A stretch of DNA of 64,000 nucleotides, from assembly GCA_947304355.1 (NCBI GenBank), contig CAMZAX010000001.1, positions 78,950 through 142,949 of the forward strand. The letters run 5' to 3'. Below, in pieces: positions 1 through 64,000 of this stretch; position 1 is the stretch's first letter, and every line of letters begins with the position of its first letter. The stretch is from an uncultured Selenomonadales bacterium. Its GTDB lineage: Bacteria > Bacillota > Negativicutes > Selenomonadales > Selenomonadaceae. A program made the position numbers and the translations under genes. The notes beneath the pieces are model-generated. The model saw nothing but the letters and a program-made list of their open reading frames with translations. It had not been told where the DNA came from and did not search any database.

Positions 1-41
1 ATTATAAACAAAAAACGCCGCGCTGTCTATAGAAATGAGCG

Positions 42-69
42 AAAAGCCCCGCCGACAGACGGAGCTTTT
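42..69 (-). terminator. Imperfect A/T-flanked hairpin downstream of ORF 112..459
   Basis: AAAAGC-CCG ... CGG-GCTTTT pairing (6 bp, a mismatch, then 3 bp) with an 8-nt loop. The A-run and T-run could act on either strand. Confidence 0.35.
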
Positions 70-111
70 ATTTATTTCGATATGGCAAAATTTACGAGCC
101 GATGATTTCCG

Positions 112-459
112 TTAATCCTGACCAAGAATTTCGGTGTTGTCGTCCATGATGACATCCTTAAACGGAACGCCGTCGATAAAGCAATCGTTCAGCAGGTCGT
201 GAATGTTTTCGTAGCAACCGATTACTTCAAAATCGTCGGCGGCGGGATAGCCTCGCGATTCGCAGTGCATGACGTAGACGTAATAAAATCGGGACTCGCC
301 GTCGTTTTCAGGCGGCTCGTAGCACATGCGATAATAGACGCCGCGATATAAAAATTCAATGCCCATGAACTTGCGCGGCTGAGTGTCCGTGGAGGGGTAG
401 CGACCTCTGTCGTATTCGTAAATAAATTCGTACAAGCAGTTGTATTCGTTGATTCTCAT
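112..459 (-). CDS. Hypothetical small acidic protein; candidate immunity partner of 456..839
   Basis: 115-aa ORF with a 4-nt overlap with the upstream ORF. Asp/Glu/Tyr-rich; no motif recognised. Confidence 0.5.
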   Translation of the reverse strand: MRINEYNCLYEFIYEYDRGRYPSTDTQPRKFMGIEFLYRGVYYRMCYEPPENDGESRFYYVYVMHCESRGYPAADDFEVIGCYENIHDLLNDCFIDGVPFKDVIMDDNTEILGQD

Positions 460-839
460 CGTAATCCGAACCTTTCTTTAATCTCATTAACCAAAGCCTG
501 TTCTTTTTCAGAAATGGAAATTCCGTTATCAGCATGATTCAAGTAAATGTGTTTGTGTGGCTGAACTCCGCGATGTTTGTGTTGTAAATCAACGACCACC
601 GCCTGCTTATGATTTTCATCGTAATAGGCGAGATGTTTTAATTCGCCGCCTTGAACAATGGCGTAAATCCTGTTAGCCGTATGCGAATATTCCGGAGCTT
701 TGACGGAGCCGCTGTCTCTGACTAAAATCTTGACGTTGTCAAACCCGCCTATGGAGCGAAAAGTTTTTCCGCCGTCCGTAAAAGAAAAATCACCGGCATG
801 TACATTTTTAAAAGAACTTCTGTTGCCCATGGCACTCAC
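456..839 (-). CDS. Hypothetical small basic His-rich protein; candidate free-standing toxin domain
   Basis: 127-aa ORF overlapping both neighbours by 4 nt. Contains the motif LAYYDENHKQAVVVDLQHKHRGVQPHKHIY. No signal peptide or delivery domain. Confidence 0.5.
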   Translation of the reverse strand: MSAMGNRSSFKNVHAGDFSFTDGGKTFRSIGGFDNVKILVRDSGSVKAPEYSHTANRIYAIVQGGELKHLAYYDENHKQAVVVDLQHKHRGVQPHKHIYLNHADNGISISEKEQALVNEIKERFGLR

Positions 840-1522
840 CTCCTTTCAAAAATTGGTGAAACCTCGAAAAGTGTTCCTTGAGAACAAGGATGCTTTTTAG
901 GTCGAAAAGACTCTTCATAACGAAAATTTACGAACCGTCCCTTCATTTCCGGCAAGATGTCACCGTAAACGACAACCAAAGGCGGCTCAATGCGGCGAAT
1001 CATTTCATTGTAGCCTCGCATAAAAAATGCTGTATCTCTCTTACTGCCGAGGGTGGAAATCACGACAATCGTTCCTTTTTCCAGACCGGCAAAGCTCAAA
1101 TCATCCCAACCCTCCGTTGTCCAACCGACACTTGGCAAAGACAAAATGCCATGCTCTTGCCAAAAACAACCAAGCCAACGATTTTTATAAATCTGATTAA
1201 GATACGACGGTATATCCATTTGAGGATGGAGACTATAATCGGGGGTCGCAACAGCGTAAGCGGATTGCAAGCACGGGATATATTTTAACGGCTTTTTGCA
1301 AAAACGCTCGATTTTATCGTCGTAGGAAAATCCCAAAACAAATTTGCGCGTGTTGTTGTTCTTGACGGACAGATTTTGAAGGTTCAATGGTTGAACGTTG
1401 GAAAAATTCAGATCGTCTTCCGTGACTTTGTTCATTATCGGAATATGAAATTGATCGCGATTATGATGATTAAGAAGCGGACGTATTAATCCAAAAAGTT
1501 TTTCCTCTGAAAGCCCTTGCAT
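836..1522 (-). CDS. DUF4417-family protein
   Basis: Block AVATPDYSL...YKNRWLG...VGW aligns without gaps with the second copy at 2464..3139. ATG at 1522 has GGAGG 8 nt upstream (the ORF track starts at TTG 1537). Confidence 0.65.
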   Translation of the reverse strand: MQGLSEEKLFGLIRPLLNHHNRDQFHIPIMNKVTEDDLNFSNVQPLNLQNLSVKNNNTRKFVLGFSYDDKIERFCKKPLKYIPCLQSAYAVATPDYSLHPQMDIPSYLNQIYKNRWLGCFWQEHGILSLPSVGWTTEGWDDLSFAGLEKGTIVVISTLGSKRDTAFFMRGYNEMIRRIEPPLVVVYGDILPEMKGRFVNFRYEESFRPKKHPCSQGTLFEVSPIFERR

Positions 1523-1890
1523 TATATAATCCTCCAATCAATGATTCCAAATTTCTATCAATGCGAAAATCTTAAATTATCGTCGATTCTACATCATGAA
1601 ATTTTTATTGTCAAATAGTTAATAAGGCAGGTATGTTTTCGTTATATATGCACAAGTCAAACGGAAAAAGCCCCGCCGACAATCAAGTATCTGTCCGTCG
1701 AAAATGAATTCTGTTTCGGCGTTGTAATACAAATCATCTATAAATTGGCGCAAGGGCTTACCTTTCACAAAACCACCCCCTTTAAGAACTTACGATATAT
1801 TGACAAAGATTTAAATTCATAATAAATTGCCAACGACAAATAGACTTCAAATATGACACAAACATACAACGAAATTTAGGAGGTGATTTC

Positions 1891-2295
1891 ATGCTTGAAG
1901 GTTTCGTAAAAATACCTGTTTTATCGGGAAGTTCATTCATGTCTGTCACAAGAAACGGAATAAATTTCAGCGGCAACGTCGTGTTTCATTTACAGAGAGC
2001 AGAATTTGTACTTTTCTTTCTAAACTCCAATGAAAAACAAATCGCGATACAAAAATGCGATGATACCGACGAAGACAGAGTCCCTTTTTTTCGCGAAGGA
2101 GCAAATTGGAAGAACGGCGTGCGCGTCAACAACCGTGAGTTGCAACAAATAATTTCTCGAATGATGGATTGGGATTTGGAAAGTTACAACTATCGTGCAG
2201 ACGGAATTTATTCCGATAAAGACAACGCAATGATTTTCGATTTAAAAACCGCGAGAAAGTTCAATAAACGGCGCAAAGAACAATCAAAAAGATGA
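1891..2295 (+). CDS. Hypothetical protein (134 aa) between the two cassettes; possible regulator
   Basis: Strong RBS (TAGGAGGTG) 7 nt before the ATG and a terminator hairpin downstream. No family recognised. Confidence 0.55.
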   Translation: MLEGFVKIPVLSGSSFMSVTRNGINFSGNVVFHLQRAEFVLFFLNSNEKQIAIQKCDDTDEDRVPFFREGANWKNGVRVNNRELQQIISRMMDWDLESYNYRADGIYSDKDNAMIFDLKTARKFNKRRKEQSKR

Positions 2296-2318
2296 CTTCC
2301 GACACGCCGTAAACAAAA

Positions 2319-2356
2319 ATTCGGTTGCCGCTGTCAACAGTAACCGAATCCTTTTT
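2319..2356 (+). terminator. Rho-independent terminator
   Basis: ATTCGGTT (2319..2326) pairs with AACCGAAT (2342..2349), followed by CCTTTTTG. Confidence 0.6.
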
Positions 2357-2463
2357 GCGAAATGTGCTGATGTACACATAATCTTTATTCTTTTATTGTC
2401 GTATGTTAGCATATTTCGCTCCGCAGGTCAAAATTTCTTTTAACTTGTAAGGAGTGATTTATT

Positions 2464-3139
2464 TTGCGTAAAAACACATTCGACGAAGAATTTAACTTGG
2501 AATTGGTGGAGACTGCTCTCTTTGACGGAGTATTGGAGATTCCTAAAATCGATCCGCCTGAAGAAATTATTATTCCGCCGAACATGATTCCCTATTCCAA
2601 ACGCGACCGAAGCAAAGATTTTTTCCGAATGCCTAGTTTTCTACGAACACGATATTAACTTTGCCGACATTGTTCGCAAGCCGGAAGATTTTGTCGATGA
2701 CATACTGCGCTTTTCCGCTGTCGTAACGCCCGACAACTCGCTTTATCGCGACGCGCCGTTACTCGCGCAAATAGCAAACGTATATCGCAACAGGGCTATC
2801 GGTCATTCTCTCCAAAAGCAAGGCGCATACGTCATTACAAATGTCCGTTGGGGTGACGAGCGCAGTTATACAACAGATGTTCTGCCGGAAAAATTTGCTT
2901 TCTTGGGCGCACCGAAAAACTCTGTCGTCTCCGTCGGTACATACGGTTGCGTTCAGAGCAAAGAAAATAAGTATTACTTCCGCGAAGGTCTGGAAGCCAT
3001 GCTCGATGAACTGACGCCTGAGGTCGTTTTGGTTTACGGAAGTATGCCCAAAAAGATTTTTTCCGCCGACATCCTTAGCAAGACAAATTTCGTTCTTTAT
3101 CCCGATTGGATTTCACAAGTCAGAAAGAAGGTCAAATAA
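2464..3139 (+). pseudogene. DUF4417-family gene interrupted by a +1 frameshift in a T6 run
   Basis: ORF 2464..2658 plus the frame open from 2588 to 3139 reconstruct one DUF4417-length protein (AVVTPDNSL...YRNRAIG...VRW). Removing one T from 2619..2624 fuses the two frames. Confidence 0.6.
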
Positions 3140-3631
3140 ATGGGTACAGGTAAAACGGGTCGTTGTTTTAATACACGTGGAAGTGCTCGCTCCGTCAGCG
3201 ATTTTGCACTCGTTCAATCAATCGAGGGTCTTTTTACTCAGCCGATGAGAAGAAGAGATCGTCTTCGTTTAAAAAGCGGCGGTCACGCTCAAAAAGGAAT
3301 GCTCTTGTTTGACAAATACGGCATAGAGTACAATATCGTCAAAACTTATCCGAACGGCGTCCGAGTCGGCAATATTCCGAATCATATAAAGAGATGGAAA
3401 AGAACGGGTAGTAATCAATCGTGGTTTCCTGCAGCGTGGTCGCCGAAAGATATTCGTCGCGCAGGCGAACTCGTTGCCGGACTGAAAAACAATCGTCACG
3501 TTCCGGACGGAAAAATCGTCTACGGCATGTATAAGGGTGTCAGAGTCGGAATCATACGTACAAACGGGAAGATAGCAACGGTTTTTCCCGACTCTAATCA
3601 ACCCACAAAAAAACGGAGGTCAAAAAAATGA
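3140..3631 (+). CDS. Free-standing EndoU-like RNase toxin domain protein
   Basis: SGGH...NGVRVGNIPNH...KRTGSNQSWFPAAWSPKDIRRAG resembles the bacterial EndoU (PF14436) GGH / FP.xWS pattern as I recall it. ATG directly follows the upstream TAA. Confidence 0.55.
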   Translation: MGTGKTGRCFNTRGSARSVSDFALVQSIEGLFTQPMRRRDRLRLKSGGHAQKGMLLFDKYGIEYNIVKTYPNGVRVGNIPNHIKRWKRTGSNQSWFPAAWSPKDIRRAGELVAGLKNNRHVPDGKIVYGMYKGVRVGIIRTNGKIATVFPDSNQPTKKRRSKK

Positions 3632-3966
3632 ACATTGAAGAATTAAAAGCTGTCGTTGCCGAGCGTAAACGTGTTGCTGTTGAAACTCAAGACGAATGGG
3701 ACTACGGTATCGAACAATGTTGGAAAAAAACTACCGAAATTCTTACACGTGACATTGCGCAGACGATTAACTTTATCGAAAATGAATGCGACGATGATAC
3801 TTTCTGTTGGATTGGCGAAGTTTTCGACGACGTAGCCGAGATTACTCAAAGTAAGGAATTCGTTGCTGCAATTAAACGACGCGCCGCAAAAGTCGTTGAC
3901 GCGCAACAACGTCGCCTTGTCGAAGTTGATGTTCGTTACGCCAGATACAAAATTGACGACGAATAA
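3628..3966 (+). CDS. Hypothetical acidic protein; candidate cognate immunity protein
   Basis: 112-aa ORF with an ATGA overlap with the toxin gene. Acidic and helical-looking. Confidence 0.5.
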   Translation: MNIEELKAVVAERKRVAVETQDEWDYGIEQCWKKTTEILTRDIAQTINFIENECDDDTFCWIGEVFDDVAEITQSKEFVAAIKRRAAKVVDAQQRRLVEVDVRYARYKIDDE

Positions 3967-4163
3967 ATTCCCATATACGCCCACAGAGAAAGAATCCAAA
4001 AATATCGCAAGCTGAATTCAAAAAGCCCCACGGCAAGTATCAGGGGTTGTTGCGTTGCGCTTTACAATATCGGCGCGTCATAAAAATTTTCATCAAGCCC
4101 GTTGCAGAAATCATCTGCGCGGGTTATTTTTTATGCGTATTTTGTTTTAGGAGTTGATTCAAC

Positions 4164-5054
4164 GTGAGCAACGAAGAGATTATCCAAGCATTTCACCTGA
4201 TGTGGGACAACTTCCCCGAAGCCGTGACGATAACGCAAAAGAGCCGCGAGATCGTCGCCGTCAACAAAAAGGCCGCCGAGTTCGGACTTACGCCGGGCAT
4301 TAAGTGTTCGTCAATCGGCAAGCCCGAAAACCACAAGGGCTGCCAATGCGATAAGGCCGTCGACACGGGCGAAGCGCAATTCTGCACCTACGAGGGCGCG
4401 TTCGGCAAGGCTTACGGCTATTGGATTCCGATTCCCGAAAAGCCCGAATGGGTGATTCATTTCGGTGTGGGTTACGCGTTCGACTACCCGAAAATCGACC
4501 GCAGTCCCTCCGCCAAAACGACCGAAAGTCTTCACGGCTTGACCAAGGGCACCGACCTTGAAGCCGCGATTGGAGCTACCGCGCAGGGCGAGGCGAACGC
4601 CACCATGATGTACTACGCGCTTGCCCGTCTTGCCAAGGAGCAAGGTCTCAACGCCGTCGCGAGCACCTTTATCGGATCGGCGAATCAAGAAGCTGTTCAC
4701 GCGGGCTTTTACGCCACGCTCAACGGCAAAGTCCCGAAAGACTTTTGGCAATTCGTCGCGGGCGTCGCAAAGGCTGAATACGCAGGCAAAACGAAAATCA
4801 AGACGTTGGCGGATATGGTGCGTGCGGCGGGCTTGACTGCTGCTGCTGACGAAATGGACGTCTTCGCCGAACAGGAAGCGCACCACGGCGTTGTTATCGA
4901 CGAGCTGATTGCCAAGTACGCGCCCAAAGACGCAATCAAGTCCGGCAAGAAATGGATCTGCGGCGTCTGCGGCTACGAACATGTCGGCGACGCTCCGCCC
5001 GAAGCTTGCCCCGTCTGCGGTCAACCTGCGTCGGTTTTCAAGGAAAAAGTCTGA
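4164..5054 (+). CDS. Rubrerythrin-like diiron protein with a novel Cys/His N-terminal domain and a C-terminal rubredoxin-type ribbon
   Basis: Two E...ExxH halves (NQEAVHAG, EQEAHHG). C-terminal CGVCGYEH...CPVCG. N-terminal ~110 aa with HKGCQCDK. AGGAG RBS before the GTG. Confidence 0.75.
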   Translation: MSNEEIIQAFHLMWDNFPEAVTITQKSREIVAVNKKAAEFGLTPGIKCSSIGKPENHKGCQCDKAVDTGEAQFCTYEGAFGKAYGYWIPIPEKPEWVIHFGVGYAFDYPKIDRSPSAKTTESLHGLTKGTDLEAAIGATAQGEANATMMYYALARLAKEQGLNAVASTFIGSANQEAVHAGFYATLNGKVPKDFWQFVAGVAKAEYAGKTKIKTLADMVRAAGLTAAADEMDVFAEQEAHHGVVIDELIAKYAPKDAIKSGKKWICGVCGYEHVGDAPPEACPVCGQPASVFKEKV

Positions 5055-6055
5055 TGAATCGGCGCGACTTTATCAAGACGGCGGGCATTGCGACGCTCGG
5101 TCTTATGCTTGACGGTCAAAACCTTGTCGAGGCGAGGAGGTCTCTTGACATGAAAATATCTGCAGTAAAACTTTTCGACGGCGGCTTTATGATGAAATCG
5201 TTCGCGTGCGGCGGCGGTCTGCCCGAAGGCTCCATTAAGGAAGAAAAACTTCGCTCCAGCTTGCAAAACTTCGTTATCGACACCGGCAAGGAAGTCATTC
5301 TGGTTGATACGGGCATGCCCGCCGAAATGGAAATCCCCGTGACGAAAGATTCCGTGATAACCTTCGGCGACAAGATAAATGATTACGTCGACGCGCTCCG
5401 TGCGGCAGGTTACGAGCCCGCGCAGGTGTCCAAAATCCTCGTGACGCACAAGCACCCCGACCACACGGGCGAATTGCGCCAATTCCCGAACGCCAAGATT
5501 TACATTTCGCGAATCGAAGCGGACGACATGAAGTTGACGGGCGATAACGTTGTCCGCACCGATTTCACCGACGGCGCGTACAAAAACTTCGACGCGTGCC
5601 AAAAAATCGCCGACGGCGTGTATTACATCTTCGCGCCCGGTCACACCAAGGGCAACAGTATCGTTATCGTCGAAGACGGCGACAAGTTCTATCTGATTCA
5701 CGGCGACGTGACTTACACCGACGAGGCGTTGATTGAAAATAAATTGTCCGTGGTTTTTGAAGACTTGCCCGCCGCCCGCGACACGTTGAGCCGCGTTCGC
5801 GCGTTTATCAAGGCGAATCCGACCGTCTACCTGTCGACGCACACGCCCTACGGTTACGAAAATCTTGACGCGCAAAAAATAATGAGCCTCCCCGACGTTG
5901 AGGAAGCTCCTGCGATTGAAGAAAAAGCCGACGCGCCCAAAGCGACCGGCACGAAATGGGTCTGCTCCGTTTGCGGTTACGAACACTTCGGCGACGAACC
6001 GCCCGCCGTTTGCCCGCGCTGCAGACAGCCTGCAAGTGCGTTCAGGAAAGCTTGA
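5054..6055 (+). CDS. TAT-signal MBL-fold metallo-hydrolase with a C-terminal rubredoxin-type ribbon
   Basis: MNRRDFIKTAGIATLG twin-arginine signal, HKHPDHTG motif, and C-terminal CSVCGYEH...CPRCR. TGATG coupling to the upstream gene (the ORF track start at 4952 is an extension). Confidence 0.75.
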   Translation: MNRRDFIKTAGIATLGLMLDGQNLVEARRSLDMKISAVKLFDGGFMMKSFACGGGLPEGSIKEEKLRSSLQNFVIDTGKEVILVDTGMPAEMEIPVTKDSVITFGDKINDYVDALRAAGYEPAQVSKILVTHKHPDHTGELRQFPNAKIYISRIEADDMKLTGDNVVRTDFTDGAYKNFDACQKIADGVYYIFAPGHTKGNSIVIVEDGDKFYLIHGDVTYTDEALIENKLSVVFEDLPAARDTLSRVRAFIKANPTVYLSTHTPYGYENLDAQKIMSLPDVEEAPAIEEKADAPKATGTKWVCSVCGYEHFGDEPPAVCPRCRQPASAFRKA

Positions 6056-6845
6056 GCGTTTCGTTCATGCTCCCGACGCGATAGCCTTGCAAATCCAACG
6101 TGACATATAAAAATCCCAACGATTTGAGTTTGTCGACGACGGCGGCGCGCAACTCCATGAGACGCGGAAAATCTTCGGGCAACACTTCAAGCCGCGCAAG
6201 ATTGCCGTGCACTCGGACGCGCAGTTGATTAAAGCCCGCGTTCAACAGAAAATCTTCAGCCGCCTCGACGCGCGCAAGACCTTCGACGGTCAGCGGCTCG
6301 CCGTAGACGAAACGCGACGCCAAACACGCCATCGACGGCTTGTCGGCAGTCGGCAAATTCATTTCCCTTGACAGCTCGCGAATCTCCGCCTTTGACAAAT
6401 CGGCGGCGACCAGCGGGCTTTTTATTTTGAGTTCGGCAAGGGCACGCGCGCCGGGGCGGTAGTCGTTCGCATCGTCGGTGTTTGAGCCTTCAACCAAAAC
6501 ACAACCGTCAGCCTCGGCAAGGCGCAGGAAATTTTCAAACAGCGCACGCTTGCACAAGTAACAGCGGTCGGCGGGATTGGCTTTGACGCCCGCGACGTTG
6601 AGCACGTCCGCCGCGAAGACGATTTGCCGAATGCCGTTGTCCGCGCAAAAATTTTTGGCGAATTCCGATTCCCTGCGCGGCACGAAGCAACTTTGAGCCG
6701 TCAAGGCAATGACGTTATCGCCAAGGGTTTCGTGCGCGACGGCAATCAGGAACGTCGAATCGACGCCGCCCGAAAAAGCCACCGCTGCTTTGCCGAGCCC
6801 GCGCAGATAATTCTTGAGGTTGTCCAATTTCGTCACGTGAATCAC
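6042..6845 (-). CDS. larE: PP-loop ATP-utilising enzyme, LarE-like sulfur transferase family
   Basis: AFSGGVDSTFL PP-loop and a CYLCK cysteine motif. An alternative GTG start at 6836 has better SD spacing. Confidence 0.65.
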   Translation of the reverse strand: MIHVTKLDNLKNYLRGLGKAAVAFSGGVDSTFLIAVAHETLGDNVIALTAQSCFVPRRESEFAKNFCADNGIRQIVFAADVLNVAGVKANPADRCYLCKRALFENFLRLAEADGCVLVEGSNTDDANDYRPGARALAELKIKSPLVAADLSKAEIRELSREMNLPTADKPSMACLASRFVYGEPLTVEGLARVEAAEDFLLNAGFNQLRVRVHGNLARLEVLPEDFPRLMELRAAVVDKLKSLGFLYVTLDLQGYRVGSMNETLKLS

Positions 6846-6887
6846 TCCAAAAAAAATCCCCGCGCTTGCGGCGGAGACGTGATGATT

Positions 6888-8054
6888 TTACTCGAATAAG
6901 TCCTTGAGCTTGTCGAAGAAAGATTTTTTTTCGGGATTGTTCTTTGAGTCGGAGCCGTTGTCCTCGAATTCGCGCAAGAGTTTCTTTTGGCGGGCGGTGA
7001 GATTTTTCGGCGTGAGGACTTTGATTGTAACGAACTCGTCGCCGCGCTCGTTGCCGTGCATGTGAGGAATGCCCTTGCCGCGAATTCTGAGCACCGCGCC
7101 CGATTGCGTGCCTTCGGGGATAATCAAATCAACTTTGCCGTCAATCGTCGGAGCTTCAATCTTCGCGCCCAAAGCCGCCTGCACGAAACTTATCGGGATT
7201 TCGCAGTAAACGTCCTCGTCGTTGCGCGAAAAGATTTTGTGCGGCTTGATGTTGATGTAAACGTAAAGGTCGCCGGGTTGCCCGCCGCGTTCGCCCGCCT
7301 GCCCGCCGCCGCTTATGCGAAGTCGTTGCCCCGCGTCGACGCCCTTGGGTATCGTGAGTTTGATTTCGCGTTCGACACGAACTTTGCCCGCGCCGTGGCA
7401 GTGTTCGCAGGGGTTCTTGACGATTTGCCCAGTACCGTGACAGCGTTCGCAAGGACGGGCGTTCGATATGACACCGAACGGTGTGCGCGTTGTCGTCTGC
7501 CGCATACCTGTTCCGTGACAATCGGGGCATTCGTCGGGCGTCGTACCTTTGGCCGCGCCCGTGCCGCCGCATTCGTCGCAAGTCTCCATGCGCGGGACTT
7601 TGATTGTCATTTCCTTGCCGAAAGCCGCGTCCTCGAAGGAAAGTTGCAAATCGTAACGCAAGTCGGCACCTTTTTGAGGACCGGACTTTTTGCGAGCCCG
7701 TGCGCCGCCGCCGCCGAAAAATTGTTCAAAGATGTCGCCGAAGCCGAAACCGCCCGCGCCGCCGAAGATGTCGTTCATGTTGATGTTGCCGGTGAAGCCG
7801 CCGCCGCCCTGACCGTAGGCAGCGTTCGGGTCGATGAAACCGAATTGGTCGTATTGCGCGCGCTTTTCCTTGTCTTTTAAAACGTCGTAAGCCTCGTTGA
7901 TTTCTTTCATTTTTTCTTCGGCAGCCTTGGGGGCGTCGCGGTTGAGGTCGGGGTGATATTTGCGTGCCAACTTGCGGTAGGCTTTTTTGATTTCGTCGTC
8001 GGTCGAATTTTTGTTGACGCCGAGGATTTCGTAATAATCTTTCTTGCCCGCCAT
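6888..8054 (-). CDS. dnaJ: Molecular chaperone DnaJ
   Basis: KDYYEILGV...HPD J-domain, G/F region and 4x CxxCxG zinc finger. Start MAGKKDYY has AAGGAG upstream. Confidence 0.95.
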
Positions 8055-8072
8055 AAAATCAACTCCTTTGCA

Positions 8073-8162
8073 GGGACAAGGGAAAAGGGACAAGGGGTAA
8101 GCAACTTCCAAATCCCTTGTCCCTAATTCCTCCACTAGTTCCTAGTTCCTAGTTCCTAGTTC
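8073..8162. repeat. Heptamer tract cluster in the dnaK-dnaJ spacer
   Basis: GGGACAAGGG at 8073..8082 and 8087..8096. Inverted copy CCCTTGTCCC at 8114..8123 gives a 10-bp hairpin. 4x CTAGTTC at 8135..8162. Confidence 0.9.
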
Positions 8163-8163
8163 C

Positions 8164-10014
8164 TCATTTCTTGGCGTCTGACCATTCGGCGTCGATTGTG
8201 CCGTCGTCGTCCTTTTTGTCGGAGCCTTGCTGTTGCGTGAAGTCGGTATTGGGTTCGCCTTGAGGATTCGCCGCGCCCGCCTTGTAAGCCGCCTCGCTGA
8301 GTTTGTAAAGGGCTTGACGGACTTCTTCGGTGAGTTTCTTGAGTTCGTCGGTGTCCGCGCTGTCGAGTTTGTCTTTGAGAGCCTGCGCGGCGGTGCGAAC
8401 GTCTTTAATCAGCGCGTCGTCAACTTTGCCTTCAAAATCCTTGCAAGTCTTTTCGGACTGGTAGACAACGTGTTCGGCGTCGTTCTTGGCGTCGGCAGCC
8501 TCGCGTTGTTTTTTGTCTTCGGCTTCGTGAGCGGCGGCTTCTTTAACCATGCGGTCGATGTCGTCTTTGCTCATGCCGCTTGACGATTGAATCGTGATTT
8601 TCTGTTCCTTGCCGGTGGATTTGTCTTTCGCGCTGACGTTGACGATACCGTTGCGGTCGATGTCGAAGGTGACTTCGATCTGCGGAATGCCGCGCGGCGC
8701 AGGCGGTATGTCGCTGAGCACAAAACGTCCGAGGGTTTTGTTGCCCGCCGCCATTTCGCGTTCGCCCTGCAGGACGTGAATTTCGACGCTGGTTTGACCG
8801 TCCGCCGCCGTCGAGAAGACTTGCGATTTTTGCGTCGGGATGGTGGTATTGCGTTCGATAATCTTGGTGCAGACGCCGCCGAGCGTTTCGATACCGAGAG
8901 ACAACGGCGTAACGTCGAGCAGAAGGATTTCGTTGCCCTTGCCGAATTCGCCGCTGAGCACGCCGCCTTGAATCGCCGCGCCGATTGAAACGCATTCGTC
9001 AGGGTTAATGCCCTTGGAAGGTTCCTTGCCGAGGATTTCGCGAATCGCATTTTGCACTGCGGGGATTCTGCTTGAGCCGCCAACCAAAATGATTTTGTCG
9101 ATGTCTTTGCCGGTCAAGCCCGCGTCCTTCATTGCGTTGCGAGTGGGTCCCATTGTGCGTTCAACGAGGTCGCGCGTGAGGTCGTCGAACTTTGCACGCG
9201 TCAACGTCAAGTCAAGGTGTTTCGGACCGCTTGCGTCGGCGGTGATGAACGGCAGATTGATATTCGTCGAAGTCATGGAGCTGAGTTCGATTTTCGCCTT
9301 TTCGGCGGCTTCGATAAGACGTTGCGCACTCATCTTGTCTTTGGAAAGGTCGATACCGTTGTCGCGCTTGAATTCGGAGACCATCCAGTCCATAACCTTT
9401 TTGTCGAAGTCGTCGCCGCCGAGGTGGGTGTCGCCGCTGGTCGCCTTGACTTCAAAGGTGTGTTCGTCGAGTTCAAGGATTGACACGTCGAACGTGCCGC
9501 CGCCGAGGTCGAATACCAAAATGGTTTCGTCGTTGTCCTTGTCGAGCCCGTAAGCGAGAGCCGCCGCCGTCGGTTCGTTGATTATGCGCAAAACTTCCAA
9601 GCCCGCGATGGTGCCGGCGTCTTTGGTTGCTTGACGTTGGCTGTCGTTGAAGTAAGCGGGAACGGTGATAACTGCCTGCGTGACGGTTTCGCCGAGGTAA
9701 GCCTCCGCGTCTGCTTTGAGCTTTTGCAAAACCATTGCGGAAATTTCGGGCGGCGTGTAGTTCTTGTCGTCGATTGAAACTTTGTAGTTTTCGCCCATGT
9801 GACGCTTGATTGAGGAAATCGTTCTGTCGGGGTTGCTGACGGCTTGACGCTTTGCCAACTGACCGACGAGGCGTTGACCGTCCTTGGTGAAACCGACAAC
9901 CGAGGGCGTGATTCTGCTGCCTTCGGGATTGGTGATAACCGTGGGTTCGCCGCCTTCGATTACGCTGACGACGCTGTTTGTTGTACCTAAATCTATGCCA
10001 ATGACTTTACTCAT
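8164..10014 (-). CDS. dnaK: Molecular chaperone DnaK (Hsp70)
   Basis: [18 protein letters not shown] and the full Hsp70 layout. Confidence 0.97.
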
Positions 10015-10032
10015 GATGAAGTTCTCCTTCCG

Positions 10033-10608
10033 TTACGAATTGTTGACTACCTGTACCATACTGGGACGAATGACGCGCCCGCGAGCGATGTAGCCGCGTT
10101 GGAGTTCGGCGGCAATCGTGCCGTCGGGTTTGGATTCGTCTTTGACTGTGCCGACTGCTTGATGATAATTCGGGTCGAAGGGCTTGCCTTGCGTGTCAAT
10201 CGGCTCAAGACCGTGCTTGCCCATGACCGCAACGGTTTCCTGCCGAATCATCTCGATTCCCTTGCGCAATGTATCAACGTCGGCTTGTTCGGCATTTTCT
10301 GCCGCCTGCGTCGCGCGACTCAAGTTGTCAAGGAGCGGGAGCAAATCTTTCAGGAACGCCTGTTCGATTACGTCCGCCAGTTCCGATTTTTCGCGCGCCG
10401 TTCGCTTGCGGAAGTTGTCGAAGTCCGCTTGCAGTCTGATAATCCTGTCGTCCTTCGCGCCGAGTTCCGCTTTCAAATTTTCAAGTTCCGCCGCCGCGTC
10501 GACTTCGGGAGCCGTTTCGACTTCGGGCGCGGGCTGTTTCGATTGTAAATTTATTTCTGCGCTGTCGCCGTCCTCGTTGTCGATAATTACTTTTTTTTCG
10601 TCTGCCAA
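10033..10608 (-). CDS. grpE: Nucleotide exchange factor GrpE
   Basis: Coiled-coil N-terminus and C-terminal GYxxxGRVIRPSMV. TTG at 10608 has GAGG 8 nt upstream; the ORF-track start at 10647 lies inside the predicted promoter. Confidence 0.85.
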   Translation of the reverse strand: MADEKKVIIDNEDGDSAEINLQSKQPAPEVETAPEVDAAAELENLKAELGAKDDRIIRLQADFDNFRKRTAREKSELADVIEQAFLKDLLPLLDNLSRATQAAENAEQADVDTLRKGIEMIRQETVAVMGKHGLEPIDTQGKPFDPNYHQAVGTVKDESKPDGTIAAELQRGYIARGRVIRPSMVQVVNNS

Positions 10609-10634
10609 GTCGTTCACCTCTCTTTTGCGTGCAA

Positions 10635-10663
10635 ACCTTAACACCAATTAGACAAAATGTCAA
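10635..10663 (-). promoter_or_regulatory. Sigma-70-like promoter for grpE-dnaK-dnaJ
   Basis: On the minus strand: TTGACA (10658..10663), 17-nt spacer, TAAGGT (10635..10640). Confidence 0.45.
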
Positions 10664-10680
10664 GCATTTTTTCTGCCGGC

Positions 10681-10712
10681 AAACAAAAAACCCCTCGACG
10701 CGCGCCGAAGGG
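10681..10712 (-). terminator. Rho-independent terminator after rfbD
   Basis: Minus-strand CCCTTCG / CGAGGGG stem (7 bp including one G-U) followed by TTTTTTGTTT. Confidence 0.6.
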
Positions 10713-10728
10713 CAAAATCGCAAGCAGA

Positions 10729-11571
10729 TTATTTTTTCAGTTCGACAAGGTAACGCGCAAGGGCGTCCTGCCAAGTGGGCAAGCGTTCAAAGCCCGCCTC
10801 GTCGAGTGACTTTTTGCTGAGCCGCGAATTGAACGGACGCCGCGCAGGCGTAGGATATTCAACGGTCGGGATGCCGTCGACTTCGACTTTTAAGCCGGCT
10901 TGCTTGAAAATTTCCCGCGTGAATTCCGCCCACGAGCAAAAGCCCTCGTTGGTCGCGTGATAGGTGCCGTACTTTTCGGTCGCCATCATGTCCGCCAAAA
11001 GTTTCGCCAAATCGACGGTGTAAGTCGGGCTGCCGATTTGATCGTTGACTACGTTGACTTTATCTTTTGTCTGACCGAGCTTTAGCATCGTCTTGATAAA
11101 GTTGTGCCCGTTGATACCGAAGACCCAACTGGTGCGAACGATAAAATGTTTGTCGACGATGGCGTTTACGGCGTCTTCGCCGAGCAATTTGCTGCGCCCG
11201 TAGACGTTGACGGGCTTCTTTTCGTCGTTGACTTCGTAAGGGATTTTTCCGTCGCCGCCGAAGACGTAATCGGTGCTTATGTAAATCATTTTCGCGCCGA
11301 CTTCGCGGGCGGCTTCGGCAACCCAACGCGTGCCCATGCCGTTGATTGTGATAGCGAGTTCAGCTTCCGATTCGGCTTTGTCGACGGCGGTGTATGCCGC
11401 GCAGTGAGCGATTATGTCGGGCTTCTTTTCGAGGATGAAATTTTTTGAGCCGGCTTCGGTCGTGAGTTCGAGTTCTTCAAGCGACGGGGCAACGTATTCC
11501 ACGCCGCGCTTCGTGAGTTCCTTAGCCAGGTCGAAACCGAGCTGTCCGAGAATGCCTGTGATTAAAACCAT
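10729..11571 (-). CDS. rfbD: dTDP-4-dehydrorhamnose reductase
   Basis: MVLITGILGQLG Rossmann start, STDYVF and YGRSKLLGE motifs. ATG at 11571 has GGAGG 8 nt upstream. Confidence 0.85.
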   Translation of the reverse strand: MVLITGILGQLGFDLAKELTKRGVEYVAPSLEELELTTEAGSKNFILEKKPDIIAHCAAYTAVDKAESEAELAITINGMGTRWVAEAAREVGAKMIYISTDYVFGGDGKIPYEVNDEKKPVNVYGRSKLLGEDAVNAIVDKHFIVRTSWVFGINGHNFIKTMLKLGQTKDKVNVVNDQIGSPTYTVDLAKLLADMMATEKYGTYHATNEGFCSWAEFTREIFKQAGLKVEVDGIPTVEYPTPARRPFNSRLSKKSLDEAGFERLPTWQDALARYLVELKK

Positions 11572-11604
11572 GTTTAATGCCTCCAATGAAATTATTATGT
11601 CGAT

Positions 11605-14067
11605 TTATTTCACGACGATGTTAATCAGTTTGTTCGGGACGGCGATAATCTTGACGATTTGCTTGCCCGCCGTCAACGCTTGCACTTTCGGCAACGTCGG
11701 TGCCAACGCCTCAAGGTCAGCTTTGCCCAAGTCGACAGCAACGTTGATTCGGTCGCGGACTTTGCCGTTAATCTGAACGACGATTTCAACTTCGTCCTCA
11801 ACGACAGCCGCCGCGTCAAAGGTCGGCCAGCTTTGCTTGTGAACGTCGCCGTCGAAAAATTGACTCCACAGCTCCGCCGAAATGTGCGGCACGAACGGCG
11901 CGAGCATCAACAGCAAGTCGCGGGCGAGTTCGCGGGCGAGCGTCGGATTAATCGGCTTGTCTTGGAAGGCGTGCATTGCGTTGACGAGCTCCATGAGTGC
12001 GCTTATCGCCGTGTTGAAGGCAAAGCGGTCGCGGACATCCTCCGTGACTTTTTTAATCGTCTTGTGCAACGTGCGGCGCAACGAAATTTCTTCAGCCGTC
12101 AATGCCTGCGCGGCGTCGGGAGATTTGATAGCGTCTGCGAAAATGTTCAGGATACGCCAAACGCGATTCAAAAAGCGGAACGAGCCTTGAACGCCTTCGT
12201 CGCTCCAATCAAGGTCGCGTTCGACGGGCGCGGCGAACAGGATAAACAAACGCGCCGTGTCCGCGCCGTACTTGCCGATAATCTCTTCGGGGCTGACGAC
12301 GTTGCCGAGAGACTTGGACATCTTCGCGCCGTCCTTGATAACCATGCCCTGCGTCAACAGATTGGCAAACGGTTCGTCGTAGTCAAGCATTCCCGCGTCG
12401 CGCAAAACTTTCGTGAAGAAACGCGAATACAGCAGATGAAGTATCGCGTGCTCAATGCCGCCGATGTATTGGTCGACGGGGCTCCAGTAGTTCACTTTTT
12501 CGCGGGCGAAGGGCAGCTCCGTGTTCTTCGGGTCGGTGTAGCGCATGTAATACCAGCTCGAACAAATGAACGTGTCCATCGTGTCGGTCTCGCGGTGAGC
12601 GTGTCCGCCGCATTGCGGGCAGGTGCATTCGACGAAGTGTTTGCTTGTCGACAACGGACTCAACGCGCCCTGCTTGAATTCAACGTCGTCGGGCAGGTGA
12701 ACGGGCAAATCTTTTTCGGGCACGAGAACTTCGCCACACTTGTCGCAATAGATGACGGGAATCGGCGCGCCCCAATAGCGTTGACGACTTATCAGCCAAT
12801 CGCGCAGACGATAGTTGACTTTGCGCTTGCCGAAGCCTTGAGCCTCTGCCTCGTCCATAATCGCCTTAAAGCCCGCGTCGAAATCCATGCCCGTGAACTT
12901 GCCGGAATTAACCAAAACGCCGGCGTGTTCTGTGTAAGCCGCGTCCATTTCGTCGAGCTTGAGCTCCGTGCCCTTGGGTTGCAACGTCAAGATGATGTCG
13001 AGCCCGTATTTTTTCGCGAACATCCAATCGCGTTGGTCGCCCGAAGGCACGCCCATGACCGCGCCCGTGCCGTATTCAAACACGACGTAATTTGTAATCC
13101 AAATCTGAACTTTGTTGCCGTTGAAGGGATTGACGCAGTAAAAGCCCGTGAAGATGCCTTCCTTTTCGGATTCGCTTGACGTGCGTTCAATGTCGCTGTG
13201 CGCGCGGGCTTTGTCGACAAATTTTTTCAACTCGTCGGCTTTCGGGCTGAGCGCAAGAATTTTTTCAACAAGCGGGTGTTCGGGTGCGAGTGCAAGGAAC
13301 GTTATGCCGAACGACGTATCGGGTCGCGTGGTGTAGACGGAAATTTTTTCGCCGAGTTCGGGCGCGTCCAAAGTAATTTCCAAACCTTCCGAACGTCCGA
13401 TCCAATTTTCCTGCATGGTCTTGACGCGCGTCGGCCAGCCCGTGAGCTTATCGAGGTCGGCAAGCAATTCGTCGGCGTAGGCGGTGATTTTGAAGAACCA
13501 TTGCGCCAAATTTTTCTTGTGGACTTCGGAATCGCAACGCCAGCACTTGCCGTCTATAACCTGTTCGTTGGCGAGAACGGTGCCGCATTTGTCGCACCAG
13601 TTGACGGCGGCTTCTTTCTTGTAAGCGAGCCCGCGCTTGTAAAACAATTCAAACAGCCACTGCGTCCAACGATAATAATCTGCGCGGCAGGTTTCGACTT
13701 CGCGGCTCCAATCGTAAGCGAGCCCCATTGCCTTTTGCTGAGCTGTCATGTTGCGGATGTTGGCGAACGTCCAGTTGCCGGGCTTGACGCCGTGAGCAAT
13801 GGCGGCGTTTTCCGCAGGCATACCGAAGGCGTCGAATCCCATAGGGTGCAGGACGTTGTAGCCAGCCATTGAGCGATAGCGCGCAACCACGTCGCCGATT
13901 GAGTAGTTGCGAACGTGACCCATATGCAAGTTGCCCGAAGGATACGGGAACATTTCCAGCGCGTAATATTTCGGGCGCGAGCTGTCTTCGGTCGTGCGAT
14001 AATAGTCGGGCGCGTTCCAAACCGCTTGCCATTTCTTTTCGATTGCTTGAGGATTGTATTTCTCCAT
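11605..14067 (-). CDS. leuS: Leucine--tRNA ligase
   Basis: 820 aa with HMGH (HIGH) and KMSKS motifs and a CP1 editing domain. Confidence 0.97.
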
Positions 14068-14078
14068 TGATTAGCCTC

Positions 14079-14318
14079 CTACTTGATGAAATTCAGATAA
14101 ATTGCGAGCAGAATCAGCCCCGGCACTCCGAACACGCCGACAATCAGCGCGTGAATAAAAGTTATCTTAATCGTGATTAGCCCCGTCAAGTTCACGAGCC
14201 AAAGAATCGCTCCGCCGATTATGCTGTTCCAAATGATTTTGAACGGCAACTGAATCAAAAAAATCAGCGCGGCGATAACCAACACGCCCGCCACCAATCC
14301 GACGGCAGTTTCTATCAT
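14079..14318 (-). CDS. bofA: BofA-family small membrane protein
   Basis: Two TM helices; NSIIGGAILWLVN...GVFGVPGLILL resembles PF07441. ATG at 14318 with AAGGAGG upstream. Confidence 0.6.
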   Translation of the reverse strand: MIETAVGLVAGVLVIAALIFLIQLPFKIIWNSIIGGAILWLVNLTGLITIKITFIHALIVGVFGVPGLILLAIYLNFIK

Positions 14319-14332
14319 GGTTGAAGCCTCCT

Positions 14333-14360
14333 TTGCCTTGTTGATTCGACGTGTTATAAT
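14333..14360 (+). promoter_or_regulatory. Sigma-70-like promoter
   Basis: TTGCCT, 16-nt spacer, TATAAT (14355..14360), with GTG-T just upstream of the -10. Confidence 0.5.
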
Positions 14361-14388
14361 AAAAAAAATTTTTGGAGGTGTCAATTCA

Positions 14389-15783
14389 ATGAGCATATTA
14401 GGCGCGGCAGCAGTCCCGCATCCGCCGATAATCTTACCCGAAATCGGGCGCGGCGAAGAATCGAAAATCTCGGCGACGACGGCGGCTTACGAGGAAGTGG
14501 CGCGGCGTATCGTCGCACTCGACCCCGAAACGATTGTCATAACCAGCCCGCATTCGATAATGTACGCCGATTACATTCACATATCGCCGGGCGAGGGCGC
14601 GGCGGGTACAATGGCACAATTCCGCGCGCCGCAAGTCGCCATTGCCGTCAACTACGACGTTGAATTCGTGCAAAAGCTTACGTCGTCCGCAATGGCGGAA
14701 GGCGTGGCGGCGGGCACACTCGGCGAACGCAATCCGTCACTCGACCACGGCACGATGATTCCGTTGCGGTTCCTGCAGAAGGCGGGGCTTGACTTTGACC
14801 GCGTGAAATTCATGCGTATCGGACTAAGCGGGCTTTCCGCCGCCGACCATTACAAGTTCGGGCAGATTATCGCGCACGTCTCCGACGAAATCGGGCGCAA
14901 AGTTTTTTTCATTGCAAGCGGCGATTTGGCGCACAAGCTCAAAGCCGACGGTCCTTACGGTTTCGTCAAAGAGGCTCCGATTTTCGACGAACAGGTTATG
15001 AACAATCTCGGAGGCGCGGACTTTTTCAGCCTGTTGACTATGGACGAAAAAATTTGTTCGCGCGCGGCGGAATGCGGCTTGCGTTCGTTCTGGATTATGG
15101 CGGGCGCGTTGGACAAGCTTGCCGTCGACGCTGAAAGGTTGTCTTACGAGGGCACGTTCGGCGTGGGCTACGGCATTGTTTATTTCAACGTCGGCGCGGA
15201 AGACGATTCGCGCAACTTCGGCACGCAACTTGCCCGATACAAACTCGACGAGGCCGCCAAGCGCAAGGCTAACGAAGATGCTTTCGTTAAGTTGGCGCGC
15301 TACAGCCTGGAGACGTTCGTTAAGACGCACAAGCCCGCCGTGTTGCCCGACCATTTGCCCGACGAACTGATGAATCGTCGTGCGGGCGCGTTCGTGAGCC
15401 TGCACAAGGACGGCAATCTGCGCGGGTGTATCGGCACGATTATGGCGACGCAGGACAACTTGGCGGAAGAAATTATTCAGAACGCGATTTCGGCTTGTTC
15501 GCGCGACCCGCGCTTCGACCCCGTGAAACTTGAGGAACTTGACGACATTGAATACAGCGTTGACGTTTTGGGCGAACCCGAACGCGTGTTCACGTTGCAA
15601 GATTTGGATGCGCGTCGCTACGGCGTGATTCTCGAAAACGACGGACGGCGCGGCTTGCTGTTGCCCGACCTTGAAGGCGTCGACACGCCCGAAGAACAGA
15701 TTGCCATTGCCAAGCGCAAGGCGGGCATTCGTCCCGAAGAAAAAGTTGCGCTGTTCCGCTTTGAAGTCGTCCGCCACCACTGA
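14389..15783 (+). CDS. Fusion of a class III extradiol dioxygenase-like (LigB/Memo-like) domain and an AMMECR1 domain (AmmeMemoRadiSam protein A-like)
   Basis: N-terminal AAVPHPPIILPE...DHGTMIPL; C-terminal GAFVSLHKDGNLRGCIGT. GGAGGTG RBS before ATG 14389. Confidence 0.75.
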   Translation: MSILGAAAVPHPPIILPEIGRGEESKISATTAAYEEVARRIVALDPETIVITSPHSIMYADYIHISPGEGAAGTMAQFRAPQVAIAVNYDVEFVQKLTSSAMAEGVAAGTLGERNPSLDHGTMIPLRFLQKAGLDFDRVKFMRIGLSGLSAADHYKFGQIIAHVSDEIGRKVFFIASGDLAHKLKADGPYGFVKEAPIFDEQVMNNLGGADFFSLLTMDEKICSRAAECGLRSFWIMAGALDKLAVDAERLSYEGTFGVGYGIVYFNVGAEDDSRNFGTQLARYKLDEAAKRKANEDAFVKLARYSLETFVKTHKPAVLPDHLPDELMNRRAGAFVSLHKDGNLRGCIGTIMATQDNLAEEIIQNAISACSRDPRFDPVKLEELDDIEYSVDVLGEPERVFTLQDLDARRYGVILENDGRRGLLLPDLEGVDTPEEQIAIAKRKAGIRPEEKVALFRFEVVRHH

Positions 15784-15794
15784 GGAGGCGCGTC

Positions 15795-16016
15795 ATGAAA
15801 AAATTTCTCGCGGCGATTGTTGCGCTCGTTGTGCTTACCGCGTCCGTCACTGCGGTATTGGCGTCAAGCTACGTCGGCAACAGCACCAGCCGGAAATTTC
15901 ACTACGCCGATTGCGCGTCCGCACGCAAGATGAATCAAAAGAATCGCGTTTACTTCAACAGCCGCGACGAGGCCGTTAAAGCCGGTTACGTCGCCTGCAA
16001 AAAGTGTAAACCCTAA
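15795..16016 (+). CDS. Small exported protein with an Ada-like metal-binding motif
   Basis: Signal peptide, then KFHYADCASARKM...AGYVACKKC. Confidence 0.6.
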   Translation: MKKFLAAIVALVVLTASVTAVLASSYVGNSTSRKFHYADCASARKMNQKNRVYFNSRDEAVKAGYVACKKCKP

Positions 16017-16028
16017 GGAGGTTTTGAC

Positions 16029-16919
16029 TTGCGAATCATATTCATGGGCACGCCCGATTTCGCGTTGCCCGCGCTCGACGCCGTAAAGTCCGACGTCGTC
16101 GCCGTCGTCACTCAGCCCGACAGACCCAAGGGGCGCGGTCACAAACTTCAGCCGCCGCCCGTCAAAGTCTTCGCACTCGAAAACGATCTGCCCGTCCTTC
16201 AGCCCGTCAAAGTTCGCGCGCCCGAAGTCATCGCGCAAATCGCCGACTTCAAGCCCGATTTGATTGTCGTTGTCGCCTTCGGACAGATTTTGCCGCAAGC
16301 TCTGCTTGACGTGCCGCGCCACGGTTGCATCAACGTGCACGCGTCGCTGTTGCCAAGGTATCGCGGAGCCGCGCCGATTGAGTGGAGTATCATTCGCGGC
16401 GAAACGGTCACGGGCGTCACGACAATGTTAATGAATGCCGGGCTCGATACGGGCGACATGCTCCTAAAGCGCGAAGTGCCGATTGGCGACGAAATGATCT
16501 TGCCCGAATTGCGCGAACAACTCATGACGGCGGGTGCGGAGCTGTTGACGGAAACGCTCGACAAGCTCGACACGATTCAACCCGTCAAGCAGGACGATTC
16601 GCTTTCAACATACGCGCCGCTGCTCAAAAAAAATACGGGGCTTATCGATTGGCTGCGACCTGCGCGGGAAATTCATAACCTCGTTCGCGGACTGTACGGC
16701 TCGGCACGGGCGGGCAACTTCAAGATTTGGCGGACGCGACTCGCTGACGTCGATCTTGCGCCCGCGCAGATTAAAATCGTCAACCAAAAACTTTTCGTCG
16801 GGACGGGCGACGGCTCGCTTGAAGTTTTGGAGATTCAAGCTCCGAATTCCAGGCGGCTCAATGCAGGCGACTTCCTGCGCGGCTACAAGGGCGGTGACGA
16901 CCTTTGGACGAACGCATAA
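16029..16919 (+). CDS. fmt: Methionyl-tRNA formyltransferase
   Basis: [25 protein letters not shown]; TTG start with AAGGAGG. Confidence 0.92.
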
Positions 16920-17941
16920 TCACAACGGGTGTCAAGACGGAAGACGATTGGCAGTATTCGTTGCGCCCGCGCAGATTGGCGGAATACATCGGGCAGGACA
17001 AGGCAAAGGCTAATCTGGCTGTCTTCGTCAAGGCGGCAGTCACGCGCCGCGAAGCTCTCGACCACGTTTTGCTTTACGGCCCGCCGGGGCTCGGCAAGAC
17101 AACGCTCGCCGCGATTATTTCAAACGAACTCGGCGTTAACTTCCGTCAAACGTCCGGACCTGCAATCGAACGCGCGGGCGACCTCGCCGCAATCTTGACC
17201 AACCTGCAGGAACGCGACGTGCTGTTTATCGACGAGATTCACCGCCTCAGCCGCCAAGTCGAAGAGATTTTGTATTCGGCAATGGAAGACTTCGCGCTCG
17301 ACATCATCATCGGCAAAGGCCCGCGCGCGCGAAGCATTCGCGTTGACGTTTCGCCGTTCACGCTGATTGGCGCGACTACCAAGGCGGGCTCGCTCTCGCC
17401 GCCGCTTAGAGACAGATTCGGCGTCATAAGTCGTCTCGATTATTATTCAACGGATGCGCTCGTCGAAATCATCACGCGTGCCGCGCAGATTTTGCAGATA
17501 CCGATTGAGGCGGGCGGCGCGGAAGAAATTGCCCGACGTTCACGCGGAACACCGCGAATCGCCAATCGTCTGTTGAAACGCGTCCGCGACTTCGCGCAGG
17601 TTGAAGGCTCCGCCACGATAACCGACGACATTGCCGACCGCGCTTTACTTGCGTTGGAAGTTGACCGCGCAGGGCTCGACCACACCGACCGCCGTTTGCT
17701 CGACGCCATGATAAAAAAATTCGGCGGGCGTCCCGTGGGATTGGACACGCTCGCCGCCGCGATAAGTGAAACGCGCGAAACAATTGAAGACATTTACGAA
17801 CCGTATCTTTTGCAACTCGGATTCATCATGCGCACGCCGCGCGGTCGCGTCGCCACAGAGGCTGCTTATCGGCATTTGGGCTTGCCCTTCCCGAAGACCG
17901 CCGCCGACGACACGCCGACGCTGTTCGACTTTGAAGACTGA
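16904..17941 (+). CDS. ruvB: Holliday junction helicase RuvB
   Basis: [31 protein letters not shown]. Confidence 0.95.
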
Positions 17942-17971
17942 ATCACAGCCCGCCGATTGCGCGGGTTTTTT

Positions 17972-18598
17972 TTATGCGTCGAAGTCAACGTCGATAATGC
18001 CAACGGCGTAGGGCGCAACCTCGTACTGTTGGAAGATAAAATGCACGTGAAGATTTTCGTCCCAATAAAAATCGTTCGGCAACTCTTTCAGCGGCAAGGC
18101 GTCGTCGAACAGGAAAAGATTTTCGCGCTCGGCTTTGGCTTTGAGTTTTTGCGTAAGCCCGGCGCAAAGTTCGCTGACGGGCACGCCCGCGCCCACGTCC
18201 GTCAAATAGCTGACGTCCATGAGTTCGCCGCTCGACGTGTTGAAATTCAGCGTGCGCCGATAAGTCGACGGGTGCGCCGCCATTTTGTAATAGACGCTCT
18301 CGGTCATGATAACGCTCAAGATAACGGTGTTGCCCGCCTCGTTGCTGCCGATGTCAAAGCTCGTGTAAAGTCCGCCGACTTCAAGATTGTTCACCTGCGC
18401 GTTGCGATAAACGCCCGTGACGAAACGGTCAACCTCCGCGATAATCGCCGTGTTGATTTTGCGTTCGACAGTCGCGTCGCCGACGTGCACCACGGGATAA
18501 ATCAAATCGTTGTTGCCGTTGAAGTGCGCGGGCTCAATCGTCGCCGCCGAACACGTCGCGCTTATCAACATCAGCAACGCCACAAAAAATTTTTTCAT
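17972..18598 (-). CDS. Exported DUF3298/DUF4163-like (RsiV-like) protein
   Basis: MKKFFVALLMLISATCSA signal peptide. The domain call is from overall resemblance only. Confidence 0.5.
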   Translation of the reverse strand: MKKFFVALLMLISATCSAATIEPAHFNGNNDLIYPVVHVGDATVERKINTAIIAEVDRFVTGVYRNAQVNNLEVGGLYTSFDIGSNEAGNTVILSVIMTESVYYKMAAHPSTYRRTLNFNTSSGELMDVSYLTDVGAGVPVSELCAGLTQKLKAKAERENLFLFDDALPLKELPNDFYWDENLHVHFIFQQYEVAPYAVGIIDVDFDA

Positions 18599-18704
18599 AT
18601 CAATCGCCTCCGTGAACATTACTTGCTTATAAAAATAATTCGTGCTATATTAAATCGCCTGCCGCGCGGCGGGTCAAGTTTTTTGTTGTAAGGAGCTGTT
18701 TTAG

Positions 18705-19739
18705 TTGGTCATCATCATGAATCCGGAAGCGACTTCGCAGAACATCGACGAAGTCATTAAGGCGATAAAGAGCGTCGGGCTTGACGCGAAAATCATGGAG
18801 GGCGCGCAACAGAAAATCGTCGGCGTAATCGGCGACAAGACCAAACTTGCGAGCGTGGCGATTGACGCGTTGCCGGGCGTCGAAAGTTCCGTTGCCATTT
18901 CCAAAAGCTACAAATTGGCGAGCCGCGAATTTCATCCGCAATCGAGCGTTGTCGACGTCAGCGGCGTGAAAATCGGCGGCGGCGTGCCCGTCGTCATGGC
19001 GGGTCCTTGTGCTGTCGAAAGTCGCGAACAATTAATCAAGGCGGCGAAAATCGTTGCGGACGGCGGTGCACAATTCCTGCGCGGCGGCGCGTACAAGCCG
19101 AGAACTTCGCCTTATTCGTTCCAAGGGCTTGAAGTCGAAGGCTTGAAATATCTTGCCGAGGCGCGCGAAGTCACGGGGCTCAAAATCGTCACGGAAGTCA
19201 CGACAGTCGAAGGCATCGCGCCCGTCGCCGAATACGCGGACATGTTGCAAATCGGCGCGCGCAATATGCAGAACTTTGGTTTGCTGAAAGAGGTCGGCAA
19301 GTGCAAGCGTCCCGTCCTGCTCAAGCGCGGGCTGGCTGCGACAATCGACGAGTGGCTTAACGCCGCCGAATACATCATGAACGCGGGCAACCCGAACGTC
19401 GTGCTTTGCGAACGCGGCATCCGCACTTACGAGACCTACACGCGCAACACGTTGGACTTGTCGGCGGTGGCGGCAGTCAAGCACCTGTCGCACCTGCCGA
19501 TAATCGTCGACCCGTCGCACGGCACCGGCAAATGGCGCATGGTCAAACCCATGGCGTTGGCGGCTGTCGCGGCGGGCGCGGACGGCTTAATGATGGAAAT
19601 GCACCCGAATCCCGCGCGGGCTCTGTCGGACGGCTCGCAATCGCTGACGCCCGAACATTATCGCGCGGTCATGGGCGGCATTAAAAAATTGGCGACGTTC
19701 CTGCGCGACGAAAACTTAATCGGACTCGACGAGGGGTGA
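18705..19739 (+). CDS. 3-deoxy-7-phosphoheptulonate (DAHP) synthase, type I-beta, with an N-terminal regulatory domain
   Basis: GPCAVES, KPRTSPYSFQG and DPSH motifs, plus a ~70-aa ferredoxin-like N-terminal extension. Confidence 0.88.
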   Translation: MVIIMNPEATSQNIDEVIKAIKSVGLDAKIMEGAQQKIVGVIGDKTKLASVAIDALPGVESSVAISKSYKLASREFHPQSSVVDVSGVKIGGGVPVVMAGPCAVESREQLIKAAKIVADGGAQFLRGGAYKPRTSPYSFQGLEVEGLKYLAEAREVTGLKIVTEVTTVEGIAPVAEYADMLQIGARNMQNFGLLKEVGKCKRPVLLKRGLAATIDEWLNAAEYIMNAGNPNVVLCERGIRTYETYTRNTLDLSAVAAVKHLSHLPIIVDPSHGTGKWRMVKPMALAAVAAGADGLMMEMHPNPARALSDGSQSLTPEHYRAVMGGIKKLATFLRDENLIGLDEG

Positions 19740-19745
19740 AAACTT

Positions 19746-20378
19746 TTGCGCTTGAGGAGAAAGCCTCACATTGACGAAAAATTACAAGCCTTCGCGGACT
19801 TCGTGACGGCACGCGCTGACGTTCAACCGATTGTCAAGGACGCGACGCGCGAGCTGTACGTTGAACTCGGCACAGGCAAAGGCGACTTCATTGCGGCAAT
19901 CGCCGAACGCAACCCGCAAATAAATTTTATCGGGCTTGAAGTCGAGGCGACCGTCGTATTGGCGGCGGCGCGCAAGGTTCGCGACAAGAACTTGACCAAC
20001 GTCCGCCTGATTGTCTTTGACGCGGAGAACATTGCCGAGCTTTTCGCCGAACACGCCGTCGACAGGCTGTACATAAATTTCTGCGACCCGTGGCCGAAAA
20101 AACGTCACGCCAAACGCCGCTTGACGCACGTGCGCTTTTTGGAGCTGTACAAAAAAATTCTCAAGCCCGGCGGCGAAATTTACTTCAAGACGGACAATCG
20201 CGGGCTGTTCGATTTTTCGCTGGAGCAATTCGCGTTGGCCGGTATTGACGTTCGCGACGTGACCAACGACCTGCACGCCGCCGAGCCGCCCGATAACATC
20301 CGCACCGAATACGAAACCAGATTCAGCGCAGCAGGCGTCCCGATTAATTCTTGCGTCGCGGAGGTTGCCAATGGATAA
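19746..20378 (+). CDS. trmB: tRNA (guanine46-N7)-methyltransferase
   Basis: ELGTGKGDF, FCDPWPKKRHAKRR. Confidence 0.9.
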   Translation: MRLRRKPHIDEKLQAFADFVTARADVQPIVKDATRELYVELGTGKGDFIAAIAERNPQINFIGLEVEATVVLAAARKVRDKNLTNVRLIVFDAENIAELFAEHAVDRLYINFCDPWPKKRHAKRRLTHVRFLELYKKILKPGGEIYFKTDNRGLFDFSLEQFALAGIDVRDVTNDLHAAEPPDNIRTEYETRFSAAGVPINSCVAEVANG

Positions 20379-21363
20379 GCTGACTTTGGGAATCGAAACG
20401 AGTTGCGACGAGACGGCGGCGGCAGTCCTGCGCGGCGGTCGGCAGCTGTTATCGAACGTCATATCGACGCAAATCCCGTTGCATCAAAAATTCGGCGGCG
20501 TCGTGCCAGAAATCGCGTCACGCAAACATATCGTCAACATCATGCCCGTTATCGACGAGGCGTTGACGGAGGCGGGCGTTAACCTGCGCGACATAAATCA
20601 AATCGCCGTGACCTTCGGACCGGGACTGGCGGGCGCATTGCTTGTCGGACTGTCGGCGGCGAAGTCACTTGCTTACGCGCTGAAAATCCCGCTCATCGCC
20701 GTCAATCACTTGGAAGGGCACATCTTCGCGAACTTCCTCAGCGCGCCGCAACTCGAACCGCCGTTCCTGTCGCTGGTCGTTTCGGGCGGACACACCGCGC
20801 TGATTAATATGACGGACTACAATCGCTTTGAACTGCTCGGACAATCGCGCGACGACGCGGCAGGCGAGGCGTTCGACAAAATCGCGCGCGTCATGGGCTT
20901 GCCCTATCCCGGCGGCCCCGAAATCGACAAGCTTGCCAAAAGCGGCGACCCGAACGCGATAACCTTTCCGCACCCGAAGGTTACGGGCTACGACTTCAGT
21001 TTCAGCGGACTCAAGTCTGCCGTGCTCAACTATCTGAACACCGCGCAGATGAAGGGCGATTCGATTGACGCGGCGGACGTGGCGGCGAGCTTCCAAAAGA
21101 CCGTCGTCGATACGCTTGCCGAAAAAACTTTGGCGGCGGCCGAAGAATTCAACCTGCACAAAATCGTTTTGGCGGGCGGCGTCGCGGCGAATTCGTCACT
21201 GGAAAAAACTTTGCGCACGGCTTGCGAACGGCGCGGGCTTGAATTCTATTACCCGTCGAAAATTCTCTGCACCGACAACGCCGCAATGATCGCTTGTCGC
21301 GGCTACTATCAGAACACTTTCGCCGACGCGACGCTTAACGCCGTCCCGAACCTTGGATTGTAA
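20371..21363 (+). CDS. tsaD: tRNA t6A37 threonylcarbamoyltransferase TsaD
   Basis: LGIETSCDETAAAV, HLEGH, GGVAAN. ATG 20371 is 6 nt after GGAGG. Confidence 0.93.
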   Translation: MDKLTLGIETSCDETAAAVLRGGRQLLSNVISTQIPLHQKFGGVVPEIASRKHIVNIMPVIDEALTEAGVNLRDINQIAVTFGPGLAGALLVGLSAAKSLAYALKIPLIAVNHLEGHIFANFLSAPQLEPPFLSLVVSGGHTALINMTDYNRFELLGQSRDDAAGEAFDKIARVMGLPYPGGPEIDKLAKSGDPNAITFPHPKVTGYDFSFSGLKSAVLNYLNTAQMKGDSIDAADVAASFQKTVVDTLAEKTLAAAEEFNLHKIVLAGGVAANSSLEKTLRTACERRGLEFYYPSKILCTDNAAMIACRGYYQNTFADATLNAVPNLGL

Positions 21364-21375
21364 GGAGACATAAAA

Positions 21376-21816
21376 TTGACCGAACTCAAAAGCCTTGGAA
21401 AAATCACGGCTTACAAATACGATTACGCGCCCGAATTCTTGGAGGCGATACCCAACGCCAACGCCGGGCGCAATTATTTCGTGACGCTCACCAGCGACGA
21501 ATTTACTTGCCTGTGCCCGATAACGCATCAGCCCGACTACGCGACGATTAAAATCCGTTACATTCCCGACGCCAAATTGGTCGAGAGCAAAAGCCTTAAG
21601 CTGTACTTGACGAGCTTCCGCAACTGCGGCACCTTCCACGAGACCGTTGTCAACACGATTGCCGACGACTTGATTAAACTTTTGGAGCCGCGCTATCTTG
21701 AAGTCGAGGGGCTGTTCAGCGTTCGCGGCGGCATTTCAATCGTCCCGTTCGTCAATTACGGGCGCGGCGAATTCGAGGAGCTTGCGCGCAAACGCTTGGC
21801 TGAACGTCATGATTAA
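21376..21816 (+). CDS. queF: NADPH-dependent 7-cyano-7-deazaguanine reductase
   Basis: FTCLCPITHQPDYA, ESKSLKLYLTSFRN. Confidence 0.9.
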   Translation: MTELKSLGKITAYKYDYAPEFLEAIPNANAGRNYFVTLTSDEFTCLCPITHQPDYATIKIRYIPDAKLVESKSLKLYLTSFRNCGTFHETVVNTIADDLIKLLEPRYLEVEGLFSVRGGISIVPFVNYGRGEFEELARKRLAERHD

Positions 21817-22639
21817 ACAGAAACGGCTTGCATTAATCAACGACGTGACGGGCTTCGGGCGGTGTTCCGTGACGGTCGAGTTGCCGATAATCTCCGCGCT
21901 GAAAATTCAAGTCTGCCCGTTGCCGACCGCGCTGTTAAGCGTGCACACCGGCTTCAAAGATTATTTTATGGACGACTTCACCGACCGCATGAACGCCTAT
22001 GCCGACAGCTGGCAACGCAACAATCTGATTTTCGACGCAGTGGCGACGGGTTTTCTCGGCTCCGCCGCGCAGATTGAAATCGTTCGCCGCGTCATAAAAA
22101 ATTTTCCCGCCGTCGTGATAATCGATCCCGTCATGGGCGACCACGGCAAGATTTACAAATCCTACACGCGCGAGATGTGCCGCCGTATGCGTGAGCTGTT
22201 GGAATTCGCCGACCTTGTCACGCCGAACTTAACCGAGGCTTGCGAACTGTTGGGCGTGCCGTATCCCGAAGGCGGCGTCGTGAGCGATTCGGAACTTGCG
22301 ACGATGGCTGCGAACATTGCGGCGAAGACGCGCGGCGGACGTGTCGTGATAACCGGCGTGACGTTGGAGGCGGGCGACCGCGACGACATTGCGAATTTTA
22401 TCTTCGACGGCGGGCAAGTCGACATTGTGACTTCGCGACGCGTGGGCGGCGACCGTTCGGGCAGCGGCGACGTGTTCTTTGCGGTTGCGGCGGCGTCTTG
22501 GCTCAACGGCGAGACTTTGACTGACGCAACGCGCAAGGCGGCGGACTTCGTTGGCAAATGCATTGCGCACGCCGAACGCCTTGACTTGCCTTGGAATTGG
22601 GGCTTGCCGTTTGAAGAATTCCTTACCGACTTGAGGTGA
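21809..22639 (+). CDS. pdxK: Pyridoxamine/pyridoxal kinase
   Basis: Ribokinase-like fold with GFGRCS...PTALLS, DPVMGD and GSGDVF. 8-nt overlap with queF. Confidence 0.75.
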   Translation: MIKQKRLALINDVTGFGRCSVTVELPIISALKIQVCPLPTALLSVHTGFKDYFMDDFTDRMNAYADSWQRNNLIFDAVATGFLGSAAQIEIVRRVIKNFPAVVIIDPVMGDHGKIYKSYTREMCRRMRELLEFADLVTPNLTEACELLGVPYPEGGVVSDSELATMAANIAAKTRGGRVVITGVTLEAGDRDDIANFIFDGGQVDIVTSRRVGGDRSGSGDVFFAVAAASWLNGETLTDATRKAADFVGKCIAHAERLDLPWNWGLPFEEFLTDLR

Positions 22640-22643
22640 TTCG

Positions 22644-23291
22644 ATGATAAAATTTTTCGTGCCGCTGATTCTTTCGGCGGTTATTTTTTTGACGGGTTGC
22701 AGTCAAGAGGATTCGCCCGAAGCCGCGCTCAACGACATTCGGCTTGCGCTTGCCGAACGCGATTCGACAAAGCTTGCCGCCCGCGCAGATTTGAACGCAT
22801 TCTTCGCCGAGACCTACGACGCCACGACCGCAGAGCTTGCCAAACGTTACGACGCCTATAAAGCCAAATATCCCGACGACCCGTACTTCCAACACAGCGC
22901 GGAATTCTTGACGACCTACAACGCCGAACACCGAGAACGGCATTTGAATTTCCTGCGCGGCGTGAGCGATTCGTTCTTCGCGAAGATGCCCGAACCCGAC
23001 GCACCCGAAGACAATCCGACGGCTTATGTCGCCAATGAGTTTGAAAAGATTCGCGCCGCAACCAACGCCACGATTAAGGAAACGCGCATTGCCGACGACC
23101 GTGCGACCGTTGTGCTCGACGTGCAGGGCGACAATTCTTTGCGCGGACAGTTTATCGGGCAACTGACGTTTGAGCTCGGTTTTCACCGCGACGCCGACAA
23201 GCGTTGGCACTTCGACGCGATAGAAAATCTCGACGACTTGACGCCCGCGCTCGTCGACAAGGCGGAACTCGTTTGGATTACGTTCCAATAA
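22644..23291 (+). CDS. Hypothetical lipoprotein
   Basis: Lipobox LTGCS after a signal peptide; no family recognised. Confidence 0.6.
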   Translation: MIKFFVPLILSAVIFLTGCSQEDSPEAALNDIRLALAERDSTKLAARADLNAFFAETYDATTAELAKRYDAYKAKYPDDPYFQHSAEFLTTYNAEHRERHLNFLRGVSDSFFAKMPEPDAPEDNPTAYVANEFEKIRAATNATIKETRIADDRATVVLDVQGDNSLRGQFIGQLTFELGFHRDADKRWHFDAIENLDDLTPALVDKAELVWITFQ

Positions 23292-23366
23292 AATTTTTCT
23301 TGCCTTTAAGTCGGCTCAACGTGTTATAATCGGCGCGTGTTAAAAATTTTTTGGAGAGTGATTTGC

Positions 23367-24536
23367 ATGGCATTTACTTGGCACATACCGACGAAAATTC
23401 TCTTCGGTGCGGGCAAACTCGGCGAACTGCACAAAGAGGCTCCGCTCGGCAAAAAAGCGTTGATCGTCATCTCGAACGGACGCTCGACGAAACTCAACGG
23501 CAGTCTCGACAAATTGCAAGAGGAACTTACGGCTTGGGGCGCGGACTTCGTCGTCTTCAACAAAATCGGCGCGAACCCGACCGAACCCGTCACGCAGGAG
23601 GGCGTTGACTTCGGGCGCGCCAACGGTTGCGATTTCGTCGTGGGCTTGGGCGGCGGCTCGGTGCTCGACGCGGCAAAGGCTATCGCAAGCGTCATCCCGC
23701 AAAAGGACGGCGGACGCGTCTGGGATTACATCATGTTCGGCACTGGCGGCAAGAAACCGTTGACCGAAAAAGCTCTGCCCTATGTCGCAGTCACGACAAG
23801 CGCGGGCACCGGCTCCGAAGTGGACGCGGGCGCAGTCATCACCAACCTCGACACCAACGAGAAGACCGCGTTTTTCGGCAGCTATCCGACGTTGGCGATT
23901 GTTGACCCGCTTTACATGCTTACCGTCCCGAAACACTTCACGGCGTATCAGGGCTTCGACGCCTTCTTCCACAACGCCGAGGGTTACATTTCCAACGCGT
24001 GCAACGAGGCTTCCGCGATGATTGAGCTGACGGCGATTGAAAAGCTCGCGAAGTATTTGCCCGTTGCCGTAAACGACGGAAAGAACCTTGAGGCGCGCAC
24101 GCAGGTTGCCTTCGCCAACACGTTGGGCGGCTTTTCCATGGACGTTTGCGTTTGCACGGCGGAACATTCGCTTGAACACGCGTTGAGCGCATATCATCCC
24201 GAATTGCCGCACGGCGCGGGCTTGATTATGATTTCGCTTGCTTACTTCGGGCACTTCGTCGAGAAACACGCTTGCGACGAAAAATTTATCGCAATGGCGC
24301 GTGCGATGGGCAAAGTCAACGCAGACAAGCCCGAAGACTTTATCGACGCGCTGAAGGAAATGCAGGCGGCTTGCGGCGTCGACAACTTGAAAATGAGCGA
24401 CTACGGCATTGCGCCCGACGAGTTCCCGAAAATGGTGCAGAACACCCGCGACGCCATGGGTTTCCTGTTGCAATTCGACCCGGTTGCCTTGAGCGACGAC
24501 GACATGCTGAAAATTTATCAAAAGTCTTATCGCTGA
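23367..24536 (+). CDS. Iron-containing alcohol dehydrogenase
   Basis: GLGGGSVLDAAK and the HxxxH region (EHSLEHALSAYHPELPHG). Confidence 0.88.
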   Translation: MAFTWHIPTKILFGAGKLGELHKEAPLGKKALIVISNGRSTKLNGSLDKLQEELTAWGADFVVFNKIGANPTEPVTQEGVDFGRANGCDFVVGLGGGSVLDAAKAIASVIPQKDGGRVWDYIMFGTGGKKPLTEKALPYVAVTTSAGTGSEVDAGAVITNLDTNEKTAFFGSYPTLAIVDPLYMLTVPKHFTAYQGFDAFFHNAEGYISNACNEASAMIELTAIEKLAKYLPVAVNDGKNLEARTQVAFANTLGGFSMDVCVCTAEHSLEHALSAYHPELPHGAGLIMISLAYFGHFVEKHACDEKFIAMARAMGKVNADKPEDFIDALKEMQAACGVDNLKMSDYGIAPDEFPKMVQNTRDAMGFLLQFDPVALSDDDMLKIYQKSYR

Positions 24537-24538
24537 TT

Positions 24539-24698
24539 GCCCGGAGAGCGTGTTGGTAAATTCAAAATCAAGATGTGACGAGGAATTTTTTCGCATGACG
24601 AGGCGCAAGCGCGACAACGTACTTCGGTACGTTAAGCGCGCGGCAACAACGTCAGGCGGAAAAATAACCGTCACTGTCAATTTACCAACAGCCCCGGC
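24539..24698 (+). other. ~160-nt rod-like imperfect palindrome capped by a UUCG tetraloop hairpin
   Basis: GTTGGTAAATT (24552..24562) pairs with AATTTACCAAC (24679..24689). GTGACG pairs with CGTCAC, TGACG with CGTCA, GCGCG with CGCGC. The apex is AACGTAC-TTCG-GTACGTT (24616..24633). Confidence 0.5.
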
Positions 24699-24729
24699 AA
24701 AAAATTTCGGCGGCGGTGCTTGTCAAGTC

Positions 24730-24758
24730 TTGTAATGAAATTTTTTTCGTGCTATTAT
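24730..24758 (+). promoter_or_regulatory. Sigma-70-like promoter inside the intergenic region
   Basis: TTGTAA, 17-nt spacer, TATTAT. Confidence 0.4.
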
Positions 24759-24764
24759 CTGCGC

Positions 24765-25005
24765 GAAGAAGGACAACATCTGGGAGGTACGAGGACTCAA
24801 TTAATGTCTAACCTACATTAATTTTAGGGAACCTGAATTGATTTCGGAAGATGGAGAATTGTCCGCGCGGCAAGTAACAGACACCGAGCTTAAGGAACCC
24901 ACCTGCGAGTAAGCAGGTTTAGACATTTGGAGGAACCGGCATTTTGGATCCCTTTTTCAGGAGAGATTGCTGATTGTCAATCGGCAGTCTCTTCTTGCTT
25001 TTGCG
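24765..25005 (+). ncRNA. Candidate structured leader or small RNA, class unknown
   Basis: Local hairpins AATTAATG/CATTAATT (24799..24823) and ACCTGC-GAGTAA-GCAGGT (24901..24918), three GGAACC boxes, and a 13-bp terminator-like hairpin at 24963..24991 followed by TTCTTGCTTTTG. Confidence 0.3.
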
Positions 25006-25041
25006 GGCGAAAATGTATAAACTGCACGCGAGGTGAATACA

Positions 25042-25497
25042 ATGGCAGTAAAAATTTCGGGCGCGGCAGTTCCGGCGTCGCCGTTTGAACTTTTGCGCGG
25101 CACGAGCGAACACCCGCACGATAAAGAACTAAGTTTCGAGGCGGAATTGTTGGAGCAACAGGACGACGGCATTTCGCACGAAGAGATGGAGTCGATGCTC
25201 AAAAAAATCGACGAGCAGGCGGCGCGGCTCAGCAAAACACCAACCTACGACGAGCTGAAAGAGTACCGCACGCTGATTAAAAATTTCGTCGGCGCAGCGG
25301 TCAGCAACATGTACGAAGTGCACACGTCTTCGGGTTGGGATCGCATGGGGCGGCGGCGCGTCTACACGACCGTTCGCAAAATCGACAACAAGCTTGAGGA
25401 AATGGCTGAAAAAATTCGGCTTGGACAATCGGAGCAACTCGACGTTATCGCGGCACACGACGCCATTCGCGGTATGCTTGTCGATTTGTATATGTGA
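25042..25497 (+). CDS. DUF327 (YaaR-like) protein
   Basis: Size, position upstream of holB, and the YDELKEYRTLIKNFV region. ATG 25042 is 6 nt after GAGGTG. Confidence 0.7.
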   Translation: MAVKISGAAVPASPFELLRGTSEHPHDKELSFEAELLEQQDDGISHEEMESMLKKIDEQAARLSKTPTYDELKEYRTLIKNFVGAAVSNMYEVHTSSGWDRMGRRRVYTTVRKIDNKLEEMAEKIRLGQSEQLDVIAAHDAIRGMLVDLYM

Positions 25498-26501
25498 TGA
25501 GCAATTTCAATTTATCTTGGGACAATTTCTTCGGCAACGAGCCTGCGGTTGATTATCTGCGCAAAAATCTTGCCGAGAACATTTTTCCGCACGCCGTGAT
25601 TTTTTCGGGCATTGAAGGCGTCGGCAAACGTTTGGCGGCCGAAATCTGCGCGGCGGCGTTGTTGTGCGAAAATCCCCGCGACGGAGCCCCTTGCGGCGTC
25701 TGCGACAACTGCAACTTGACGGCGGCGCACACTCACCCCGATTTTTACATCGTCGAGGCGGAAGAAACCAAGACGGCGCGCAACATCAAAATCGGGCAAA
25801 TTCGCGACATGCAAAGCGAGGCGGCGTTGATGCCGATAAATTCTGCGCGGCGCGTGGTGATAATCGACGGCGCGGAGCTGATGAACAAAGCGGCGGCGAA
25901 TTGCCTGCTGAAAACTTTGGAAGAACCGCCGGGTCAAACGATTTTCATTTTGCTGACGACGAACTTGTCGAGCCTGCTCATGACGATTCGTTCGCGGTGC
26001 GGGACGGTGCGCTTTGACAAATTGTCGGCGGCGAGCATTCGTGACGTACTCATATCAAAAGGCGTTGAAGACCGTGACGCGGGCAAATTTGCGGCAATCG
26101 CGAACGGCAGTCTCGGACAGGCGTTGAAGTTCAGCACTTCGGACGGCGCGGCGTTGCGCGACAAGGCATTGGACATCTTGAACAAGCTTATCGCGAACAA
26201 GCTGACGAACGAAGAAATTTTCACGGCGGGCGCGAAATTCGCCGAGTGGTCGCGAGAAAAGTTCGCAAACTTTATCGTGCACCTGCAGAGGCTTTTGCGC
26301 GACGTTTGCTTTGTCGGCGAGCTTGAGCCGTATAACAGCGACATTGCCGCGCGTCTTGCCGAAATGAAACTTCCCGAACGAAAAATATTTTTGATGATTG
26401 AAACGGGCGTCGAATATCGTAAGCGGCTGCGGTCGAACGCGAATCTGCGCCTGTTAGCTGAAGCGTATCTGTTTCAGTTGCGAAAAATTTACGGAGGATG
26501 A
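25494..26501 (+). CDS. holB: DNA polymerase III subunit delta-prime
   Basis: HAVIFSGIEGVGK, CxxCxxC zinc module, LKTLEEPP, SRC motif. Confidence 0.9.
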   Translation: MMSNFNLSWDNFFGNEPAVDYLRKNLAENIFPHAVIFSGIEGVGKRLAAEICAAALLCENPRDGAPCGVCDNCNLTAAHTHPDFYIVEAEETKTARNIKIGQIRDMQSEAALMPINSARRVVIIDGAELMNKAAANCLLKTLEEPPGQTIFILLTTNLSSLLMTIRSRCGTVRFDKLSAASIRDVLISKGVEDRDAGKFAAIANGSLGQALKFSTSDGAALRDKALDILNKLIANKLTNEEIFTAGAKFAEWSREKFANFIVHLQRLLRDVCFVGELEPYNSDIAARLAEMKLPERKIFLMIETGVEYRKRLRSNANLRLLAEAYLFQLRKIYGG

Positions 26502-26504
26502 TTC

Positions 26505-27536
26505 GTGCAAATAATTGGAGTCAGACTTAAAAAGGCAGGCAAAATTTATTTCTTCGAGCCCAATGACGAAGACATTGCCAAAGGCGATTCGGTTATCGTC
26601 GAGACGGCGCGCGGGCTTGAATGCGGCAAAGTTATCGTCGCGCCGCGCGAACTTGCCGCCGACGAAAATCCCGAATCGGAACCGGGCTTGCCGCTGAAAA
26701 AAATCTGTCGCAAGGCAACCGAAGACGATCTTATTCAGCTTGAGGAAAACCACGCGGCGGAAAAGCGCGCATTTGAAATTTGCCTGCAGAAAATCGCCGA
26801 ACACGAACTGCCGATGAAGTTAATCAACGTGGAATTCACCTTCGACGTGAACAAAATAATTTTCTTCTTCACGGCGGACGGGCGTGTCGACTTTCGCGGG
26901 CTGGTCAGAGATTTGGCGGCGATATTCCGCACGCGCATTGAGCTTAGGCAAGTGGGTGTTCGCGACGAGGCAAAACTTTTGGGCGGCATGGGCGGTTGCG
27001 GACGTCCGCTTTGTTGCGCGTCGTTCTTGGGCGAATTTATTCCCGTGTCGATTCGCATGGCTAAAGACCAAAATTTGTCGCTCAACCCGACGAAAATCAG
27101 CGGCGTGTGCGGGCGGCTCATGTGTTGCCTGAAATACGAAAACGATTTGTATTGCGAGAACTGTCCGCGCCAAAGCGTGACGTTCAGACCGCGCAACGGC
27201 AGCCGCGTCGTGGTGGCGGACGGCGAAGGCAAAGTCGTCGCGGTGAGTTATTCGCGCAGGAACGCTACAATTTTGCTGGACACGAACAAAACCGTCGTCG
27301 CAGGCTGGGAAGACATCTTGCCCGTCAACGCCGAGGATTTTGAATCTGCCGACGACGCCGCGCCTGTTGAGGAGCCCGCGCCCAAGCCCGAACGTCCCGA
27401 ACGCCCGCGCAGGACGGAAGCTTTCAATCGCCGCTACAGTCGCAACGATAATCCCGAACGCACGCCGCATCCCGAACGCCCGACAAGACCGCGCGGCGAC
27501 AGGACGCGTCGTCAACCGCGCGAGCCGAAAAAGTGA
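26505..27536 (+). CDS. PSP1 domain protein (YaaT/RicT-like)
   Basis: Conserved GCGRPLCC...CGRLMCCLKYE cysteines; basic Pro/Arg-rich tail. Confidence 0.88.
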   Translation: MQIIGVRLKKAGKIYFFEPNDEDIAKGDSVIVETARGLECGKVIVAPRELAADENPESEPGLPLKKICRKATEDDLIQLEENHAAEKRAFEICLQKIAEHELPMKLINVEFTFDVNKIIFFFTADGRVDFRGLVRDLAAIFRTRIELRQVGVRDEAKLLGGMGGCGRPLCCASFLGEFIPVSIRMAKDQNLSLNPTKISGVCGRLMCCLKYENDLYCENCPRQSVTFRPRNGSRVVVADGEGKVVAVSYSRRNATILLDTNKTVVAGWEDILPVNAEDFESADDAAPVEEPAPKPERPERPRRTEAFNRRYSRNDNPERTPHPERPTRPRGDRTRRQPREPKK

Positions 27537-28273
27537 GCGACGGCGTTTCATTGCGCGACGGCGAACGGCTTGATGATTTAATGCGGTCGGGGCGCGTCAT
27601 TATCCAGAACGAAAACGAATTTTGCTTTTCAATGGACTCGGTGCTTATCGCGCACTTCCCGCGCTTTAAACGCAACGCCCGCGTCATGGATTTGGGCACG
27701 GGCACGGGCGTCATTCCGCTTTTAATCGTCGACGCCGTCAAGGAAATCTGCGCGGTCGAACTGAATTCGCAAATGGCGGACATTGCGCGGCGCAACGTCG
27801 AGCTCAACGGCTTGACGGAAAAAATTTCGGTCGTGGAGGGTGACTACCGCAAGCACCGCGAACTTTTCAAACCGGAAAGTTTTGACTTGGCGATAGCGAA
27901 TCCGCCTTACATGCCGATAGGAAACGGCGCGGTCAACAAAATTTCGGGCATTGCGCGGGCGCGTCACGAGTTCACCGCGACACTTGACGACGTGGTTACG
28001 GCGGCTCGTTTCGTGCTGAAATTTCGCGGCGTCTTCTGCATGATTCACTTGGCGTCAAGGCTTTGCGAAATCGTCGACGTGTTGCACAGGCGGCAAATGG
28101 AAATGAAACGCCTGCGCCCGATTCAACCGAAAGCTGACCGCGACGCCAACTTGATTATGCTTGAGGCTGTCGTAGGCGCGAACGCGGGCAACTTGCAAAT
28201 CATGCCGCCGCTCGTCGTGCACAATGCCGACGGCTCATATACCGACGAGATTTATCGCATTTACAACGAGTGA
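27533..28273 (+). CDS. SAM-dependent N6-adenine methyltransferase (tRNA1(Val) m6A37 / YabB-like)
   Basis: DLGTGTGVIPL SAM motif and NPPY catalytic motif. GTGA overlap with the upstream stop. Confidence 0.8.
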   Translation: MSDGVSLRDGERLDDLMRSGRVIIQNENEFCFSMDSVLIAHFPRFKRNARVMDLGTGTGVIPLLIVDAVKEICAVELNSQMADIARRNVELNGLTEKISVVEGDYRKHRELFKPESFDLAIANPPYMPIGNGAVNKISGIARARHEFTATLDDVVTAARFVLKFRGVFCMIHLASRLCEIVDVLHRRQMEMKRLRPIQPKADRDANLIMLEAVVGANAGNLQIMPPLVVHNADGSYTDEIYRIYNE

Positions 28274-28303
28274 ACTCCTCGCGACGTTGCGGGGAAAATT
28301 TTT

Positions 28304-28333
28304 TTGTAAGTCTTTGTCAAACATGAAAGCAAC
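28304..28333 (+). promoter_or_regulatory. Extended -10 promoter
   Basis: TTGTCA, 18-nt spacer, TGaTATAAT. Confidence 0.55.
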
Positions 28334-28368
28334 ATGATATAATCCCCGGCAAAAAGGAGGCGGGCACA

Positions 28369-28563
28369 TTGGCTGAAATTTTGCGGAAGGCGTTCGACAA
28401 AATGGACGGGCTGATTCTTTTGGCGGCGGTATTCCTGTTCGTGCACTTCGACTACGATAACCTGTCGCTGCTTGACAAAATTTATATGGCGTCGTTCGCA
28501 TTCTGGACGGTCACGAAACTCATTCGGCTTTACATCGTCTACAAGAACGAGCAGAAAGGATGA
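28369..28563 (+). CDS. Small two-TM membrane protein
   Basis: AAAGGAGG RBS before the TTG; hydrophobic segments. Confidence 0.5.
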   Translation: MAEILRKAFDKMDGLILLAAVFLFVHFDYDNLSLLDKIYMASFAFWTVTKLIRLYIVYKNEQKG

Positions 28564-28567
28564 TTCA

Positions 28568-29647
28568 ATGAAAAAAATTTTCTTAACAGTATTCATGCTG
28601 GCGACGCTTATCCTGAGCGGCTGCGGCGGGCAAGCCAAAAGCGACACATCAAGCGACGCGTCCGGCGACGCGCAAGCCAAGTCGGACACCAAACCCAAGA
28701 CGGACACGCAAGCCGAGACCGCACCCGCCAAAAACGTCAAAGGCGACTTGAAAGTTTCCGTGCTCAACGTCGGGCAGGGCGACGCGATTTTGATTCAGAC
28801 CGGCAAGCAAACAGTTTTAATCGACACGAGCGACACTGACGAGCGCGAGCTGTTGGTCGACGAACTCAAAAAATTTTCCGTCACGAAAATCGACAAGCTT
28901 ATCTTGACGCACCCGCACGCAGATCACATCGGCAGCGCGAAAGCTTTAATCAATCCGAGCAACAAGGAAATCAAAGCCAACCCGTACCTTGAAAAAATTT
29001 CTGTCGCCGAAGTTTACGACAACGGTATCGCCTCCGCCTCACAGCTGTACAAAAGCTACACCAAAGCCGCCGCCGACAAGGGCATTAAGTGCACCGCGCT
29101 CAAAGCCGGCGACACGCTTGATTTCGGCAATTCCGTCAAGTTCAAAGTCCTCTACCCGCTGACTGAAGTCGTCGACGCCGTGAACAGCGGCAACGAAAAA
29201 TCCGACCCCAACAACGAAAGCGTCGTAGGCAAGCTCACTTACAAAAAATTTTCCATGATGCTCACGGGCGACGCCGAACGCAAAGTCGAATCCGAAATTT
29301 GGGCGGACAACGACTCCAAGGATTTGAAATGCGACGTGCTTAAAGCCGGACACCACGGCTCCAAAACGTCGTCGACCGACAACTTCGTAAAGACCGTCGC
29401 GCCGAGTTACGTTTTGATTTCCTGCGGTCCCGAAGAAGATCGCCGCAACACTTACGGACACCCGCACCTTGCCGCGCTCCAAAATTATTTGGCGGAAGGC
29501 GTTGACAAAAATCACATTTACTGCACGCGCTGGAACGGCACAATCACCGTTGTAAGCGACGGCAAAGATTTTTCCGTCACGCCCGAACGAAAGGAGGATT
29601 GGCTTGACAAATGGATGGCGCAAAACCAAAAAGACAAAAAGAAATAA
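28568..29647 (+). CDS. ComEC-C-terminal-like MBL-fold hydrolase lipoprotein
   Basis: Lipobox LSGCGG, NVGQGDAILIQ, LTHPHADHIGS. Confidence 0.8.
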   Translation: MKKIFLTVFMLATLILSGCGGQAKSDTSSDASGDAQAKSDTKPKTDTQAETAPAKNVKGDLKVSVLNVGQGDAILIQTGKQTVLIDTSDTDERELLVDELKKFSVTKIDKLILTHPHADHIGSAKALINPSNKEIKANPYLEKISVAEVYDNGIASASQLYKSYTKAAADKGIKCTALKAGDTLDFGNSVKFKVLYPLTEVVDAVNSGNEKSDPNNESVVGKLTYKKFSMMLTGDAERKVESEIWADNDSKDLKCDVLKAGHHGSKTSSTDNFVKTVAPSYVLISCGPEEDRRNTYGHPHLAALQNYLAEGVDKNHIYCTRWNGTITVVSDGKDFSVTPERKEDWLDKWMAQNQKDKKK

Positions 29648-29877
29648 CCGCCTACCTTGACCGAATCGAAGAGCTTGAAGACGGTCCGGCGACGGCTGTT
29701 TTCTATGTCGAAGACGACGAGGACGACTTTCGGCAATTCGTGTTGCCCGCAGACTTTTTGCCCGACGACGCAGGCGAAGGCGAATACCTTACGTTGACGC
29801 TTGCCCGCGAAACGGCGAAGACTCAGACGGCACTCGACGAGGCGCGAATTCAATTAGGAATGAGGAATGAGGAATGA
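29611..29877 (+). CDS. DUF3006-like protein
   Basis: AYLDRIEE...AVFYVEDD...LPADFLPDDAGEGEYL pattern. The last 5 codons and the stop lie in the AGGAATG tract. Confidence 0.6.
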   Translation: MDGAKPKRQKEITAYLDRIEELEDGPATAVFYVEDDEDDFRQFVLPADFLPDDAGEGEYLTLTLARETAKTQTALDEARIQLGMRNEE

Positions 29878-29927
29878 GGAATTATCTTGTCCCTTGTCCC
29901 TTGTCCCTTAAACAGGAATGAGGAATT
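29856..29927. repeat. Composite heptamer tract
   Basis: 4x AGGAATG/T (29856..29883), 3x TTGTCCC (29887..29907), and AGGAATGAGGAATT (29914..29927). Confidence 0.95.
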
Positions 29928-29930
29928 AAT

Positions 29931-30983
29931 TTGCTTAGAAAATTTTTGACGTGCTTGAGCTTGTTGCTCGTTATGGCGTTCGCGGCGACGGCTTCGGCAA
30001 AGCCCGTCGAACTCACGGGGATAACCGCCTTTGACTTGAACAACTCGACCGTGCGTATTGAAATTTCCTACAGCGGCGGCAAGCTCGACCCCGGCAACGT
30101 GTCGACCGAATTGCGAAACGGGCTCCTGCGCGTCGAACTCGATAACGCCCTGCCCGGACGGATAAGCCGCGTTTCGGGCACAGAGATTCAAGCCGACGCC
30201 CGCGACTTCGTTGAAAAAATCATCGCCAACAAGACGCAGGACAAGCACACCAGTATCCAAATCCACTTCAGGGCGGCGACGGGCAACAATGTAAAATTTT
30301 CGCTTGAGCCCGCCAATCGTTCCGAAAAAAAATCTGCGCGGCTGGTTTTGGACGTGAGCAAATCTTTCGCCGCGCAGGACGACGACCGAACGATTTTCAA
30401 CGGAAACAGCGGGCAAAGGATTGTTGTGCTTGACCCCGGTCACGGCGGCTCCGATTGGGGCGCAATCGGTCCGACGGGCGTCAGTGAAAAATCTGTATCG
30501 TTGGCTGTCTCGTTGAAGGCGCAGAAACTTTTGACGGGCGCGGGTTATCGCGTGGTGATGACGCGCACGACCGACGTTGACGTTGCCGCACCGGGCGTGC
30601 CCGACGCCGCCGAACTTCAAGCGCGTGTCAACAAGGCACCGCCCAACGCCGACCTGTTTATCAGCGTCCACTGTAACGCCTTTTCGAACGGCAACGCAAA
30701 CGGCATGGAAACTTATCACGCGCCGACCGCCGTCAAAGGCTCGCGGCTCGCACGTCTGCTCAACGAAGAACTTGCACGGCTCGGCGGACTGAACAATCGC
30801 GGCGTCAAAGCGGCTCGTTTCTACGTCATGACGCATTCGCAATGCCCCGCGTCGCTCATCGAACTCGGATTTATCACCAATCCCCGCGAAGAACAACTTT
30901 TGGCATCCGGCGACTATCAGCAGAAACTTGCGCAAGCAATAACAAATGCCGTCAACCGCTACTTCAATCAAGGAGGATACTAA
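29931..30983 (+). CDS. N-acetylmuramoyl-L-alanine amidase with an AMIN-like N-terminal domain
   Basis: VLDPGHGGSDWGA, SVHCNA, ELGFITN. TTG start with an SD supplied by the repeat. Confidence 0.88.
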   Translation: MLRKFLTCLSLLLVMAFAATASAKPVELTGITAFDLNNSTVRIEISYSGGKLDPGNVSTELRNGLLRVELDNALPGRISRVSGTEIQADARDFVEKIIANKTQDKHTSIQIHFRAATGNNVKFSLEPANRSEKKSARLVLDVSKSFAAQDDDRTIFNGNSGQRIVVLDPGHGGSDWGAIGPTGVSEKSVSLAVSLKAQKLLTGAGYRVVMTRTTDVDVAAPGVPDAAELQARVNKAPPNADLFISVHCNAFSNGNANGMETYHAPTAVKGSRLARLLNEELARLGGLNNRGVKAARFYVMTHSQCPASLIELGFITNPREEQLLASGDYQQKLAQAITNAVNRYFNQGGY

Positions 30984-30985
30984 TC

Positions 30986-31621
30986 GTGAAGAAATTTTTA
31001 GTTCCGGCAATGCTCGCGCTGTTGCTGATTACTGCGGGTTGCGAACAACCGACGACCGAACCGCCCGACAAAAAGCCCGCTCCGTCCGCGCAGACAAAGC
31101 CCGACGCCAAGCCCGACATGCCCGAAGTCAAACCCGTCGAACCTGCGCCCGACAAAAAGCTCGACGGCAAGGATAATGCGACCGCCAAGCACGAACGCAA
31201 CGAACAATCAATGAACGTCAAAGTTTATTATCCCGACGATTCGGGCATGAAACTCGTCGAAGTCGAACGCGAAGTTATCGTAAGCGACAAGACCGACAAA
31301 TACACCGCCGCCGTCGAAACTTTGCTTGAGGAGCCAGCCGAAGGCAACTTGACGAAGATTTTCCCGAAGAACGCCAAGATTCGCAGCGTCAAGGTTGTCG
31401 ACGGGCTTGCGACTGTCGATTTGGACGGCAACATCACCAAAACCTTTGTCGGCGGCTCGACGGGCGAAGAATTTTTAATCGGCTCGGTCGTCGACACGCT
31501 GACCAACTTCCCCGAAGTCAAGCGCGTGAAATTTTTGATTGACGGGCAAGAGATTGAAACGCTGTCGGGGCACATGGACTTGAGCACGCCGCTCGAACGC
31601 ATGAACACCTTGACCGAATAA
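30986..31621 (+). CDS. GerMN-domain lipoprotein
   Basis: Lipobox ITAGCE, low-complexity linker, then VKVYYPD...GGSTGEEFLIGSVVDTL. GTG with AAGGAGG upstream. Confidence 0.8.
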   Translation: MKKFLVPAMLALLLITAGCEQPTTEPPDKKPAPSAQTKPDAKPDMPEVKPVEPAPDKKLDGKDNATAKHERNEQSMNVKVYYPDDSGMKLVEVEREVIVSDKTDKYTAAVETLLEEPAEGNLTKIFPKNAKIRSVKVVDGLATVDLDGNITKTFVGGSTGEEFLIGSVVDTLTNFPEVKRVKFLIDGQEIETLSGHMDLSTPLERMNTLTE

Positions 31622-31717
31622 CGACACACGAAAAAAAGAATCGACGCGAAGACTGCGGTTGCCGTGTCGATTTTTTTTTGCTATCATGACGAAAATTTTT
31701 CACGGGAGGGAATTTTC

Positions 31718-32833
31718 ATGAGCTGCAAGAAAAAATTTCTGTCGTTCTTCGCGGCGGTTGTCTTGAGCTTGTCGCTGGTCTTCGGCGCGACTGCCAAGAC
31801 TTCAGCCGCCACTGCCGACCTTATCGGTGCCGCGATTCAAATCGGCATGGAGAGTGCCGCCTTGAACGCGCAGATTAACAAAGAGATTAAACACTTCAAC
31901 GAGACCGAAGCCGGCCGTCAGGAGCTTTACAACAGTTTCCGCGAAAAATACGGCGTCTGCGAAGATGCCGAATACAACGCAATGCTTGACAGGATTATGG
32001 CGAACTTGACTAAGGGCGCGGCTGCCGTCGACCCGACAATAAAAAGCAAGCCGTATCTGTATTTCATTTCCAACGAAGAGGACGTCAATGCCGCCTGCAC
32101 GATGGGGCACGTCATGAAAGTCAACGTCGGCACGTTCAAGCACATAACCAACGAAGACGAACTTGCGGCGATTATCGGGCACGAGATTGGTCACGGACAA
32201 AAAGATCACGTCGCCAAAAACAACAAAAAAATTCTCCGCAAACAAGTCATGGCGAACTTGGCAAGCGCAGCTGTCGGTTCGACGATTGGCGGCGGCGTGT
32301 TGACTCAGTTGGTTGCTCAAGCCGCGTTCAATCAAACGGTCGCTCACGGCAGCAGGAAACTTGAGAGCGAAGCCGACCTTTGCGGTCTGGATTACATGTT
32401 GCACACCAATTACAATCCGGGAGCCTGCGCAGCTGTCATGCAGAAATTCGCCGAGCTGGAAGGCGGCAGTAAGCGTTCGGGCATTGCGAACTTTTTCAAC
32501 CCCAACGACCACCCCGAAAGCACTGCGCGCCGCGACGTTTTTGCCAAAAAACTTTTCGAGTACAGCGACAAGCACGTTTCGGCGAAGGACGGCATCATCA
32601 CCGTCAACAAGAAGACGCTGATTAAGGTTGCGCCTTCCGCCACGATGTCTTCAGCCGAGCGTTCGTATTTTGTCCTGGGCAACTTGGCGGTTGCTTATCA
32701 CAAGGGTCTGAACAAGCAAGCGGCGACTGTCGAGAACGGCACCGTCATGTTGGGCAATCAGCCGATTATCACGCCGCTTGAAGGCGACGAGCCCGCGCAG
32801 GTTATCGCCGACCGCTTGAACGAGATTAAGTGA
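31718..32833 (+). CDS. Secreted M48-family zinc metallopeptidase
   Basis: Signal peptide and the HEIGHGQKDH motif. Confidence 0.8.
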   Translation: MSCKKKFLSFFAAVVLSLSLVFGATAKTSAATADLIGAAIQIGMESAALNAQINKEIKHFNETEAGRQELYNSFREKYGVCEDAEYNAMLDRIMANLTKGAAAVDPTIKSKPYLYFISNEEDVNAACTMGHVMKVNVGTFKHITNEDELAAIIGHEIGHGQKDHVAKNNKKILRKQVMANLASAAVGSTIGGGVLTQLVAQAAFNQTVAHGSRKLESEADLCGLDYMLHTNYNPGACAAVMQKFAELEGGSKRSGIANFFNPNDHPESTARRDVFAKKLFEYSDKHVSAKDGIITVNKKTLIKVAPSATMSSAERSYFVLGNLAVAYHKGLNKQAATVENGTVMLGNQPIITPLEGDEPAQVIADRLNEIK

Positions 32834-32856
32834 ATTCGTCGCGTTGCAAAAAAATT

Positions 32857-32888
32857 ATCCCCGCCGTGAGTGACGGGGATTTTTGTTT
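32857..32888. terminator. Bidirectional terminator hairpin between convergent genes
   Basis: ATCCCCG (32857..32863) pairs with CGGGGAT (32874..32880). An A-run precedes it and TTTTGTTT follows. Confidence 0.6.
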
Positions 32889-32899
32889 GCAGTTAAAGT

Positions 32900-33832
32900 T
32901 CAGTCTTTGAACAGGTCAGTCGACAGATAACGGTCGCCCGTGTCGGGAAGCAAGACGACGAACGTTTTGCCCGCGTAGTCTTCGCGTTTGGCGAGTTCGA
33001 CTGCCGCCGCCAATGCCGCGCCCGACGATATGCCGACGAGCACGCCTTCCGCCCGCGCGAATTCTCTGCCGCACTTGAAAGCGTCTTCGTTGGCGACGGG
33101 GACAATCGCGTCGTAAATCGTTGTGTCGAGCGTTTCGGGAACGAAGCCCGCACCGATACCTTGGATTTTGTGTGCGCCCGATTTGCCTTGCGACAGGACG
33201 GGTGAAGTTGCCGGCTCAACCGCGACAATCTTAACGGCGGGCTTTTTCGATTTCAGGAACTTGCCGACGCCGCTCAACGTGCCGCCTGTGCCCACGCCCG
33301 CAACGAACACGTCAACCGCGCCGTCCGTGTCGCGCCAGATTTCGGGAGCGGTCGTCGCCTCGTGAGCGGCGGGATTCGCGGGATTGGTGAACTGCGACGG
33401 GATAAACGAATTGGGAATTTCAGCCGCGAGTTGTTCGGCTTTGGCAATCGCGCCCTTCATGCCCTTTGCGCCTTCGGTCAGGACGATTTCCGCGCCGTAA
33501 GCTTGGAGCAGTTGCCGCCGTTCGACGCTCATTGTTTCGGGCATGGTCAAAATCGCACGCCAACCGCGAGCCGCCGCGAAACTTGCAAGCCCGATGCCCG
33601 TGTTGCCCGAAGTCGGTTCAATTATCACGGAATCGGGTTTCAACTTGCCGTCGCGTTCGGCGCGTTCGAGCATGGCTTTGGCGATTCTGTCCTTGACGGA
33701 GCCGGCGGGGTTGAAGTATTCCAGCTTGACGAGCAGCCGCCCGTTGAAGCCGACCTTCGCCGCAAAGTTTTTCGCGTCAAGCAAAGGCGTGTTGCCAATC
33801 AATTCCGTGACGCTCTCGTAAATCTTACTCAT
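32900..33832 (-). CDS. cysK: Cysteine synthase A
   Basis: [14 protein letters not shown]-lysine motif, GTGGT loop. Confidence 0.93.
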
Positions 33833-33847
33833 GGTACTGCCTCCAAA

Positions 33848-34750
33848 TCAATCAATTTCTTTCGGCATGAACATCTTTTTGAAGAGTTCGATAAAGTTTT
33901 TGCACGACGACGACAGCGTTTGATTTTTGCGCCAGGCAACGACCGTGTGCGTCGTCATGTCGGGTTCGACGATTCGCTTGCTGATTAAGTTGCCGTCCGT
34001 CAAAAGCCGCCTGCCCGAAAAGGGAATCAACGCCGCGCCGAGGTTCATCTTGACCATCAGCAAATCTTGAACGATACTGTCCGACACGCAAATTATTTTC
34101 GGTTCAAAGTCGAGTTTCCTGCACGCGGCGACGAAGTTCGACTTCCAGCGCAACGGAATTATCATCGGCTGATTTTTGAGCTCTTCGAGTCTGACGGTCT
34201 CCTTGTCCGCGCCGCAAAGGCTTTTCGAGTTCATGACGACGACGAGCGGTTCGTTGGGCAGGACAAGCAAATCGTAGTTGAGGTTGTCGACCTGCGTGCG
34301 CGTTATCGCGATTTCAATCAGGCGGCTGTCGAGCAATTCGATAATCCGTGCGCCTTCCGCCTCCCAAATTTCAAACGTGACGTCGGGATAAAGCTTGCGG
34401 AATTCGGCGATTAAATCGGGCAGAATCATCGCGCCCGACGTGGTTATCGTGCCGATTCGGATTGAGCCCTTGGTGCCGGAGCCGATCTCCTTGATTTCGC
34501 GGACGGTGCCGTCGACGAGCCCGAGAATGTTTTCGACGCGATTATAAAGGACTTGTCCCGCCTCCGTCAATCTGATACGCCGCGAGCCGCGCTCAAAAAG
34601 TTTCACTTGCAGATTTTCTTCGAGGTGCTTCATCTGGCGGCTGAGCGCGGGCTGCGCGATTCCCAGGCGTATTGCCGCGTGACTGATGTTACCTTCCTCC
34701 ACGATGGCGAAAAACGCCCGCATGTCCTTGATGCCGATAGTTTGTGCCAT
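33848..34750 (-). CDS. LysR-family transcriptional regulator
   Basis: N-terminal HTH (FFAIVEEGNISHAAIRLGIAQPALSRQMKHLE) plus a substrate-binding domain. Confidence 0.9.
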   Translation of the reverse strand: MAQTIGIKDMRAFFAIVEEGNISHAAIRLGIAQPALSRQMKHLEENLQVKLFERGSRRIRLTEAGQVLYNRVENILGLVDGTVREIKEIGSGTKGSIRIGTITTSGAMILPDLIAEFRKLYPDVTFEIWEAEGARIIELLDSRLIEIAITRTQVDNLNYDLLVLPNEPLVVVMNSKSLCGADKETVRLEELKNQPMIIPLRWKSNFVAACRKLDFEPKIICVSDSIVQDLLMVKMNLGAALIPFSGRRLLTDGNLISKRIVEPDMTTHTVVAWRKNQTLSSSCKNFIELFKKMFMPKEID

Positions 34751-34874
34751 TTCGCTAAATCATCTCCGTTACAAAATTTTTTCCTGCAGGCGAATCAAAA
34801 GTTGCGAACATTATAGCACAACTCTGCGCGATATGGTATAGTTTAACAAGAAAATTTGCAAAGGGGGATTCCGC

Positions 34875-35504
34875 ATGATACGCGACACAGCGAAGGCGGT
34901 ACTCAAGTCACTTTTGACCGAGAAAGATTTTTTGAACGAGCTGGACGATAAAGTCGGCGACGGAGACCACGGCTTGAACATGGCACGCGGCGCGCAGGCG
35001 GCGATTGAGGCTCTCGACGCGCTTGACGACGGCACGGACTTGGCAAAAGTTTTGCAGGCAATCGGTGAGGCATTCACGACGAACGTCGGCGGGACGTCGG
35101 GGCGTCTCTACGGCGCGGCACTGTCGGAGGCGGCTGCGGTCGTCGACGAAAATTCTGACCTTGACGCCGCCACGTTGGAAAAAATTTTCGGCGCGGTCGT
35201 CGACGCGATTCAAACTCGCGGCAACGCGCAGGCGGGCGATAAAACCATGCTCGACGTGCTTATTCCGATTCGCGACAGTTTTTCGGCGGAAGTCTGCGCG
35301 GACAAGTCGTTTGAAGAAATTTTGACTCTGGCACGCGACGCGGCTCGTGACGGTCTGGAAAATACCAAAACACTCGCCGCCAAAAAAGGACGCGCTGCCT
35401 CGCTCGGCAAAAAGTCTGTCGGCTTTGAAGACCCCGGCGCGGCGTCCTCGCTGATTATTTTCCGTGCGCTCTGCGGGCAATGGAAAAGCGGCCTGCGAAA
35501 TTGA
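34875..35504 (+). CDS. dhaL: Dihydroxyacetone kinase subunit L (DAK2 domain)
   Basis: DDKVGDGDHGLNM motif. No dhaK or dhaM nearby. Confidence 0.8.
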   Translation: MIRDTAKAVLKSLLTEKDFLNELDDKVGDGDHGLNMARGAQAAIEALDALDDGTDLAKVLQAIGEAFTTNVGGTSGRLYGAALSEAAAVVDENSDLDAATLEKIFGAVVDAIQTRGNAQAGDKTMLDVLIPIRDSFSAEVCADKSFEEILTLARDAARDGLENTKTLAAKKGRAASLGKKSVGFEDPGAASSLIIFRALCGQWKSGLRN

Positions 35505-35538
35505 CAAGCCGCCGAAATAATCCGAACGTGAACAAACG

Positions 35539-38500
35539 TCAAGGCAACAACTCCGCGAACTTCGCTTCCAAGCGGCGGCAGTAAGTCATCGGGTTGAGCG
35601 CGTCCGAATTCAAAAACATTTGCCGTAAATTTCTGTGCAACGCGTCCAAAGTTTCAACGTCGTTTGCCAACGCAACGGCGGTTTGAATGTACGCGTCAAC
35701 GTTGTCAACGGCAAGCTCGTCAAGCCCTACGCTGTGCAGGATACTTTTCCCGAAGCGCGTGCCGTGGCGGTCGCCGAAAAGATTTATGACGGGCACGCCC
35801 ATATAAAGCGCGTCCAAGGTCGTCGTGCCGCCCACGTAAGGATAAGCGTCCAACATGATGTCGATTTGCGAAATCGCGCCGAAATAGTCGTGCACGGCGG
35901 GGCGAATTATCACGCGTTCCATGTCGCAACCCAAGCCCTTCATGACGCCGTAAAGTTCATCCTGCGTGCGGTTGCTGATAAATTCCTGCGCGCGCATGAG
36001 CAGCCTTGCGGTCGGCACGCGGCGAAGAATCTCCGTCCACACGGCAAGCATATCGTCGTTTATCTTACTGTAGCGGCAAATCGTCCCGAACGTCACGAAA
36101 CCGTTTTTGCGGCAGGGCGCGCCCTTCGGCACGGGCAAATCTTCGCGGCGGGCGTAACTGAACTGCGCGGGCATGTATAAAAATTTCTCGCTGAAAAATT
36201 CTTCGCGACGGTGATTCGGCGGGTCAAGCTCCTCGTCGGTGATGAAGTAATCGATTTGCTTGAGCCCCGTCGTCGACATGTAGCCGAGCCCGCTGATTTG
36301 CACGGGCACGGGTCGATAAGCCAACGCGGGCAAGCCGTTTTTCCCGGTGTGTCCCGCCAAATCGACGGCGATGTCAATTTCGTCGTCGTGAATTTTTTTT
36401 GCCAACTGCGCGGCAGTCAAGGCGGCAACGTCAACGAAATGTTCGACGCCGCGTCTGAAAAAGTCCGTGTACTCGTCATTTGCAGGGTTGCGGCTGTAAC
36501 ACGTGACCTCGAACTTTTTGCGGTCGTGGCAACTCATAAAGCCGAACGTCACCGAAAAGACCGCGTGCTTGCGAAAGTCGCCCGAAATGTAGCCGATCTT
36601 AATCCTGTCGTGCCGCTCGTGATAAGTCGTGAAGGGCTTGACGTCCTCGAAAAATTTTTGGCAATCGAAATGCGCCGCCGCCATCTCCGCGCTTGAAACG
36701 TCCAGGAAGTGCAATATCAGCAGAATCGAATCGTAAAGCTCAATCTGCTGTTGCTCGGTCTCGGCAAGCTCGAACGCCCGCTCGTAATGTTTAATCGCCT
36801 CGACGTGTTGACGATTGTCGTGCGCGAACTTCGCAAACTTCCTGTGGCACTCCGCCATGAAAAATTTTGAATACGTCTTGCCGTCGCTCTTCGGGGGATA
36901 AAGATACTCCAATGCCTCGCGCATCATTTCGTACGCGCCGCGATTGTCGTCAAGCAGGAAACGGCGGTCGGCTATCGTCAGCAAAAGTTTTGCGTCGCGT
37001 TTGACCTGCGCGGCAAGTTCGGCGTAATACAGCGTGCGCTTGAAGTCGACGCGATTAAATTTGCTCTTGCCGTTCCTGCCCTCCAACGGGATGTACGATT
37101 CGGCGCGCCTGCGGTATTCGTCGGCAAGGGCGGGCGTGACGGGCTCAAGCTCCTGCGGAAAGTCCGGCAACTCTTTACCCGCCGTCCACGCGTTGAAAAT
37201 TTTTTCGTAAGCCTGTTCAAGCTCGCCCATGTAAATCGTATCGTTCATGACGGGCGACAGCTCCATTTTGCGCCGAATCGTCAAATGATATTCGCGGAGC
37301 CGCTCGCGGTCGTTGGCAAGCGCAATCGCCTTTTGAACGTATTCGTCCGCACTGAACGCGCACAACTCCTCAAGCCCGATATTTTTCAGCAACGAGTAGC
37401 CGAAGCGCGAATTGTGCCGCTCGCCGACAAGCGTGATGACGGGAACGCCCATGTAAAGCGCGTCGCAAGTGGTGCCGCCGCCGGGATAAGGGAACGTGTC
37501 CAGCGCGATGTCCGCCCGCGCGTAGCACTTGACGTAATCTGTCTCGAACGCCTCGTACGTCACGCGCTCAAGGTCGATACCCGCTGCCGTCATGCGTTCG
37601 CGCGCAAGCTCAAGCCCGTATTCGTCACGGAAAACGGAATTTTTCAGGTAAAGCCGCGAACCGGGCACGCCGTCCAAAATTTCAGCCCAAAGCCTCAACA
37701 TTTCGTCGGTCACCTTCGCGAAGTTGTTGAAGCTCACGAACGTCACGTAACCCGCCTTGGTGCAGGGCGCGGGCGCGGGCACGAATTGCAAATCATGCCA
37801 GACGTAACAGAAGTGACTGTGTTGGAGTCGTAAGATTTTTTCCGTGAAAAATTTTTCGTTCAAGCCTTCGGGGTCGGTGAACTTGTCGGCAAGGAAATAA
37901 TCTGCGGTGTCGAGCCCCGTCGAATCGAAATAGCCGATGCCGCTGATTTGAATCGGCGCGGGCTTGTACGCCAGGACTTCCAACGAATTGTTCGCCGAAT
38001 GCCCCGCCGTGTCGACGAGAATATCAATTTCGTCGCGAAGAATCTGCGCGGCAACTTCGGACGCTTTGACGCCCGAAATGTTGCGGAAGGTGTCGACAGC
38101 CGCCGCGAATTGTTCGGTAATGTTGTCCGCGCCGCAGTTGGCGTAAATGTAAACTTCAAAGCGCGTCTTGTCGTAGCCGGTGAAAAAGTGCGTGCTGAAG
38201 AATGCGACGACATGAAAGCGCACGTCCGGCGAAATGTATCCGACGCGAATTTTTTTATGGCGGGCGTGTTTCTTGCGATTGTGAGCGGTGCGGGGAATGT
38301 TCGCAAGCAAATCGTTGAAGCCGCGCGTCTCGTCGAAAATTTTTTCGCGCGTGACGTTCAGGTTGTGAAGATTGAACAGATAATTGCTGTACTCTTCGCG
38401 CCGAATCCGCTCAGCCTGCGCGGCTTGTGACGAATCTTTCAGCGCGGTCAAGTCAAGCTTTGCGTTTTGCTCGTAATGAGTGACAGCTCGTTGAACGTCG

Positions 38501-39975
38501 CCGACGGCGCGATACGCCTGTCCAAGGAGATTGTGCAAAATCATCGTCGTGACGGTGTCGCCGCCTTCAAGCGTCAAAGCGCGTTCTGCAACTTTAATCG
38601 TGTCGCGGCAGTTGTTTTGGAAGAAATGAATTCGCGCCCGCAAAAGCAAACGATACGGCGACGGCGGGAAATTTTCTTCAAGCCAACTTACGACGGTCTC
38701 TGATTCGTCAGCCATCTTGTAATCGACGTAAACGGAGGCGACGCGTTCAATCGACGCGGGGTCGTCGGGTTTCAGCGCGAAAAGTTTTTCTGCCGCCCGC
38801 AAAATTTTTTCACGGTCGCGAAGGACTTCCACGGCGTGAATCAGCTCGGCGGTCAGCGCGGTGACGACTTGGGCTTTTTCTTCGGGCGTGAGTTGAATTT
38901 TCGTCTGCCATTCGTTCACGCGCGTCTCGGCGTAGCGACGGGTTTGTTCGTCGAAGGCAGACGATTCGTATTGTTCGCCGTAGTTCGCCGCCTTGTCCAG
39001 AGCCCTCCGCATTTCGGCAATCGCCGCCCGATAATCGCCGCGTTCGGCAAAAATCTCGGCGAGTCCTGCAGAAAATTCGGGCACGGCAGGATAACGTTCG
39101 ACGGCAAGTCGCGAGTACTTCAAGAAGTCGTCAGCCTGCGCGGGCTTGCGCGACAACACGTCCAACAAAACGGCGGTCGAGTTCTTTGACAGCGTCGCGC
39201 CCGTGTCGAAGTCAAGGCGCGCAAATTTTTCGGCGTTGTCGAAGTCGCCCAGCCCGTGATACGTTTCGGCGAGATAGCCGTAAATCCGCTTGGGATTGTC
39301 GGTCGCGGCGAGTTCGTCAAGCAAAAGTTTCAAGTTGCGCGTCATCTTGTCCTTGTGCAGCGACGCGGAATAGCCCGTGTGCCAAAGCGTGAGCATGTCG
39401 GCGGGGATTTGCATAAGGCTCGTCAACAGTTCGTCGCCGATAAAAACTTGCTCGTGAATCTTGCCGACGTAACGGACGCCCGCTGCGTTTTCAAACAGCC
39501 GCAAGACGCGATTGATGCCCAAATTTTTGTTGGCGTTCTCCGCGTCAATGTCGACACGACTTAAAAGCACGCCTTTGACATCGAGAGCTTGAGCGCGTTT
39601 GACGGCGTCGCGCAGATTTTTGGCGGTGTCGTTGACAAAAAATTCGTCGGCGTCGAGAAAAAGAATCCAATCGCCCGCAGCGGCTTGCAGAGCGACGTTG
39701 CGCGGGGCGGCGAAGTCGTTTTGCCACGGCTCGTGAAAAATTTTCGCGTTGAACTCTTCGGCGACGGCGACGGTCGAATCGGTTGAGCCGGTGTCGACAA
39801 CGATAATTTCGTCAACGTACTTGGCGACGCTCTCCAACGAACGGCGCAAATCGCGTTCGGCGTCCTTGACGATGTAGCACGCGGAGATTTTAACCTTGCC
39901 CTTTGTCCCTTGCCCCTTGTCCCTTGCCTTCCGCTTTGCCAAAATGCTCACTCCCGTAAAAAAATTTGTCGCCAT
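35539..39975 (-). CDS. Giant multidomain glycosyltransferase: GT2 + TPR + GT41(SPINDLY/OGT-like) + TPR + GT41
   Basis: ISACYIVKDAE...VVDTGSTD...DADE (GT2). Two paralogous blocks: KIRVGYISPDVRFH...DTAGHS...PIQISGIGY and IKIGYISGDFRKH...DLAGHT...PVQISGLGY. The start could instead be TTG 39942. Confidence 0.8.
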   Translation of the reverse strand: MATNFFTGVSILAKRKARDKGQGTKGKVKISACYIVKDAERDLRRSLESVAKYVDEIIVVDTGSTDSTVAVAEEFNAKIFHEPWQNDFAAPRNVALQAAAGDWILFLDADEFFVNDTAKNLRDAVKRAQALDVKGVLLSRVDIDAENANKNLGINRVLRLFENAAGVRYVGKIHEQVFIGDELLTSLMQIPADMLTLWHTGYSASLHKDKMTRNLKLLLDELAATDNPKRIYGYLAETYHGLGDFDNAEKFARLDFDTGATLSKNSTAVLLDVLSRKPAQADDFLKYSRLAVERYPAVPEFSAGLAEIFAERGDYRAAIAEMRRALDKAANYGEQYESSAFDEQTRRYAETRVNEWQTKIQLTPEEKAQVVTALTAELIHAVEVLRDREKILRAAEKLFALKPDDPASIERVASVYVDYKMADESETVVSWLEENFPPSPYRLLLRARIHFFQNNCRDTIKVAERALTLEGGDTVTTMILHNLLGQAYRAVGDVQRAVTHYEQNAKLDLTALKDSSQAAQAERIRREEYSNYLFNLHNLNVTREKIFDETRGFNDLLANIPRTAHNRKKHARHKKIRVGYISPDVRFHVVAFFSTHFFTGYDKTRFEVYIYANCGADNITEQFAAAVDTFRNISGVKASEVAAQILRDEIDILVDTAGHSANNSLEVLAYKPAPIQISGIGYFDSTGLDTADYFLADKFTDPEGLNEKFFTEKILRLQHSHFCYVWHDLQFVPAPAPCTKAGYVTFVSFNNFAKVTDEMLRLWAEILDGVPGSRLYLKNSVFRDEYGLELARERMTAAGIDLERVTYEAFETDYVKCYARADIALDTFPYPGGGTTCDALYMGVPVITLVGERHNSRFGYSLLKNIGLEELCAFSADEYVQKAIALANDRERLREYHLTIRRKMELSPVMNDTIYMGELEQAYEKIFNAWTAGKELPDFPQELEPVTPALADEYRRRAESYIPLEGRNGKSKFNRVDFKRTLYYAELAAQVKRDAKLLLTIADRRFLLDDNRGAYEMMREALEYLYPPKSDGKTYSKFFMAECHRKFAKFAHDNRQHVEAIKHYERAFELAETEQQQIELYDSILLILHFLDVSSAEMAAAHFDCQKFFEDVKPFTTYHERHDRIKIGYISGDFRKHAVFSVTFGFMSCHDRKKFEVTCYSRNPANDEYTDFFRRGVEHFVDVAALTAAQLAKKIHDDEIDIAVDLAGHTGKNGLPALAYRPVPVQISGLGYMSTTGLKQIDYFITDEELDPPNHRREEFFSEKFLYMPAQFSYARREDLPVPKGAPCRKNGFVTFGTICRYSKINDDMLAVWTEILRRVPTARLLMRAQEFISNRTQDELYGVMKGLGCDMERVIIRPAVHDYFGAISQIDIMLDAYPYVGGTTTLDALYMGVPVINLFGDRHGTRFGKSILHSVGLDELAVDNVDAYIQTAVALANDVETLDALHRNLRQMFLNSDALNPMTYCRRLEAKFAELLP
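39894..39928. repeat. Degenerate heptamer tract inside the N-terminal coding region of the giant glycosyltransferase
   Basis: CCTTGCC CTTTGTC CCTTGCC CCTTGTC CCTTGCC, translated on the minus strand as ARDKGQGTKGK. Confidence 0.85.
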
Positions 39976-40038
39976 TGTACAACGGGCAAAAAAAATTTTC
40001 CACAGCCGCGCCGACCGTGGAAAAAATTTTTCCGAACG

Positions 40039-41421
40039 TCATCTGCCCTTGGCGATAAAATTTCGCTGATAGTCGAAGCACTCCTTGGCAATGTCGTTGT
40101 TGAGGACTACAAGGCAAATCAAATTCGGAATCGCCATCAAGCCGTTCATTGTGTCGGAGAAATTCCAAACAACGTCGAGCGTTTGCGTCGCGCCGATGAA
40201 CGTTATCAAGCTGAAAATCACGCGGTAGCCGATAATGACGGGGCGCGCCTTAACGAGATATTCAAGCGACTTTTCGCCGTAATATTCCCAGCCGAGAATC
40301 GTGGAGTAGGCGAACAGCGCAAGGGCAATTGACACGATATATTTCGCGCCTTCGCCGTAGACCGTGCTGAACGCCAAAATCGTCAGCGGTGCGCCCGAAA
40401 TGAGCTTGCCGGTTTCAGGGTCGATCGTTCCGAGCACGCCCGAACTTGCGATAACCAAGCCCGTCAAAAAGCAGATAATCATTGTGTCGAAAAATGTACC
40501 CGTCATGTTGACGTAGCCTTGACGCGACGCATGGTCGGTACGAGCCGCCGCCGCCGCGATTGGAGCCGAGCCCAAGCCTGCCTCATTGGAAAAGACGCCG
40601 CGCGCCACGCCCCAACGCATTGCAGTCAACATGCTTGCGACGATTGAGCCGCCGACGCCGCCCGCAACCGCGTCGAACGAGAACGCCATTTGGAACATAA
40701 CCGCCAAGCCGCCGGGGACGTTTTCAAAATTGACGATAACGATAATCACGGTGAACAGGATATAGAAAAACGCCATGCTCGGCACGATAAAGCTTGAGAC
40801 CTTGCCGATTGAACGGACGCCGCGAATCAAGACCGCCATGGAGCAGACGACAAGCAGAATACCCGTGAATTCGGTTGACCAGCCGAAACTGGACGCGAAC
40901 GCGGAACTGATTGAGTTTGCCTGCGTCATGTTGCCGATACCGAACGAGGCGCACACCGCGAACAGCGCGAACAACGTCGCCATAACTTTGCCGAACGCGC
41001 CGCCGATGCCGTTTTTCATTGCGTACATGGGACCGCCCGACATTTCGCCGATTGAGTTCGTTTCGCGATACTTGACCGCCAAAACCGATTCGGCGTATTT
41101 GGTCGAGAGCCCGAACGCCGCACTTATCCACATCCAGACAATCGCGCCGGGGCCGCCGAGCACCATAGCCGTCGCCACGCCCACGATATTGCCCGTGCCG
41201 ACCGTCGCGCTTAATGCCGTCATGAGCGATTGGAACGGCGATAAGTCGCCCTTGTTGTCCGCCTTGTGAAGCATTATCATTTTTAAGGCGTACCAAAGAT
41301 TAATCCACGGCAGGAACCTTAGCCGAATCGTCAGGAAAACGCCCGTGCCGACCAAGAACGCCAGCATTATCGGTCCCCACACGAAATCGTTTACGTCAGT
41401 CAAGAGTTGCGATAAATCCAT
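40039..41421 (-). CDS. Alanine/glycine:cation symporter (AGCS family)
   Basis: ~11 TM segments and the ATVGTGNIVGVATA motif. Confidence 0.88.
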   Translation of the reverse strand: MDLSQLLTDVNDFVWGPIMLAFLVGTGVFLTIRLRFLPWINLWYALKMIMLHKADNKGDLSPFQSLMTALSATVGTGNIVGVATAMVLGGPGAIVWMWISAAFGLSTKYAESVLAVKYRETNSIGEMSGGPMYAMKNGIGGAFGKVMATLFALFAVCASFGIGNMTQANSISSAFASSFGWSTEFTGILLVVCSMAVLIRGVRSIGKVSSFIVPSMAFFYILFTVIIVIVNFENVPGGLAVMFQMAFSFDAVAGGVGGSIVASMLTAMRWGVARGVFSNEAGLGSAPIAAAAARTDHASRQGYVNMTGTFFDTMIICFLTGLVIASSGVLGTIDPETGKLISGAPLTILAFSTVYGEGAKYIVSIALALFAYSTILGWEYYGEKSLEYLVKARPVIIGYRVIFSLITFIGATQTLDVVWNFSDTMNGLMAIPNLICLVVLNNDIAKECFDYQRNFIAKGR

Positions 41422-41471
41422 TCCGATAATCCCTCCTGCAAATTCAAACGATAAAACTTTTTATAACACGA

Positions 41472-41500
41472 ATTATATTGAACTTGTGATAGCCTGTCAA
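41472..41500 (-). promoter_or_regulatory. Consensus sigma-70 promoter for the AGCS symporter
   Basis: On the minus strand: TTGACA, 17 nt, TATAAT (both hexamers perfect), about 45 nt upstream of the ATG. Confidence 0.7.
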
Positions 41501-41592
41501 ATTTTGCGTCCATGAATACATTGGTGTACGCGTCACGCTCAATACGCGGGCGGGCGCGTATCCATGCGCACCTTAAGTAACGCGGCGTGTCG

Positions 41593-43149
41593 TCAACCGT
41601 CAAGCGTCACGCTTGCATCGGCGAATTCGATAACAGCCGTCCTGTGCGTCGCAATGACAATCGTCCGGCGCAACGAGCGATCTTTAATCAATGCGAGGAC
41701 TTTGCGTTCCGTCGCTTCGTCGAGACCCGCCGTCGGTTCGTCGAGAAGGATTATCGGCGTGTCTTTGAGCAGCACGCGTATCAAGCCGAGCCGTTGCAGT
41801 TGTCCGCGACTGAGTTTCTGCGCGGCGTTCAAGTCGAACGGCAAGTTCAATGCGGACAAAAATTTTTTCAGGCGTGCGGCGTCGAGCGTGTCGAACATCG
41901 TGAAGTTGTCCATAAGCGGCGCGTCGAACAGGTGCGGGGCTTGCGGCGCGTACGAGACTTTCGACAGCCGAGAATTTTTTTCCATGCGCGAAGTCGGCAC
42001 GTCGTTCCAGAAAATTTCGCCCGCCGTCGGTTCAAGCAAGCCCGCCAACAATTTCAGCACCGTCGACTTGCCCGCGCCCGATTCGCCCGTCAAAGCCGTG
42101 ACTTTGCCCGCCGCAAATTTCAAGCTCAAGCCGCGTAAGACCGGCGATTTTTTTTTCGGGTAAGTAAAGCTCACGTCGTCGAACGTTATTGTTGGCGGCA
42201 TAAGTAAGGGACAAGGGACAAGGGACAAGGGACAAGGGGATTCGCCGATTATTTTCTGCAGTCGCTCAAGCGAAGACCGAGCCGAAATCATCACGTGGAA
42301 CGTCACGCCGAATTTGCGAATCGGCAAAAAAAATTCGGGCGCGATTAAAAGCAGGAATAACGCTGCTTGAAAGTCGACGCCGCCCGCCACAAGCCGTAAG
42401 CCCAACGTCACGGCGACCAACGCGATTGACAGCGTGGTTATCAGCTCCAGCGCGAACGACGACACGAATGCCAACTTCAACACGTCCAGCGTCGACGCCG
42501 AAGATTTTTCCGAAGCCGCACGGATTTTCGTCGCGCCCGCGTCGATTCGCCCGAACATTTTCAGCGTCGTTATCGCCGTCAGCAATTCGCGGAAATCGCT
42601 GTTGAGCCGTTGCAGCTCCGCCCAAGCCCGCGCGTTCCTGTCCGCCGTCGCTTTGCCAATCAACCACAAAAGCACCGGCGCAATCGGCAACGTCACAAGC
42701 AAAATCGCAGCCGTCAGCCAATCGACGAACGCCGCGCAGATTAGGAACAGCGGCAAGAAAATTATCGCCGAGACGACTTGCGGCGCGACTTTCAAAAAAA
42801 ATTCGTCTAACGCTTGAACGGTGTCGAATATCAGCGTCAACAGCTCTCCGCTTGAAGTTTCTGCGCCGTTGAAAAGTTGCGCGTGGATTTTTTTGCGGAA
42901 GGACGTTTGCACCTTGACAGACAGCCGCGCGAAAAATTTTTCCGTCACGCCCGACAAAACAAATCGTCCCGCGAAGAATCCGAACGCCGCCAACAAAAAT
43001 CCCGTCGACGGCGCGGCAATGAACTTCACCAACGAATTCGCGCCGAGCAAAATAAAAAATCCTTCGACGAGCTTGCAAAGCGCGATTCGGCTTAGGAATC
43101 GTCGTTCGGATTTCAAAGGCTCAAGCTTTTCGTAAAGTCGTCTCATCAA
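41593..43149 (-). CDS. Fused TMD-NBD ABC exporter (CydC/CydD-like family)
   Basis: Walker A GESGAGKST, signature LSRGQLQRL, Walker B ILLDEPTAGLD, H-loop ATHR. A heptamer-encoded insert sits in the linker. Confidence 0.8.
   Translation of the reverse strand: MMRRLYEKLEPLKSERRFLSRIALCKLVEGFFILLGANSLVKFIAAPSTGFLLAAFGFFAGRFVLSGVTEKFFARLSVKVQTSFRKKIHAQLFNGAETSSGELLTLIFDTVQALDEFFLKVAPQVVSAIIFLPLFLICAAFVDWLTAAILLVTLPIAPVLLWLIGKATADRNARAWAELQRLNSDFRELLTAITTLKMFGRIDAGATKIRAASEKSSASTLDVLKLAFVSSFALELITTLSIALVAVTLGLRLVAGGVDFQAALFLLLIAPEFFLPIRKFGVTFHVMISARSSLERLQKIIGESPCPLSLVPCPLLMPPTITFDDVSFTYPKKKSPVLRGLSLKFAAGKVTALTGESGAGKSTVLKLLAGLLEPTAGEIFWNDVPTSRMEKNSRLSKVSYAPQAPHLFDAPLMDNFTMFDTLDAARLKKFLSALNLPFDLNAAQKLSRGQLQRLGLIRVLLKDTPIILLDEPTAGLDEATERKVLALIKDRSLRRTIVIATHRTAVIEFADASVTLDG
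42208..42239. repeat. 4x perfect GGGACAA + GGGG, in frame within the ABC exporter linker
   Basis: Units at 42208, 42215, 42222 and 42229. The minus strand reads SPCPLSLVPCPL. Confidence 0.95.
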
Positions 43150-44329
43150 TCAGCTCACCGTTCGGCAGGAAACACTTGACCGTTAAAGTTTTGGCGTCGA
43201 CCGCAAGCGTCAAGTAGTTGTCGGTTTCGGGTTGCGGCGCGACGACCTTATCGAGCGCGTGATTAATCCACAGCCCGCCGTAACGCACGTTGCCGCTCAA
43301 GCCCGTCAAAATGTACAGCGTGCCCGTGTCGTCGTCGCGGAAATTTTTCAGCCGCCCGCGATTGCGATAGGTGTGCAGGTGCGCCGTAAACACAACGTCG
43401 ACGCCGAGCGATTCAAATTCGGGCATGAAGTGTTCGCCGACATCCGAAAAACCTTCGCGCCGTTCGGGTCGCCCGTTGATTCGATATTGCAAAACGTCCT
43501 TGTGAATGAAGGCAATCTTCCACGGCTTATCCGTCGCCGCCAAATCTGCGCGGAGCCAAGATTTTTGCGCGTCGATAACATCGGAGCCGAGTTCCTGCCA
43601 TTGACTGTCGAGAATCACGAAATGCGCCGCGCCGCAGTCGAACGAATAGAATCGCCGCGAAAAATTTTCAACGCCGTTATCGGGCGGCGCGAAGTAGTTC
43701 AGATAAGCGACGGGCGCGCGAACTTTCCAAGCCCGCGAATAAGTCTCGTGGTTGCCCATAACCGGCGCGAACGGCACGGCGGGCATGAAGTCTTCAATCT
43801 GCGTCAACCAATCCTGCCACTGCGCGGAGTCTTCGCCGTTGTCGACGAGATCGCCGACGTTCACGAAAAAAGCGGCGTCCGGGTTGCGTTCAAAAGCAGC
43901 CCGCGCCACTTGCCCCCACGTGTCGTAATCGCCGCCGCATTGCGAATCGGGGAAGATTATCGCCTTAAAGTCGCCAGAAGTTTTCAGCGCGTGCCAATCG
44001 GTTGCCGCGTCGCCGTCGACAATCCTGAACGCGTCGCCAAGCTCAATCTGCGCGGCGTACTGAACGATTTGCTTGCCGTCGTCCGTGAATGTCGAATCCT
44101 GCGCGGGAAAAGTTTTCACGGCGTCGCCCGACTTGACTTCGACGGCGGGATTTTTCAGCGGCGTGTCGACTTGCCACATCACGCATCGCGTCTCGCCAAT
44201 GTCACGCGTGACGATTTGCCGCAGAAATTTCACGTCAAGTGACGCGGGCAAAATTTTTTCGAGCGCGCAACCGGTAAGCAACGACACCGCGCCAAGTGCC
44301 GCAACCTTAACGAACGTCCGCCGATTCAA
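43121..44329 (-). CDS. Exported calcineurin-like metallophosphoesterase (purple-acid-phosphatase-like)
   Basis: MNRRTFVKVAALGAVSLLTGC signal with lipobox, then GDLVDNG, GNHE and TAHLH motifs. Confidence 0.8.
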   Translation of the reverse strand: MNRRTFVKVAALGAVSLLTGCALEKILPASLDVKFLRQIVTRDIGETRCVMWQVDTPLKNPAVEVKSGDAVKTFPAQDSTFTDDGKQIVQYAAQIELGDAFRIVDGDAATDWHALKTSGDFKAIIFPDSQCGGDYDTWGQVARAAFERNPDAAFFVNVGDLVDNGEDSAQWQDWLTQIEDFMPAVPFAPVMGNHETYSRAWKVRAPVAYLNYFAPPDNGVENFSRRFYSFDCGAAHFVILDSQWQELGSDVIDAQKSWLRADLAATDKPWKIAFIHKDVLQYRINGRPERREGFSDVGEHFMPEFESLGVDVVFTAHLHTYRNRGRLKNFRDDDTGTLYILTGLSGNVRYGGLWINHALDKVVAPQPETDNYLTLAVDAKTLTVKCFLPNGELIDETTLRKA

Positions 44330-44784
44330 GCCACGTGCCTCATCAAAAGGTTAAACACTTCGTCCGCCGCCTGAAACTTAATTTCGGTGCGACTGCCTGC
44401 GAAGTGAAATTCTTTGACCTCGGAAAAATCTTCGCCGACAATCGCCGCGTAAACCAAGCCGACGGGTTTGCCCTCGCTCGTCAAAGGTCCTGCGACGCCC
44501 GTCGTGCTCAAGCCTATTGTCGCGTTGAAAAGCTCGCGGACGTTTGTCGCCATCTCCAACGCCGTTTGACTGCTCACCGCGCCGAAAGTTTCAAGCGTCT
44601 CCGCTTTGACGTGCAGGATGTCGCGCTTAATCTCGTTGGTGTAGGCAACGACGCCGCCTTTGAAATATTTCGATGCACCCGACAAATCCGTAAACCGACT
44701 CGCCACGAGCCCGCCCGTGCAACTTTCAGCCGTCGCAAGTGTAAAATTTTCCACGTCAGTCAATCCTTTCGGCAGCAACGTCAT
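44326..44784 (-). CDS. CinA C-terminal domain protein (nicotinamide-nucleotide amidase PncC-like)
   Basis: ATAESCTGGLVA motif; 152 aa. Confidence 0.85.
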   Translation of the reverse strand: MTLLPKGLTDVENFTLATAESCTGGLVASRFTDLSGASKYFKGGVVAYTNEIKRDILHVKAETLETFGAVSSQTALEMATNVRELFNATIGLSTTGVAGPLTSEGKPVGLVYAAIVGEDFSEVKEFHFAGSRTEIKFQAADEVFNLLMRHVA

Positions 44785-46078
44785 AAACGAAACCCGCCAG
44801 CACTTTCACGCGGACAAGGTCGCCCGGCTTACTGCGGCCGTCGTTTTCGATGTAAACAAGCCCGTCTACTTCCGGCGCGTCGCGATAGGAACGCCCCGCC
44901 ACAACTTGCGGAACTTCCTCGTCACGGCTCTCAATCAAAACCTCAAGCTCGCGTCCTTCAAGCTCCTCGTTACGCTGTTGCGAAATCAAAGACTGCAAGC
45001 TCATCAAATCGTGGTAACGCTCCTGCATGACCTGTTCCGTCACTTGGTCGGGCAAATCGTAAGCCGCCGTGTTTTCCTCGCGCGAATACGTGAAGACGCC
45101 CACTTTGTCAAGCCGTTGCGTCTGCAGGAATGTTCGCAACTTCATAAAGTCTTCGTCGGTCTCGCCGGGGAAGCCAACAATAAACGTCGAACGAATCACG
45201 ACGCCGGGAATGCGCGCGCGAATTTTGTTCAGCAACGCCTCAATCGATTCGCGGGTATCGGGGCGATTCATCAGCTTTAAAATTTTGTTGCTCGCGTGCT
45301 GAAGCGGCAGGTCAACGTAATTGCAAATCTTCGGCTCGGCGGCAATCAAGTCAATCAGCTCGTCGGTGAATCTGCGCGGGTAGGCGTAAAGAATCCGAAT
45401 CCAATGCGCGTCGGTCTTTACAAGCTCGCGCAACAGCTCAACCAGTTTCGGCTTGCCGTAAAGGTCGACGCCGTAAGCCGTGGTGTCCTGCGCGATTAAA
45501 TTTATCTCCTTGACGCCCAGCCGTGCCAACCGTCGAACTTCGTCGCGCACGTCTTCAATCGGACGGGAAATTTGTCGCCCGCGAATCAAAGGTATCGAAC
45601 AGAACGAACAGCGATTGTTGCAACCCTCGGCGATTTTGACGTAAGCGGTGTAATTCGGCGTGGTGCGCAGGCGCGGGGTCTTCGCGTTGTAAATAATTTC
45701 GCGCTCGCCGATAAGAATCACGCGGCGTCCGGACAGAGCCTCTTCAATCGCCTCCATGATTCGATTCCAAGCACCCGTGCCGATAACCGCATCGACTTCG
45801 GGCATTTCGTCAAGCAAATCGCGCTTATACAGTTGCCCCAAGCAGCCCGCGACAATCAACGCCCGACAACTACCGCGCTTGTATTCGGCAAGGTTGAGAA
45901 TCGTCGTGATTGATTCTTCCTTCGCCGAGAGGATAAAGGCGCAGGTGTTGACGATTAAAATATCGGCGTCGGCGGGGTTGGGCGTCAACTCGATTCCGTG
46001 CGCCTGCATAATTCCCAACATGACTTCGGTGTCGACAAGATTTTTGGCACAGCCCAAGCTCACAAAGCCTGCTTTCAA
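44756..46078 (-). CDS. rimO: Ribosomal protein S12 methylthiotransferase
   Basis: VSLGCAKNLVDTE, radical-SAM CNNRCSFC, C-terminal TRAM domain. Confidence 0.9.
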   Translation of the reverse strand: MKAGFVSLGCAKNLVDTEVMLGIMQAHGIELTPNPADADILIVNTCAFILSAKEESITTILNLAEYKRGSCRALIVAGCLGQLYKRDLLDEMPEVDAVIGTGAWNRIMEAIEEALSGRRVILIGEREIIYNAKTPRLRTTPNYTAYVKIAEGCNNRCSFCSIPLIRGRQISRPIEDVRDEVRRLARLGVKEINLIAQDTTAYGVDLYGKPKLVELLRELVKTDAHWIRILYAYPRRFTDELIDLIAAEPKICNYVDLPLQHASNKILKLMNRPDTRESIEALLNKIRARIPGVVIRSTFIVGFPGETDEDFMKLRTFLQTQRLDKVGVFTYSREENTAAYDLPDQVTEQVMQERYHDLMSLQSLISQQRNEELEGRELEVLIESRDEEVPQVVAGRSYRDAPEVDGLVYIENDGRSKPGDLVRVKVLAGFVYDVAAERID

Positions 46079-46091
46079 CGTATAAGCCTCC

Positions 46092-47156
46092 TTATTTCAA
46101 GCGCACGTCATTAACCCAACGATTCAAGAACGCCTGCCGCTGGTCAATCGAAAACATCTGCCGATTTTTAAACAGCACGAGATTTTTGCCCGCGAACGAC
46201 TTGTAAGCCAAAGTCTGCGGATTCGTCGACAAAAAATAAAAGCCGTTGGTCTGCAGATAAAGTTGCGCCTCGTCGCCCAGCAACCAGTCTGCGAACTTCG
46301 CGGCAACTTGATTCTTCGCGGCGTCGTTCGTCGTTATCGCCACGCCCGTCAAAAGCCAACTCGTGCCGTCGGCGGGATAAATTATCTTCAAAGGGTAGCC
46401 GTCCTGCAAATAGCGCAACGTCTCGCTTTCGACGGCAACGGAAATGTCGACTTCGCCCATGCCCGCCTGCCTGACGGGATTCGACAAAAATTTCGTGTAC
46501 TGAACAACTTTCGGGTGCAAGCCGCTCAAAATCTCGTAAGTCTTCACGTCGCCGAAGTTGCCAATCATCTGGAACATAAGATTCGCCGAAGCGTCCGCTG
46601 CCAGAAAATCTGTAATGCCTATGCGAATGTTGCCTGCCTTTGCAAGCTTGTCCCACGTGTCGGGCAAATCGACGGTCGTGCGCATGTAATCCTTGTTCGC
46701 GCAAAAAACAATCGGGTCGTACCAAACGCCCGTCCAGCGGTCGTGCGCGTCTTTGAACACGTCTTTGACGGCGTCGTTGGTTTCGGATGTGTAAGGCTTG
46801 AGCAAATTCAAATCGGCGGCGGCGCGCAGGACGTCGCTGTCGGCAAGAACGATGTCAACCGTGCGCACAACCGTCGGGTCGCTTACGGCGTCGTCGCGAA
46901 TATTTTGCAAAACCTCCCGCGAACTCATCGGCACGAAATTAACGCGGACGTGATTTTCGCGCTCGTAAACCTCGGACAAAACCGCAGCCGTTTCTGCCGG
47001 CAAAGTCGTGTAAGCTGTAAGCTCGGCGGTCGGGGAGCCCACCGTCTTTTTGTCCGCGTCGACAGGCAACATGAAGCCCGCAACCGCCGCCGCCGCCAAC
47101 ATCACTGCCGTCAAGATAAAAACCGTGTATCGTCGCATTGCCCTGTTCCTCCGCAC
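46092..47156 (-). CDS. Orphan ABC-type periplasmic/extracellular solute-binding protein
   Basis: Signal anchor plus type-2 PBP-like sequence. No permease or ATPase adjacent. An alternative start is at 47138. Confidence 0.65.
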   Translation of the reverse strand: MRRNRAMRRYTVFILTAVMLAAAAVAGFMLPVDADKKTVGSPTAELTAYTTLPAETAAVLSEVYERENHVRVNFVPMSSREVLQNIRDDAVSDPTVVRTVDIVLADSDVLRAAADLNLLKPYTSETNDAVKDVFKDAHDRWTGVWYDPIVFCANKDYMRTTVDLPDTWDKLAKAGNIRIGITDFLAADASANLMFQMIGNFGDVKTYEILSGLHPKVVQYTKFLSNPVRQAGMGEVDISVAVESETLRYLQDGYPLKIIYPADGTSWLLTGVAITTNDAAKNQVAAKFADWLLGDEAQLYLQTNGFYFLSTNPQTLAYKSFAGKNLVLFKNRQMFSIDQRQAFLNRWVNDVRLK

Positions 47157-47209
47157 ATTTTTTCAGGCATTATACAAATTTTAAGGCTCGCTGACAAGAC
47201 AAAACTTAT

Positions 47210-47228
47210 CCCTTGTCCCTTGTCCCTT
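47210..47228. repeat. Short TTGTCCC-type heptamer tract (intergenic)
   Basis: CCCTTGTCCCTTGTCCCTT. Confidence 0.85.
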
Positions 47229-47287
47229 AACTACGCCTTGCCCGAAATCAACCCGCATGATAAAATTCCGCCGAAGGAGGCGACGAC

Positions 47288-47716
47288 ATGGAACTTGAAA
47301 CCGTGGAGCAACGACACGCATTTATAAAAAAACTTGTAAGCGAAGCGTTTTCATTTGAAGACAGCTTGGTGCACGACAGCGAACACCAAGACGATTGGTT
47401 CAGCGCACTCAACACCGCCGAAGACCTCGTGGTCATTGAAGAATTTATTCGCACGGAAGAAATTTTATTGGACGCCTTTGCCGAAATGGAAGACGTGCCC
47501 TTCGCCGACGAGCCCGGCAGGAAATTTTTCATGTCGATCGTCGACGCAAACTTGGTCACTTTTGTCGATGAAATTCTTTGGGACAGAATCGGATACGCCT
47601 TTGACAACGTGCACGACAGATATTTCGCCACGGCAGAGGGCATTGCGTTCAAAAAAAATATGCGCGACAAACTCGCAACACTGATGGAAACTTACGAAAA
47701 CATTTACGACTTGTGA
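47288..47716 (+). CDS. Hypothetical acidic protein, paralog A
   Basis: GAAGGAGG RBS. The N-terminus MELETVEQRHAFIKKLVSEAF parallels paralog B. Confidence 0.6.
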   Translation: MELETVEQRHAFIKKLVSEAFSFEDSLVHDSEHQDDWFSALNTAEDLVVIEEFIRTEEILLDAFAEMEDVPFADEPGRKFFMSIVDANLVTFVDEILWDRIGYAFDNVHDRYFATAEGIAFKKNMRDKLATLMETYENIYDL

Positions 47717-47729
47717 AAGGCGGATTACT

Positions 47730-48161
47730 TTGGAACTCTCAACTGCCGACCGGCGACACGAATTCGTAGGCAAAATGATTGAAGCGGCTTTCAAATTTAT
47801 GGACAGCATGGACACCGAAGACAGCGACGAAGACATGGATTGGGGCGGCGCAGAAGTAGTTACGGACGATTTGCTTGCCGTCGAAAAAATGATTGAGGCT
47901 GAGCAAATTTTTCTTGACACGCTTGCCAAAATGGAAAGCGTGCCCGACCGTTGCGAAAGTGCAAAGTGCGCGCTTATTTTCAAGGACGGCTTAGACGAAT
48001 TCGTTCAAAATATTTTGTTGGGGCGTTTGAATCACGCCGCCAAAATTTTAGACGAATGGGGCTTTCGTTCGGAGCGCGGCATCAAGTTCAAGGACGATTT
48101 TTATGACAAGATTGATTCGCTCATTGAAATTTATCAGCAATATTACGACGAGGACGATTAA
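47730..48161 (+). CDS. Hypothetical acidic protein, paralog B
   Basis: MELSTADRRHEFVGKMIEAAF; same length and helical pattern as paralog A; TTG start. Confidence 0.55.
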   Translation: MELSTADRRHEFVGKMIEAAFKFMDSMDTEDSDEDMDWGGAEVVTDDLLAVEKMIEAEQIFLDTLAKMESVPDRCESAKCALIFKDGLDEFVQNILLGRLNHAAKILDEWGFRSERGIKFKDDFYDKIDSLIEIYQQYYDEDD

Positions 48162-48162
48162 A

Positions 48163-48309
48163 ATGAAATTCGACACGACCGGCGACCGAATCGCGGAATT
48201 GGACGCGCGGAACGAACGCTGCGACGAACGCCTTGCCAAATATCAAGACGACTTCAAACGGACGCTGACCGCCATGCGCGACACCTGCCGCGATATTTAC
48301 AAGCTGTGA
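48163..48309 (+). CDS. Hypothetical 48-aa coiled-coil-like protein
   Basis: ATG lies 1 nt after the upstream TAA. MKFDTTGDRIAELDARNERCDERLAKYQDDF. Confidence 0.4.
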   Translation: MKFDTTGDRIAELDARNERCDERLAKYQDDFKRTLTAMRDTCRDIYKL

Positions 48310-48368
48310 CGAACGTTGCCTTTAAGCCGCGCAGGCGTTATAATCGCGTGCAAAGGAGGCTGATTAAT

Positions 48369-49619
48369 TTGCCGGAAAGAAACAGAGTTGTGATTACCGG
48401 GCTCGGAGTCGTCACGCCCGTTGGCATTGGCAAGGATAATTTTTGGGCGGCTCTCACGTCGGGCACCAACGGTATCAAAAAAATTACGCGCTTCGACGCG
48501 ACGGGATACACCGTGCAGATTGCGGGCGAAGTGACTGACTTTGACCCCGCGCTTTTCATTGACAAAAAGGAACTCAAGCGCATGGATCGCTACACGCATT
48601 TTGCGTTGGCGGCGACCAAACTCGCCATTGACGACGCCAAGCTTGACATTGCGACAATCGACGGCGACCGCGCGGGAGTGTTCGTCGGTTCGGGTATCGG
48701 CGGCATGGAGACTTTGCACAACCAATACGAAAAACTTTTCACCAAGGGCGCGAATCGAATCAGCCCGTTCTTTATCCCGATGATGATTGCGAACATGGCG
48801 GCGGGCAACGTCGCGATTGCTTACAAACTGCGCGGACCGAGCGGTTGTCCCGTGACGGCGTGCGCTTCGGGAACGAATGCGATTGGCGACGCGTTTCACC
48901 TTATTCAGCGCGGCGACGCCGATTTGATGTTCGCGGGCGGTTCCGAGGCGGCGATTTCCCCTGCTGGCGTTTCGGGCTTCGCGGCAATGAAAGCACTTTG
49001 CTCCGACCACAACGACGACCCGGCTCATGCGTCGCGTCCGTTCGACAAGAATCGCAGCGGCTTTGTCATGGGCGAAGGTGCCGGCATTGTCCTGCTTGAA
49101 AATCTTGACCACGCCAAAGCTCGCGGCGCGCACATTTACGCGGAAGTTGTCGGCTACGGGCGCAACGACGACGCCTATCACATCACGACGCCCGCGCCCG
49201 GCGGTGTCACGCAGGCAAAGTGCATGGAGCTTGCCTTGAACGACGCAGGACTTAAGCCGCAAGACGTTGACTACATTAACGCGCACGGCACCTCGACGCA
49301 ATTCAACGACAAGGGCGAAACCGAGGCGATTAAAAATCTTTTCGGCGAACACGCTTACAAAATCCCCGTGTCGTCGACCAAATCAATGACGGGTCACATG
49401 TTGGGCGCAGCGGGCGGCGTTGAGGCTGTCGCGTCCGTCATGTCGATTGAAACGGGCATCGTGCACCCGACGATTAATTACGAGACGCCGGACGACGGCT
49501 TGGATTTGAATTACGTCCCGAACGCCGCGCAGACTCACGAAGTCAACGTCGCCATTTCAAATTCATTCGGCTTCGGCGGGCACAACGCTTGCGCCGTCTT
49601 CAAGAAATTCGTCGACTGA
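48369..49619 (+). CDS. fabF: Beta-ketoacyl-ACP synthase II
   Basis: RVVITGLGVVTPVG, active-site ACASG, two His motifs and GFGGHNA. TTG 48369 with AAAGGAGG upstream. Confidence 0.93.
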   Translation: MPERNRVVITGLGVVTPVGIGKDNFWAALTSGTNGIKKITRFDATGYTVQIAGEVTDFDPALFIDKKELKRMDRYTHFALAATKLAIDDAKLDIATIDGDRAGVFVGSGIGGMETLHNQYEKLFTKGANRISPFFIPMMIANMAAGNVAIAYKLRGPSGCPVTACASGTNAIGDAFHLIQRGDADLMFAGGSEAAISPAGVSGFAAMKALCSDHNDDPAHASRPFDKNRSGFVMGEGAGIVLLENLDHAKARGAHIYAEVVGYGRNDDAYHITTPAPGGVTQAKCMELALNDAGLKPQDVDYINAHGTSTQFNDKGETEAIKNLFGEHAYKIPVSSTKSMTGHMLGAAGGVEAVASVMSIETGIVHPTINYETPDDGLDLNYVPNAAQTHEVNVAISNSFGFGGHNACAVFKKFVD

Positions 49620-49637
49620 AAATTTTGCGTAAAAAAA

Positions 49638-49669
49638 AATCCCTTGACAACTGCGTCGGGGGATTTTTT
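49638..49669 (+). terminator. Rho-independent terminator after fabF
   Basis: CCCTTGAC (49641..49648) pairs with GTCGGGGG (49655..49662) and is extended by A/T pairs, followed by TTTTTTG. Confidence 0.65.
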
Positions 49670-49708
49670 GTGTTATAATCGCCGCAAGCAGTTTTTGGGA
49701 GTGGTTGA

Positions 49709-50596
49709 ATGAAGTTGCAAACAATCGAATATTATTTCCGCGAAGTGGCGATCTCAATGATTCGCAACCGCTGGATGACAGCCGCGTCAATCGGGACGGT
49801 GGCGTTGTCGCTGTTCGTGCTGGGCGTCTTTCTGATTCTCGTCATGAACATGAACAAAATGGCGTCGTCGCTGGAAAGTCAAGTGCAAATCTCCGTGTAC
49901 ATAAACGACAACCTGCCCGAAGACGGCCGCAAGGAAATAGAACGCATGACGCGCGAAATGAAAAGCGTTTCGGCTGTCGAATACGTGCCGCGCGAACAGG
50001 CGTTGAAAATTTTGCGCGAACGGCTCGGCGAAAACAAAAAAATTCTTGACGCGCTGGGCGAATCGAATCCGTTGCCCAACGCCTTCCTCGTGACGGTCAA
50101 ATCCGCCGACGACGTGAAGAAGACAGCGAATCTTATCGGCGACCTTTACGGCGTCGACGAAGTTAAATACGGGCAAGACGTTGCGGCGAATCTTTTTGAG
50201 CTGACGCACCTTATGCGGCTGTTCGGCGTGATTTTGATGGCGTTGCTCCTGTTCGCGACGATTTTCATCATCTCCAACACGATACGGCTGACTGTCTTCG
50301 CGCGGCGCAAGGAAATCGCAATCATGAAATATGTCGGCGCGACGGATTGGTTTATTCGTTGGCCGTTCATCCTTGAAGGCGTGGCGTTGGGCACAATCGG
50401 CGGCGGCGTGAGCGCATTGGCGTTGCGCAGTTTCTACGCGGCGATGATTGACAAAATTTACGAGTCGCTGGCGTTTTTCCCGATGATTGAACAATATCCG
50501 TTCATGCAATACTTGACAATCGCATTAATCGTCGCGGGCATTGTTATCGGCATATCGGGCAGTACCGTTTCGTTGAAACGCTTCATGGAGGTTTGA
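49709..50596 (+). CDS. ftsX: Cell-division permease-like protein FtsX
   Basis: N-terminal TM, extracellular domain and 3 C-terminal TM segments. YFREVAISMIRNRWMT is a typical FtsX start. Confidence 0.85.
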   Translation: MKLQTIEYYFREVAISMIRNRWMTAASIGTVALSLFVLGVFLILVMNMNKMASSLESQVQISVYINDNLPEDGRKEIERMTREMKSVSAVEYVPREQALKILRERLGENKKILDALGESNPLPNAFLVTVKSADDVKKTANLIGDLYGVDEVKYGQDVAANLFELTHLMRLFGVILMALLLFATIFIISNTIRLTVFARRKEIAIMKYVGATDWFIRWPFILEGVALGTIGGGVSALALRSFYAAMIDKIYESLAFFPMIEQYPFMQYLTIALIVAGIVIGISGSTVSLKRFMEV

Positions 50597-50600
50597 GGCT

Positions 50601-51833
50601 TTGAAAAAATTTTTTATCCTGTTGACGGCGACAATGCTCATGTTCAACGCGACGACCTTCGCCGACGACGATGACGACGAAATCGAACAGCTCGAAGTCG
50701 AAAAGGCGTCCTACGAAGAGGCTGCCGAACGCGCCCGCCAAGCCGCCGAATTGATTCAAGGCAAAATCGATTCCGTCTCCGAATTCAAGCGGCAACTCGA
50801 CGAGGCGGCGGCAGAAGCTACTGCGGTCTACGAAGAACGTCAAGCCGCGCTCGACGAAACGCTTTACCGCATTGACGAAAACGAAGTCAAGCTCGCCGAA
50901 GTCACCGAGGAGCTCAACGCCAAACATCAAGTCCTTGAAACACGCGTGCGCGACATTTACATTAACGGGCAAATTTCTTACCTGGACGTGCTGTTCGGCG
51001 CGCAAGACTTCGGCGACTTCCTGACGCGTATGGACTTGCTCAAGCGTGTCATAATCCGCGATTCTGAGCTGGTGGCGGACGTGTTGGCTTATCAAAACGA
51101 AATCAAGGAAGTCGGAAAGCAACTCGAAGCAGATCGCAAAGTCCAAACCGAATTGGCGGCAAAGGCAGAGGAAGCGCGGGACGTTCAACTTGAAAAGGTC
51201 GCGAAACAGCAAGCACTGATTGACTTAATGCAGAACGACAAAGACGTTTACGACCGGCAGTACGACGAAATGATGGCATCAAGTGCAGAAGTGCAACGGC
51301 TGATTCTCGCCAAGGAAGAAGAACGGCGGCGGGCGGCAGAAGCGGCTGAGGCGGCGCGTCGGCAAGCGGAACTGGAGGCGCAACGGCAAGCGGGCAACGT
51401 CGACATTGTGGAGTTTGGTGACGACAGCGGCTACGTCATGCAGAGCTACGGCGGCGGCATGATTTGGCCAATCAGCGGTCCGATAACGTCCGAATTCGGC
51501 TGGCGCACGCATCCGATTTTCGGCAGCGCGCGTTTCCACAGCGGGCTCGACATCGGCGGCGATTACGGTATGCCGATTCACGCGGCTCAAAGCGGCGTCA
51601 TCATTGAGGCGGGCTGGATTGGCGGCTACGGCAACACTGTTATGATTGATCACGGCGGCGGCATTGTCACGCTTTACGGGCACAACGAAAGCCTTGCGGT
51701 CAGCGTCGGTCAGCAAGTCAGTCAAGGGCAGGTCATTGCCTATTGCGGCTCAACTGGCAACTCGACGGGTCCTCACTGCCATTTTGAAGTTCGTGTCGGC
51801 GGCGAGCCCGTCAGCCCGTGGGATTACTTATAA
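50601..51833 (+). CDS. Coiled-coil M23 peptidoglycan metalloendopeptidase (EnvC/PcsB-like partner of FtsX)
   Basis: Signal peptide, ~250-aa coiled coil, then HSGLDIG...GNTVMIDHG...GSTGNSTGPHCHFE. Confidence 0.85.
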   Translation: MKKFFILLTATMLMFNATTFADDDDDEIEQLEVEKASYEEAAERARQAAELIQGKIDSVSEFKRQLDEAAAEATAVYEERQAALDETLYRIDENEVKLAEVTEELNAKHQVLETRVRDIYINGQISYLDVLFGAQDFGDFLTRMDLLKRVIIRDSELVADVLAYQNEIKEVGKQLEADRKVQTELAAKAEEARDVQLEKVAKQQALIDLMQNDKDVYDRQYDEMMASSAEVQRLILAKEEERRRAAEAAEAARRQAELEAQRQAGNVDIVEFGDDSGYVMQSYGGGMIWPISGPITSEFGWRTHPIFGSARFHSGLDIGGDYGMPIHAAQSGVIIEAGWIGGYGNTVMIDHGGGIVTLYGHNESLAVSVGQQVSQGQVIAYCGSTGNSTGPHCHFEVRVGGEPVSPWDYL

Positions 51834-51838
51834 TTAGA

Positions 51839-51888
51839 AATGCGAAATGCGCAATGCGCAATTAAAAAACCATTACGCATTTCGCATT
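51839..51888. terminator. Hairpin built from AATGCGN heptamers between convergent genes
   Basis: AATGCGAAATGCG (51839..51851) pairs perfectly with CGCATTTCGCATT (51876..51888). AATG/CATT extends the stem after a 1x1 mismatch. Confidence 0.6.
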
Positions 51889-51907
51889 ACGAATTACGCA
51901 TTGCCTT

Positions 51908-52783
51908 TCAGTTGTTGACGATAAAGCTCATTTCGGTCGTGAAAGTTTCGCCTACGCCGAGCGCGTTAATGCCTTCCTTGTCCTTGAAGTCGCCGTCGAA
52001 GTCAACGTAATCGGCGTGCCCGTGCCAAGGCTCAATGCAGATAAACGGCGCGCCGCCGCAATCGGGTGTCCAAATGCCCCAATACGGGAAGCCCTTTGCG
52101 CGAATCGTCAGCGACTTGTGGCTTTTGCGCGAGCAAACGGAAATTTCGTCGGACTGCAGGTCGTCAAAGATAAGCGCGTCGCCTTTGAACAGGTCGTAAT
52201 TCAAATCAAGCTCCGTGCCGTCAAGCGTCGGGATTCTCTCGTGCGACAGACCGTTTGCCGTAAGCAACAGCCGCGCAGATTTTTCGGGCTTGTTGAATTT
52301 CAAGTAGCAGTCGGTGAAATTTTCGCGATAGGCAATCGGGCAACAAATCGCCGGGTGCGCGCCGATTGAAAAGTAAATCGTCTTGTCGTCGACGTTGCGA
52401 ACCTTCCAGATGAATTTGACTTCGTTGCCTGTCAACTCGTAGGAAAGCTCCAAGCGGAACCTGTACGGATACATCTTGAGCGTCGCGGCGTTGGATTCAA
52501 GCGCGAACGTCAAAGCGTTGGCTGTGGCGTCGACGAGCCAAAAATCACTCGTGCGGGCGAAACCGTGTTGCGGCAAAGCAAAGTTCTTGCCTTCGGCGCG
52601 ATACTTGCCGTCTTTGACCTTGCCGACAATCGGGAACAGAATCGGCGAAGAATATCTCCACCACTTCGGGTCGCTGTCGAACAGATACTCGGTGCCGTCA
52701 GAAAGCGCGGTTATTGCTTTGAGCTCCGCGCCGCGATCGGCAACCTTGATTTTGAGCACGTCGTTTTGAATCGTGTGCAACAT
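51908..52783 (-). CDS. Aldose 1-epimerase-family protein (LacX/YihR-like)
   Basis: SPILFPIVGKVKDGKY...LPQHGFAR. ATG 52783 with GGGAGG upstream. Confidence 0.75.
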   Translation of the reverse strand: MLHTIQNDVLKIKVADRGAELKAITALSDGTEYLFDSDPKWWRYSSPILFPIVGKVKDGKYRAEGKNFALPQHGFARTSDFWLVDATANALTFALESNAATLKMYPYRFRLELSYELTGNEVKFIWKVRNVDDKTIYFSIGAHPAICCPIAYRENFTDCYLKFNKPEKSARLLLTANGLSHERIPTLDGTELDLNYDLFKGDALIFDDLQSDEISVCSRKSHKSLTIRAKGFPYWGIWTPDCGGAPFICIEPWHGHADYVDFDGDFKDKEGINALGVGETFTTEMSFIVNN

Positions 52784-52798
52784 TGTAAAACCTCCCAC

Positions 52799-54304
52799 TC
52801 AATCAAAAATTTCATACGCGCCGAAGAAAATCAGAATTTCGCGCGCCGCGCTCGTCTCGCTGTCGGAGGCGTGCACGGCGTTTTTGGTTTTGTCCTCGGC
52901 GTAAAGCTTGCGAATCGTACCGTCGGCTGCCTCGGCGGGGTTGGTCGCGCCGTTGAGCTCGCGGACTTTTTTTATCACGTCGTCGCCGCAAAGCACCAAC
53001 GCCATAATCGGCGCGCTCGTCATGAAGTCAACCAGCGCGGGATAATAAGGACGTCCGATGTGTTCGACGTAATGTTTCGCGGCAAGTTCGGGCGTCATGC
53101 GCATGACTTTCGCCGCCAAGATTTTAAAGCCCGCGTCTTCGTAGATTTTGAGAATTGCGCCCGCGTGACCTTTGCCGAACGCGTCCGGCTTGATAAGCAC
53201 CAAAGTTTTTTGCATAGAGTTTGCTCCTCCGTAAAATTTATAAATGTCTTCCGCTGAATTTATTCCGTAGTCGCTAAGTTTGACGGCTCGCATGAAATTT
53301 CCTGTCTTGTGCCGATACCAAGTCATAACCTCGTTCATGGTCGGCGAAGGCAATTTCAACGTCTCGGCGAACTGCAAGAGAATGTCCAAGCCGAATTCAA
53401 AATCGCACTTGAAATATCTGTTGTCGAAGTCGGGACGCCAACCGTCGGCGGCTTGTTTCATCGGCGAAAGGATTTTGCTTAAAGACGAAATGCTCCGCAA
53501 CTTTTTCGTCAAGGCGGGAATGGTGTCGCTCTCGTAGTGAATTTTCAGCGAAATTACGTCACTCAAGTCAACTTCAGGCAACGCTCGGCAGATGGCTTGA
53601 ACTTCGTCATCAAGCTTGAATAAAATTTCGGAGGCTTTATCGTTCCACGCCGCATAAAAAAGTTCATTGCGTTCAAAAGCCGAATCCGACTGCCCGAACA
53701 TTGCATAAAGCCGCGACGTGTGCAGGACGGGATTTGACGGCGTCAACGTTATAGACAAATAATTATCGGTCGCCGCGCAGGGGACGGTAAAAAGTTTTTC
53801 CATGTCGCGAACGACAGAGGTTGTATCTTTGCCGCGAAATGCCGCCAAGCTTATCGACGGCTTGCGCTCAAACCAAACGCTTTTGCCGTATTGTTTCAGG
53901 CGGGCGATATACGGCACGCGCGTGAAGCCGAACAACTTCGCGCCGCGTTTCAAAAGCGGTTGCAACAAAAATTCTGCGCCGCCGAAGCCCGGTATCATTA
54001 CAAGCTTTGTTTTGTAGTTGACGAAGGGCGCAACTTTTTCGGCGAAGGCAGCTTGAACATGCGACGGCAACGTTACGAAAATGTAATCGGTCGAATCGAA
54101 AGCCGCCGCCGCGTCCGACGTTACCAAGTTCAAATCGGCGGAAAATTCCTGCGCGGGCTCCCCCGAAGTGGTAATCGACGCAAAAATTTTTCTTTGCCAA
54201 TCTTGCGGGCGTGAAGTCAAAACGTTGACCGTATGATTTTTCGCGGCGAAGTCGACAGCCATTGCCGTACCCAAGTTGCCGCCGCCGACGATGCAAATTT
54301 TCAT
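52799..54304 (-). CDS. In-frame fusion of an opine (octopine/nopaline-type) dehydrogenase-like domain and nucleoside-diphosphate kinase
   Basis: MKICIVGGGNLG Rossmann start and TPSNPVLHTSRLY (Octopine_DH-like). The C-terminal 138 aa, MQKTLVLIKPD...NAVHASDS, is NDK. An internal GGAGGAG SD lies 8 nt before the NDK ATG (53215). Confidence 0.7.
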   Translation of the reverse strand: MKICIVGGGNLGTAMAVDFAAKNHTVNVLTSRPQDWQRKIFASITTSGEPAQEFSADLNLVTSDAAAAFDSTDYIFVTLPSHVQAAFAEKVAPFVNYKTKLVMIPGFGGAEFLLQPLLKRGAKLFGFTRVPYIARLKQYGKSVWFERKPSISLAAFRGKDTTSVVRDMEKLFTVPCAATDNYLSITLTPSNPVLHTSRLYAMFGQSDSAFERNELFYAAWNDKASEILFKLDDEVQAICRALPEVDLSDVISLKIHYESDTIPALTKKLRSISSLSKILSPMKQAADGWRPDFDNRYFKCDFEFGLDILLQFAETLKLPSPTMNEVMTWYRHKTGNFMRAVKLSDYGINSAEDIYKFYGGANSMQKTLVLIKPDAFGKGHAGAILKIYEDAGFKILAAKVMRMTPELAAKHYVEHIGRPYYPALVDFMTSAPIMALVLCGDDVIKKVRELNGATNPAEAADGTIRKLYAEDKTKNAVHASDSETSAAREILIFFGAYEIFD

Positions 54305-56130
54305 GCCGCCAACTCCTTTTTCAGCGCGGCAAGCAATTTGTCATTGTCTTCCGTCGCACGCACCGCCAAGCGCAGATAATTCTTGCCCGAAACTTTTGCC
54401 GACAGGTCTTTGACTAAAATGTTGCTGCCGATTAAAAGCCGCTTACAAAGCTCCTTCGACGACGTGTCGCCCGTAAGTTCAATCATGATGAAATTCGCCT
54501 GCGACGGCACGACGCGCACGCCCGAAATTTTTTCCAGCTCGGCGGCAAAGCGTCTGCGTTCAGCGCGGAGGCGGCAGAGCGATTCGACATAGGCACGCTT
54601 GTACTTCTCGAAAATCTGCATGTAAAATTCCGCGAACGAATTGATATTCCAAATGACGGCGTCCCGTTTCAGCGCGGCGATAAGTTCTTCGTCGCCCGAA
54701 GCCAACACGCCCAAACGCAGTCCGCCGATGCCGTGAGACTTCGACAGGCTCTTCATAACGCAAAGGTGTTTGTTTGCGCTCAAAATTTTTTGCTCAATCA
54801 ACGTCGCGTCCTCGTCGGCGAAGTCTGCAAAGCTTTCGTCGACAATCAGCCGAATATTTTTTTCCGCCGCCCAATTAATCAGCCGAATCAGTTCAAGTTT
54901 CGGAATGAAGTTGCCCGAAGGGTTGTCGGGATTGACGACGACCAGCGCGCTTATCTCCTGCCCGCCGAAGAAATTCATCAGCTCGGCGGCGGTGTAGGAA
55001 AAGTTTTCGTTGTCCGGCGCGAAGTAAACGGATTCGGCTTTGTCGTAACGGTTGGGATATTCCTCGAACGTCGGGCGCACGAAACCGACTTTGCCCGAAA
55101 GACGTTGCAGTAGCGACTTAATCAGCTCGGCGGCACCGTTGCCGACCAAAATATTTTCCTCGTGCACGCCGAAATTTTTCGCTGCAAGCAAAGCGTTGAC
55201 TCTCATGCCGGACGGATATTGCGTCAAAAGTTTTGCGGCGTTGGCGGTAATTTCTTCGACAAGCCTTTGCGGCGGGAAGTAGGGATTAACCAGATAACAA
55301 AAATCAATCAGCTTGGGATAACGCCAGTAGCCGCCGTAACGCCCTTGAATGCGTGCAAGCTTTTCGTCGGCGTCGGGCGCGAAGATTGATTCGGCAATGT
55401 CCAAATCCTGAATGTCGTCGATTTCGTACCAGCGCAAAGCTTTGTCGCGCTCACGAATCGAATCCAACCGCTTGGCGCGAATCTCCGGCTCGTCGAGAAT
55501 CATAATGACGCGCAAAACCTGTTCGTAATATTCGTTGTTGCCCAGAGCTTTCGAGTAGGCGTCAAGGAAAGGCACGTAAAGATTTTCTGAGAAATGCCGC
55601 CCGAATTTGTAAATGTTGACGGTCTTGTAGCAGTCGGCGGTATCCTTGAAGTCAAAGTTCTTGCCCGAAATGAACTTGTCGATTTTGTCGTCGGCGGTGA
55701 GTTTTATGCAGGTGCCGTCCATCCAGCTTTCGTACTTGTCGACGAGCGCGAGCGTTTCACGCGGGTCGTTAAGCAACGCCTCAAGCAAGCTGTCTTCAAA
55801 AATCAAATCGGACTCAAGCAAAAGCGTATCTTCCTTGCAAAGAAAATCTTTCGCCAGAAACAGTGAATAGATATTGTTCGTCTTGTCGTAAGTCGGATTG
55901 TTGACGTAGACAATCGGCGTCTGAATGTCGAGCGTGGCGATATAGTCAATCAGCTTTTGACTTTGATAGCCGACGACGATAACAATGCGCGACAGGTGTT
56001 GCTTTTCGAGCTGGTGAAGCATTCTGTCAATCAGCGTGACGCCGTTGACTTTGACCATGCATTTGGTGTTGTCTTGCGTCAATTCTTTCAGCCGCTTGCC
56101 CATGCCCGCAGCGAGAATAACAGCTTGCAT
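54301..56130 (-). CDS. Fusion of a LicC/MobA-like nucleotidyltransferase and a class I/II PLP enzyme (HisC/CobD-like)
   Basis: MQAVILAAGMGKRL...NNIYSL (NTP-transferase); NPDNPSG...SLSKSHGIGGLRLG (PLP lysine). Confidence 0.75.
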   Translation of the reverse strand: MQAVILAAGMGKRLKELTQDNTKCMVKVNGVTLIDRMLHQLEKQHLSRIVIVVGYQSQKLIDYIATLDIQTPIVYVNNPTYDKTNNIYSLFLAKDFLCKEDTLLLESDLIFEDSLLEALLNDPRETLALVDKYESWMDGTCIKLTADDKIDKFISGKNFDFKDTADCYKTVNIYKFGRHFSENLYVPFLDAYSKALGNNEYYEQVLRVIMILDEPEIRAKRLDSIRERDKALRWYEIDDIQDLDIAESIFAPDADEKLARIQGRYGGYWRYPKLIDFCYLVNPYFPPQRLVEEITANAAKLLTQYPSGMRVNALLAAKNFGVHEENILVGNGAAELIKSLLQRLSGKVGFVRPTFEEYPNRYDKAESVYFAPDNENFSYTAAELMNFFGGQEISALVVVNPDNPSGNFIPKLELIRLINWAAEKNIRLIVDESFADFADEDATLIEQKILSANKHLCVMKSLSKSHGIGGLRLGVLASGDEELIAALKRDAVIWNINSFAEFYMQIFEKYKRAYVESLCRLRAERRRFAAELEKISGVRVVPSQANFIMIELTGDTSSKELCKRLLIGSNILVKDLSAKVSGKNYLRLAVRATEDNDKLLAALKKELAA

Positions 56131-57944
56131 TAAATCATCTCCGGTTCTTTTGCTACTGCGTTAAAAATAAATTCGCTTGCCGACATGCCGTTGCGCTTGC
56201 GATAATTCAAACACGCGTCGAAAACTTCGCGGCGTTTGTCTTTCAGCGGGTCGTCGCCTTCGATAAAAATCTTTTGAACGGCGGCGGCAATTTGCTCGTG
56301 ATTTTTCCCGTCGACAATGTATGAAACTTCCAAGATTTTTTCGCCAAGTTCGGTGAATCGCTCCGCCGGGTTATTTAACAGAAAAATCATCGGCTTGTGC
56401 GTGAATTGATATTCGGCAATGAAAGAGCAGCTGTCGTGAATCATGCCGTCGCTTGTGGCAAAAATCGCTTGATAGTAGCCGCCGGTGCAGACTTGCGCGT
56501 TGGGCAGGTCGTTCCACATCTGCAGATACTCGTTGAATGCCTCGTCGGAAGGAAAAAGCTTTGTATTGGTTGCCACTCTCAGCAGGCGGGGATGCGGCTT
56601 GACGACCCAAGACGTTTCGGGGTGCGCCTTTGCGAATTCGTACATGAATTTATAATTCCAAGGAAACGTCGCGTAATTTTCGGGCGGGTTGTCGTATTCA
56701 AACGACCAATGCGGTGCCCAAATGATTTTCACGGCGTCGGAGCGCGTCTTCTTCCACGGGAACGAAAGTTTGTCGGCGTTCTCCAAAAGCAAATCCATTT
56801 TCGGCGCGCCGCTGACAAAAGCGCGCGGGACGCCAACTTTGCAACCTGCGTCAAAGAACTTGAGCGTAACTTCGCTGTTGAAAAAAAGTTTCCACGCGAG
56901 GCAGAAGACGGGAAGATTGCAATTCCAATTAATTAATACCGGACCAATGCCGTAGTGCATATAACATATGAGCGTTTGCGGTGTCAGCACGTCGAATTGA
57001 AAGCTCCGCGAAAAATGTTCGAAATACGGGCGCAAGAAAAACACCACGTCTTGAGGCGGCGTCTCTTCCTGCAAATCGTAAATGGCGACGACGTTAAGCC
57101 CTGCCGTCTTGAATTGCTCGACATCGTGCACGGCGTCCGCCAAGGTTGATTCTTCACCGTGACAAAGAAAAATCGTCGTCTCGAAACGCGGATTCTCGGC
57201 AAAGAGATTGTACAGCTTATCGCCGCACCACGTGGCAGCGTGATCCGTCACGAAGGCGACGCGAATTTTTTTCTTGCAGCGGAGGTTTTCGACGGTGATT
57301 GAAAAAATTTTCGCCATCAGCTCGTTGAAAAAATCTTTGTCCGTCACGTAAGACAGCGCGAAAAAATACGAATACGGCAATCGGCAAAAATCTTCCTGCG
57401 AAAAAATTTGCAAGTTAAGCAACCGCATTGCCAACGTCACGCTCGCGACGAGTGCGCCCGCGTCATTTAAGCGCGTCTCGTCGTCGAAGGCGGTTTCGGA
57501 AATTTTCACGTCGAACATATCCAAAACCTTGAGGTCGCGGGATTTTTGCAGCTCGGTCAAAATATCGACAAGCGGCGTCAGAAACATTTTTTGATAACGT
57601 GCGCGGGCGGCGGGGGCGACGGGCATAATCACCGCGACGGGCAACGCGCCTTTAGAGCGGCAAAGTTCAATGCAGTCGCTTAAAGCCTGAAAGTTGTCGT
57701 CGAAGACTTCGGGCGTCAAATTATCGTTCGCGTCGCGAAACAACACGTCGCAAGTCAAACCGATAAGCACGAAATTAATTTCGCCGCGCCCGACCAGTTT
57801 GAAAAGACTTTCCGCCGTCGCAAGGCTTTGTGGAAGAGTTTGTCCGTTGCCGGCGAAGTTGCCGCTTTGCGAATCGACGGGCGTCAAGAGATTCAAATTA
57901 AGCCCCGCTTTGACCGCACCGTTACCGATTGCAAAAAATTTCAT
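56130..57944 (-). CDS. TagB/TagF-family (CDP-alcohol phosphotransferase-like) enzyme with an N-terminal SGNH/DltD-like domain
   Basis: C-terminal IIWAPHWS...SDGMIHDSCSFIAEYQFTHKPMIFL corresponds to the YAPTxR...DYSS...KP pattern of Glyphos_transf as I recall it. Confidence 0.6.
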   Translation of the reverse strand: MKFFAIGNGAVKAGLNLNLLTPVDSQSGNFAGNGQTLPQSLATAESLFKLVGRGEINFVLIGLTCDVLFRDANDNLTPEVFDDNFQALSDCIELCRSKGALPVAVIMPVAPAARARYQKMFLTPLVDILTELQKSRDLKVLDMFDVKISETAFDDETRLNDAGALVASVTLAMRLLNLQIFSQEDFCRLPYSYFFALSYVTDKDFFNELMAKIFSITVENLRCKKKIRVAFVTDHAATWCGDKLYNLFAENPRFETTIFLCHGEESTLADAVHDVEQFKTAGLNVVAIYDLQEETPPQDVVFFLRPYFEHFSRSFQFDVLTPQTLICYMHYGIGPVLINWNCNLPVFCLAWKLFFNSEVTLKFFDAGCKVGVPRAFVSGAPKMDLLLENADKLSFPWKKTRSDAVKIIWAPHWSFEYDNPPENYATFPWNYKFMYEFAKAHPETSWVVKPHPRLLRVATNTKLFPSDEAFNEYLQMWNDLPNAQVCTGGYYQAIFATSDGMIHDSCSFIAEYQFTHKPMIFLLNNPAERFTELGEKILEVSYIVDGKNHEQIAAAVQKIFIEGDDPLKDKRREVFDACLNYRKRNGMSASEFIFNAVAKEPEMI

Positions 57945-57959
57945 TGTGTCGCCTCCGAA

Positions 57960-58544
57960 TCAAAGCGCGCCCTTCGTCGAGGGAATGCCGGTAATTTTGT
58001 CGTCGTGAGCGACCGCCGTCCTTAATGCGTGCCCCAACGCCTTGAATATCGCTTCAACCTTGTGGTGAGAATTTTTGCCGTAAAGAATTTTGACATGCAA
58101 CGTCAAGCCCGCGTTGAAGGCGAAGGCGCGCAAAAATTCTTCGACAAGCTCGGTGTCGAACGCTCCGATTGTCGGGGCAAGTTCGCCGATTTCGCAAACC
58201 AAGAACGGGCGTCCGCTGATGTCCAGGCTGACAAGGGCAAGCGTCTCGTCCATCGGCAAGAAGAACGTCCCGTAGCGCGTGATGCCGCGTTTGTCGCCCA
58301 GAGCCGCCTTCAACGCCGCGCCCATTGCGATTCCGATGTCTTCAACGCTGTGGTGCCCGTCGACTTCCAAATCGCCTGCGCAGACGACCTTCAAATCGAA
58401 CTGCCCGTGCGCCGCGAACAAATTCAACATGTGGTCAAAAAATCCTATGCCCGACGAAATTTCAGCCGTGCCCGCGCCGTCCAAGTTCAATTCAACGTCA
58501 ATGCGCGTTTCGTTCGTCGCGCGGTTAATTTTGCCGATTCGCAT
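57960..58544 (-). CDS. hisB: Imidazoleglycerol-phosphate dehydratase
   Basis: RATNETRIDVELNLDG, HHSVEDIGIA, HHKVEAIFKA. Confidence 0.93.
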   Translation of the reverse strand: MRIGKINRATNETRIDVELNLDGAGTAEISSGIGFFDHMLNLFAAHGQFDLKVVCAGDLEVDGHHSVEDIGIAMGAALKAALGDKRGITRYGTFFLPMDETLALVSLDISGRPFLVCEIGELAPTIGAFDTELVEEFLRAFAFNAGLTLHVKILYGKNSHHKVEAIFKALGHALRTAVAHDDKITGIPSTKGAL

Positions 58545-58656
58545 TCAACACTCCTCCAAAAAAAATTTACGAAACTAGCAATGCGCCAGCGTTGCGTTCC
58601 GTCGCGGCGATGACCTTTGAATCATGAGCGGCACGGCGCGACTGCAGGATGCAACG

Positions 58657-59724
58657 TCACGTTGCTCCGACCTCCAAGAAATTTTCTATCGCGGCAAAGA
58701 CTTCGTTGTTTTCGTCGCGCGTGCCGATTGAAATGCGCAGGCAGTTCTTCAGCCCGAACGCCGTCGGCGAAAAGTAGCGTATGCCTATGCCCAACGATTC
58801 AAGATAGTCTTTAAGCTCCTCCGCGCGTGCGAGCCGAATCAGCAAAAAATTCGCTTCGGACGGAAAGACTTTGACGCCGGGCAGGGCTTTAAGGCGTGCT
58901 CTCATGCGTTCGCGTTCGTCGATTATCATTTTCATACGCGGGATAAATTCTTCGCGCATTTGATAGACGACGTCCGCCACCGCCAAGCTTAAAACGTTCA
59001 AGTGATACGGCATGAAAGTTTTGTTAATCATGCGTGTGACTTCGGCTTGAGCAATCATGTAACCGACGCGCGCGCCCGCCAGCCCGTAAGCTTTTGAGAA
59101 CGTGCGGGCGACAATCAAGTTGGGGTATTGCGCGACGAGCGCGACTGCCGATCGTCCGTAGAATTCGACGTAAGCTTCGTCGAGCAGGAAGGGGCAATTA
59201 ATCGACGCGGCGATATGTTCGACCTGTTCGGGCGTCAAGGCGTTGCCTGTCGGGTTGTTCGGGTTGCAGACGACGGCAAGGCTTGCGTCGACAGAACGAA
59301 TCTTTTCAATGAACGCGTCCGCGTCCAAATCGAAACGCCTGCCCAAGTCGAAAGGCACGCCGTCAGCATCGGCAGCCTTCGCGTAGATTTTGTACATGGA
59401 AAAGCTCGGTTGCGGGTAGACAATCTTCCTGCCCGCGCCGCCGAACGCGTGAAAAACTTTTTCGATAATTTCGCTTGAGCCGCCGCCCAATAAAATCTGC
59501 GCGGCGTCGACGGAAAAATTTTGAGCAATCTGCTTGACCAGCGAATAATATTCCTCGTTCGGGTAGCGATTGAGCGCAAGCAACGCAAGCCGATTCATTA
59601 CGCGTTCTTCGACGGCGGGCGGCAGTGACAGCGTCGATTCGTTTGCGTTGACTTTGACGCGATAATTTTTTTCCACTCCGTCATAGGACGGCATTTCGTC
59701 GAGTCCGTTTCTGTAGTTGAGCAT
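58657..59724 (-). CDS. hisC: Histidinol-phosphate aminotransferase
   Basis: NANES, NPNNPTG, DEAYVEF, TFSKAYGLAGARVGY, PSEANF. ATG 59724 with AAGAGG upstream. Confidence 0.88.
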   Translation of the reverse strand: MLNYRNGLDEMPSYDGVEKNYRVKVNANESTLSLPPAVEERVMNRLALLALNRYPNEEYYSLVKQIAQNFSVDAAQILLGGGSSEIIEKVFHAFGGAGRKIVYPQPSFSMYKIYAKAADADGVPFDLGRRFDLDADAFIEKIRSVDASLAVVCNPNNPTGNALTPEQVEHIAASINCPFLLDEAYVEFYGRSAVALVAQYPNLIVARTFSKAYGLAGARVGYMIAQAEVTRMINKTFMPYHLNVLSLAVADVVYQMREEFIPRMKMIIDERERMRARLKALPGVKVFPSEANFLLIRLARAEELKDYLESLGIGIRYFSPTAFGLKNCLRISIGTRDENNEVFAAIENFLEVGAT

Positions 59725-59903
59725 TCGCAAAACCTCTTGCAGTTTTTGACGTGATTATATCAGCTGCCGAAAACTTTTGCACTAAAAATTTTTGCGCCGA
59801 CACCCGTGACTTGAAGCGCACCGCGCAACTTGACTGCCAAAAACCGAACTGATAAACTGTCTTCTATAATGATTGTAATGTGTAATTTTTTGGGGGTGTT
59901 CTC

Positions 59904-62498
59904 TTGAATAAATTTGATACCGTCCTCGTTATGCCCGATCAGACTTTTCTTGAAAATGCCGTATCAAATTTGAACTTGGATAACGTAAACCTGGTCGCCG
60001 TCATGACCGAAACCGCAGACGACGCAGAGCCGCTGACAATCAATCAGCAAATCGTCCTGCACGTCGACTTTTCCGCCGTCAAAGAACTTTTAAATCAAGA
60101 GAGCGACACGCTGTGGCTTATCTGCGGCTGCTTGAACGGCATTGAAGACATTCGCCGCGCCAAGGAACGCTTGACTGCCGACGGCGTCCCCGAAGACAAA
60201 ATTATAAACTTTGAACTCGCCGCGCAGATAAATTTTGCATGGTTGGCAAATCTCCGCCACGTCGAAAAGAACGGCGCAGATTTTTTCGTGACGGGTGCCT
60301 CGCTCAGCGAACTCGGTCTGGATTTCAAATACATGCCCGGCGGCACGGGCGTCAATCTCGCCGACTGCAGGCAAGATTTGCGGCAAAGTTATCTGACTGC
60401 CAAACACGTCTTTGAACACGTCGCGCCCGGCTCCGTCAAGTTCGTCCTTATCGGCATTGAGCCGTTTGCGTTTGATTACGACGACCTCGACAGCTTTGCC
60501 GTCTTCCCGAAAAATTTTCAATACGAACTCGCGTTCAACGACGCGCCGAATTTTTCTGCCCTGCGCCGACCCGAATTGCTCAACGAAATTGTCAAAGAGC
60601 AACTCAAGCCCGCGTCCGTCGAAAAGCCCGATTTGAACTTCGACAACACGAAAGCTTACTTCAAGCAGCTGTTCCCGAACAAAATGTTGCTTGCGTCCAA
60701 GGGCGACATGAAATTTCTGACTGCCGCCGACATCGATAAAAATCTGCAAATCCTCAATGAATACATCGCTCTTTGCCGCGCGCACGGTGCCAAGCCCGTC
60801 GGCGTGATTATCCCGTTCCCGTCCGCGACTAAAAATTTCGTCGACGAAAAAATTCTTGAAACCTTCCGCCAAAAGCTCCGCACCCTCGAAAAAGATTCCG
60901 ATTTCTTTTTCGCAGACCTGTCCGTCGCAAATCTCCTTGACAATTATTTTTACTCGCCGTATCACTTGAACTTGAAGGGTGCCGTCGCAACGAGTGTTTT
61001 ACTCAGCACGCGCCTCTTCGGCAAGGAAATTGTTTCGTCGCAGGAAATTTGCAACATGAGCAGCGAATATTTCGACGTGCTGTCAAAAATGTTCCCGAAA
61101 AATTACAACACGGTCATGGCGCAAATCTTCACCGACATACCTTACGACAACTTCAAACAGCTGTCCGACAAAATACCAAAGGAAAGTTTCTGCGACTTGC
61201 TGGAACAATTTTTCTTCGACATGCCCTATGACGAATTCAAAAAGCTGTCCAAGACTTTGCCCAAAGACGAGTACAACGACTTCATGGCGCAAACCTTTGC
61301 GGCGTCCGAACGCAGACTAAGCCGCGCGAAAAAAATAAAAGTCGGCTTCGTCATATTCAATTCGTCAATGTGGTGCGGCGACGAACTGTATAACCTCTTC
61401 GCCCGCGACGAACGCTTCGAGCCGACCGTTTTCCTCTGCCGTTCTAACGAAGACTTCAGAAACATGCTTGTTCAAGACGAATTCACGCAAAGCGTCGAAC
61501 GTTTCAAATCCCACGGCTTGAATCTCGTCTTGCCGACAAGCATAGACGACAAAATGCCTCCGCAAGATATTTTGATTTTGCTGTCGCCGTATGTGCCGCC
61601 TTTGCCGAGAGACTTTCGCACGTCGACGCTCACAGTGAAAACTTTGATGATTAACATTCCGCATTCGCTCAGCATTTCAAAGCGCGACGAATTTTTGGAC
61701 AGCTCCCTTTTCCATGTCGTGTGGAAAATGTTCTTTTCGTCGACGATCGAATTGGAACTGCAAGACAAAATGTGCTCCGTGGGTATGCCGCGCGGCATTT
61801 ACAGCGGCTATTCGAAAATGGACGAGTTCTTTGACCCGAATCGGATTTTCAGTTTCAGCTGGAAGTTGACGCGCCCCGACGCCAAAAAAATCATTTACGC
61901 GCCGCATTGGTCGATAAACGCCTCCACAAAATACGCAACCTTCCAATGGAATTATCAATTCATGTACGAATTCGCCAAAGCGCACCCGGAAATTTCTTGG
62001 GTCGTCAAGCCGCACCCCGCGCTGTTTTTCTCGGCACTCGATGAAAATATTTTCCCGTCTTCTGTCGAACTTGAAGAGTACTTTCAAAAGTGGGACGACT
62101 TGCCAAACGCGCAGGTTTACACAGGCAACTACTATCAGTCAATCTTCGCCACGAGCGACGGCATGATTCACGACAGCGGCTCCTTTATCGCCGAATATCA
62201 ATACGTCGATAAGCCGATGATTTTTTTGACGCGCGAAGGCGAAGTTTTCAACGAACTGGGCGAAAAAATTTTGGCGGCGTCCTATCCTGTCGACGGCAAA
62301 GATTTTGACGCCATCTCCGCCGCGATACAAAAAATCTTCCTGCAGGGCAACGACGACAAGTATGCCGAGCGCAAGGCTGTTTTCGACGAGTATCTTAATT
62401 ATCCGAAGTATCTGGGTATGTCGGCGAGCAAATTCATTTACAGAAGCATTGCCGAGGCTCTCAAGCCGGCAGTCGGCGTAAAAGGGGCTAGGAACTAG
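59904..62498 (+). CDS. Second, longer TagB/TagF-family paralog with an SGNH/DltD-like N-terminal region and 28-aa tandem repeats
   Basis: IIYAPHWS...SDGMIHDSGSFIAEYQYVDKPMIFL is highly similar to 56130..57944. The last codons and the TAG stop lie in a heptamer tract. Confidence 0.6.
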   Translation: MNKFDTVLVMPDQTFLENAVSNLNLDNVNLVAVMTETADDAEPLTINQQIVLHVDFSAVKELLNQESDTLWLICGCLNGIEDIRRAKERLTADGVPEDKIINFELAAQINFAWLANLRHVEKNGADFFVTGASLSELGLDFKYMPGGTGVNLADCRQDLRQSYLTAKHVFEHVAPGSVKFVLIGIEPFAFDYDDLDSFAVFPKNFQYELAFNDAPNFSALRRPELLNEIVKEQLKPASVEKPDLNFDNTKAYFKQLFPNKMLLASKGDMKFLTAADIDKNLQILNEYIALCRAHGAKPVGVIIPFPSATKNFVDEKILETFRQKLRTLEKDSDFFFADLSVANLLDNYFYSPYHLNLKGAVATSVLLSTRLFGKEIVSSQEICNMSSEYFDVLSKMFPKNYNTVMAQIFTDIPYDNFKQLSDKIPKESFCDLLEQFFFDMPYDEFKKLSKTLPKDEYNDFMAQTFAASERRLSRAKKIKVGFVIFNSSMWCGDELYNLFARDERFEPTVFLCRSNEDFRNMLVQDEFTQSVERFKSHGLNLVLPTSIDDKMPPQDILILLSPYVPPLPRDFRTSTLTVKTLMINIPHSLSISKRDEFLDSSLFHVVWKMFFSSTIELELQDKMCSVGMPRGIYSGYSKMDEFFDPNRIFSFSWKLTRPDAKKIIYAPHWSINASTKYATFQWNYQFMYEFAKAHPEISWVVKPHPALFFSALDENIFPSSVELEEYFQKWDDLPNAQVYTGNYYQSIFATSDGMIHDSGSFIAEYQYVDKPMIFLTREGEVFNELGEKILAASYPVDGKDFDAISAAIQKIFLQGNDDKYAERKAVFDEYLNYPKYLGMSASKFIYRSIAEALKPAVGVKGARN

Positions 62499-62512
62499 GG
62501 ACTAGGGACAAG
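62484..62512. repeat. Mixed heptamer tract
   Basis: GGGGCTA GGAACTA GGGACTA GGGACAA G. Confidence 0.9.
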
Positions 62513-62513
62513 T

Positions 62514-62556
62514 AAAAAATCCCCGCCGCTCTTCGTGAGTGACGGGGATTTTTATT
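62514..62556. terminator. Bidirectional terminator hairpin, near-duplicate of 32857..32888
   Basis: AAAAAATCCCCG ... CGGGGATTTTTAT. Shares TCCCCGCCG...GTGAGTGACGGGGATTTTT with the earlier site. Confidence 0.6.
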
Positions 62557-62583
62557 TGCGCATTACGCCTTGCACATTACGGA

Positions 62584-64000
62584 TTATTTGTCGTCGCCCA
62601 TGTAGCTGACAACGGGAGTGAAGCTGTCCTTCTTGACGAGATCCAAGCCTGCGTCGAAGTCATAAGGCGTGTAACTCGCGCTGAAGGCGTCCGTAATGTC
62701 GGTGAGTGCCGCCGCGTCCGTGCTGTAGTTGTCGTCCGCCAAAAGGACATCAGAGCTCGCCTTATAACTCGGTTCGATCGCGTTGCCTTTGGTGTCGACG
62801 ATACTTATCGACGCAATGGCGGAGCCTTTGCCTGTCAAGGTAATGGTGCCTTCGTTTTTGGTGCCCGCGCCGATTGTGATGACAGCATTCGAGCCGTCTT
62901 TTTCAATAGCGATGACATTGGCTTTGGCGTTGGTCATGATTTTGTCTGTTGCCTGCGCGAAGCTTGCGATAGTGTCGTCGCCGTCGCCCGTCGCGTAGTA
63001 GAACGTATTGTTGCCGCCGCCGCTCTTAATGGAGTCGTCGCCTTTGCCAGCGTTGATACTCGCGCTGCCGCCCGAAATGCTGATGGAGTCGTCGCCTGCG
63101 CCCGCCGCGATAGAGACGCCTGCGCCCGCCGCAGTAATCGTGTCGGCAGTCGACGCGCCCGTTATCTTGCCGGTGTAGTCGCTTGCGAATTTGAAACCGT
63201 AAGTCTCTTTGCCGTCGATTGTCACGGCTTTGCTGAGTTTTTCCGTCGCGGGCGAAATCGTGGTCGAGGAAGTCGTGAAGCTGTAGCCGTCCATTGCGCC
63301 CTTGTTGACGCCCTTGATAACCGCGAGAACCGCTTTCGGCTGGTCGTTGGTGTAAGTAAGTTTCGTGTCGCTTGTTTGCGTGAAGCCCGCCGAAACCGAG
63401 GCAGTCAAGTTGGCGGTCGTGCTTGTGCCGGTTACCCACTTTGCCGTTGCTTGCGGCGTCGCTTTTGTGGCGTCGGAGCCGAGGACAAGCGTGTATTCGG
63501 AAGGAACGCTGTCAACGGTCTTGTTGGTGAGCGTGACGGTCTTGCCGTCGAGCTGAGCCGCGCCCAACGTGATGACGTTATTTTTGACGAGACCGCTGAT
63601 GTCAACGTCTTTCTTTATGCCGCTGACTTCGGCGTAGACTTTGCCTTTTTCGTCAAACGGCTTGTTGTAGACGATCGCGCCTTTGTCGAGCGTGTAATAA
63701 GCCGGTTTGTAAGTCTTCAAAGTGGCTTTCACGCTACTGGTGACCCATTCGGTTTTCAGCTTTTTTGCGTATTCCGCGTCGGGGATTTTTTCGCCGAGGG
63801 CAAGCGCGTAGGTGTAGCCCGTCGCGTTTCTGATTGTGACTTTCGACGTGCCGAGCAAATCAGGGTCCTCTATGGTGAGGGTGTCGTTCTTGTTTTCCGG
63901 CGTGTTGATGACTGTAGCGTCAATGTCGCCTTCAAAAGTTTTGCTGAGCCCGCTTATCGTCGTAAGAACCGCGTTGTCCTGGTTCGCCGTGTACTCCAAG
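62584..64000 (-). CDS. C-terminal part of a large secreted repeat protein with RTX-like Gly/Asp repeats (N-terminus outside the window)
   Basis: AGAGDDSISISGGSASINAGKGDDSIKSGGGNNTFYYATGDGDDTI; Thr/Lys-rich beta-type repeats. The ORF is open to the window edge. Confidence 0.6.
   Translation of the reverse strand, partial: LEYTANQDNAVLTTISGLSKTFEGDIDATVINTPENKNDTLTIEDPDLLGTSKVTIRNATGYTYALALGEKIPDAEYAKKLKTEWVTSSVKATLKTYKPAYYTLDKGAIVYNKPFDEKGKVYAEVSGIKKDVDISGLVKNNVITLGAAQLDGKTVTLTNKTVDSVPSEYTLVLGSDATKATPQATAKWVTGTSTTANLTASVSAGFTQTSDTKLTYTNDQPKAVLAVIKGVNKGAMDGYSFTTSSTTISPATEKLSKAVTIDGKETYGFKFASDYTGKITGASTADTITAAGAGVSIAAGAGDDSISISGGSASINAGKGDDSIKSGGGNNTFYYATGDGDDTIASFAQATDKIMTNAKANVIAIEKDGSNAVITIGAGTKNEGTITLTGKGSAIASISIVDTKGNAIEPSYKASSDVLLADDNYSTDAAALTDITDAFSASYTPYDFDAGLDLVKKDSFTPVVSYMGDDK

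Follow-up and report, generated by a model that had tools for sequence, protein, structure and literature searches.

Several described systems resemble the cassettes considered here, in which a gene encoding the DUF4417 domain (PF14386) is accompanied by a variable toxin gene and an immunity gene. In the MuF toxins of temperate phages, as in the DUF4417 family, a conserved N-terminal, phage-associated domain is combined with variable C-terminal toxins and a small immunity ORF (PMC3482391, PMC5576092). The two repertoires overlap (Ntox24, Ntox50, BECR RNases and ADP-ribosyltransferases, ARTs), both families include 'short' toxin-less as well as toxin-bearing forms, and their phage genes lie in or beside the DNA-packaging module. 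However, Pfam detects no MuF domain here, DUF4417 is alpha/beta and enzyme-like, and no MuF toxin is described that is split and carries a conserved leader. Moreover, 96% of bacterial muf genes are located in prophages or prophage remnants (PMC5576092), whereas most sampled DUF4417 triads stand alone as islets, with neither portal nor terminase genes.

The S8-PTS (Li, Tan and Zhang 2022, PMC9424270) is likewise built from three components, an enzyme-like conserved gene accompanying a polymorphic toxin and its cognate immunity gene. Its toxins, which are conserved N-terminally and include many with BECR RNase heads, can be likened to those of DUF4417. Yet they bear a signal peptide together with a BetaH domain and are partnered by a subtilase, none of which is seen in DUF4417 cassettes; a further difference is that DUF4417 also occurs fused to its toxin. 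In CdiA-CT/CdiI and Rhs systems (VENN, PxxxxDPxGL), as with DUF4417, a short motif marks the constant/variable boundary and is the recombination breakpoint, and displaced modules leave orphan immunity genes behind. Nevertheless, they differ wholly from DUF4417 loci in constant region and in route of delivery (T5SS, T6SS), and the DUF4417 motif is a Gly-rich GxGxxG-like run at which the gene can split. LXG toxins (T7SSb) with Lap/DUF3130-type helpers also have small conserved upstream genes, thought to bind the N-terminal region of the toxin, but no LXG/WXG domain or T7SS genes were seen with DUF4417, which at ~225 aa is enzyme-like rather than a small helical chaperone and is distributed over monoderm and diderm phyla and phages. 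Finally, CapH/CapP abortive-infection operons and type II toxin–antitoxin (TA) systems share with DUF4417 loci the upstream XRE + M78 genes (~30% of related loci), the defence-island settings and toxin-plus-neutraliser pairs without export machinery, while DUF4417 loci match no defence model and have the gene order and immunity families of polymorphic toxins.

The window, a stretch of 64,000 nucleotides from an uncultured Selenomonadales bacterium, carries two such cassettes, A and B, in divergent orientation within a low-GC island (1..4100; 35–46% GC vs 52–60% in the flanking chromosome). Each consists of a DUF4417 lead gene, then a gene for a basic protein and one for an acidic protein, the order given by the first-pass annotation. 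The lead genes A1 (836..1522, minus strand) and B1 (2464..3139, plus strand) match PF14386 with E 4.8e-33 and, for B1 after repair, 1.2e-45. They are 26% identical (BLASTP, E 3e-15), and their alignment spans the gap-free block AV.TPD.SL...Y.NR..G...Q..G......V.W that had been read as common to both. Calculated pI values are 9.2 (A2) and 11.3 (B2) for the basic and 4.3 (A3) and 4.6 (B3) for the acidic proteins, and neither A2 and B2 nor A3 and B3 are significantly similar on pairwise comparison, as anticipated for unrelated downstream pairs.

The tight coupling of the genes proposed by the annotation is confirmed, with one correction. All four junction sequences are present (GTGA 836..839; ATGA 456..459; TAAATG 3137..3142; ATGA 3628..3631), but the 4-nt overlap of A1 and A2 probably does not stand: the ATG at 830, 5 nt past the A1 stop and with AGGAGG 8 nt ahead of it, is the more likely start, giving a product that begins MGNRSSFKN..., while an alternative GTG at 839 would yield 127 aa. 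Consensus matching places promoter-like sites 5' of A1 (TTGACA-17-TAGAAT, 1586..1614, minus strand) and 5' of ORF134 and cassette B (1800..1828, plus strand). GC-rich, terminator-like sequence lies 3' of A3 (hairpin 38..53, minus strand; consensus scan and sequence reading), and a second such hairpin after cassette B (4103..4119, plus strand; consensus scan) sits at the island/chromosome boundary, where GC content goes up at about 4100. Besides the triads, the island holds ORF134 (1891..2295, plus strand) and an immunity-like remnant (1619..1768, minus strand; translation VKGKPLRQFIDDLYYNAETEFIF). ORF134, a conserved basic 134-aa protein with a weak phrog_1799 match and no Pfam match, has phmmer matches directly 5' of DUF4417 genes of both subtypes in Selenomonadales loci (L001, L007/8, L011, L012, L013 and L097) and is possibly a regulator or accessory gene. 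The remnant is a truncated 'cluster 8' protein (49 of ~92 aa) matching a 92-aa gene that stands fourth in L002–L005 and third in L011/L012.

In cassette A, A1 (228 aa; homologues P0001–P0031) is modelled by AF2 as an alpha/beta protein (pLDDT 83.5). A2 (456..830, minus strand; 124 aa) starts with an A-type leader (780..830, minus strand; MGNRSSFKNVHAGDFSF), matches phrog_9479 (E 2.4e-15) and contains a conserved DLxHxH..PHxH motif; it matches Ntox24 only weakly, short of the cutoff (E 0.055), and single-sequence AF2 gives a low-confidence model (pLDDT 60) that is all-beta apart from a helix at the C-terminus. It is a toxin candidate only, by its position, the sub-threshold Ntox24 match and the conserved histidines. 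A3 (112..459, minus strand; 115 aa), the acidic immunity candidate, has no Pfam match, and its family, cluster 6, is always found behind A2-like toxins (L002–L008, L095 and L097).

In cassette B, B1 carries the +1 frameshift already noticed in the first pass, a T6 run at 2618..2623 where intact relatives (223–225 aa) have T5; removing one T restores a product of 224 aa. Logan contig L001 has the frameshift too. Barring a sequencing error at this position or a slippage-prone tract, cassette B is probably not active in this genome. B2 (3140..3631, plus strand; 163 aa), predicted to be EndoU-like, matches EndoU_bacteria (PF14436, E 3.6e-15) and falls in toxin cluster 1 (20 members). B3 (3628..3966, plus strand; 112 aa) is the acidic immunity candidate cognate to EndoU; its family, cluster 0, always occurs with cluster 1 toxins, also where gene order is permuted.

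Conservation of DUF4417 ahead of hypervariable small-gene pairs, suspected from the two cassettes, was borne out in a neighbourhood survey of 80 fetched loci with B-type DUF4417. DUF4417, a toxin and a cognate immunity gene occur together in ~69 of them: ~54 have a coupled MG-leader gene and then a third gene behind DUF4417, and in ~15 the order is permuted, with toxin and immunity genes directly 5' of DUF4417. The toxins belong to at least nine unrelated families (EndoU, Ntox50, DUF6883, a weak PBECR1 match and unknowns), each toxin cluster having its own partner cluster, e.g., DUF6883 with DUF4926. For example, L045 and L046 encode DUF4417 proteins that are 98.6% identical and unrelated toxins; their 99% DNA identity stops 20 nt inside the toxin gene and restarts past the pair, and L046 retains the DUF4926 gene of the displaced toxin. 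Across swapped loci, homology stops 19–46 nt into the toxin gene and restarts after the pair, and L012, L035, L038 and L073 likewise contain orphan immunity genes. Sharp breakpoints and orphan immunity genes are a hallmark of polymorphic toxins and thus support that reading, as do DUF4417–toxin fusions with Imm11 or Barstar. Cassette swapping, family architecture and the identities of toxin and immunity families are in this way shown by comparison of the loci.

The toxins share a 16-residue N-terminal leader, MGxGxSGxYxNTKG, so that the toxin genes, described at first as free-standing, are separate genes but not entirely free-standing. In a scan of 763 MG-start ORFs, 47 of 48 strict leader matches lay directly behind a DUF4417 gene. 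Over 1,000 locus pairs with different toxins, the leader is 58% identical vs 25%, the chance level, for the toxin remainder, and the codons of its conserved residues cover the full synonymous set, with Ser drawn from both codon families; at the level of codons, the leader is shown to be under selection as protein. Leader type also tracks DUF4417 subtype, A2-like toxins behind B-type DUF4417 bearing a B-type leader. In B2, this leader (3140..3187, plus strand; MGTGKTGRCFNTRGSA) corresponds both to the upstream recombination breakpoint and to the Gly-rich junction in toxins fused to DUF4417.

Such fusions characterise a sister clade (1,562 hits), whose best fused hits of 300–460 aa combine PF14386 with AHH, Ntox50, PF15533, PF15535, barnase or DUF6883 and are followed by an Imm11 or Barstar gene. 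The leader of split toxins can be aligned with the junction of fused ones, as in fused P0192 (EKGRGSAGGGNISLPKNASQLKHIF) and a split cluster 9 toxin (MGAGKSGQYNNAKGSKVSLPSKPAQVKHIF), and domain order in these fusions puts DUF4417 where classical polymorphic toxins have their constant N-terminal part. Since the fused clade shares the Gly-rich junction, the window cassettes can be read as split versions, and a toxin gene split exactly at the junction would retain it as N-terminal leader. On balance, we lean towards both cassettes being split members of a polymorphic toxin–immunity family with DUF4417 as constant module and toxin carrier. The ancestral, fused order would be an N-terminal DUF4417, a short hydrophobic strand, the junction G[M/F/R]G[S/G][A/G]GG and a variable C-terminal toxin, with the immunity gene next; in the window, DUF4417 (A1, B1) would stop and the toxin (A2; the EndoU RNase B2) begin at the junction Met. 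Each operon would have its own promoter and translationally coupled genes, the leader would dock the toxin onto the matching DUF4417, non-covalently re-forming the fused protein, and acidic A3 or B3 would neutralise it inside the producer. New pairs would be gained by recombination between the leader and sequence downstream of the pair.

The function common to all cargoes would then be to deploy the toxin outside the producing cell, most probably tied to DNA-transfer machinery (phage heads or conjugation), with DUF4417 a carrier analogous to MuF; we infer both leader binding and toxin export or transfer. DUF4417 occurs in 491 phage records, where it adjoins the terminase or sits at the genome end, followed by Gly-leader effectors. 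It lies just ahead of terS or TerL in Streptococcus and Roseburia phages; in mycobacteriophage Trixie, it is gp1, followed by an ADP-ribosyltransferase starting VGGGGGGAGSGGSS and an acidic protein. One triad adjoins prophage head genes, and a fused DUF4417 toxin adjoins T4SS genes in a conjugative element. Against the preferred reading, neither a secretion signal nor a transmembrane segment nor any dedicated export machinery was seen near the bacterial loci, and most of their neighbours are housekeeping, R-M, Fic or XRE + M78 genes rather than phage morphogenesis genes. The A and B subtypes are also absent from the IMG/VR viral contigs searched. Enzyme-like conservation, the support of A2 toxicity by position only, the phage relatives of A2, which have no immunity gene downstream, and the B1 frameshift are further points on that side.

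The same neighbourhoods could suggest that the triad serves in defence inside the cell, of abortive-infection or TA type, with DUF4417 as sensor or enzyme reacting to phage infection or DNA damage by freeing or activating a tethered toxin, the third protein acting as antitoxin and phage counter-defence driving effector swapping. We consider this rather unlikely, although the modules are solitary and lack export machinery, the triad survives permuted gene order, and the residue conservation of DUF4417 is enzyme-like. Defence-island settings (in L002, a dynamin-like gene besides GmrSD, MmeI and GIY-YIG; elsewhere in the survey, type I R-M and AbiEii close by) also favour it, as does an XRE-HTH + Peptidase_M78 pair directly upstream in ~24/80 loci, like CapH/CapP regulators (PMC13228613; 10.1101/2022.04.27.489752); the window cassettes lack this pair. 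However, no PADLOC model matches any of the seven proteins, the toxin-then-immunity order, Imm11/Barstar and intact orphan immunity genes are typical of intercellular toxins, and a virulent phage has DUF4417 and an A2-like gene directly 5' of terS without an antitoxin.

The domain itself is invariant at D68, S97, Q122, W134 and Y186 in all contexts and nearly so at R115, residues that the AF2 model places at strand ends. This pattern looks more like an enzyme or ligand-binding site than a passive carrier. It could be speculated, with low probability, that DUF4417 acts on the Gly-rich junction, either as a peptidase that frees the toxin (in cis or trans), by analogy with the releasing peptidases of other polymorphic toxins and with the S8 peptidase in S8-PTS, or as a transferase acting on Gly, Ser or Tyr at the N-terminus of the leader; this would be compatible with export or defence. 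Besides the invariant residues, the conserved junction directly C-terminal to the domain in fused forms and the three-component precedent of enzyme, toxin and immunity gene (PMC9424270) favour this idea; the mature N-terminus would start with Gly, and one phage ORF has this Gly run behind an L27/Prp-like NLQFF motif (Prp cleavage, PMC5744158). Yet DUF4417 resembles no peptidase or transferase by sequence or fold, has no invariant His or Cys, and is kept in split forms that need no release step.

No solved structural relative of DUF4417 was found; besides DUF4417 itself, the best Foldseek matches among viral models are phage queuine tRNA-ribosyltransferases (E 0.016, TM 0.40; weak). This TGT/DpdA-like hint and the ParB–DUF4417 fusions present in phages would suit a phage-derived nucleic-acid enzyme sharing no function with the pairs, for which its 3' end would be a hotspot of insertion or which would act as islet addiction modules. 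We regard this as highly improbable: the hint is weak and TGT is absent among the PDB fold matches, DUF4417 is fused in frame to many toxin domains, the leader is selected as protein and tracks DUF4417 subtype, and the triad is kept when gene order is permuted.

The roles initially considered for DUF4417 (delivery, activation, sensing, Abi/TA) are narrowed only partly, and the literature yielded neither a functional description of the domain nor an earlier account of a toxin–immunity family headed by it. Relatives elsewhere show DUF4417 at the head of a large polymorphic-toxin family, apparently not described before, of gut bacteria, phages and conjugative elements.

Both cassettes lie within an island of ~4 kb (1..4100) that has a GC content of 35–46%, compared with 52–60% in the remaining window, and borders chromosomal genes encoding rubrerythrin-like and MBL-fold proteins. 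Cassette A, on the minus strand, consists of the lead gene A1 (836..1522), the toxin candidate A2 and the immunity candidate A3 (112..459), and cassette B, on the plus strand, of the lead gene B1 (2464..3139), the toxin gene B2 (3140..3631) and the immunity candidate B3 (3628..3966). The first-pass annotation had recognised the lead genes as divergent paralogs of the DUF4417 family, and profile searches confirm this, as A1 (E 4.8e-33, 114.6 bits) and B1 after repair of its frameshift (E 1.2e-45, 155.7 bits) both match PF14386 with whole-protein scores above the Pfam gathering cutoff of 28.9 bits. The two share 26% identity (E 3e-15), and the genes behind them are indeed unrelated, A2 to B2 as well as A3 to B3. 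Likewise, the expected order of a basic followed by an acidic protein is reflected in isoelectric points of 9.2 (A2) and 11.3 (B2) for the second proteins and 4.3 (A3) and 4.6 (B3) for the third. The EndoU-like signature noted in B2 corresponds to a match to EndoU_bacteria (PF14436, E 3.6e-15) of 56.9 bits against a gathering cutoff of 25.3, spanning profile positions 20–129 of 129 and covering the catalytic core; judged by this match, B2 is a member of the EndoU family.

The other components are less readily assigned. A GTG at 839 is given as the start of A2 by the ORF tool, yet translation more likely begins at the ATG at 830, which has an AGGAGG 8 nt upstream. The protein matches phrog_9479 (E 2.4e-15) but no Pfam family above threshold, the top match being Ntox24 (PF15529) with 14.2 bits (E 0.055, cutoff 24 bits), and the only features of A2 compatible with Ntox24 are a predicted all-beta character and conserved His residues. 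A profile search of the PDB with A2 gave no match, and its AlphaFold2 model, built from the single sequence with no alignment, is poor (pLDDT 60); the Foldseek matches of that model were meaningless. No family match was found for A3 or B3. Exact-product look-ups of A1 and A3 returned no match, and the left flank of cassette A was thus not recovered. Two features add to the first-pass annotation. Between the cassettes, ORF134 (1891..2295(+)) encodes a basic protein of 134 amino acids with a weak match to phrog_1799 and no Pfam match. It is found directly 5' of DUF4417 genes of both the A1-like (A-type) and B1-like (B-type) subtypes in related loci, all of Selenomonadales type (L001, L007/8, L011–13, L097), and could be either a fourth component or a regulator specific to this lineage. 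Upstream of A1, a 49-codon fragment (1619..1768(-)) matches a gene of ~92 amino acids located 3' of A2-like toxins elsewhere and looks like a decayed orphan immunity module left from an earlier cassette. Consensus matches alone indicate promoter-like sites 5' of A1 and ORF134 and terminator-like hairpins 3' of A3 and B3. Outside the island, the window resembles ordinary chromosome; no tRNA genes were found within it, and its single Rfam match, a 6S (SsrS) RNA at 24774..24954(+), lies far from the cassettes and scores barely above the gathering score (46.7 bits).

The reading frame of B1 is interrupted by an additional T in a T5 tract (2618..2623). Cassette B, including its frameshift, recurs in a Logan assembly of SRR20324751, and since this may or may not be the sample from which the window derives, the frameshift may be genuine, making B1 a pseudogene, or may stem from the assembly. 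Cassette B may be inactive in this genome. In L028, a relative with 75% identity, the frame is broken independently: the additional T lies in the adjacent T6 tract, ~15 nt 3' of the position corresponding to the B1 site, and the DUF4417 gene of another locus (L057) is also split. Errors in sequencing homopolymers, tracts prone to slippage or repeated inactivation could each account for such broken B1-like genes.

The proposal that a conserved DUF4417 gene is followed by a hypervariable gene pair was examined with a B-type alignment, searched against a single genome of each species; an alignment mixing both subtypes proved too divergent to scan loci. The search yielded 259 relatives, and 80 loci were retained for ORF calling and clustering, five of them ending at contig ends. 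Most of the 80 come from rumen and gut Clostridia, Selenomonadales, Lentisphaerae and others. In ~54 of them, a second gene is tightly coupled to the 3' end of DUF4417 (gap −34 to 0), and a third gene is present. Approximately 15 loci, all in Lachnospiraceae, show the permuted order toxin–immunity–DUF4417, e.g., an EndoU toxin with the leader MGTTKSGRVLNTHG and its immunity gene directly 5' of DUF4417, with the immunity gene abutting the DUF4417 gene (L060, L063, L064, L075, L078–L085, L089). The second genes fall into at least nine mutually unrelated clusters, including EndoU, Ntox50 (E 4e-28), DUF6883 (E 8e-14) and, with a weak match, PBECR1, the rest lacking a Pfam match, and toxin and partner clusters pair one-to-one, as seen for DUF6883 with DUF4926. 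For the A subtype, the metagenome scan added three loci only, and all ten A-type loci have A2-like toxins. In several loci, DUF4417 genes occur two or three times in a stretch of 10 kb, every copy having a toxin of its own (L011, L072, L085 and, with three in tandem, L077), mirroring the arrangement in the window.

The exchange of toxins can be followed at the DNA level. The DUF4417 proteins of L045 and L046 are 98.6% identical, and their toxins are unrelated; DNA identity of 99% extends across the upstream genes and DUF4417 and ends 20 nt inside the toxin gene. Other locus pairs lose identity 46 nt inside the toxin gene, and identity picks up again right behind the toxin/immunity pair. L046 has retained the DUF4926 gene belonging to the displaced DUF6883 toxin, and orphan immunity genes are likewise found in L012, L035, L038 and L073; the orphans include DUF4926 and EndoU-immunity genes. 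These breakpoints and orphans are the recombination signature of polymorphic-toxin loci.

The toxin candidates had been described as free-standing, but this does not fully hold. Nearly all second genes start with the leader MGxGxSGxYxNTKG[SA] before they diverge, and a clade of fused proteins exists as well. In the DNA searched, the strict leader pattern was found in 48 of 763 ORFs starting with M-G, and 47 of these 48 lie directly 3' of a DUF4417 gene. Across 1,000 pairs of loci with different toxins, identity amounts to 58% over the first 16 residues and 64% over DUF4417, compared with 25% over the toxin remainder, which is chance level for a global alignment. Within the leader, G2, G4 and G14 are invariant and S6, G7, Y9 and T12 nearly so. 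Each conserved residue is encoded by all its synonymous codons, including both serine codon families, and the constraint thus acts on the peptide and not only on DNA homology. Furthermore, the leader tracks the DUF4417 subtype and not the toxin: A2-like toxins behind A-type DUF4417 start with MGNRSSFKNVHAGDF, and A2-like relatives behind B-type DUF4417 (L011, L012) start with MGTGKSGRCLNTKGS, as do the EndoU toxins of that clade. The leader glycines G2, G4 and G7 (e.g., at 3140..3187 in B2) form a GxGxxG pattern. In fused proteins, a hydrophobic strand comes before this pattern, an arrangement recalling dinucleotide- or phosphate-binding loops, although the segment could be a mere flexible linker. 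A leader mimicking the L27 tail was considered and dropped for want of support, and a programmed frameshift or readthrough joining DUF4417 to the toxin is ruled out by the varying junction phases (0, −1, −4, −11, −14).

The fused clade was reached through P0031, an A1 homologue combining DUF4417 with an AHH nuclease and followed by Imm11. A search with this protein gave 1,562 proteins, and most of the best 120 are 300–460 amino acids long with an N-terminal PF14386 domain; among these 120, the C-terminal regions are AHH, Ntox50, PF15533, PF15535, a barnase-type Ribonuclease, DUF6883 or lack a Pfam match. For example, P0206 is a DUF4417–barnase protein followed by Barstar and forms a solitary two-gene insertion amid glycoside-hydrolase genes. 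In the fused forms, DUF4417 ends in DY(A)xTNN and is followed by 21–50 variable residues, a hydrophobic strand (GYVI..), the motif G[M/F/R]G[S/G][A/G]GG and the toxin. One toxin occurs in both forms, as ...EKGRGSAGGGNISLPKNASQLKHIF in the fused protein P0192 and as MGAGKSGQYNNAKGSKVSLPSKPAQVKHIF in the split toxins of cluster 9. As the same toxin has a matching Gly-rich junction whether fused or split, the leader of split toxins corresponds to the junction of the fused proteins, and the window cassettes are thus gene-fission versions of a toxin with a constant N-terminus and a variable C-terminus. In a further protein of 456 amino acids (P0245), a single ORF apparently joins DUF4417 to a toxin of the cluster 9 type and an immunity sequence of the cluster 11 type, which is either a triple fusion or an artefact of assembly or frameshift. 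Fused forms, a leader matched to the subtype and translational coupling together argue for DUF4417 and the toxin working as a single unit, and coincidental adjacency of DUF4417 and the toxin/immunity pairs seems highly improbable.

An exhaustive profile search gave 3,713 DUF4417 representatives at 50% identity, displaying three architectures: DUF4417 alone, DUF4417 with a C-terminal extension, and DUF4417 preceded by an N-terminal extension, which is ParB_N in the one case tested. Twelve residues (P28, D68, P94, S97, Q122, W134, F144, G146, G159, G170, P180, Y186) are invariant in split, fused, ParB-fused and phage members, and R115 is nearly so, a conservation across contexts that argues for a single shared biochemical function. 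The AlphaFold2 model of A1, based on 58 sequences, is confident (pLDDT 83.5, pTM 0.82) and predicts alternating beta and alpha elements with the conserved residues at strand ends. Foldseek against the PDB gave nothing below E 0.001 (top E 0.03, TM ≤ 0.37, weakly TIM-barrel-like), with no queuine tRNA-ribosyltransferase (TGT) among the top 50 structural matches, and a DUF4417 profile search of PDB sequences was empty. In BFVD, the top matches beyond the true family were phage queuine tRNA-ribosyltransferases (E 0.016, TMq 0.40), a match too weak for a TGT/DpdA fold to be accepted as assignment and kept as a lead. A PD-(D/E)XK nuclease and a GH25-like muramidase were also considered and dropped for want of support. 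The enzyme-like conservation raises the alternative that DUF4417 is primarily a processing enzyme, which appears unlikely; an activity that processes or modifies the Gly junction would itself be compatible with DUF4417 acting as a toxin carrier as well as with an intracellular abortive-infection or toxin–antitoxin module.

Phages and mobile elements provide a possible context for the carrier role. DUF4417 corresponds to phrog_940 (ParB + DUF4417, labelled "nuclease") and phrog_8680 and is found in 491 phage records. DUF4417 and a gene for an A2-like protein, which overlaps it by 4 nt, are the last two genes before terS in Streptococcus phages A25 and SA01, with no third gene. In mycobacteriophage Trixie, DUF4417 is gp1, followed by an ADP-ribosyltransferase toxin starting with VGGGGGGAGSGGSS and an acidic protein of 101 amino acids, and in mycobacteriophage Crossroads (L094, 2309..3357), DUF4417 (gp120) and its Gly-leader partner gp121 (MGGRGGGGGGPVSS...) lie inside an array of 12 tRNA genes. 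Roseburia phage Jekyll encodes DUF4417, two small genes starting with VVVNLQFFGGRGGSSG and MGGRGASSG, and then TerL. In the Jekyll locus (L091), a 90-aa ORF after DUF4417 (3166..3438) starts with VVVNLQFF followed by GGRGGSSG, in which NLQFF resembles the Prp site of ribosomal protein L27 and of the capsid and scaffold proteins of phage 80alpha. [quoted passage not shown] By analogy, cleavage after NLQFF would, in this single case, expose a Gly-rich N-terminus as in the other leaders. In addition, a fused toxin with a partner of 163 amino acids is located beside T4SS coupling-protein genes in a conjugative element, and one A-type triad adjoins prophage head genes. Neither the A nor the B subtype was found in IMG/VR viral contigs.

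The flanks of the 80 loci include a pair of XRE-HTH and Peptidase_M78 genes (~24 loci), Fic (13), restriction–modification genes, integrases and transposases, and housekeeping genes. The XRE + M78 pair (ImmA/IrrE/CapP-like) lies directly 5' of DUF4417, usually on the same strand (including L019, L026, L027, L038, L040, L045, L046, L051, L072 and L073), and Fic/DOC takes its place at the 13 other loci. Pairs of this kind are the ImmR/ImmA switches of mobile elements. As CapH/CapP, they also regulate immune operons (PMC13228613, 10.1101/2022.04.27.489752), and their position here suggests expression controlled by stress or DNA damage. GmrSD, MmeI, GIY-YIG and a dynamin-like gene mark one locus (L002) as a defence island. 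Seven proteins searched against PADLOC-DB v2 gave no matches at E ≤ 0.1. An intracellular Abi/TA module is possible but rather unlikely; in its favour are the solitary nature of the islets, their occurrence in a defence island, regulators of CapH/CapP type and the enzyme-like conservation of DUF4417. The constant position of DUF4417, the orphan immunity genes and the siting in phages and conjugative elements instead favour a carrier role: DUF4417 may serve as a carrier or deployment module for the toxin, analogous to MuF, and a polymorphic toxin of this carrier type is, on balance, the probable explanation.

The loci share features by which polymorphic toxins were described (Zhang et al. 2012). 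A constant N-terminus with variable C-terminal toxins is seen in the fused clade and the split leaders; a co-varying immunity gene directly follows the toxin, as for Imm11–AHH, Barstar–barnase and DUF4926–DUF6883; and cassettes have been replaced leaving orphans, with breakpoints in the leader and after the pair and a remnant in the window at 1619..1768. The fused clade, the swapping and the co-varying immunity genes support and extend the polymorphic-toxin reading of the first-pass annotation. As a genomic architecture, a polymorphic toxin system is well supported, with toxicity and neutralisation being predicted. No signal peptide or secretion genes were seen near the loci, and the association with phage packaging and T4SS is circumstantial. 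MuF-type phage toxins are defined by a MuF (Phage_Mu_F/SPP1 gp7) domain and by siting in a prophage next to portal or terminase genes, whereas the window proteins have no such Pfam match, the ~4-kb window island abuts rubrerythrin-like chromosomal genes, and portal or terminase genes are not among the top flank families of the 80 relatives; MuF-like siting is found only in distant phage homologues and in L007. The S8-PTS also differs, as it has an S8 subtilase partner and a toxin with a signal peptide and BetaH, and the cassette proteins have neither Peptidase_S8 nor such matches. DUF4417 is not mentioned in the portions consulted of the 2012 polymorphic-toxin survey and the MuF paper, and literature searches for DUF4417 and PF14386 gave incidental mentions only, besides a 2025 preprint describing ParB–DUF4417 fusions enriched in prophages. 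New here are the constant domain, the junction motif and the fused/split duality, with no known delivery route.

It could be speculated that DUF4417 is an enzyme or nucleic-acid-binding module coupling Gly-leader effectors to DNA in transit or to a DNA-translocating vertex, either covalently through the exposed N-terminal glycine or non-covalently, although this is best regarded as a long shot. If true, one universal carrier would bring interchangeable toxins along with DNA via phage heads and conjugative T4SS, and chromosomal islets would load toxins into any departing phage or element. The question posed for MuF toxins, of whether they act in killing between bacteria, in phage infection or in defence against phages, arises equally for such phage-linked toxins, and phages such as A25 and Trixie are tractable for addressing it. 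The split form is a natural experiment in which a 16-residue leader appears to be enough to link arbitrary toxin domains to DUF4417, making its recognition and delivery directly testable and offering possible reuse as a tag. Uncharacterised toxin and immunity families are richly represented among the C-terminal regions and partner genes. DUF4417 is encoded by gut and rumen bacteria and by hundreds of phages with sequenced genomes, cluster A mycobacteriophages and Streptococcus phages among them. The present reading would provide this Pfam DUF of ~3,700 clusters at 50% identity with its first functional context and would extend the polymorphic toxins by a new class of constant domain, which has no recognisable secretion route and is either fused to its toxin or split from it at a defined Gly-rich junction.

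Follow-up and report, generated by a model that had tools for sequence, protein, structure and literature searches.

Tandem heptanucleotide repeat families in spacers and reading frames of a Selenomonadaceae genome

The window analyzed here is a stretch of 64,000 nucleotides, of which about 90% is coding. Its homologues carry names from Selenomonadaceae or Quinella (Quinella-related, Negativicutes), and the gene set, including FtsX with a PcsB-like M23 peptidase, is of the Bacillota type. The homologue names thereby confirm the Firmicutes-type genome that had been surmised from the letters alone. Tandem Repeats Finder (TRF) and our own period scan revealed nine clusters of tandem heptamers, seven of them intergenic and two within coding DNA, as expected from the earlier statement that all but two tracts lie at gene boundaries. 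Units are present on both strands, and different units are juxtaposed within a tract, again as described before. The features are as follows.

8072..8100, reverse strand: GGGACAA-type array, on the forward strand GGGACAA GGGAAAA GGGACAA GGGG, with a four-G-tract motif (TRF 8072–8096, sequence, G4 motif scan); 3′ arm of a hairpin in the dnaK–dnaJ spacer transcript (predicted fold, −36.6 kcal/mol).
8114..8123, reverse strand: inverted partner CCCTTGTCCC, pairing with 8087–8096 (sequence, fold).
8124–8134, reverse strand: TAATTCCTCCA, a reversed AGGAATT-type unit after CCCTTGTCCC (sequence).
8135..8164, reverse strand: (GGAACTA)×4.3 on the transcribed strand (CTAGTTC ×4.3), directly 3′ of the dnaK stop codon (TRF, 100% matches; Pfam HSP70/DnaJ).
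29852..29884, forward strand: (AGGAATG)×4.4 (TRF 29852–29882, ORF list, Pfam).
29886..29909, forward strand: (TTGTCCC)×3.4, nested between two AGGAATG blocks (TRF, fold).
29914..29928, forward strand: (AGGAATK)×2 (TRF, sequence, ORF list, probe).
39894..39928, reverse strand: (GGCAAGG/GACAAGG)×5 (CCTTGYC ×5), in frame in the 5′ coding region of a glycosyltransferase (TRF, 78% matches at period 7).
42206..42238, reverse strand: (TTGTCCC)×4.7 on the coding strand (GGGACAA ×4.7), in frame, encoding CPLSLVPCPL (TRF, Pfam, homologue alignment).
47193..47228, no strand assigned: (TTGTCCC)×3.4 at 47205–47228 with an inverted GACAAGACAA partner at 47193–47205 (TRF, fold).
51837..51904, no strand assigned: long hairpin of the inverted arrays GAAATGC ×3.7 (51837–51862) and CATTACG ×4.6 (51871–51902) (TRF, folds).
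62483..62512, forward strand: GGGGCTA GGAACTA GGGACTA GGGACAA, reported by TRF as GGGRCTA ×4 (TRF, sequence, ORF).
62514..62553, no strand assigned: ordinary bidirectional terminator hairpin, not an array, with arrays on both flanks (fold, terminator scan).
62558..62582, no strand assigned: CATTACG-like stretch of three units, GCATTAC GCCTTGC ACATTAC GG (sequence).

The sites listed in the sequence-only reading were recovered at their positions by TRF and our own scan, with the exception of the stretch at 62558–62582, which is only degenerate and was not reported by TRF. Six runs of at least ten consecutive lag-7 self-matches were counted in the window, compared to a mean of 0.15 and a maximum of 2 in 100 order-3 Markov simulations. 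Period 7 alone stands out in the scan; no excess over background was found at the other periods among 4–13 and 15. The TRF arrays together with this excess bear out the proposed family of tandem heptamers resembling STRR (short tandemly repeated repetitive sequences). Four unit families recur, namely GGGACAA/GGGACTA, GGAACTA, AGGAATK and CGTAATG, usually with three to five units per locus at many loci. Two-unit probes with up to two mismatches allowed, with expectations obtained from shuffles, gave 14 matches for GGGACAA (0.21 expected), five for GGAACTA (0.12), four for AGGAATG (0.23) and four for CATTACG (0.43), and located no further sites in the window. As defined for long simple sequence repeats (LSSR), units of 5–11 nt are joined head to tail at lengths above the composition expectation, with period 7 over-represented compared to other periods. 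As in STRR, several heptamer families are dispersed at mainly intergenic sites, here within 64 kb. Such repeats are not mentioned in the Quinella genome paper.

Three of the four canonical G4 motifs found in the window by motif scan are heptamer tracts. G-runs are confined to the GGGACAA/GGGACTA family, and quadruplexes cannot be formed by GGAACTA, AGGAATK and CGTAATG. Four G-tracts are reached at three of the six GGGACAA-family loci (8073, 42208 and, on the reverse strand, 39899), not at 29886, 47205 and 62484. Among the Rfam covariance models only 6S RNA (24774–24954) scored above threshold, and none matched the tracts.

Comparison with relatives revealed several states of the dnaK–dnaJ spacer. 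The hairpin GCAGGGGAGGGAGACAAATTCTCTCTCC is common to four relatives with 74–84% DnaJ identity, and this ancestral hairpin contains one exact copy of the unit CCCTTGT. In its place the window carries the GGGACAAGGG/CCCTTGTCCC hairpin and (GGAACTA)4, and relative L125 carries inverted (GTGRTTA)5/(TAAYCAC)4 arrays followed by U8 (fold z −6.7). Relative L130, with 97% DnaJ protein identity and about 93% DNA identity to the window, keeps the GCAGGGGAGGGAGACAAATTCTCTCTCC hairpin with an added inverted octamer (period-8) array. In the spacer where the M23 peptidase and aldose epimerase genes converge, relative L204 has a classic terminator and the window an inverted CGTAATG/CATTGCG hairpin at 51837..51904 (fold z −3.0 and −4.3). 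Since the latter has no U-run and was not called terminator-like in the terminator scan, its equivalence to a terminator is positional only. At both loci the comparison with relatives indicates that an ordinary GC-rich hairpin is replaced by inverted-heptamer hairpins. Spacer arrays are commonly inverted and, according to the predicted folds, form long hairpins where relatives have GC-rich attenuator or terminator stem-loops. Because such stem-loops are replaced by hairpins, RNA structure, one of the roles considered in the sequence-only reading, gains support. As judged from the compared alleles, the arrays turn over quickly between relatives.

The DUF3006 gene (29611–29877) runs into the array at 29852..29884, which supplies its TGA stop codon, and the 864-aa gene (59904–62498) obtains its TAG stop codon from the array at 62483..62512. 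The short array at 29914..29928 donates a GAGGA Shine-Dalgarno motif 6 nt 5′ of the TTG start (29931) of an amidase gene (Pfam Amidase_3), this start being placed according to a signal-peptide-like N-terminus. In the predicted RNA fold, the TTGTCCC array at 29886..29909 pairs with the upstream AGGAAUG array, but the hairpin at 29852–29909 is not better than shuffles (z −0.5). A pairing of the AGGAAUG and UUGUCCC arrays that works in RNA only, by G·U wobble, was rejected: the two strands are about equal in their folds, neither of which is better than shuffles, and evidence of strand-specific selection was thus not obtained. The arrays at 47193..47228 lie in the divergent promoter region of a solute-binding-protein gene (reverse strand) and a 142-aa gene (forward strand), with the 47205 tract adjoining the −35 elements.

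Both coding clusters are in frame. The array at 39894..39928 encodes part of the basic N-terminal tail MAKRKARDKGQGTKGKVK of a GT2-TPR-GT41 glycosyltransferase (Pfam; 1467 aa counted from the TTG start at 39942), where homologues have the N-termini MAKRKAKKVDKIKISACY. In an ABC exporter (41593–43149), the peptide CPLSLVPCPL belongs to the linker that joins the membrane domain to the ATPase domain. This linker is encoded by (TTGTCCC)4 in the window, by TAGCCCC CAGTCCC TAGTCCC CAGTCCC in L122 and by CATTGCG CATTACG CATTGCG CATTACG in L203. Most homologues have no array at this position, and the arrays add no more than +1 to +2 aa net; across a clade of 75–87% identical ABC proteins the tracts stay in frame at constant length. 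A second CATTACG tract in L203 replaces eight loop codons with zero length change. The closest tract-free relatives for the L203 tracts are only about 84% identical. A loop of MurE is occupied by array-encoded peptides of the same families as in the window in about 46 of the 120 closest homologues; for L005 and L221 this was verified on the DNA. L221 has AGGAATT-type arrays as an inverted pair in murE and also in a nearby spacer. In many Selenomonadaceae the ABC linker and the MurE loop are occupied in frame by these families. Stop codons are absent from all six frames of GGGACAA/TTGTCCC and from the strand read for CATTRCG. Across the compared genes and spacers, arrays persist only where the sequence is free to vary, that is in intergenic spacers, dispensable protein loops, linkers and tails. 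To our knowledge, Selenomonadaceae were not included in the Mrazek 2007 survey, and recurrent in-frame occupation of one protein loop was not described.

The trimer (GGGACAA)3 was found in over 119 genome stretches, which represent at least 12 phyla, with a patchy distribution and several matches per positive genome. The first 119 genomes with a match do not include that of the window. An association with phages was set aside, as only nine viral contigs contain this trimer. In 135 GGGACAA arrays from many phyla neither conserved insertion termini nor target duplications were observed, and the flanks consist of decaying units; with such edges, local growth and copying fit equally. An inverted partner is located nearby in only 9 of 123 cross-phylum arrays, so that hairpin formation is not a general property of the arrays. 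Around 119 array loci no array-linked gene family was found, only generic families (ABC ATPases, short-chain dehydrogenases, histidine kinases, isocitrate dehydrogenase).

On about even terms, we take the tracts to be STRR-type heptanucleotide simple-sequence-repeat families resident in a rumen Selenomonadaceae genome. This is a known repeat class, present in cyanobacteria, Xanthomonas and giant sulfur bacteria, here in a new lineage. Similar to the STRR of heterocystous cyanobacteria, tandem 7-nt units of several families occur per genome at dispersed, mostly intergenic sites, and inverted copies form stem-loops. The canonical units are CCCCA(A/G)T for STRR1, TT(G/T)GTCA for STRR2 and CAACAGT for STRR3. 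In contrast, GGGACAA, GGAACTA, AGGAATK and CGTAATG are not classical STRR1–3 units, the host is a Negativicute and not a heterocystous or filamentous cyanobacterium, and the arrays have taken the place of ancestral hairpins and are also found in frame within genes. The Nostoc unit GGGGA(C/T)T is close to GGGACTG/GGGACTA, the complement of CAGTCCC/TAGTCCC in the ABC linker of a relative (PMC4692102). The view of tandem heptamers as a cyanobacterial hallmark, taken as a premise in the sequence-only reading, turned out to be too narrow: besides the spread of (GGGACAA)3 described above, over-representation of heptanucleotide repeats in many bacterial phyla has been published (Mrazek 2007, as relayed in PMC4679880 and PMC4692102). 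According to the same secondary accounts, the LSSR of Mrazek et al. 2007, with units of 5–11 nt, resemble our arrays in the dominance of heptanucleotides, the sporadic phylogenetic distribution and the proposal of slippage.

Two further systems are close. G-rich, quadruplex-forming heptamers were described as GGGAATC in Xanthomonas and GGGGA(C/T)T in Nostoc (Rehm et al. 2015, PMC4692102). They share with the window G3N4-type units near ORF ends and conserved positions at which close relatives differ widely in repeat length and sequence, and transcription of both strands would be a further likeness (PMC4692102), whereas G-runs are restricted to one family here. The TAACTGA direct repeats of Beggiatoaceae, cyanobacteria and Bacteroidetes (MacGregor 2015, PMC4679880) likewise represent one heptamer shared patchily across distant phyla without evident transfer mechanism; they are mostly intergenic and near start codons, with some copies inside ORFs (PMC4679880). 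They differ in the unit, in a strong orientation bias upstream of starts (PMC4679880) compared to mixed orientation here, and in the prominence of hairpin-forming inverted arrays in our case. Both papers close without a mechanism. REP, BIME and REPIN elements differ, since REP are unit-length, imperfect palindromes of 20–40 nt with a conserved head motif, mobilized by a RAYT transposase, and not tandem arrays; the arrays vary in unit number and have no conserved termini, and no RAYT-like or transposase gene was found in the window. Small dispersed repeats (SDR) of Nostoc were reportedly described by Elhai in 2008. With the arrays of the window, both REP/BIME/REPIN and SDR have in common that they are short and hairpin-forming, lie between genes at gene ends and spread through a genome (PMC3116915), taking the place of resident sequence rather than being merely inserted.

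For the preferred reading of resident STRR-type families, we propose the following course. Arrays would expand and be homogenized by slipped-strand mispairing, and template switching within the palindrome could keep the inverted arms complementary. New sites would be seeded from existing arrays by microhomology-mediated template switching or gene conversion and not from local sequence. Two observations are in its favor: at three sites the ancestral-state sequences resemble the unit that later took up residence no more than shuffled sequences do, and the left boundary CAATTA|GGAAT is common to independent loci. The footprint of a spreading mechanism, a further candidate of the earlier reading, is supported. 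On the other side, no copying event was caught directly, and donor–recipient pairs of arrays with the same idiosyncratic order of units were not found. Purifying selection may then act as a filter, with only in-frame, stop-free arrays surviving inside genes. The main phenotypic effect would be structural, through RNA hairpins at gene ends and possibly G-quadruplexes for the G3-containing family, and stop codons or Shine-Dalgarno motifs would be donated only incidentally. The arrays are probably not on/off switches.

This last point separates the preferred reading from contingency loci. In these, a neighboring or host gene is turned on or off by slippage in unit number, a behavior known from the Haemophilus influenzae hmw promoters. 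There, 7-bp repeats at single loci comprise many units, and their copy-number variation tunes expression (PMC8262952, PMC12721329), in contrast to many loci with few units each in the window. The 5′ coding position of the 39894 tract in a large glycosyltransferase, a typical phase-variable gene class, and the position of the 47205 tract next to the −35 elements would suit such switching. However, the 47205 tract, the one short tract on which copy number was tested in assembled contigs, has the same sequence in four assemblies, each from a different sample, with single-base differences nearby and no unit-number polymorphism, and hence gives no sign of phase switching. For the longer perfect arrays at 8135 and 29856, exact-protein look-ups with DnaJ, DnaK and the amidase returned no matching record. 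The ABC tracts are constant in length as well, the glycosyltransferase array is imperfect, and the neighbors are mostly housekeeping genes (dnaK/dnaJ, the FtsX-associated M23 peptidase, murE in relatives). Slippage-based switching, also considered earlier, is therefore without support from the tract tested, and we judge it highly improbable. An assembly or sequencing artefact could be suspected as short-read contigs break inside arrays, but such breaks are expected for multi-copy sequence. The tracts 39894–39928 and 51837–51902, like 47205–47228, were reproduced identically in contigs of other assemblies, and tracts sit in intact reading frames conserved across relatives. Due to this agreement of independent assemblies the artefact was rejected, its probability being practically negligible. 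Protein binding, the remaining candidate of the earlier reading, would mean that tandem heptamers are recognized by a regulator specific for their sequence in RNA or DNA, as part of a post-transcriptional or transcriptional network. By analogy, this would explain why tracts lie within about 50 nt of starts or promoters at dnaJ (8072–8164), the amidase gene (29914–29928) and the divergent promoter (47205). Regulatory proposals and reporter data exist for other taxa, namely for TAACTGA in Beggiatoaceae and for Nostoc heptamers (PMC4679880; bioRxiv 10.1101/2022.06.06.494920). Nevertheless, we consider such a regulator quite unlikely here: transcription runs through the tracts in either orientation, and they are found at 3′ ends, between convergent genes and in coding DNA; four unrelated unit families are involved, the flanking genes share no common function, and at the same site a different unit, of period 8, is present in L130 despite about 93% DNA identity.

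Three explanations concern the origin of the arrays. Purely local origin, in which replication slippage would have enlarged a chance proto-repeat into an array separately at each site, is possible, though we rate it clearly below probable. Units would then recur since some heptamers (G3/C3-containing, stop-free) are expansion-prone or best tolerated; this idea of a polymerase footprint, attributed to Mrazek 2007, is relayed in later papers (PMC4679880, PMC4692102). Array edges decaying into degenerate units without conserved termini agree with local growth, as do the exact CCCTTGT in the ancestral dnaK–dnaJ hairpin, unit numbers and variants that differ at every locus, and the lack of a linked enzyme gene among the 119 loci. 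On the other hand, the ancestral sequences at three sites resemble the incoming unit no better than shuffles, three to four specific families are shared by unrelated spacers, the ABC linker and the MurE loop in several genomes, and single 7-nt steps in the essential murE would require frameshifted intermediates. In a second explanation the arrays are actively written, and a dedicated enzyme or a mobile element (a reverse transcriptase, primase-polymerase or HUH-type transposase, for instance) would install them. A patchy phylogenetic distribution with several matches per positive genome, the about length-neutral, in-frame replacements within genes and the shared boundary motif CAATTA|GGAAT would fit, but no candidate gene is present in the window or recurrent near the 119 loci, termini and target-site duplications are absent, and arrays are rare in viral contigs; we regard it as very unlikely. 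A third is one-step templated patch-copying, in which about 25–60 nt of resident sequence would be replaced by a copy of an array from elsewhere in the genome. Hairpin-prone DNA might be the preferred target, and polyploidy of large cells (Quinella) might shelter intermediates. We hold this to be unlikely. If true, it would explain the few families in unrelated spacers, the in-frame murE arrays and the patchy distribution over phyla, and STRR-type repeats would be the footprint of a distinct, uncharacterized mutational mechanism and not of ordinary slippage.

Where tandem heptamer families come from and what they do has been a standing question since the cyanobacterial STRR were described. Rumen metagenomes with many closely related Selenomonadaceae offer an unusually tractable natural experiment, in which the same positions (dnaK–dnaJ spacer, convergent terminator, ABC linker, MurE loop) are available in several states, either ancestral or with different array families. 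Such allele-state series make testable the array origin by local growth or copying, the replacement of terminators and the tolerance of essential proteins for repeat loops. In practice, short-read assemblies break at the arrays, and gene callers can be misled by the stop codons and ribosome-binding motifs that they supply.

Tandem Repeats Finder called all heptamer sites named in the sequence-only reading except the last, a degenerate stretch at 62558-62582 with three units only. The sites are listed below, with the called period-7 arrays in brackets.

8072-8164: site 1, fills the dnaK-dnaJ spacer (8072-8096 and 8135-8164)
29852-29928: site 2, (AGGAATG)4-(TTGTCCC)3-(AGGAATK)2 (29852-29882 and 29886-29909)
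39894-39928: site 3, in frame within a large glycosyltransferase, in its basic N-terminal tail (39894-39928)
42206-42238: site 4, in frame in an ABC exporter linker joining membrane and ATPase domains (42206-42238)
47193-47228: site 5, between divergent promoters (47205-47228)
51837-51904: site 6, inverted array pair between convergent genes (51837-51862 and 51871-51902)
62483-62582: site 7, arrays flanking an ordinary terminator hairpin on both sides (62483-62509)

Lag-7 runs with at least 10 consecutive self-matches occurred six times in the window, compared to a mean of 0.15 and a maximum of 2 among 100 simulated sequences (order-3 Markov). The remaining periods between 4 and 15 were at background level in the window, except 14, a multiple of 7. 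Probes of two units, allowing at most two mismatches, gave 14 matches for GGGACAA (0.21 expected), 5 for GGAACTA (0.12), 4 for AGGAATG (0.23) and 4 for CATTACG (0.43), and revealed no additional heptamer sites across the window. The proposed tandem heptamer family is borne out by this period-7 excess and the probe counts. An assembly artefact could be ruled out, since independent contigs are identical to the window across tracts. A Logan contig from run SRR20324751 matches 46173-51902 and terminates at the exact array end; a second contig matches 38606-42231 and starts within the 42206 array. Multi-copy arrays would be expected to cause such breaks. The heptamer feature is real and non-random. 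These independent short-read contigs, L001 and L219, break exactly inside arrays, at window positions 51902 and 42231, and the arrays therefore fragment the assemblies of this organism.

Four unit families were distinguished: GGGACAA (variants GGGACTA, GGGGCAA), GGAACTA, AGGAATG/T and CGTAATG (variants CGCAATG, CGAAATG). At site 1 the dnaK stop codon is directly followed by (GGAACTA)4, a reversed AGGAATT unit and a hairpin with the arms GGGACAAGGG and CCCTTGTCCC. The upstream DUF3006 gene extends into site 2, where the array provides its TGA stop; the final block of this site gives GAGGA six bases upstream of the amidase TTG start. Similarly, the TAG stop of the 864-aa gene at site 7 is supplied by the array. 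Site 6 folds well on either strand (z -3.0 and -4.3 against shuffled sequences). GGGACAA/TTGTCCC contains no stop codon in any of the six frames, which fits its being the sole family inside genes in this window. Three of the four canonical G-quadruplex motifs in the 64 kb are heptamer tracts. No Rfam family matched at any tract; the sole Rfam match in the window is a 6S (SsrS) RNA gene at 24774-24954 (+), with 46.7 bits (gathering score 46.4).

Relatives obtained by a metagenome scan with DnaJ allowed the dnaK-dnaJ spacer to be followed. Four of them (74-84% DnaJ identity) have one common simple hairpin, GCAGGGGAGGGAGACAAATTCTCTCTCC, upstream of the ribosome-binding site, and in the window the GGGACAA hairpin stands in its place. 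In L125 (80% DnaJ identity) the position is taken by an inverted (GTGRTTA)5/(TAAYCAC)4 with a run of eight U behind it (z -6.7). L130 (97% DnaJ protein and ~93% DNA identity) retains GCAGGGGAGGGAGACAAATTCTCTCTCC. Its stop codon is directly followed, at 9853-9938, by 8-nt units in inverted array form (AGGGAAAT five times versus ATTCCCT four times), so the phenomenon is not confined to heptamers. The convergent epimerase/M23 spacer contains a textbook bidirectional terminator in the relative L204, AAAAATCCCCC...GGGGGGAAATTTTTTTT, and in the window an inverted CGTAATG/CATTGCG hairpin of similar size, which is without a U-run and not terminator-like by scoring. At both spacers a tandem-unit hairpin has thus taken over from an ordinary stem-loop. 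Units differ among lineages, and spacers turn over within ~7% DNA divergence.

Coding DNA was compared as well. At site 3 the homologues have MAKRKAKKVDKIKISACY versus MAKRKARDKGQGTKGKVKISACY in the window. Most of 60 homologues of the ABC exporter share the linker ...LKNFLxxAEEVSGSVEKILMPPSI..., and a scattered subset has an array-encoded peptide of nearly equal length. This is borne out by the DNA. The window reads (TTGTCCC)4; in L122 (87% protein identity) an equally long TAGCCCC CAGTCCC TAGTCCC CAGTCCC fills that position, and L205 has a decayed version. L203 carries CATTGCG CATTACG CATTGCG CATTACG, a family other than that of the window, in a different upstream context, indicating an independent origin. 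A second CATTACG tract in L203 replaces eight loop codons without length change. A pattern scan also yielded a Selenomonadales genome with in-frame (TTGTCCC) arrays in MurE, HypF and an Hsp70-like protein. L107 and L069, from a Selenomonadales metagenome-assembled genome, show in-frame (GGGACAA) arrays in two proteins: HypF (IRDKGQGTS) and, within its linker, a 1015-aa Hsp70-like protein (EEQGTRDKGQA).

For MurE, the 70 closest homologues were aligned and loop peptides classed in all 120. Immediately before LHVTGLFNVYN, 74 of the 120 have the ancestral-like DGMKFKIRGDFGVMNLSL; in about 46 the loop is encoded by arrays of the same unit families as in the window, namely LSLVPCPLSL (TTGTCCC), QLGIRNEELGI (AGGAATK), QCVMRNAQCVM (CGTAATG) or juxtaposed combinations of these. 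At the DNA level, in-frame murE arrays lie at about 3165-3260 in L005, and L221 has two in-frame AGGAATT-type arrays that form an inverted pair (4963-5040); the same pair recurs 8 kb away in the murC/ddl-ftsQ spacer (13079-13122). The left boundary CAATTA|GGAAT of AGGAATT-type arrays is common to the window, both L221 sites and L005. The inverted pair in the L221 murE would specify a hairpin loop of the protein, both of its strands included.

Slippage-based switching, a candidate function in the sequence-only reading, is not supported: the 47205 tract, the only one tested for unit-number change, does not vary among four assemblies, each of a different sample, despite nearby single-base differences. 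The ABC tract length is constant among the 75-87% identical proteins of one clade, and the genes adjoining tracts are mostly housekeeping. As to growth from local seeds, the ancestral-state sequence at three sites matches the later-resident unit no better than shuffles (159 to 994 of 1000 match equally well). A four-unit 7-nt array in an essential gene is unreachable by single-unit slippage without frameshifted intermediates, which favours multi-unit one-step events or sheltered intermediates. Flanking sequences of 135 GGGACAA arrays in many phyla show decaying units only, and neither termini nor target duplications; no gene family was found to recur beside arrays, and viral contigs seldom carry GGGACAA arrays. 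We favour propagation by copying from existing arrays, a step that is inferred, together with slippage within arrays; selection would restrict them to spacers and tolerant loops. Their consequence is likely structural, via hairpins at gene ends. The mode of spread is now testable with rumen population data.

Exact (GGGACAA)3 occurs in more than 119 stretches, one genome per species; by our own arithmetic, 596 Gb should contain a random 21-mer ~0.3 times. The matches listed include Bacteroidota, Acidobacteriota, Chloroflexota, Gemmatimonadota, Planctomycetota, Cyanobacteria, Bacillota, Pseudomonadota, Desulfobacterota, Verrucomicrobiota, Armatimonadota/Abditibacteriota, Patescibacteria and Omnitrophota, and among them several genomes have three to six matches each. 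The surrounding 8-kb stretches hold other heptamer arrays, many being one-base GGGACAA variants. According to the summaries in PMC4679880 and PMC4692102, a 2007 survey (Mrazek) found that the long simple sequence repeats of many bacteria are enriched in heptanucleotides, and proposed polymerase slippage. Rehm et al. (PMC4692102) described transcribed G3N4 heptamers in Xanthomonas and Nostoc that are located close to ORF ends, vary among close relatives and give quadruplexes in vitro; their function was left unresolved there. TAACTGA repeats are patchily common to Beggiatoaceae, cyanobacteria and Bacteroidetes, some within ORFs, by a mechanism that was not evident (MacGregor, PMC4679880), and heptamer repeats are reported to affect recF and recO expression in Nostoc (preprint, bioRxiv 10.1101/2022.06.06.494920). 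The window tracts therefore belong to a known class. Heptamer repeats go unmentioned in the Quinella genome paper. New here are the host lineage, the documented replacement of terminator and attenuator hairpins by arrays, and the recurrent in-frame takeover of particular protein loops by one set of unit families.

The window (54% G+C, ~90% coding in a rough gene map) contains grpE-dnaK-dnaJ, leuS, rmlD, FabF, FtsX with a PcsB-like M23 peptidase, and RimO. The nearest homologues of three proteins carry the NCBI names Selenomonadaceae or Quinella, and the genome is therefore that of a Negativicute; the source habitat is probably the rumen. Positions 1-4000 have a low GC content (42% versus ~54% elsewhere) and are probably acquired DNA or a toxin module. 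Besides several ORFs without family match, they contain a DUF4417 gene (836-1537, -) and a gene with a bacterial EndoU nuclease domain (3140-3631, +). Other repeats comprise a 38-nt unit twice (77% matches) within the leuS frame at 13220-13296 and an in-frame 18-nt unit (2.9 copies, 28667-28719) in a metallo-beta-lactamase-fold lipoprotein, within its low-complexity N-terminal region (DTKPKTDTQAE...). A 501-aa ORF (52799-54304, -) joins an octopine-dehydrogenase-like N-terminal part to a C-terminal nucleoside diphosphate kinase, encoded separately in L204 (138-aa gene), and represents either a gene fusion or a lost stop codon. Two large paralogues (56130-57944, -; 59904-62498, +) have a common C-terminal region, ...APHWS...ATF.WNY.FMYEFAKAHPE.SWVVKPHP..., with a weak CDP-glycerol glycerophosphotransferase match in the longer one. 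They sit within a sugar-nucleotide and aminotransferase cluster that may make a surface polymer. The ORF at 62584-63999 (-), cut by the window end, gave no Pfam match at 1e-5; its Gly/Asp-rich repeats, GAGDDSISISGGSASINAGKGDDSI, are reminiscent of calcium-binding RTX repeats. The gene adjoining the ABC exporter in L203 gives a faint HemolysinCabind match.

Follow-up and report, generated by a model that had tools for sequence, protein, structure and literature searches.

FrbH of Streptomyces, an enzyme of FR-900098 biosynthesis, combines an N-terminal cytidylyltransferase with a C-terminal decarboxylase (PMC8976061, PMC9088020). It turns one small phospho(no)-amino acid into a CMP-linked amine; the compound it acts on, 2-amino-4-phosphonobutyrate, is isosteric with O-phosphoserine but has a C-P bond. 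The decarboxylase domain is CobD-like. In the Lic (LicA/LicC/LicD) and Pnt (PntC) pathways, which serve decoration with phosphocholine or aminoethylphosphonate, a LicC-fold nucleotidyltransferase makes a small CMP- or CDP-activated head group, and a LicD-family enzyme attaches it to glycans. To our knowledge, no opine dehydrogenase has been linked with the synthesis of such glycan head groups. N-[(R)-1-carboxyethyl]ethanolamine phosphate was found on Proteus O-antigens (PMC9630907), in line with the opine-type substituents mentioned in the initial annotation, and a survey of Proteus O-antigen gene clusters makes no mention of opine dehydrogenase genes.

The window analysed here (64,000 nucleotides from an uncultured rumen member of the Selenomonadaceae) carries in its ORF list a minus-strand string of hisC (histidinol-phosphate aminotransferase, 58657..59730), hisB (imidazoleglycerol-phosphate dehydratase, 57960..58544), a TagF-like gene of group A (TagF-A, 604 aa, 56130..57944; candidate CDP-alcohol phosphotransferase), an NTP-transferase/PLP fusion (609 aa, 54301..56130), an opine dehydrogenase (ODH)/NDK ORF (501 aa, 52799..54304) and an aldose-1-epimerase-like gene (51908..52798; Pfam Aldose_epim, E=7e-29). 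A second TagF-like gene (group B, TagF-B, 864 aa, 59904..62498) lies on the plus strand, divergent from hisC. All seven ORFs were recovered where the initial annotation had placed them, and the translational coupling it described is borne out by the junctions: a 15-nt gap with GGAGG between hisB and TagF-A and a TAATG overlap between TagF-A and the fusion (both read from the sequence), a 4-nt overlap by coordinates between the fusion and ODH, and a 15-nt gap before the ATG originally chosen for the epimerase. For hisC, the ATG chosen at that stage (59724) lies inside the ORF. As had been reported, no other his gene was present in the 64-kb window among the ORFs scanned (most of the larger ones). 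No large polysaccharide cluster adjoins the cassette in the window.

For comparison with the cassette-free related locus L083, blastn was used. hisC, hisB, ndk with the epimerase gene, and M23/ftsX were collinear, with a gap at exactly 53231-57969 of the window: the hisB alignment ended at 57970, collinearity resumed at 53230 with ndk and epimerase, and nothing between matched anywhere in L083. This inserted minus-strand segment (53231..57969, approximately 4.7 kb, boundaries to be read as approximate) holds the three cassette genes TagF-A, fusion and ODH, which have a GC of 0.50-0.51 versus 0.53-0.56 for the flanking genes. In related Selenomonadaceae, hisC-hisB-ndk-epimerase occupies the same chromosomal place beside ftsX/M23 with nothing between. 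No insert was seen in L081 (hisC-hisB only), L083/L084 or L085 (hisC-hisB-ndk); ndk directly follows hisB in L083 and L085, and a 79% identical epimerase orthologue follows ndk in L083/L084. HisB (Pfam IGPD, E=4e-64) is 86-92% identical to HisB of cassette-free relatives with the same synteny, and HisC is 80-85% identical to its counterparts at the corresponding locus in relatives. Both exceed the cutoffs of the housekeeping equivalogs (NF002111, 273 bits with a cutoff of 231 bits; TIGR01141, 301.7 bits with a cutoff of 276.55 bits). Judged by identity and synteny, they are orthologues of the housekeeping copies and not the recruited paralogues that would have favoured the initial annotation. 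hisC, hisB and the epimerase gene are backbone genes outside the cassette.

Across the hisB contexts of the family, the flanking genes stay the same and the cargo differs, either behind hisB or ahead of ndk. A lone hisC-hisB pair was found in the nine distinct contexts of relatives examined, except L088 (hisB without hisC). The cargo is a methyltransferase and TagF-A in L088, and TagF-A, a methyltransferase, a HAD hydrolase and an IspD-like nucleotidyltransferase in L087; in L086 it is rSAM/SPASM. The fusion is present in the hisB contexts of the window, L001, L005, L040 and L089. Five contexts (the window, L040, L087, L088 and L089) have TagF-A beside hisB or ndk, and L001 and L005 have cassette genes there, with more than one gene order among the seven. 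Of the 11 distinct Selenomonadaceae hisB contexts observed, seven thus contain cassette or TagF-A genes. Such recurrence is more persistent than a casual insertion and needs either one old insertion with local rearrangement or a preferred site. In Escherichia coli and Salmonella, the rfb (O-antigen) cluster is likewise a variable surface-polysaccharide locus with no metabolic link to its histidine neighbours, but it merely adjoins the his operon, whereas the cassette is internal to the hisCB-ndk transcription unit.

The initial annotation had read the whole string as one pathway, in which HisB and HisC make L-histidinol phosphate, this is converted by the nucleotidyltransferase to CDP-histidinol, perhaps after opine formation, and TagF-like enzymes attach or polymerise it. 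hisC and hisB run in the same direction as the cassette with little space between, the recurrence at seven hisB contexts in two gene orders would fit, and the PLP domain is a HisC homologue with a fold that binds histidinol phosphate. However, the same hisC-hisB-ndk-epimerase string is cassette-free in relatives with identical synteny, and a place of hisB, hisC, ndk and the epimerase in the pathway is not supported. The fusion was found at no fewer than 591 related loci (at least that number) in GTDB species genomes of several phyla; hisB/hisC adjoin it in three of 80 loci examined, all from Selenomonadales, and are not nearby in the other 77, including L002 and L003 of the Selenomonadales, which have full 10-kb flanks. 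Transferase and NTP-transferase genes without hisB/hisC in relatives are largely what the initial annotation had named as refuting its proposal. In L087, the same slot has an IspD-like nucleotidyltransferase and no PLP domain; the cargo chemistry changes and hisCB stay. With histidinol phosphate as the substrate, a fused decarboxylase or aminotransferase domain would be without a function, and histidinol has a single hydroxyl, so that polymerisation is impossible. With the cassette inserted into an ordinary histidine/ndk operon, the histidine genes are neighbours by history. A histidinol-phosphate head group is therefore not supported, and we regard it as very improbable.

For the fusion protein, Pfam (Aminotran_1_2, E=5e-32; NTP_transf_3/NTP_transferase, E~1e-10), NCBIfam and PDB matches agree with the earlier description of an NTP-transferase/PLP fusion and show a LicC-type nucleotidyltransferase joined to a HisC/CobD-fold PLP domain. 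The LicC/PntC-like domain is N-terminal (residues ~1-240) and the CobD-like domain C-terminal (~265-607), the same order as in FrbH, with which the comparison is one of described domain architecture. The PLP fold also includes aminotransferases, among them HisC and Cj1437, the maker of serinol phosphate. The N-terminus carries the motif LAAGMGKRL and matches PntC (6pd1) and LicC (1jyk); the PLP domain is most similar in sequence to CobD/SMUL_1544, phospho-amino-acid decarboxylases of (nor)cobamide biosynthesis, and has the PLP-lysine motif SLSKSHGIGGLRLG in common with them. This domain scored 193 bits with the CobD model TIGR01140 (cutoff 290.55 bits) and 151 bits with the hisC model TIGR01141, both under cutoff, and is thus not a CobD equivalog; unlike CobD/SMUL_1544 it is also fused to a nucleotidyltransferase and stands in a non-cobamide context. 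Its best PDB match was 6oux ('threonine phosphate decarboxylase-like', E=1e-45), which we take to be the serine-phosphate-specific SMUL_1544; 1lc5 matched at E=4e-26, and entries named HisC at 5e-30 or weaker. Best-match similarity places the domain closest to CobD-type decarboxylases and suggests a decarboxylase role.

Should the PLP domain act as an aminotransferase, dihydroxyacetone phosphate would give serinol phosphate and then, through the LicC-like domain, CDP-serinol. Serinol has two hydroxyls, so the TagF-like enzymes could build a teichoic-acid-like poly(serinol phosphate) chain, its amine modified by ODH; the substrate is a central metabolite and no extra gene is required. Aminotransferases with phospho-substrates are among the members of this HisC/CobD fold, the domain retains 151 bits with the hisC model, TagF and TarL are polymerases, and Campylobacter jejuni offers precedents in Cj1437, which makes serinol phosphate, and Cj1436, which makes ethanolamine phosphate. 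This route is nevertheless unlikely, as the best matches are decarboxylases, the CobD model outscores the hisC model, FrbH, the sole characterised enzyme with this two-domain architecture, is a decarboxylase, and the partner in most other taxa is LicD, chiefly a decorating enzyme.

At 80 fusion loci, the neighbours were GT2 and GT4 glycosyltransferases, a Wzx-type flippase, DegT and dTDP-sugar genes. Counted over four genes on either side, LicD was present in 27/80 loci, usually directly upstream, and a TagF-like gene in 18/80. ODH occurred in 36/80, an OCD/mu-crystallin protein in 15/80, both in 5/80 and neither in 34/80. The setting of the fusion is a polysaccharide locus, in which it is usually accompanied by a LicD or TagF-like transferase and by ODH or an OCD-type imine reductase. 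No description of the chemistry of this widespread cassette family was found in the literature. These surroundings make it highly improbable that the fusion is a cobamide enzyme, with a CobD half that makes aminopropanol phosphate, a CobY-like half that serves as adenosylcobinamide-phosphate nucleotidyltransferase, and no role in surface polymers. The CobD model is the best NCBIfam match and rumen bacteria make cobamides, but no cob/cbi genes were among the annotated recurrent neighbour families of the 80 loci, and the similarity of the N-terminal domain is to LicC, PntC and nucleotidyltransferases for sugar or inositol phosphates, with no CobY among the PDB matches.

The same architecture could also serve another substrate, either L-threonine O-3-phosphate, with CDP-(R)-1-amino-2-propanol as the product, or a phosphonate as in FrbH/PntC (2-amino-4-phosphonobutyrate or an AEP precursor). 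Threonine phosphate is what CobD proper decarboxylates, PntC is among the matches of the N-terminal domain, and in L054 and L077 a PEP-mutase motif lies ~7 kb away. Yet neither the window nor 83 of 85 loci contain the motif (EDKxxxxxNS), no threonine kinase (PduX-like) was among the annotated recurrent neighbour families, and the best structural match is the presumably serine-phosphate-specific 6oux; the two variants are, even jointly, rather improbable. FrbH itself belongs to a phosphonate antibiotic cluster with PEP mutase and its product is tailored into the antibiotic, whereas the fusion stands amid surface-glycan genes and its proposed product is passed to a phosphotransferase.

The two TagF-like proteins of the window are paralogues (42% identity), as first annotated. 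Single sequences gave 20.4 bits with Pfam Glyphos_transf (cutoff 22.1) or no match, but 20 of 21 members of the TagF-like family matched it, and the profile of these 21 matched TarL (8va1, E=1e-13) and TagF (3l7j, E=3e-7). TagF-A residues G379-x-P-x-x-D384, P450-H451 and D499/D504 align with 'GVPRTD', 'MHP' and 'TDLLISDYSS' of TarL, so that GxPxxD, (K/M)HP and SDxSS motifs are in common. The family differs from TagF/TarL in long unrelated N-terminal extensions of 200-450 aa and in an alignment with only one invariant His. TagF-A orthologues in L040, L087, L088 and L089 are 53-63% identical. TagF-B is 46-50% identical to TagF-like genes of L002-L005. It occupies the place directly upstream of hisC where relatives have rny (RNase Y), which points to a separate insertion, and it is flanked by a promoter-like site (59830-59858) and a terminator-like site (62530-62548).

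The ODH/NDK ORF had been taken for a fusion protein. Both domains are present, ODH in residues 1-363 (53216..54304, minus strand; Octopine_DH, E=3e-25) and the resident ndk behind it (52799..53215, minus strand; NDK, E=1e-48), but their junction reads ...YKFYGGANS|MQKTLVLIKPDAF, the ribosome-binding site and start of ndk are kept ('ggaggagcaaactct ATG'), and in L040 the ndk ATG directly follows a TAA. Clustering at 90% places the 501-aa protein in a group of 70 members; the others listed are NDKs of 137-140 aa except one 99-aa entry, and the named ones among those listed are Selenomonadaceae or Quinella. The two genes were joined by loss of the ODH stop codon, a singleton event observed on this contig alone, and the product is not a designed bifunctional enzyme. 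ODH aligned end to end with octopine dehydrogenase of Pecten (3c7a, E=5e-19). Its H212, R324 and D329 correspond in the alignment to H195, R296 and D301 of 3c7a, the last of which we take to be the Asp of the His-Asp relay. Residue roles in octopine dehydrogenase follow PMC2924402. By the retained catalytic His, Arg and Asp, ODH is a genuine member of the opine dehydrogenase family. At some fusion loci an OCD-family protein takes its place; both families contain opine dehydrogenases, tauropine dehydrogenase among them (works cited in PMC4141209). Taurine, the tauropine dehydrogenase substrate, resembles ethanolamine phosphate. Since 34/80 loci have neither ODH nor OCD, N-carboxyalkylation would be optional at best.

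Our preferred reading, which we hold with moderate confidence, is that a three-gene cassette was inserted into an old hisC-hisB-ndk-epimerase string and provides an FrbH-like route to a glycan head group. The string would be the ancestral housekeeping arrangement of this Selenomonadaceae lineage, with the cassette now co-transcribed between hisB and ndk. The fusion would act like FrbH: its LicC-like domain would cytidylylate a phospho-amino acid with CTP and its CobD-like domain would decarboxylate it, in either order. The simplest substrate would be the central metabolite O-phospho-L-serine, giving CDP-ethanolamine, so that the head group would be made de novo by the fused PLP domain; the cassette is in this unlike the Lic pathway and has no choline kinase or transporter. 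Reductive condensation of the free amine and a 2-oxo acid, for example pyruvate, by ODH would yield an N-(1-carboxyalkyl)ethanolamine phosphate head group, a substituent chemically known from Proteus O-antigens. The TagF-like enzyme, replacing LicD in Selenomonadales, would take the head group with its phosphate from the CDP donor and link it to a surface-glycan hydroxyl (candidates are LPS, O-antigen and capsule), with release of CMP. As the proposed donor has no second hydroxyl, this enzyme would be a monotransferase, not a polymerase like TagF and TarL, and the result would be decoration. Of the original proposal, the CDP-activated amino-alcohol-phosphate head group, possibly opine-modified, stands as the most reasonable product; its identity as histidinol phosphate does not. 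The chemistry is our best reading of the cassette, and the histidine genes would supply nothing to it. In this bacterium, three genes predicted to attach a phospho-amino-alcohol to a surface sugar polymer were probably inserted into an ordinary histidine/ndk operon.

ORF calling confirmed the gene positions of the initial annotation, and its domain identities agreed with Pfam and NCBIfam searches and, for the TagF-like proteins, with a 21-member family profile. The minus strand carries hisC (58657-59730) and hisB (57960-58544), both ORFs with NCBIfam equivalog matches, a gene for a 604-aa TagF-like protein (56130-57944; family profile match to TarL/TagF) and, recognized by their Pfam/NCBIfam domains, a nucleotidyltransferase/PLP fusion gene (54301-56130), an ORF joining an opine dehydrogenase (ODH) to NDK (52799-54304) and an epimerase-like gene (51908-52798). 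A second TagF-like gene (864 aa; 59904-62498, plus strand) is divergent and was assigned by family profile match. Below, "fusion" denotes the 609-aa nucleotidyltransferase/PLP protein, and "cassette" the TagF-like, fusion and ODH genes. The operon junctions described earlier were borne out by direct reading: hisB and the TagF-like gene are separated by 15 nt containing GGAGG, the TagF-like and fusion genes overlap in TAATG, and the fusion gene shares 4 nt with ODH. The hisC-hisB spacer (58545-58656) is 112 nt long in the window; in three related contigs (L081, L083 and L089) the two genes overlap by 4 nt. A promoter/terminator scan inside the operon was uninformative, with terminator-like sites occurring without enrichment.

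Source names of close homologues put the window in Selenomonadaceae, one close NDK homologue being named Quinella. The remaining ORFs scanned were mostly housekeeping genes (dnaK, dnaJ, leuS, rmlD, ruvB, DAHP synthase, trmB, tsaD, holB, a 6S RNA gene, fabF, ftsX and an M23 peptidase gene). Among these ORFs there was neither a further his gene, as had been noted for the whole window, nor a large polysaccharide cluster adjoining the cassette. The 6S RNA (24774-24954, plus strand) scored 46.7 bits, barely over the Rfam gathering score of 46.4. A LigB-AMMECR1 fusion ORF lies at 14317-15783 (plus strand). Positions 1-4000 have a GC content of 0.41-0.43 (about 0.55 elsewhere) and carry a DUF4417 ORF (836-1537, minus strand) and an ORF with a bacterial EndoU nuclease domain (3140-3631, plus strand); this segment may be a toxin or mobile islet. 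The protein encoded at 35539-39975 (minus strand), not far from an ABC exporter (41593-43149), is 1478 aa long and brings together GT2, TPR repeats and several stretches of GT41 type, which resemble O-GlcNAc transferase; it may glycosylate proteins or flagellin. RTX/hemolysin-type calcium-binding repeats occur in an ORF (62584-63999, minus strand) that continues past the window end; giant HemolysinCabind proteins are also encoded near hisCB in two related contigs (L086, L089).

The initial annotation had treated hisB and hisC as members of a head-group pathway. Both proteins pass curated NCBIfam equivalogs (HisB, NF002111, 273.2 bits, cutoff 231; HisC, TIGR01141, 301.7 bits, cutoff 276.55) and have syntenic orthologues in cassette-free relatives, which marks them as probable housekeeping enzymes. 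The comparison set consisted of contigs from other Selenomonadaceae with HisB homologues 86-92% identical to that of the window; identity of HisC to cassette-free relatives was 80-85%. Shared flanks downstream are ndk and the epimerase, M23 and ftsX genes; upstream, the relatives have rny. In L083 and L084 the order is rny (minus strand), then hisC, hisB, ndk and an aldose-epimerase gene, then MCP, then M23 and ftsX (both minus strand); L085 has rny (minus strand) followed by hisC, hisB and ndk, again with no cassette, and L081 shows hisC and hisB only. By blastn, window and L083 were collinear over hisC (59767-58697) and hisB (58543-57970), after which the alignment jumped to ndk and the epimerase gene (53230-51930) and then to M23/ftsX (51833-49663). 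Because of this jump, an insertion of ~4.7 kb (about 53231-57969) was placed between hisB and ndk. It contains the three cassette genes and no others; their GC content is 0.50-0.51 (neighbours, 0.53-0.56). The resident backbone consists of hisC, hisB and ndk together with the epimerase gene. The divergent 864-aa TagF-like gene occupies the position where relatives carry rny beside hisC and is a second insertion.

The ODH/NDK ORF, initially read as a fusion, proved to be a singleton: in the three genome loci L001, L005 and L040 ODH and ndk are separate genes, and no ODH-NDK fusion was found in relatives. At the protein junction, ...YKFYGGANS is followed by MQKTLVLIKPDAF, and in the underlying DNA ndk still has its ribosome-binding site and start codon ATG (ggaggagcaaactctATG). 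The ODH orthologue of L040 stops at a TAA immediately 5' of the ndk ATG. The 501-aa protein sits in a 70-member 90% cluster, of which the other listed members are NDKs of 137-140 aa, save one 99-aa entry, and the named members belong to Selenomonadaceae or Quinella. The joined ORF is a feature of this contig alone, due to loss of a stop codon or to an error of assembly. A designed bifunctional, CTP-regenerating enzyme was rejected, given this singleton stop-codon loss and the residence of ndk in relatives without the cassette.

The slot between hisB and ndk holds variable cargo. In L086 hisB is followed by a radical-SAM/SPASM gene and a thioesterase gene, and in L088 by a methyltransferase gene and an orthologue of the 604-aa TagF-like protein (group TagF-A; 54%). 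L087 carries, upstream of ndk-hisC-hisB (4559-8827), genes for TagF-A (58%), a SAM methyltransferase, a HAD hydrolase and an IspD-like nucleotidyltransferase; no CobD-like domain is present in this slot, which would represent a different head-group cassette. L089 resembles the window, with hisC, hisB, TagF-A (59%) and the fusion. The order is cassette-ndk-hisC-hisB in L040 and L005, and hisC-hisB-methyltransferase-fusion-ODH-OCD-ndk in L001. Of 11 distinct contexts, 7 have cassette genes adjoining hisB or ndk, and two gene orders are seen among them. The flanking genes hisCB and ndk stay the same, with 80-92% conservation; the cargo varies in content and chemistry. We read this recurrence as the probable outcome of a single early insertion into an operon that is well expressed, after which genes were rearranged locally and the cargo was replaced. 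Each gene order is a cyclic permutation of the other, so that both could have arisen by tandem duplication and subsequent loss. Enterobacteria offer a parallel in the O-antigen cluster that adjoins his. Selection for co-expression is a possible cause of the recurrence near hisB/ndk. Nothing points to a metabolite shared by hisCB and the cassette.

When GTDB species were scanned, each represented by one genome, at least 591 loci encoded the fusion, and the best 80 were examined. These were mostly of rumen and gut origin. Cultured strains with the cassette include Butyrivibrio sp. AE3009 (L034) and MC2021 (L049), Sarcina sp. DSM 11001 (L029) and Schaedlerella arabinosiphila DSM 106076 (L075). 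Selenomonadales fusions were 81-84% identical to that of the window, and those of Lachnospiraceae, Ruminococcus, Oscillospiraceae, Christensenellaceae, Erysipelotrichales, Coriobacteriales, Treponemataceae and Bullifex 64-72%. The fusions of one Lachnospiraceae, one Treponemataceae and one Coriobacteriales genome were 79-81% identical to one another, which points to transfer between phyla. By tblastn, hisB/hisC lay beside the fusion in just 3 of the best 80 loci (L001, L005 and L040, all Selenomonadales), and were not detected near it in two further Selenomonadales loci with full 10-kb flanks (L002, L003); in L002 and L004 the cassette adjoins gyrB.

These distributions bear on the histidinol-phosphate head group of the initial annotation, in which HisB and HisC would supply the substrate for activation and transfer. 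That the cassette is packed so tightly against hisCB and ndk, and against the epimerase gene, reflects where it landed and not a common pathway. The same hisC-hisB-ndk-epimerase string occurs in relatives without the cassette, the cassette occurs without hisCB, and the slot cargo and its chemistry change while the flanks stay. On these comparative grounds the model was rejected as very improbable.

Neighbours were counted within four genes on either side of the fusion in the best 80 loci, after clustering of all neighbouring ORFs and scanning of representatives. LicD was found in 27 loci, usually directly upstream, and a TagF-like gene in 18, of which seven also had a YidC-sulfatase membrane protein. 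ODH was present in 36 loci and an OCD/mu-crystallin protein, often replacing ODH, in 15; 34 had neither. GT2 and GT4 glycosyltransferases, a Wzx-type flippase, a DegT aminotransferase, dTDP-sugar enzymes and an ABC ATPase lay farther away. This gene content places the fusion in a surface-glycan context. In some Selenomonadales (L001, 4767-5501; L040, 9293-10000) the gene immediately upstream of the fusion encodes a SAM methyltransferase (Methyltransf_11). It hints at N-methylated head groups, possibly at phosphocholine formed de novo when ethanolamine phosphate is methylated. A triad recurs 3' of the fusion/reductase genes in five loci (L008, L013, L042, L057, L076); it comprises an HTH-LicC-like nucleotidyltransferase, an Amidohydro_3 protein and a nucleotidyltransferase/choline-kinase fusion, and suggests that these loci encode a second head-group pathway.

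The N-terminal domain of the fusion matched PF12804 (E=1.5e-10) and PF00483 (E=3.7e-10) and, in the PDB, PntC (6pd1, E=3.5e-13) and LicC (1jyk, E=3.5e-12). The nucleotide-binding signature G-x-G-x-R-L is present as LAAGMGKRL. This domain is most likely a LicC/PntC-type nucleotidyltransferase with a putative role in CTP activation of a small phospho-alcohol. The C-terminal domain contains the PLP-lysine motif SLSKSHGIGGLRLG. It scored 193.3 bits against CobD (TIGR01140, cutoff 290.55) and 151 bits against the hisC model, and would be at best a CobD-type enzyme outside the TIGR01140 equivalog. A cobamide enzyme, which the CobD likeness might imply, is hardly credible and was rejected, cob/cbi genes being absent from the annotated neighbour families of the best 80 loci. 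The PDB ranking was headed by 6oux (E=1e-45), which we take to be SMUL_1544, a serine-phosphate decarboxylase, followed by CobD entries and then by entries clearly named HisC. Sequence separates decarboxylase from aminotransferase here only by this ranking; a DHAP aminotransferase yielding CDP-serinol, perhaps for poly(serinol phosphate), is an unlikely though appreciable alternative.

The domain order, cytidylyltransferase before PLP decarboxylase-like domain in one chain, is that of FrbH, to our knowledge the sole characterised enzyme with this architecture; no characterised LicC-CobD fusion was found in the literature. FrbH, known from a phosphonate antibiotic pathway, uses its N-terminal cytidylyltransferase and C-terminal decarboxylase to cytidylylate and then decarboxylate 2-amino-4-phosphonobutyrate (PMC8976061, PMC9088020), the phosphonate isostere of O-phosphoserine. 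The likeness could be taken to favour a phosphonate substrate; a search for the PEP-mutase motif, however, was negative for the window and for 83 of 85 loci, and a phosphonate pathway was set aside. A threonine-phosphate or phosphonate substrate is considered quite unlikely. Only in L054 (~18612) and L077 (~18603) does a PEP-mutase motif, EDKKGLKKNS, occur about 7 kb from the fusion, and these two loci are a possible phosphonate-linked subset of the family. Since neither a kinase nor PEP mutase accompanies the fusion, phosphoserine, a central metabolite, is the simplest substrate.

The ODH domain scored 89.3 bits against PF02317 (Octopine_DH, cutoff 30) and aligned end to end with Pecten octopine dehydrogenase (3c7a, E=5e-19). 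Residues H212, R324 and D329 of that enzyme, the last presumably the Asp of a His-Asp relay, are kept as H195, R296 and D301. The catalytic roles of His212 and Arg324 have been described (PMC2924402). In other loci an OCD-family protein takes the place of ODH; this family also includes tauropine and strombine dehydrogenases, according to references in PMC4141209, and taurine, the tauropine dehydrogenase substrate, resembles ethanolamine phosphate. N-(1-carboxyethyl)ethanolamine phosphate is a known Proteus O-antigen substituent (PMC9630907). Serogroups of Proteus mirabilis are among its carriers. A Proteus O-antigen gene-cluster survey mentioned neither genes for it nor such cassette genes, and no opine dehydrogenase in a Lic-type pathway was found in the literature.

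The 604-aa and 864-aa TagF-like proteins are 42% identical. The former had no Pfam match and the latter scored 20.4 bits against PF04464 (Glyphos_transf, cutoff 22.1); 20 of the 21 family members matched PF04464 with E<=0.01, and the profile built from all 21 matched TarL (8va1, E=1e-13) and TagF (3l7j, E=3e-7). The motifs GxPxxD, PHP and SDxxIxDxSS are invariant in the 21-sequence alignment, with G379, D384, P450, H451, D499 and D504 aligning with GVPRTD, MHP and TDLLISDYSS of TarL. The HP histidine, which we take to be the counterpart of TagF H584, is the one invariant His; the TarL-aligned region begins after the position of the second catalytic histidine, presumably that of TagF H444.

From these assignments, the fusion would convert O-phosphoserine into CDP-ethanolamine. 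ODH would then carry out reductive N-carboxyalkylation of the ethanolamine amine to give N-(1-carboxyethyl)ethanolamine phosphate, a step proposed because the ODH catalytic residues are kept, OCD replaces ODH, and taurine and ethanolamine phosphate are alike. The TagF-like enzyme would pass the phospho-head group to a glycan hydroxyl; since the proposed head group has no free hydroxyl, decoration and not polymerisation is predicted. More generally, we tentatively raise the possibility of an undescribed, horizontally mobile pathway, spread over at least 591 species genomes from Bacillota, Spirochaetota and Actinomycetota of the rumen and gut, in which the fusion, ODH/OCD and LicD/TagF-like enzymes would make a CDP-amino-alcohol phosphate de novo from a phospho-amino acid, modify its amine by opine-type carboxyalkylation (in some loci by methylation) and transfer the product to surface glycans.

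The part families (LicC, CobD, ODH, TagF) are known, as is the logic of the Lic, Tag and Pnt systems, shared overall by the cassette, in which a CDP-activated head group is handed to a phosphotransferase. No description was found of de novo head-group synthesis by an FrbH-like fusion outside phosphonate metabolism, of the pairing of such a fusion with an opine-type reductase, or of wide horizontal spread of such a cassette in gut/rumen bacteria. The remaining interest lies in the cassette family and its predicted chemistry. Phosphocholine, phosphoethanolamine and aminoethylphosphonate on surface glycans affect immune recognition, phage adsorption and cationic-peptide resistance. If the proposal is true, many rumen and gut anaerobes would make a charged head group without uptake of ethanolamine or choline, using one FrbH-like bifunctional enzyme and then diversifying the amine by opine dehydrogenase. 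The architecture of a phosphonate-antibiotic enzyme would be tied to mainstream cell-envelope biology, N-(1-carboxyethyl)ethanolamine phosphate, so far known only chemically, would gain candidate genes, and a zwitterionic or anionic surface decoration would prove to be common in gut anaerobes, having so far gone unrecognised.
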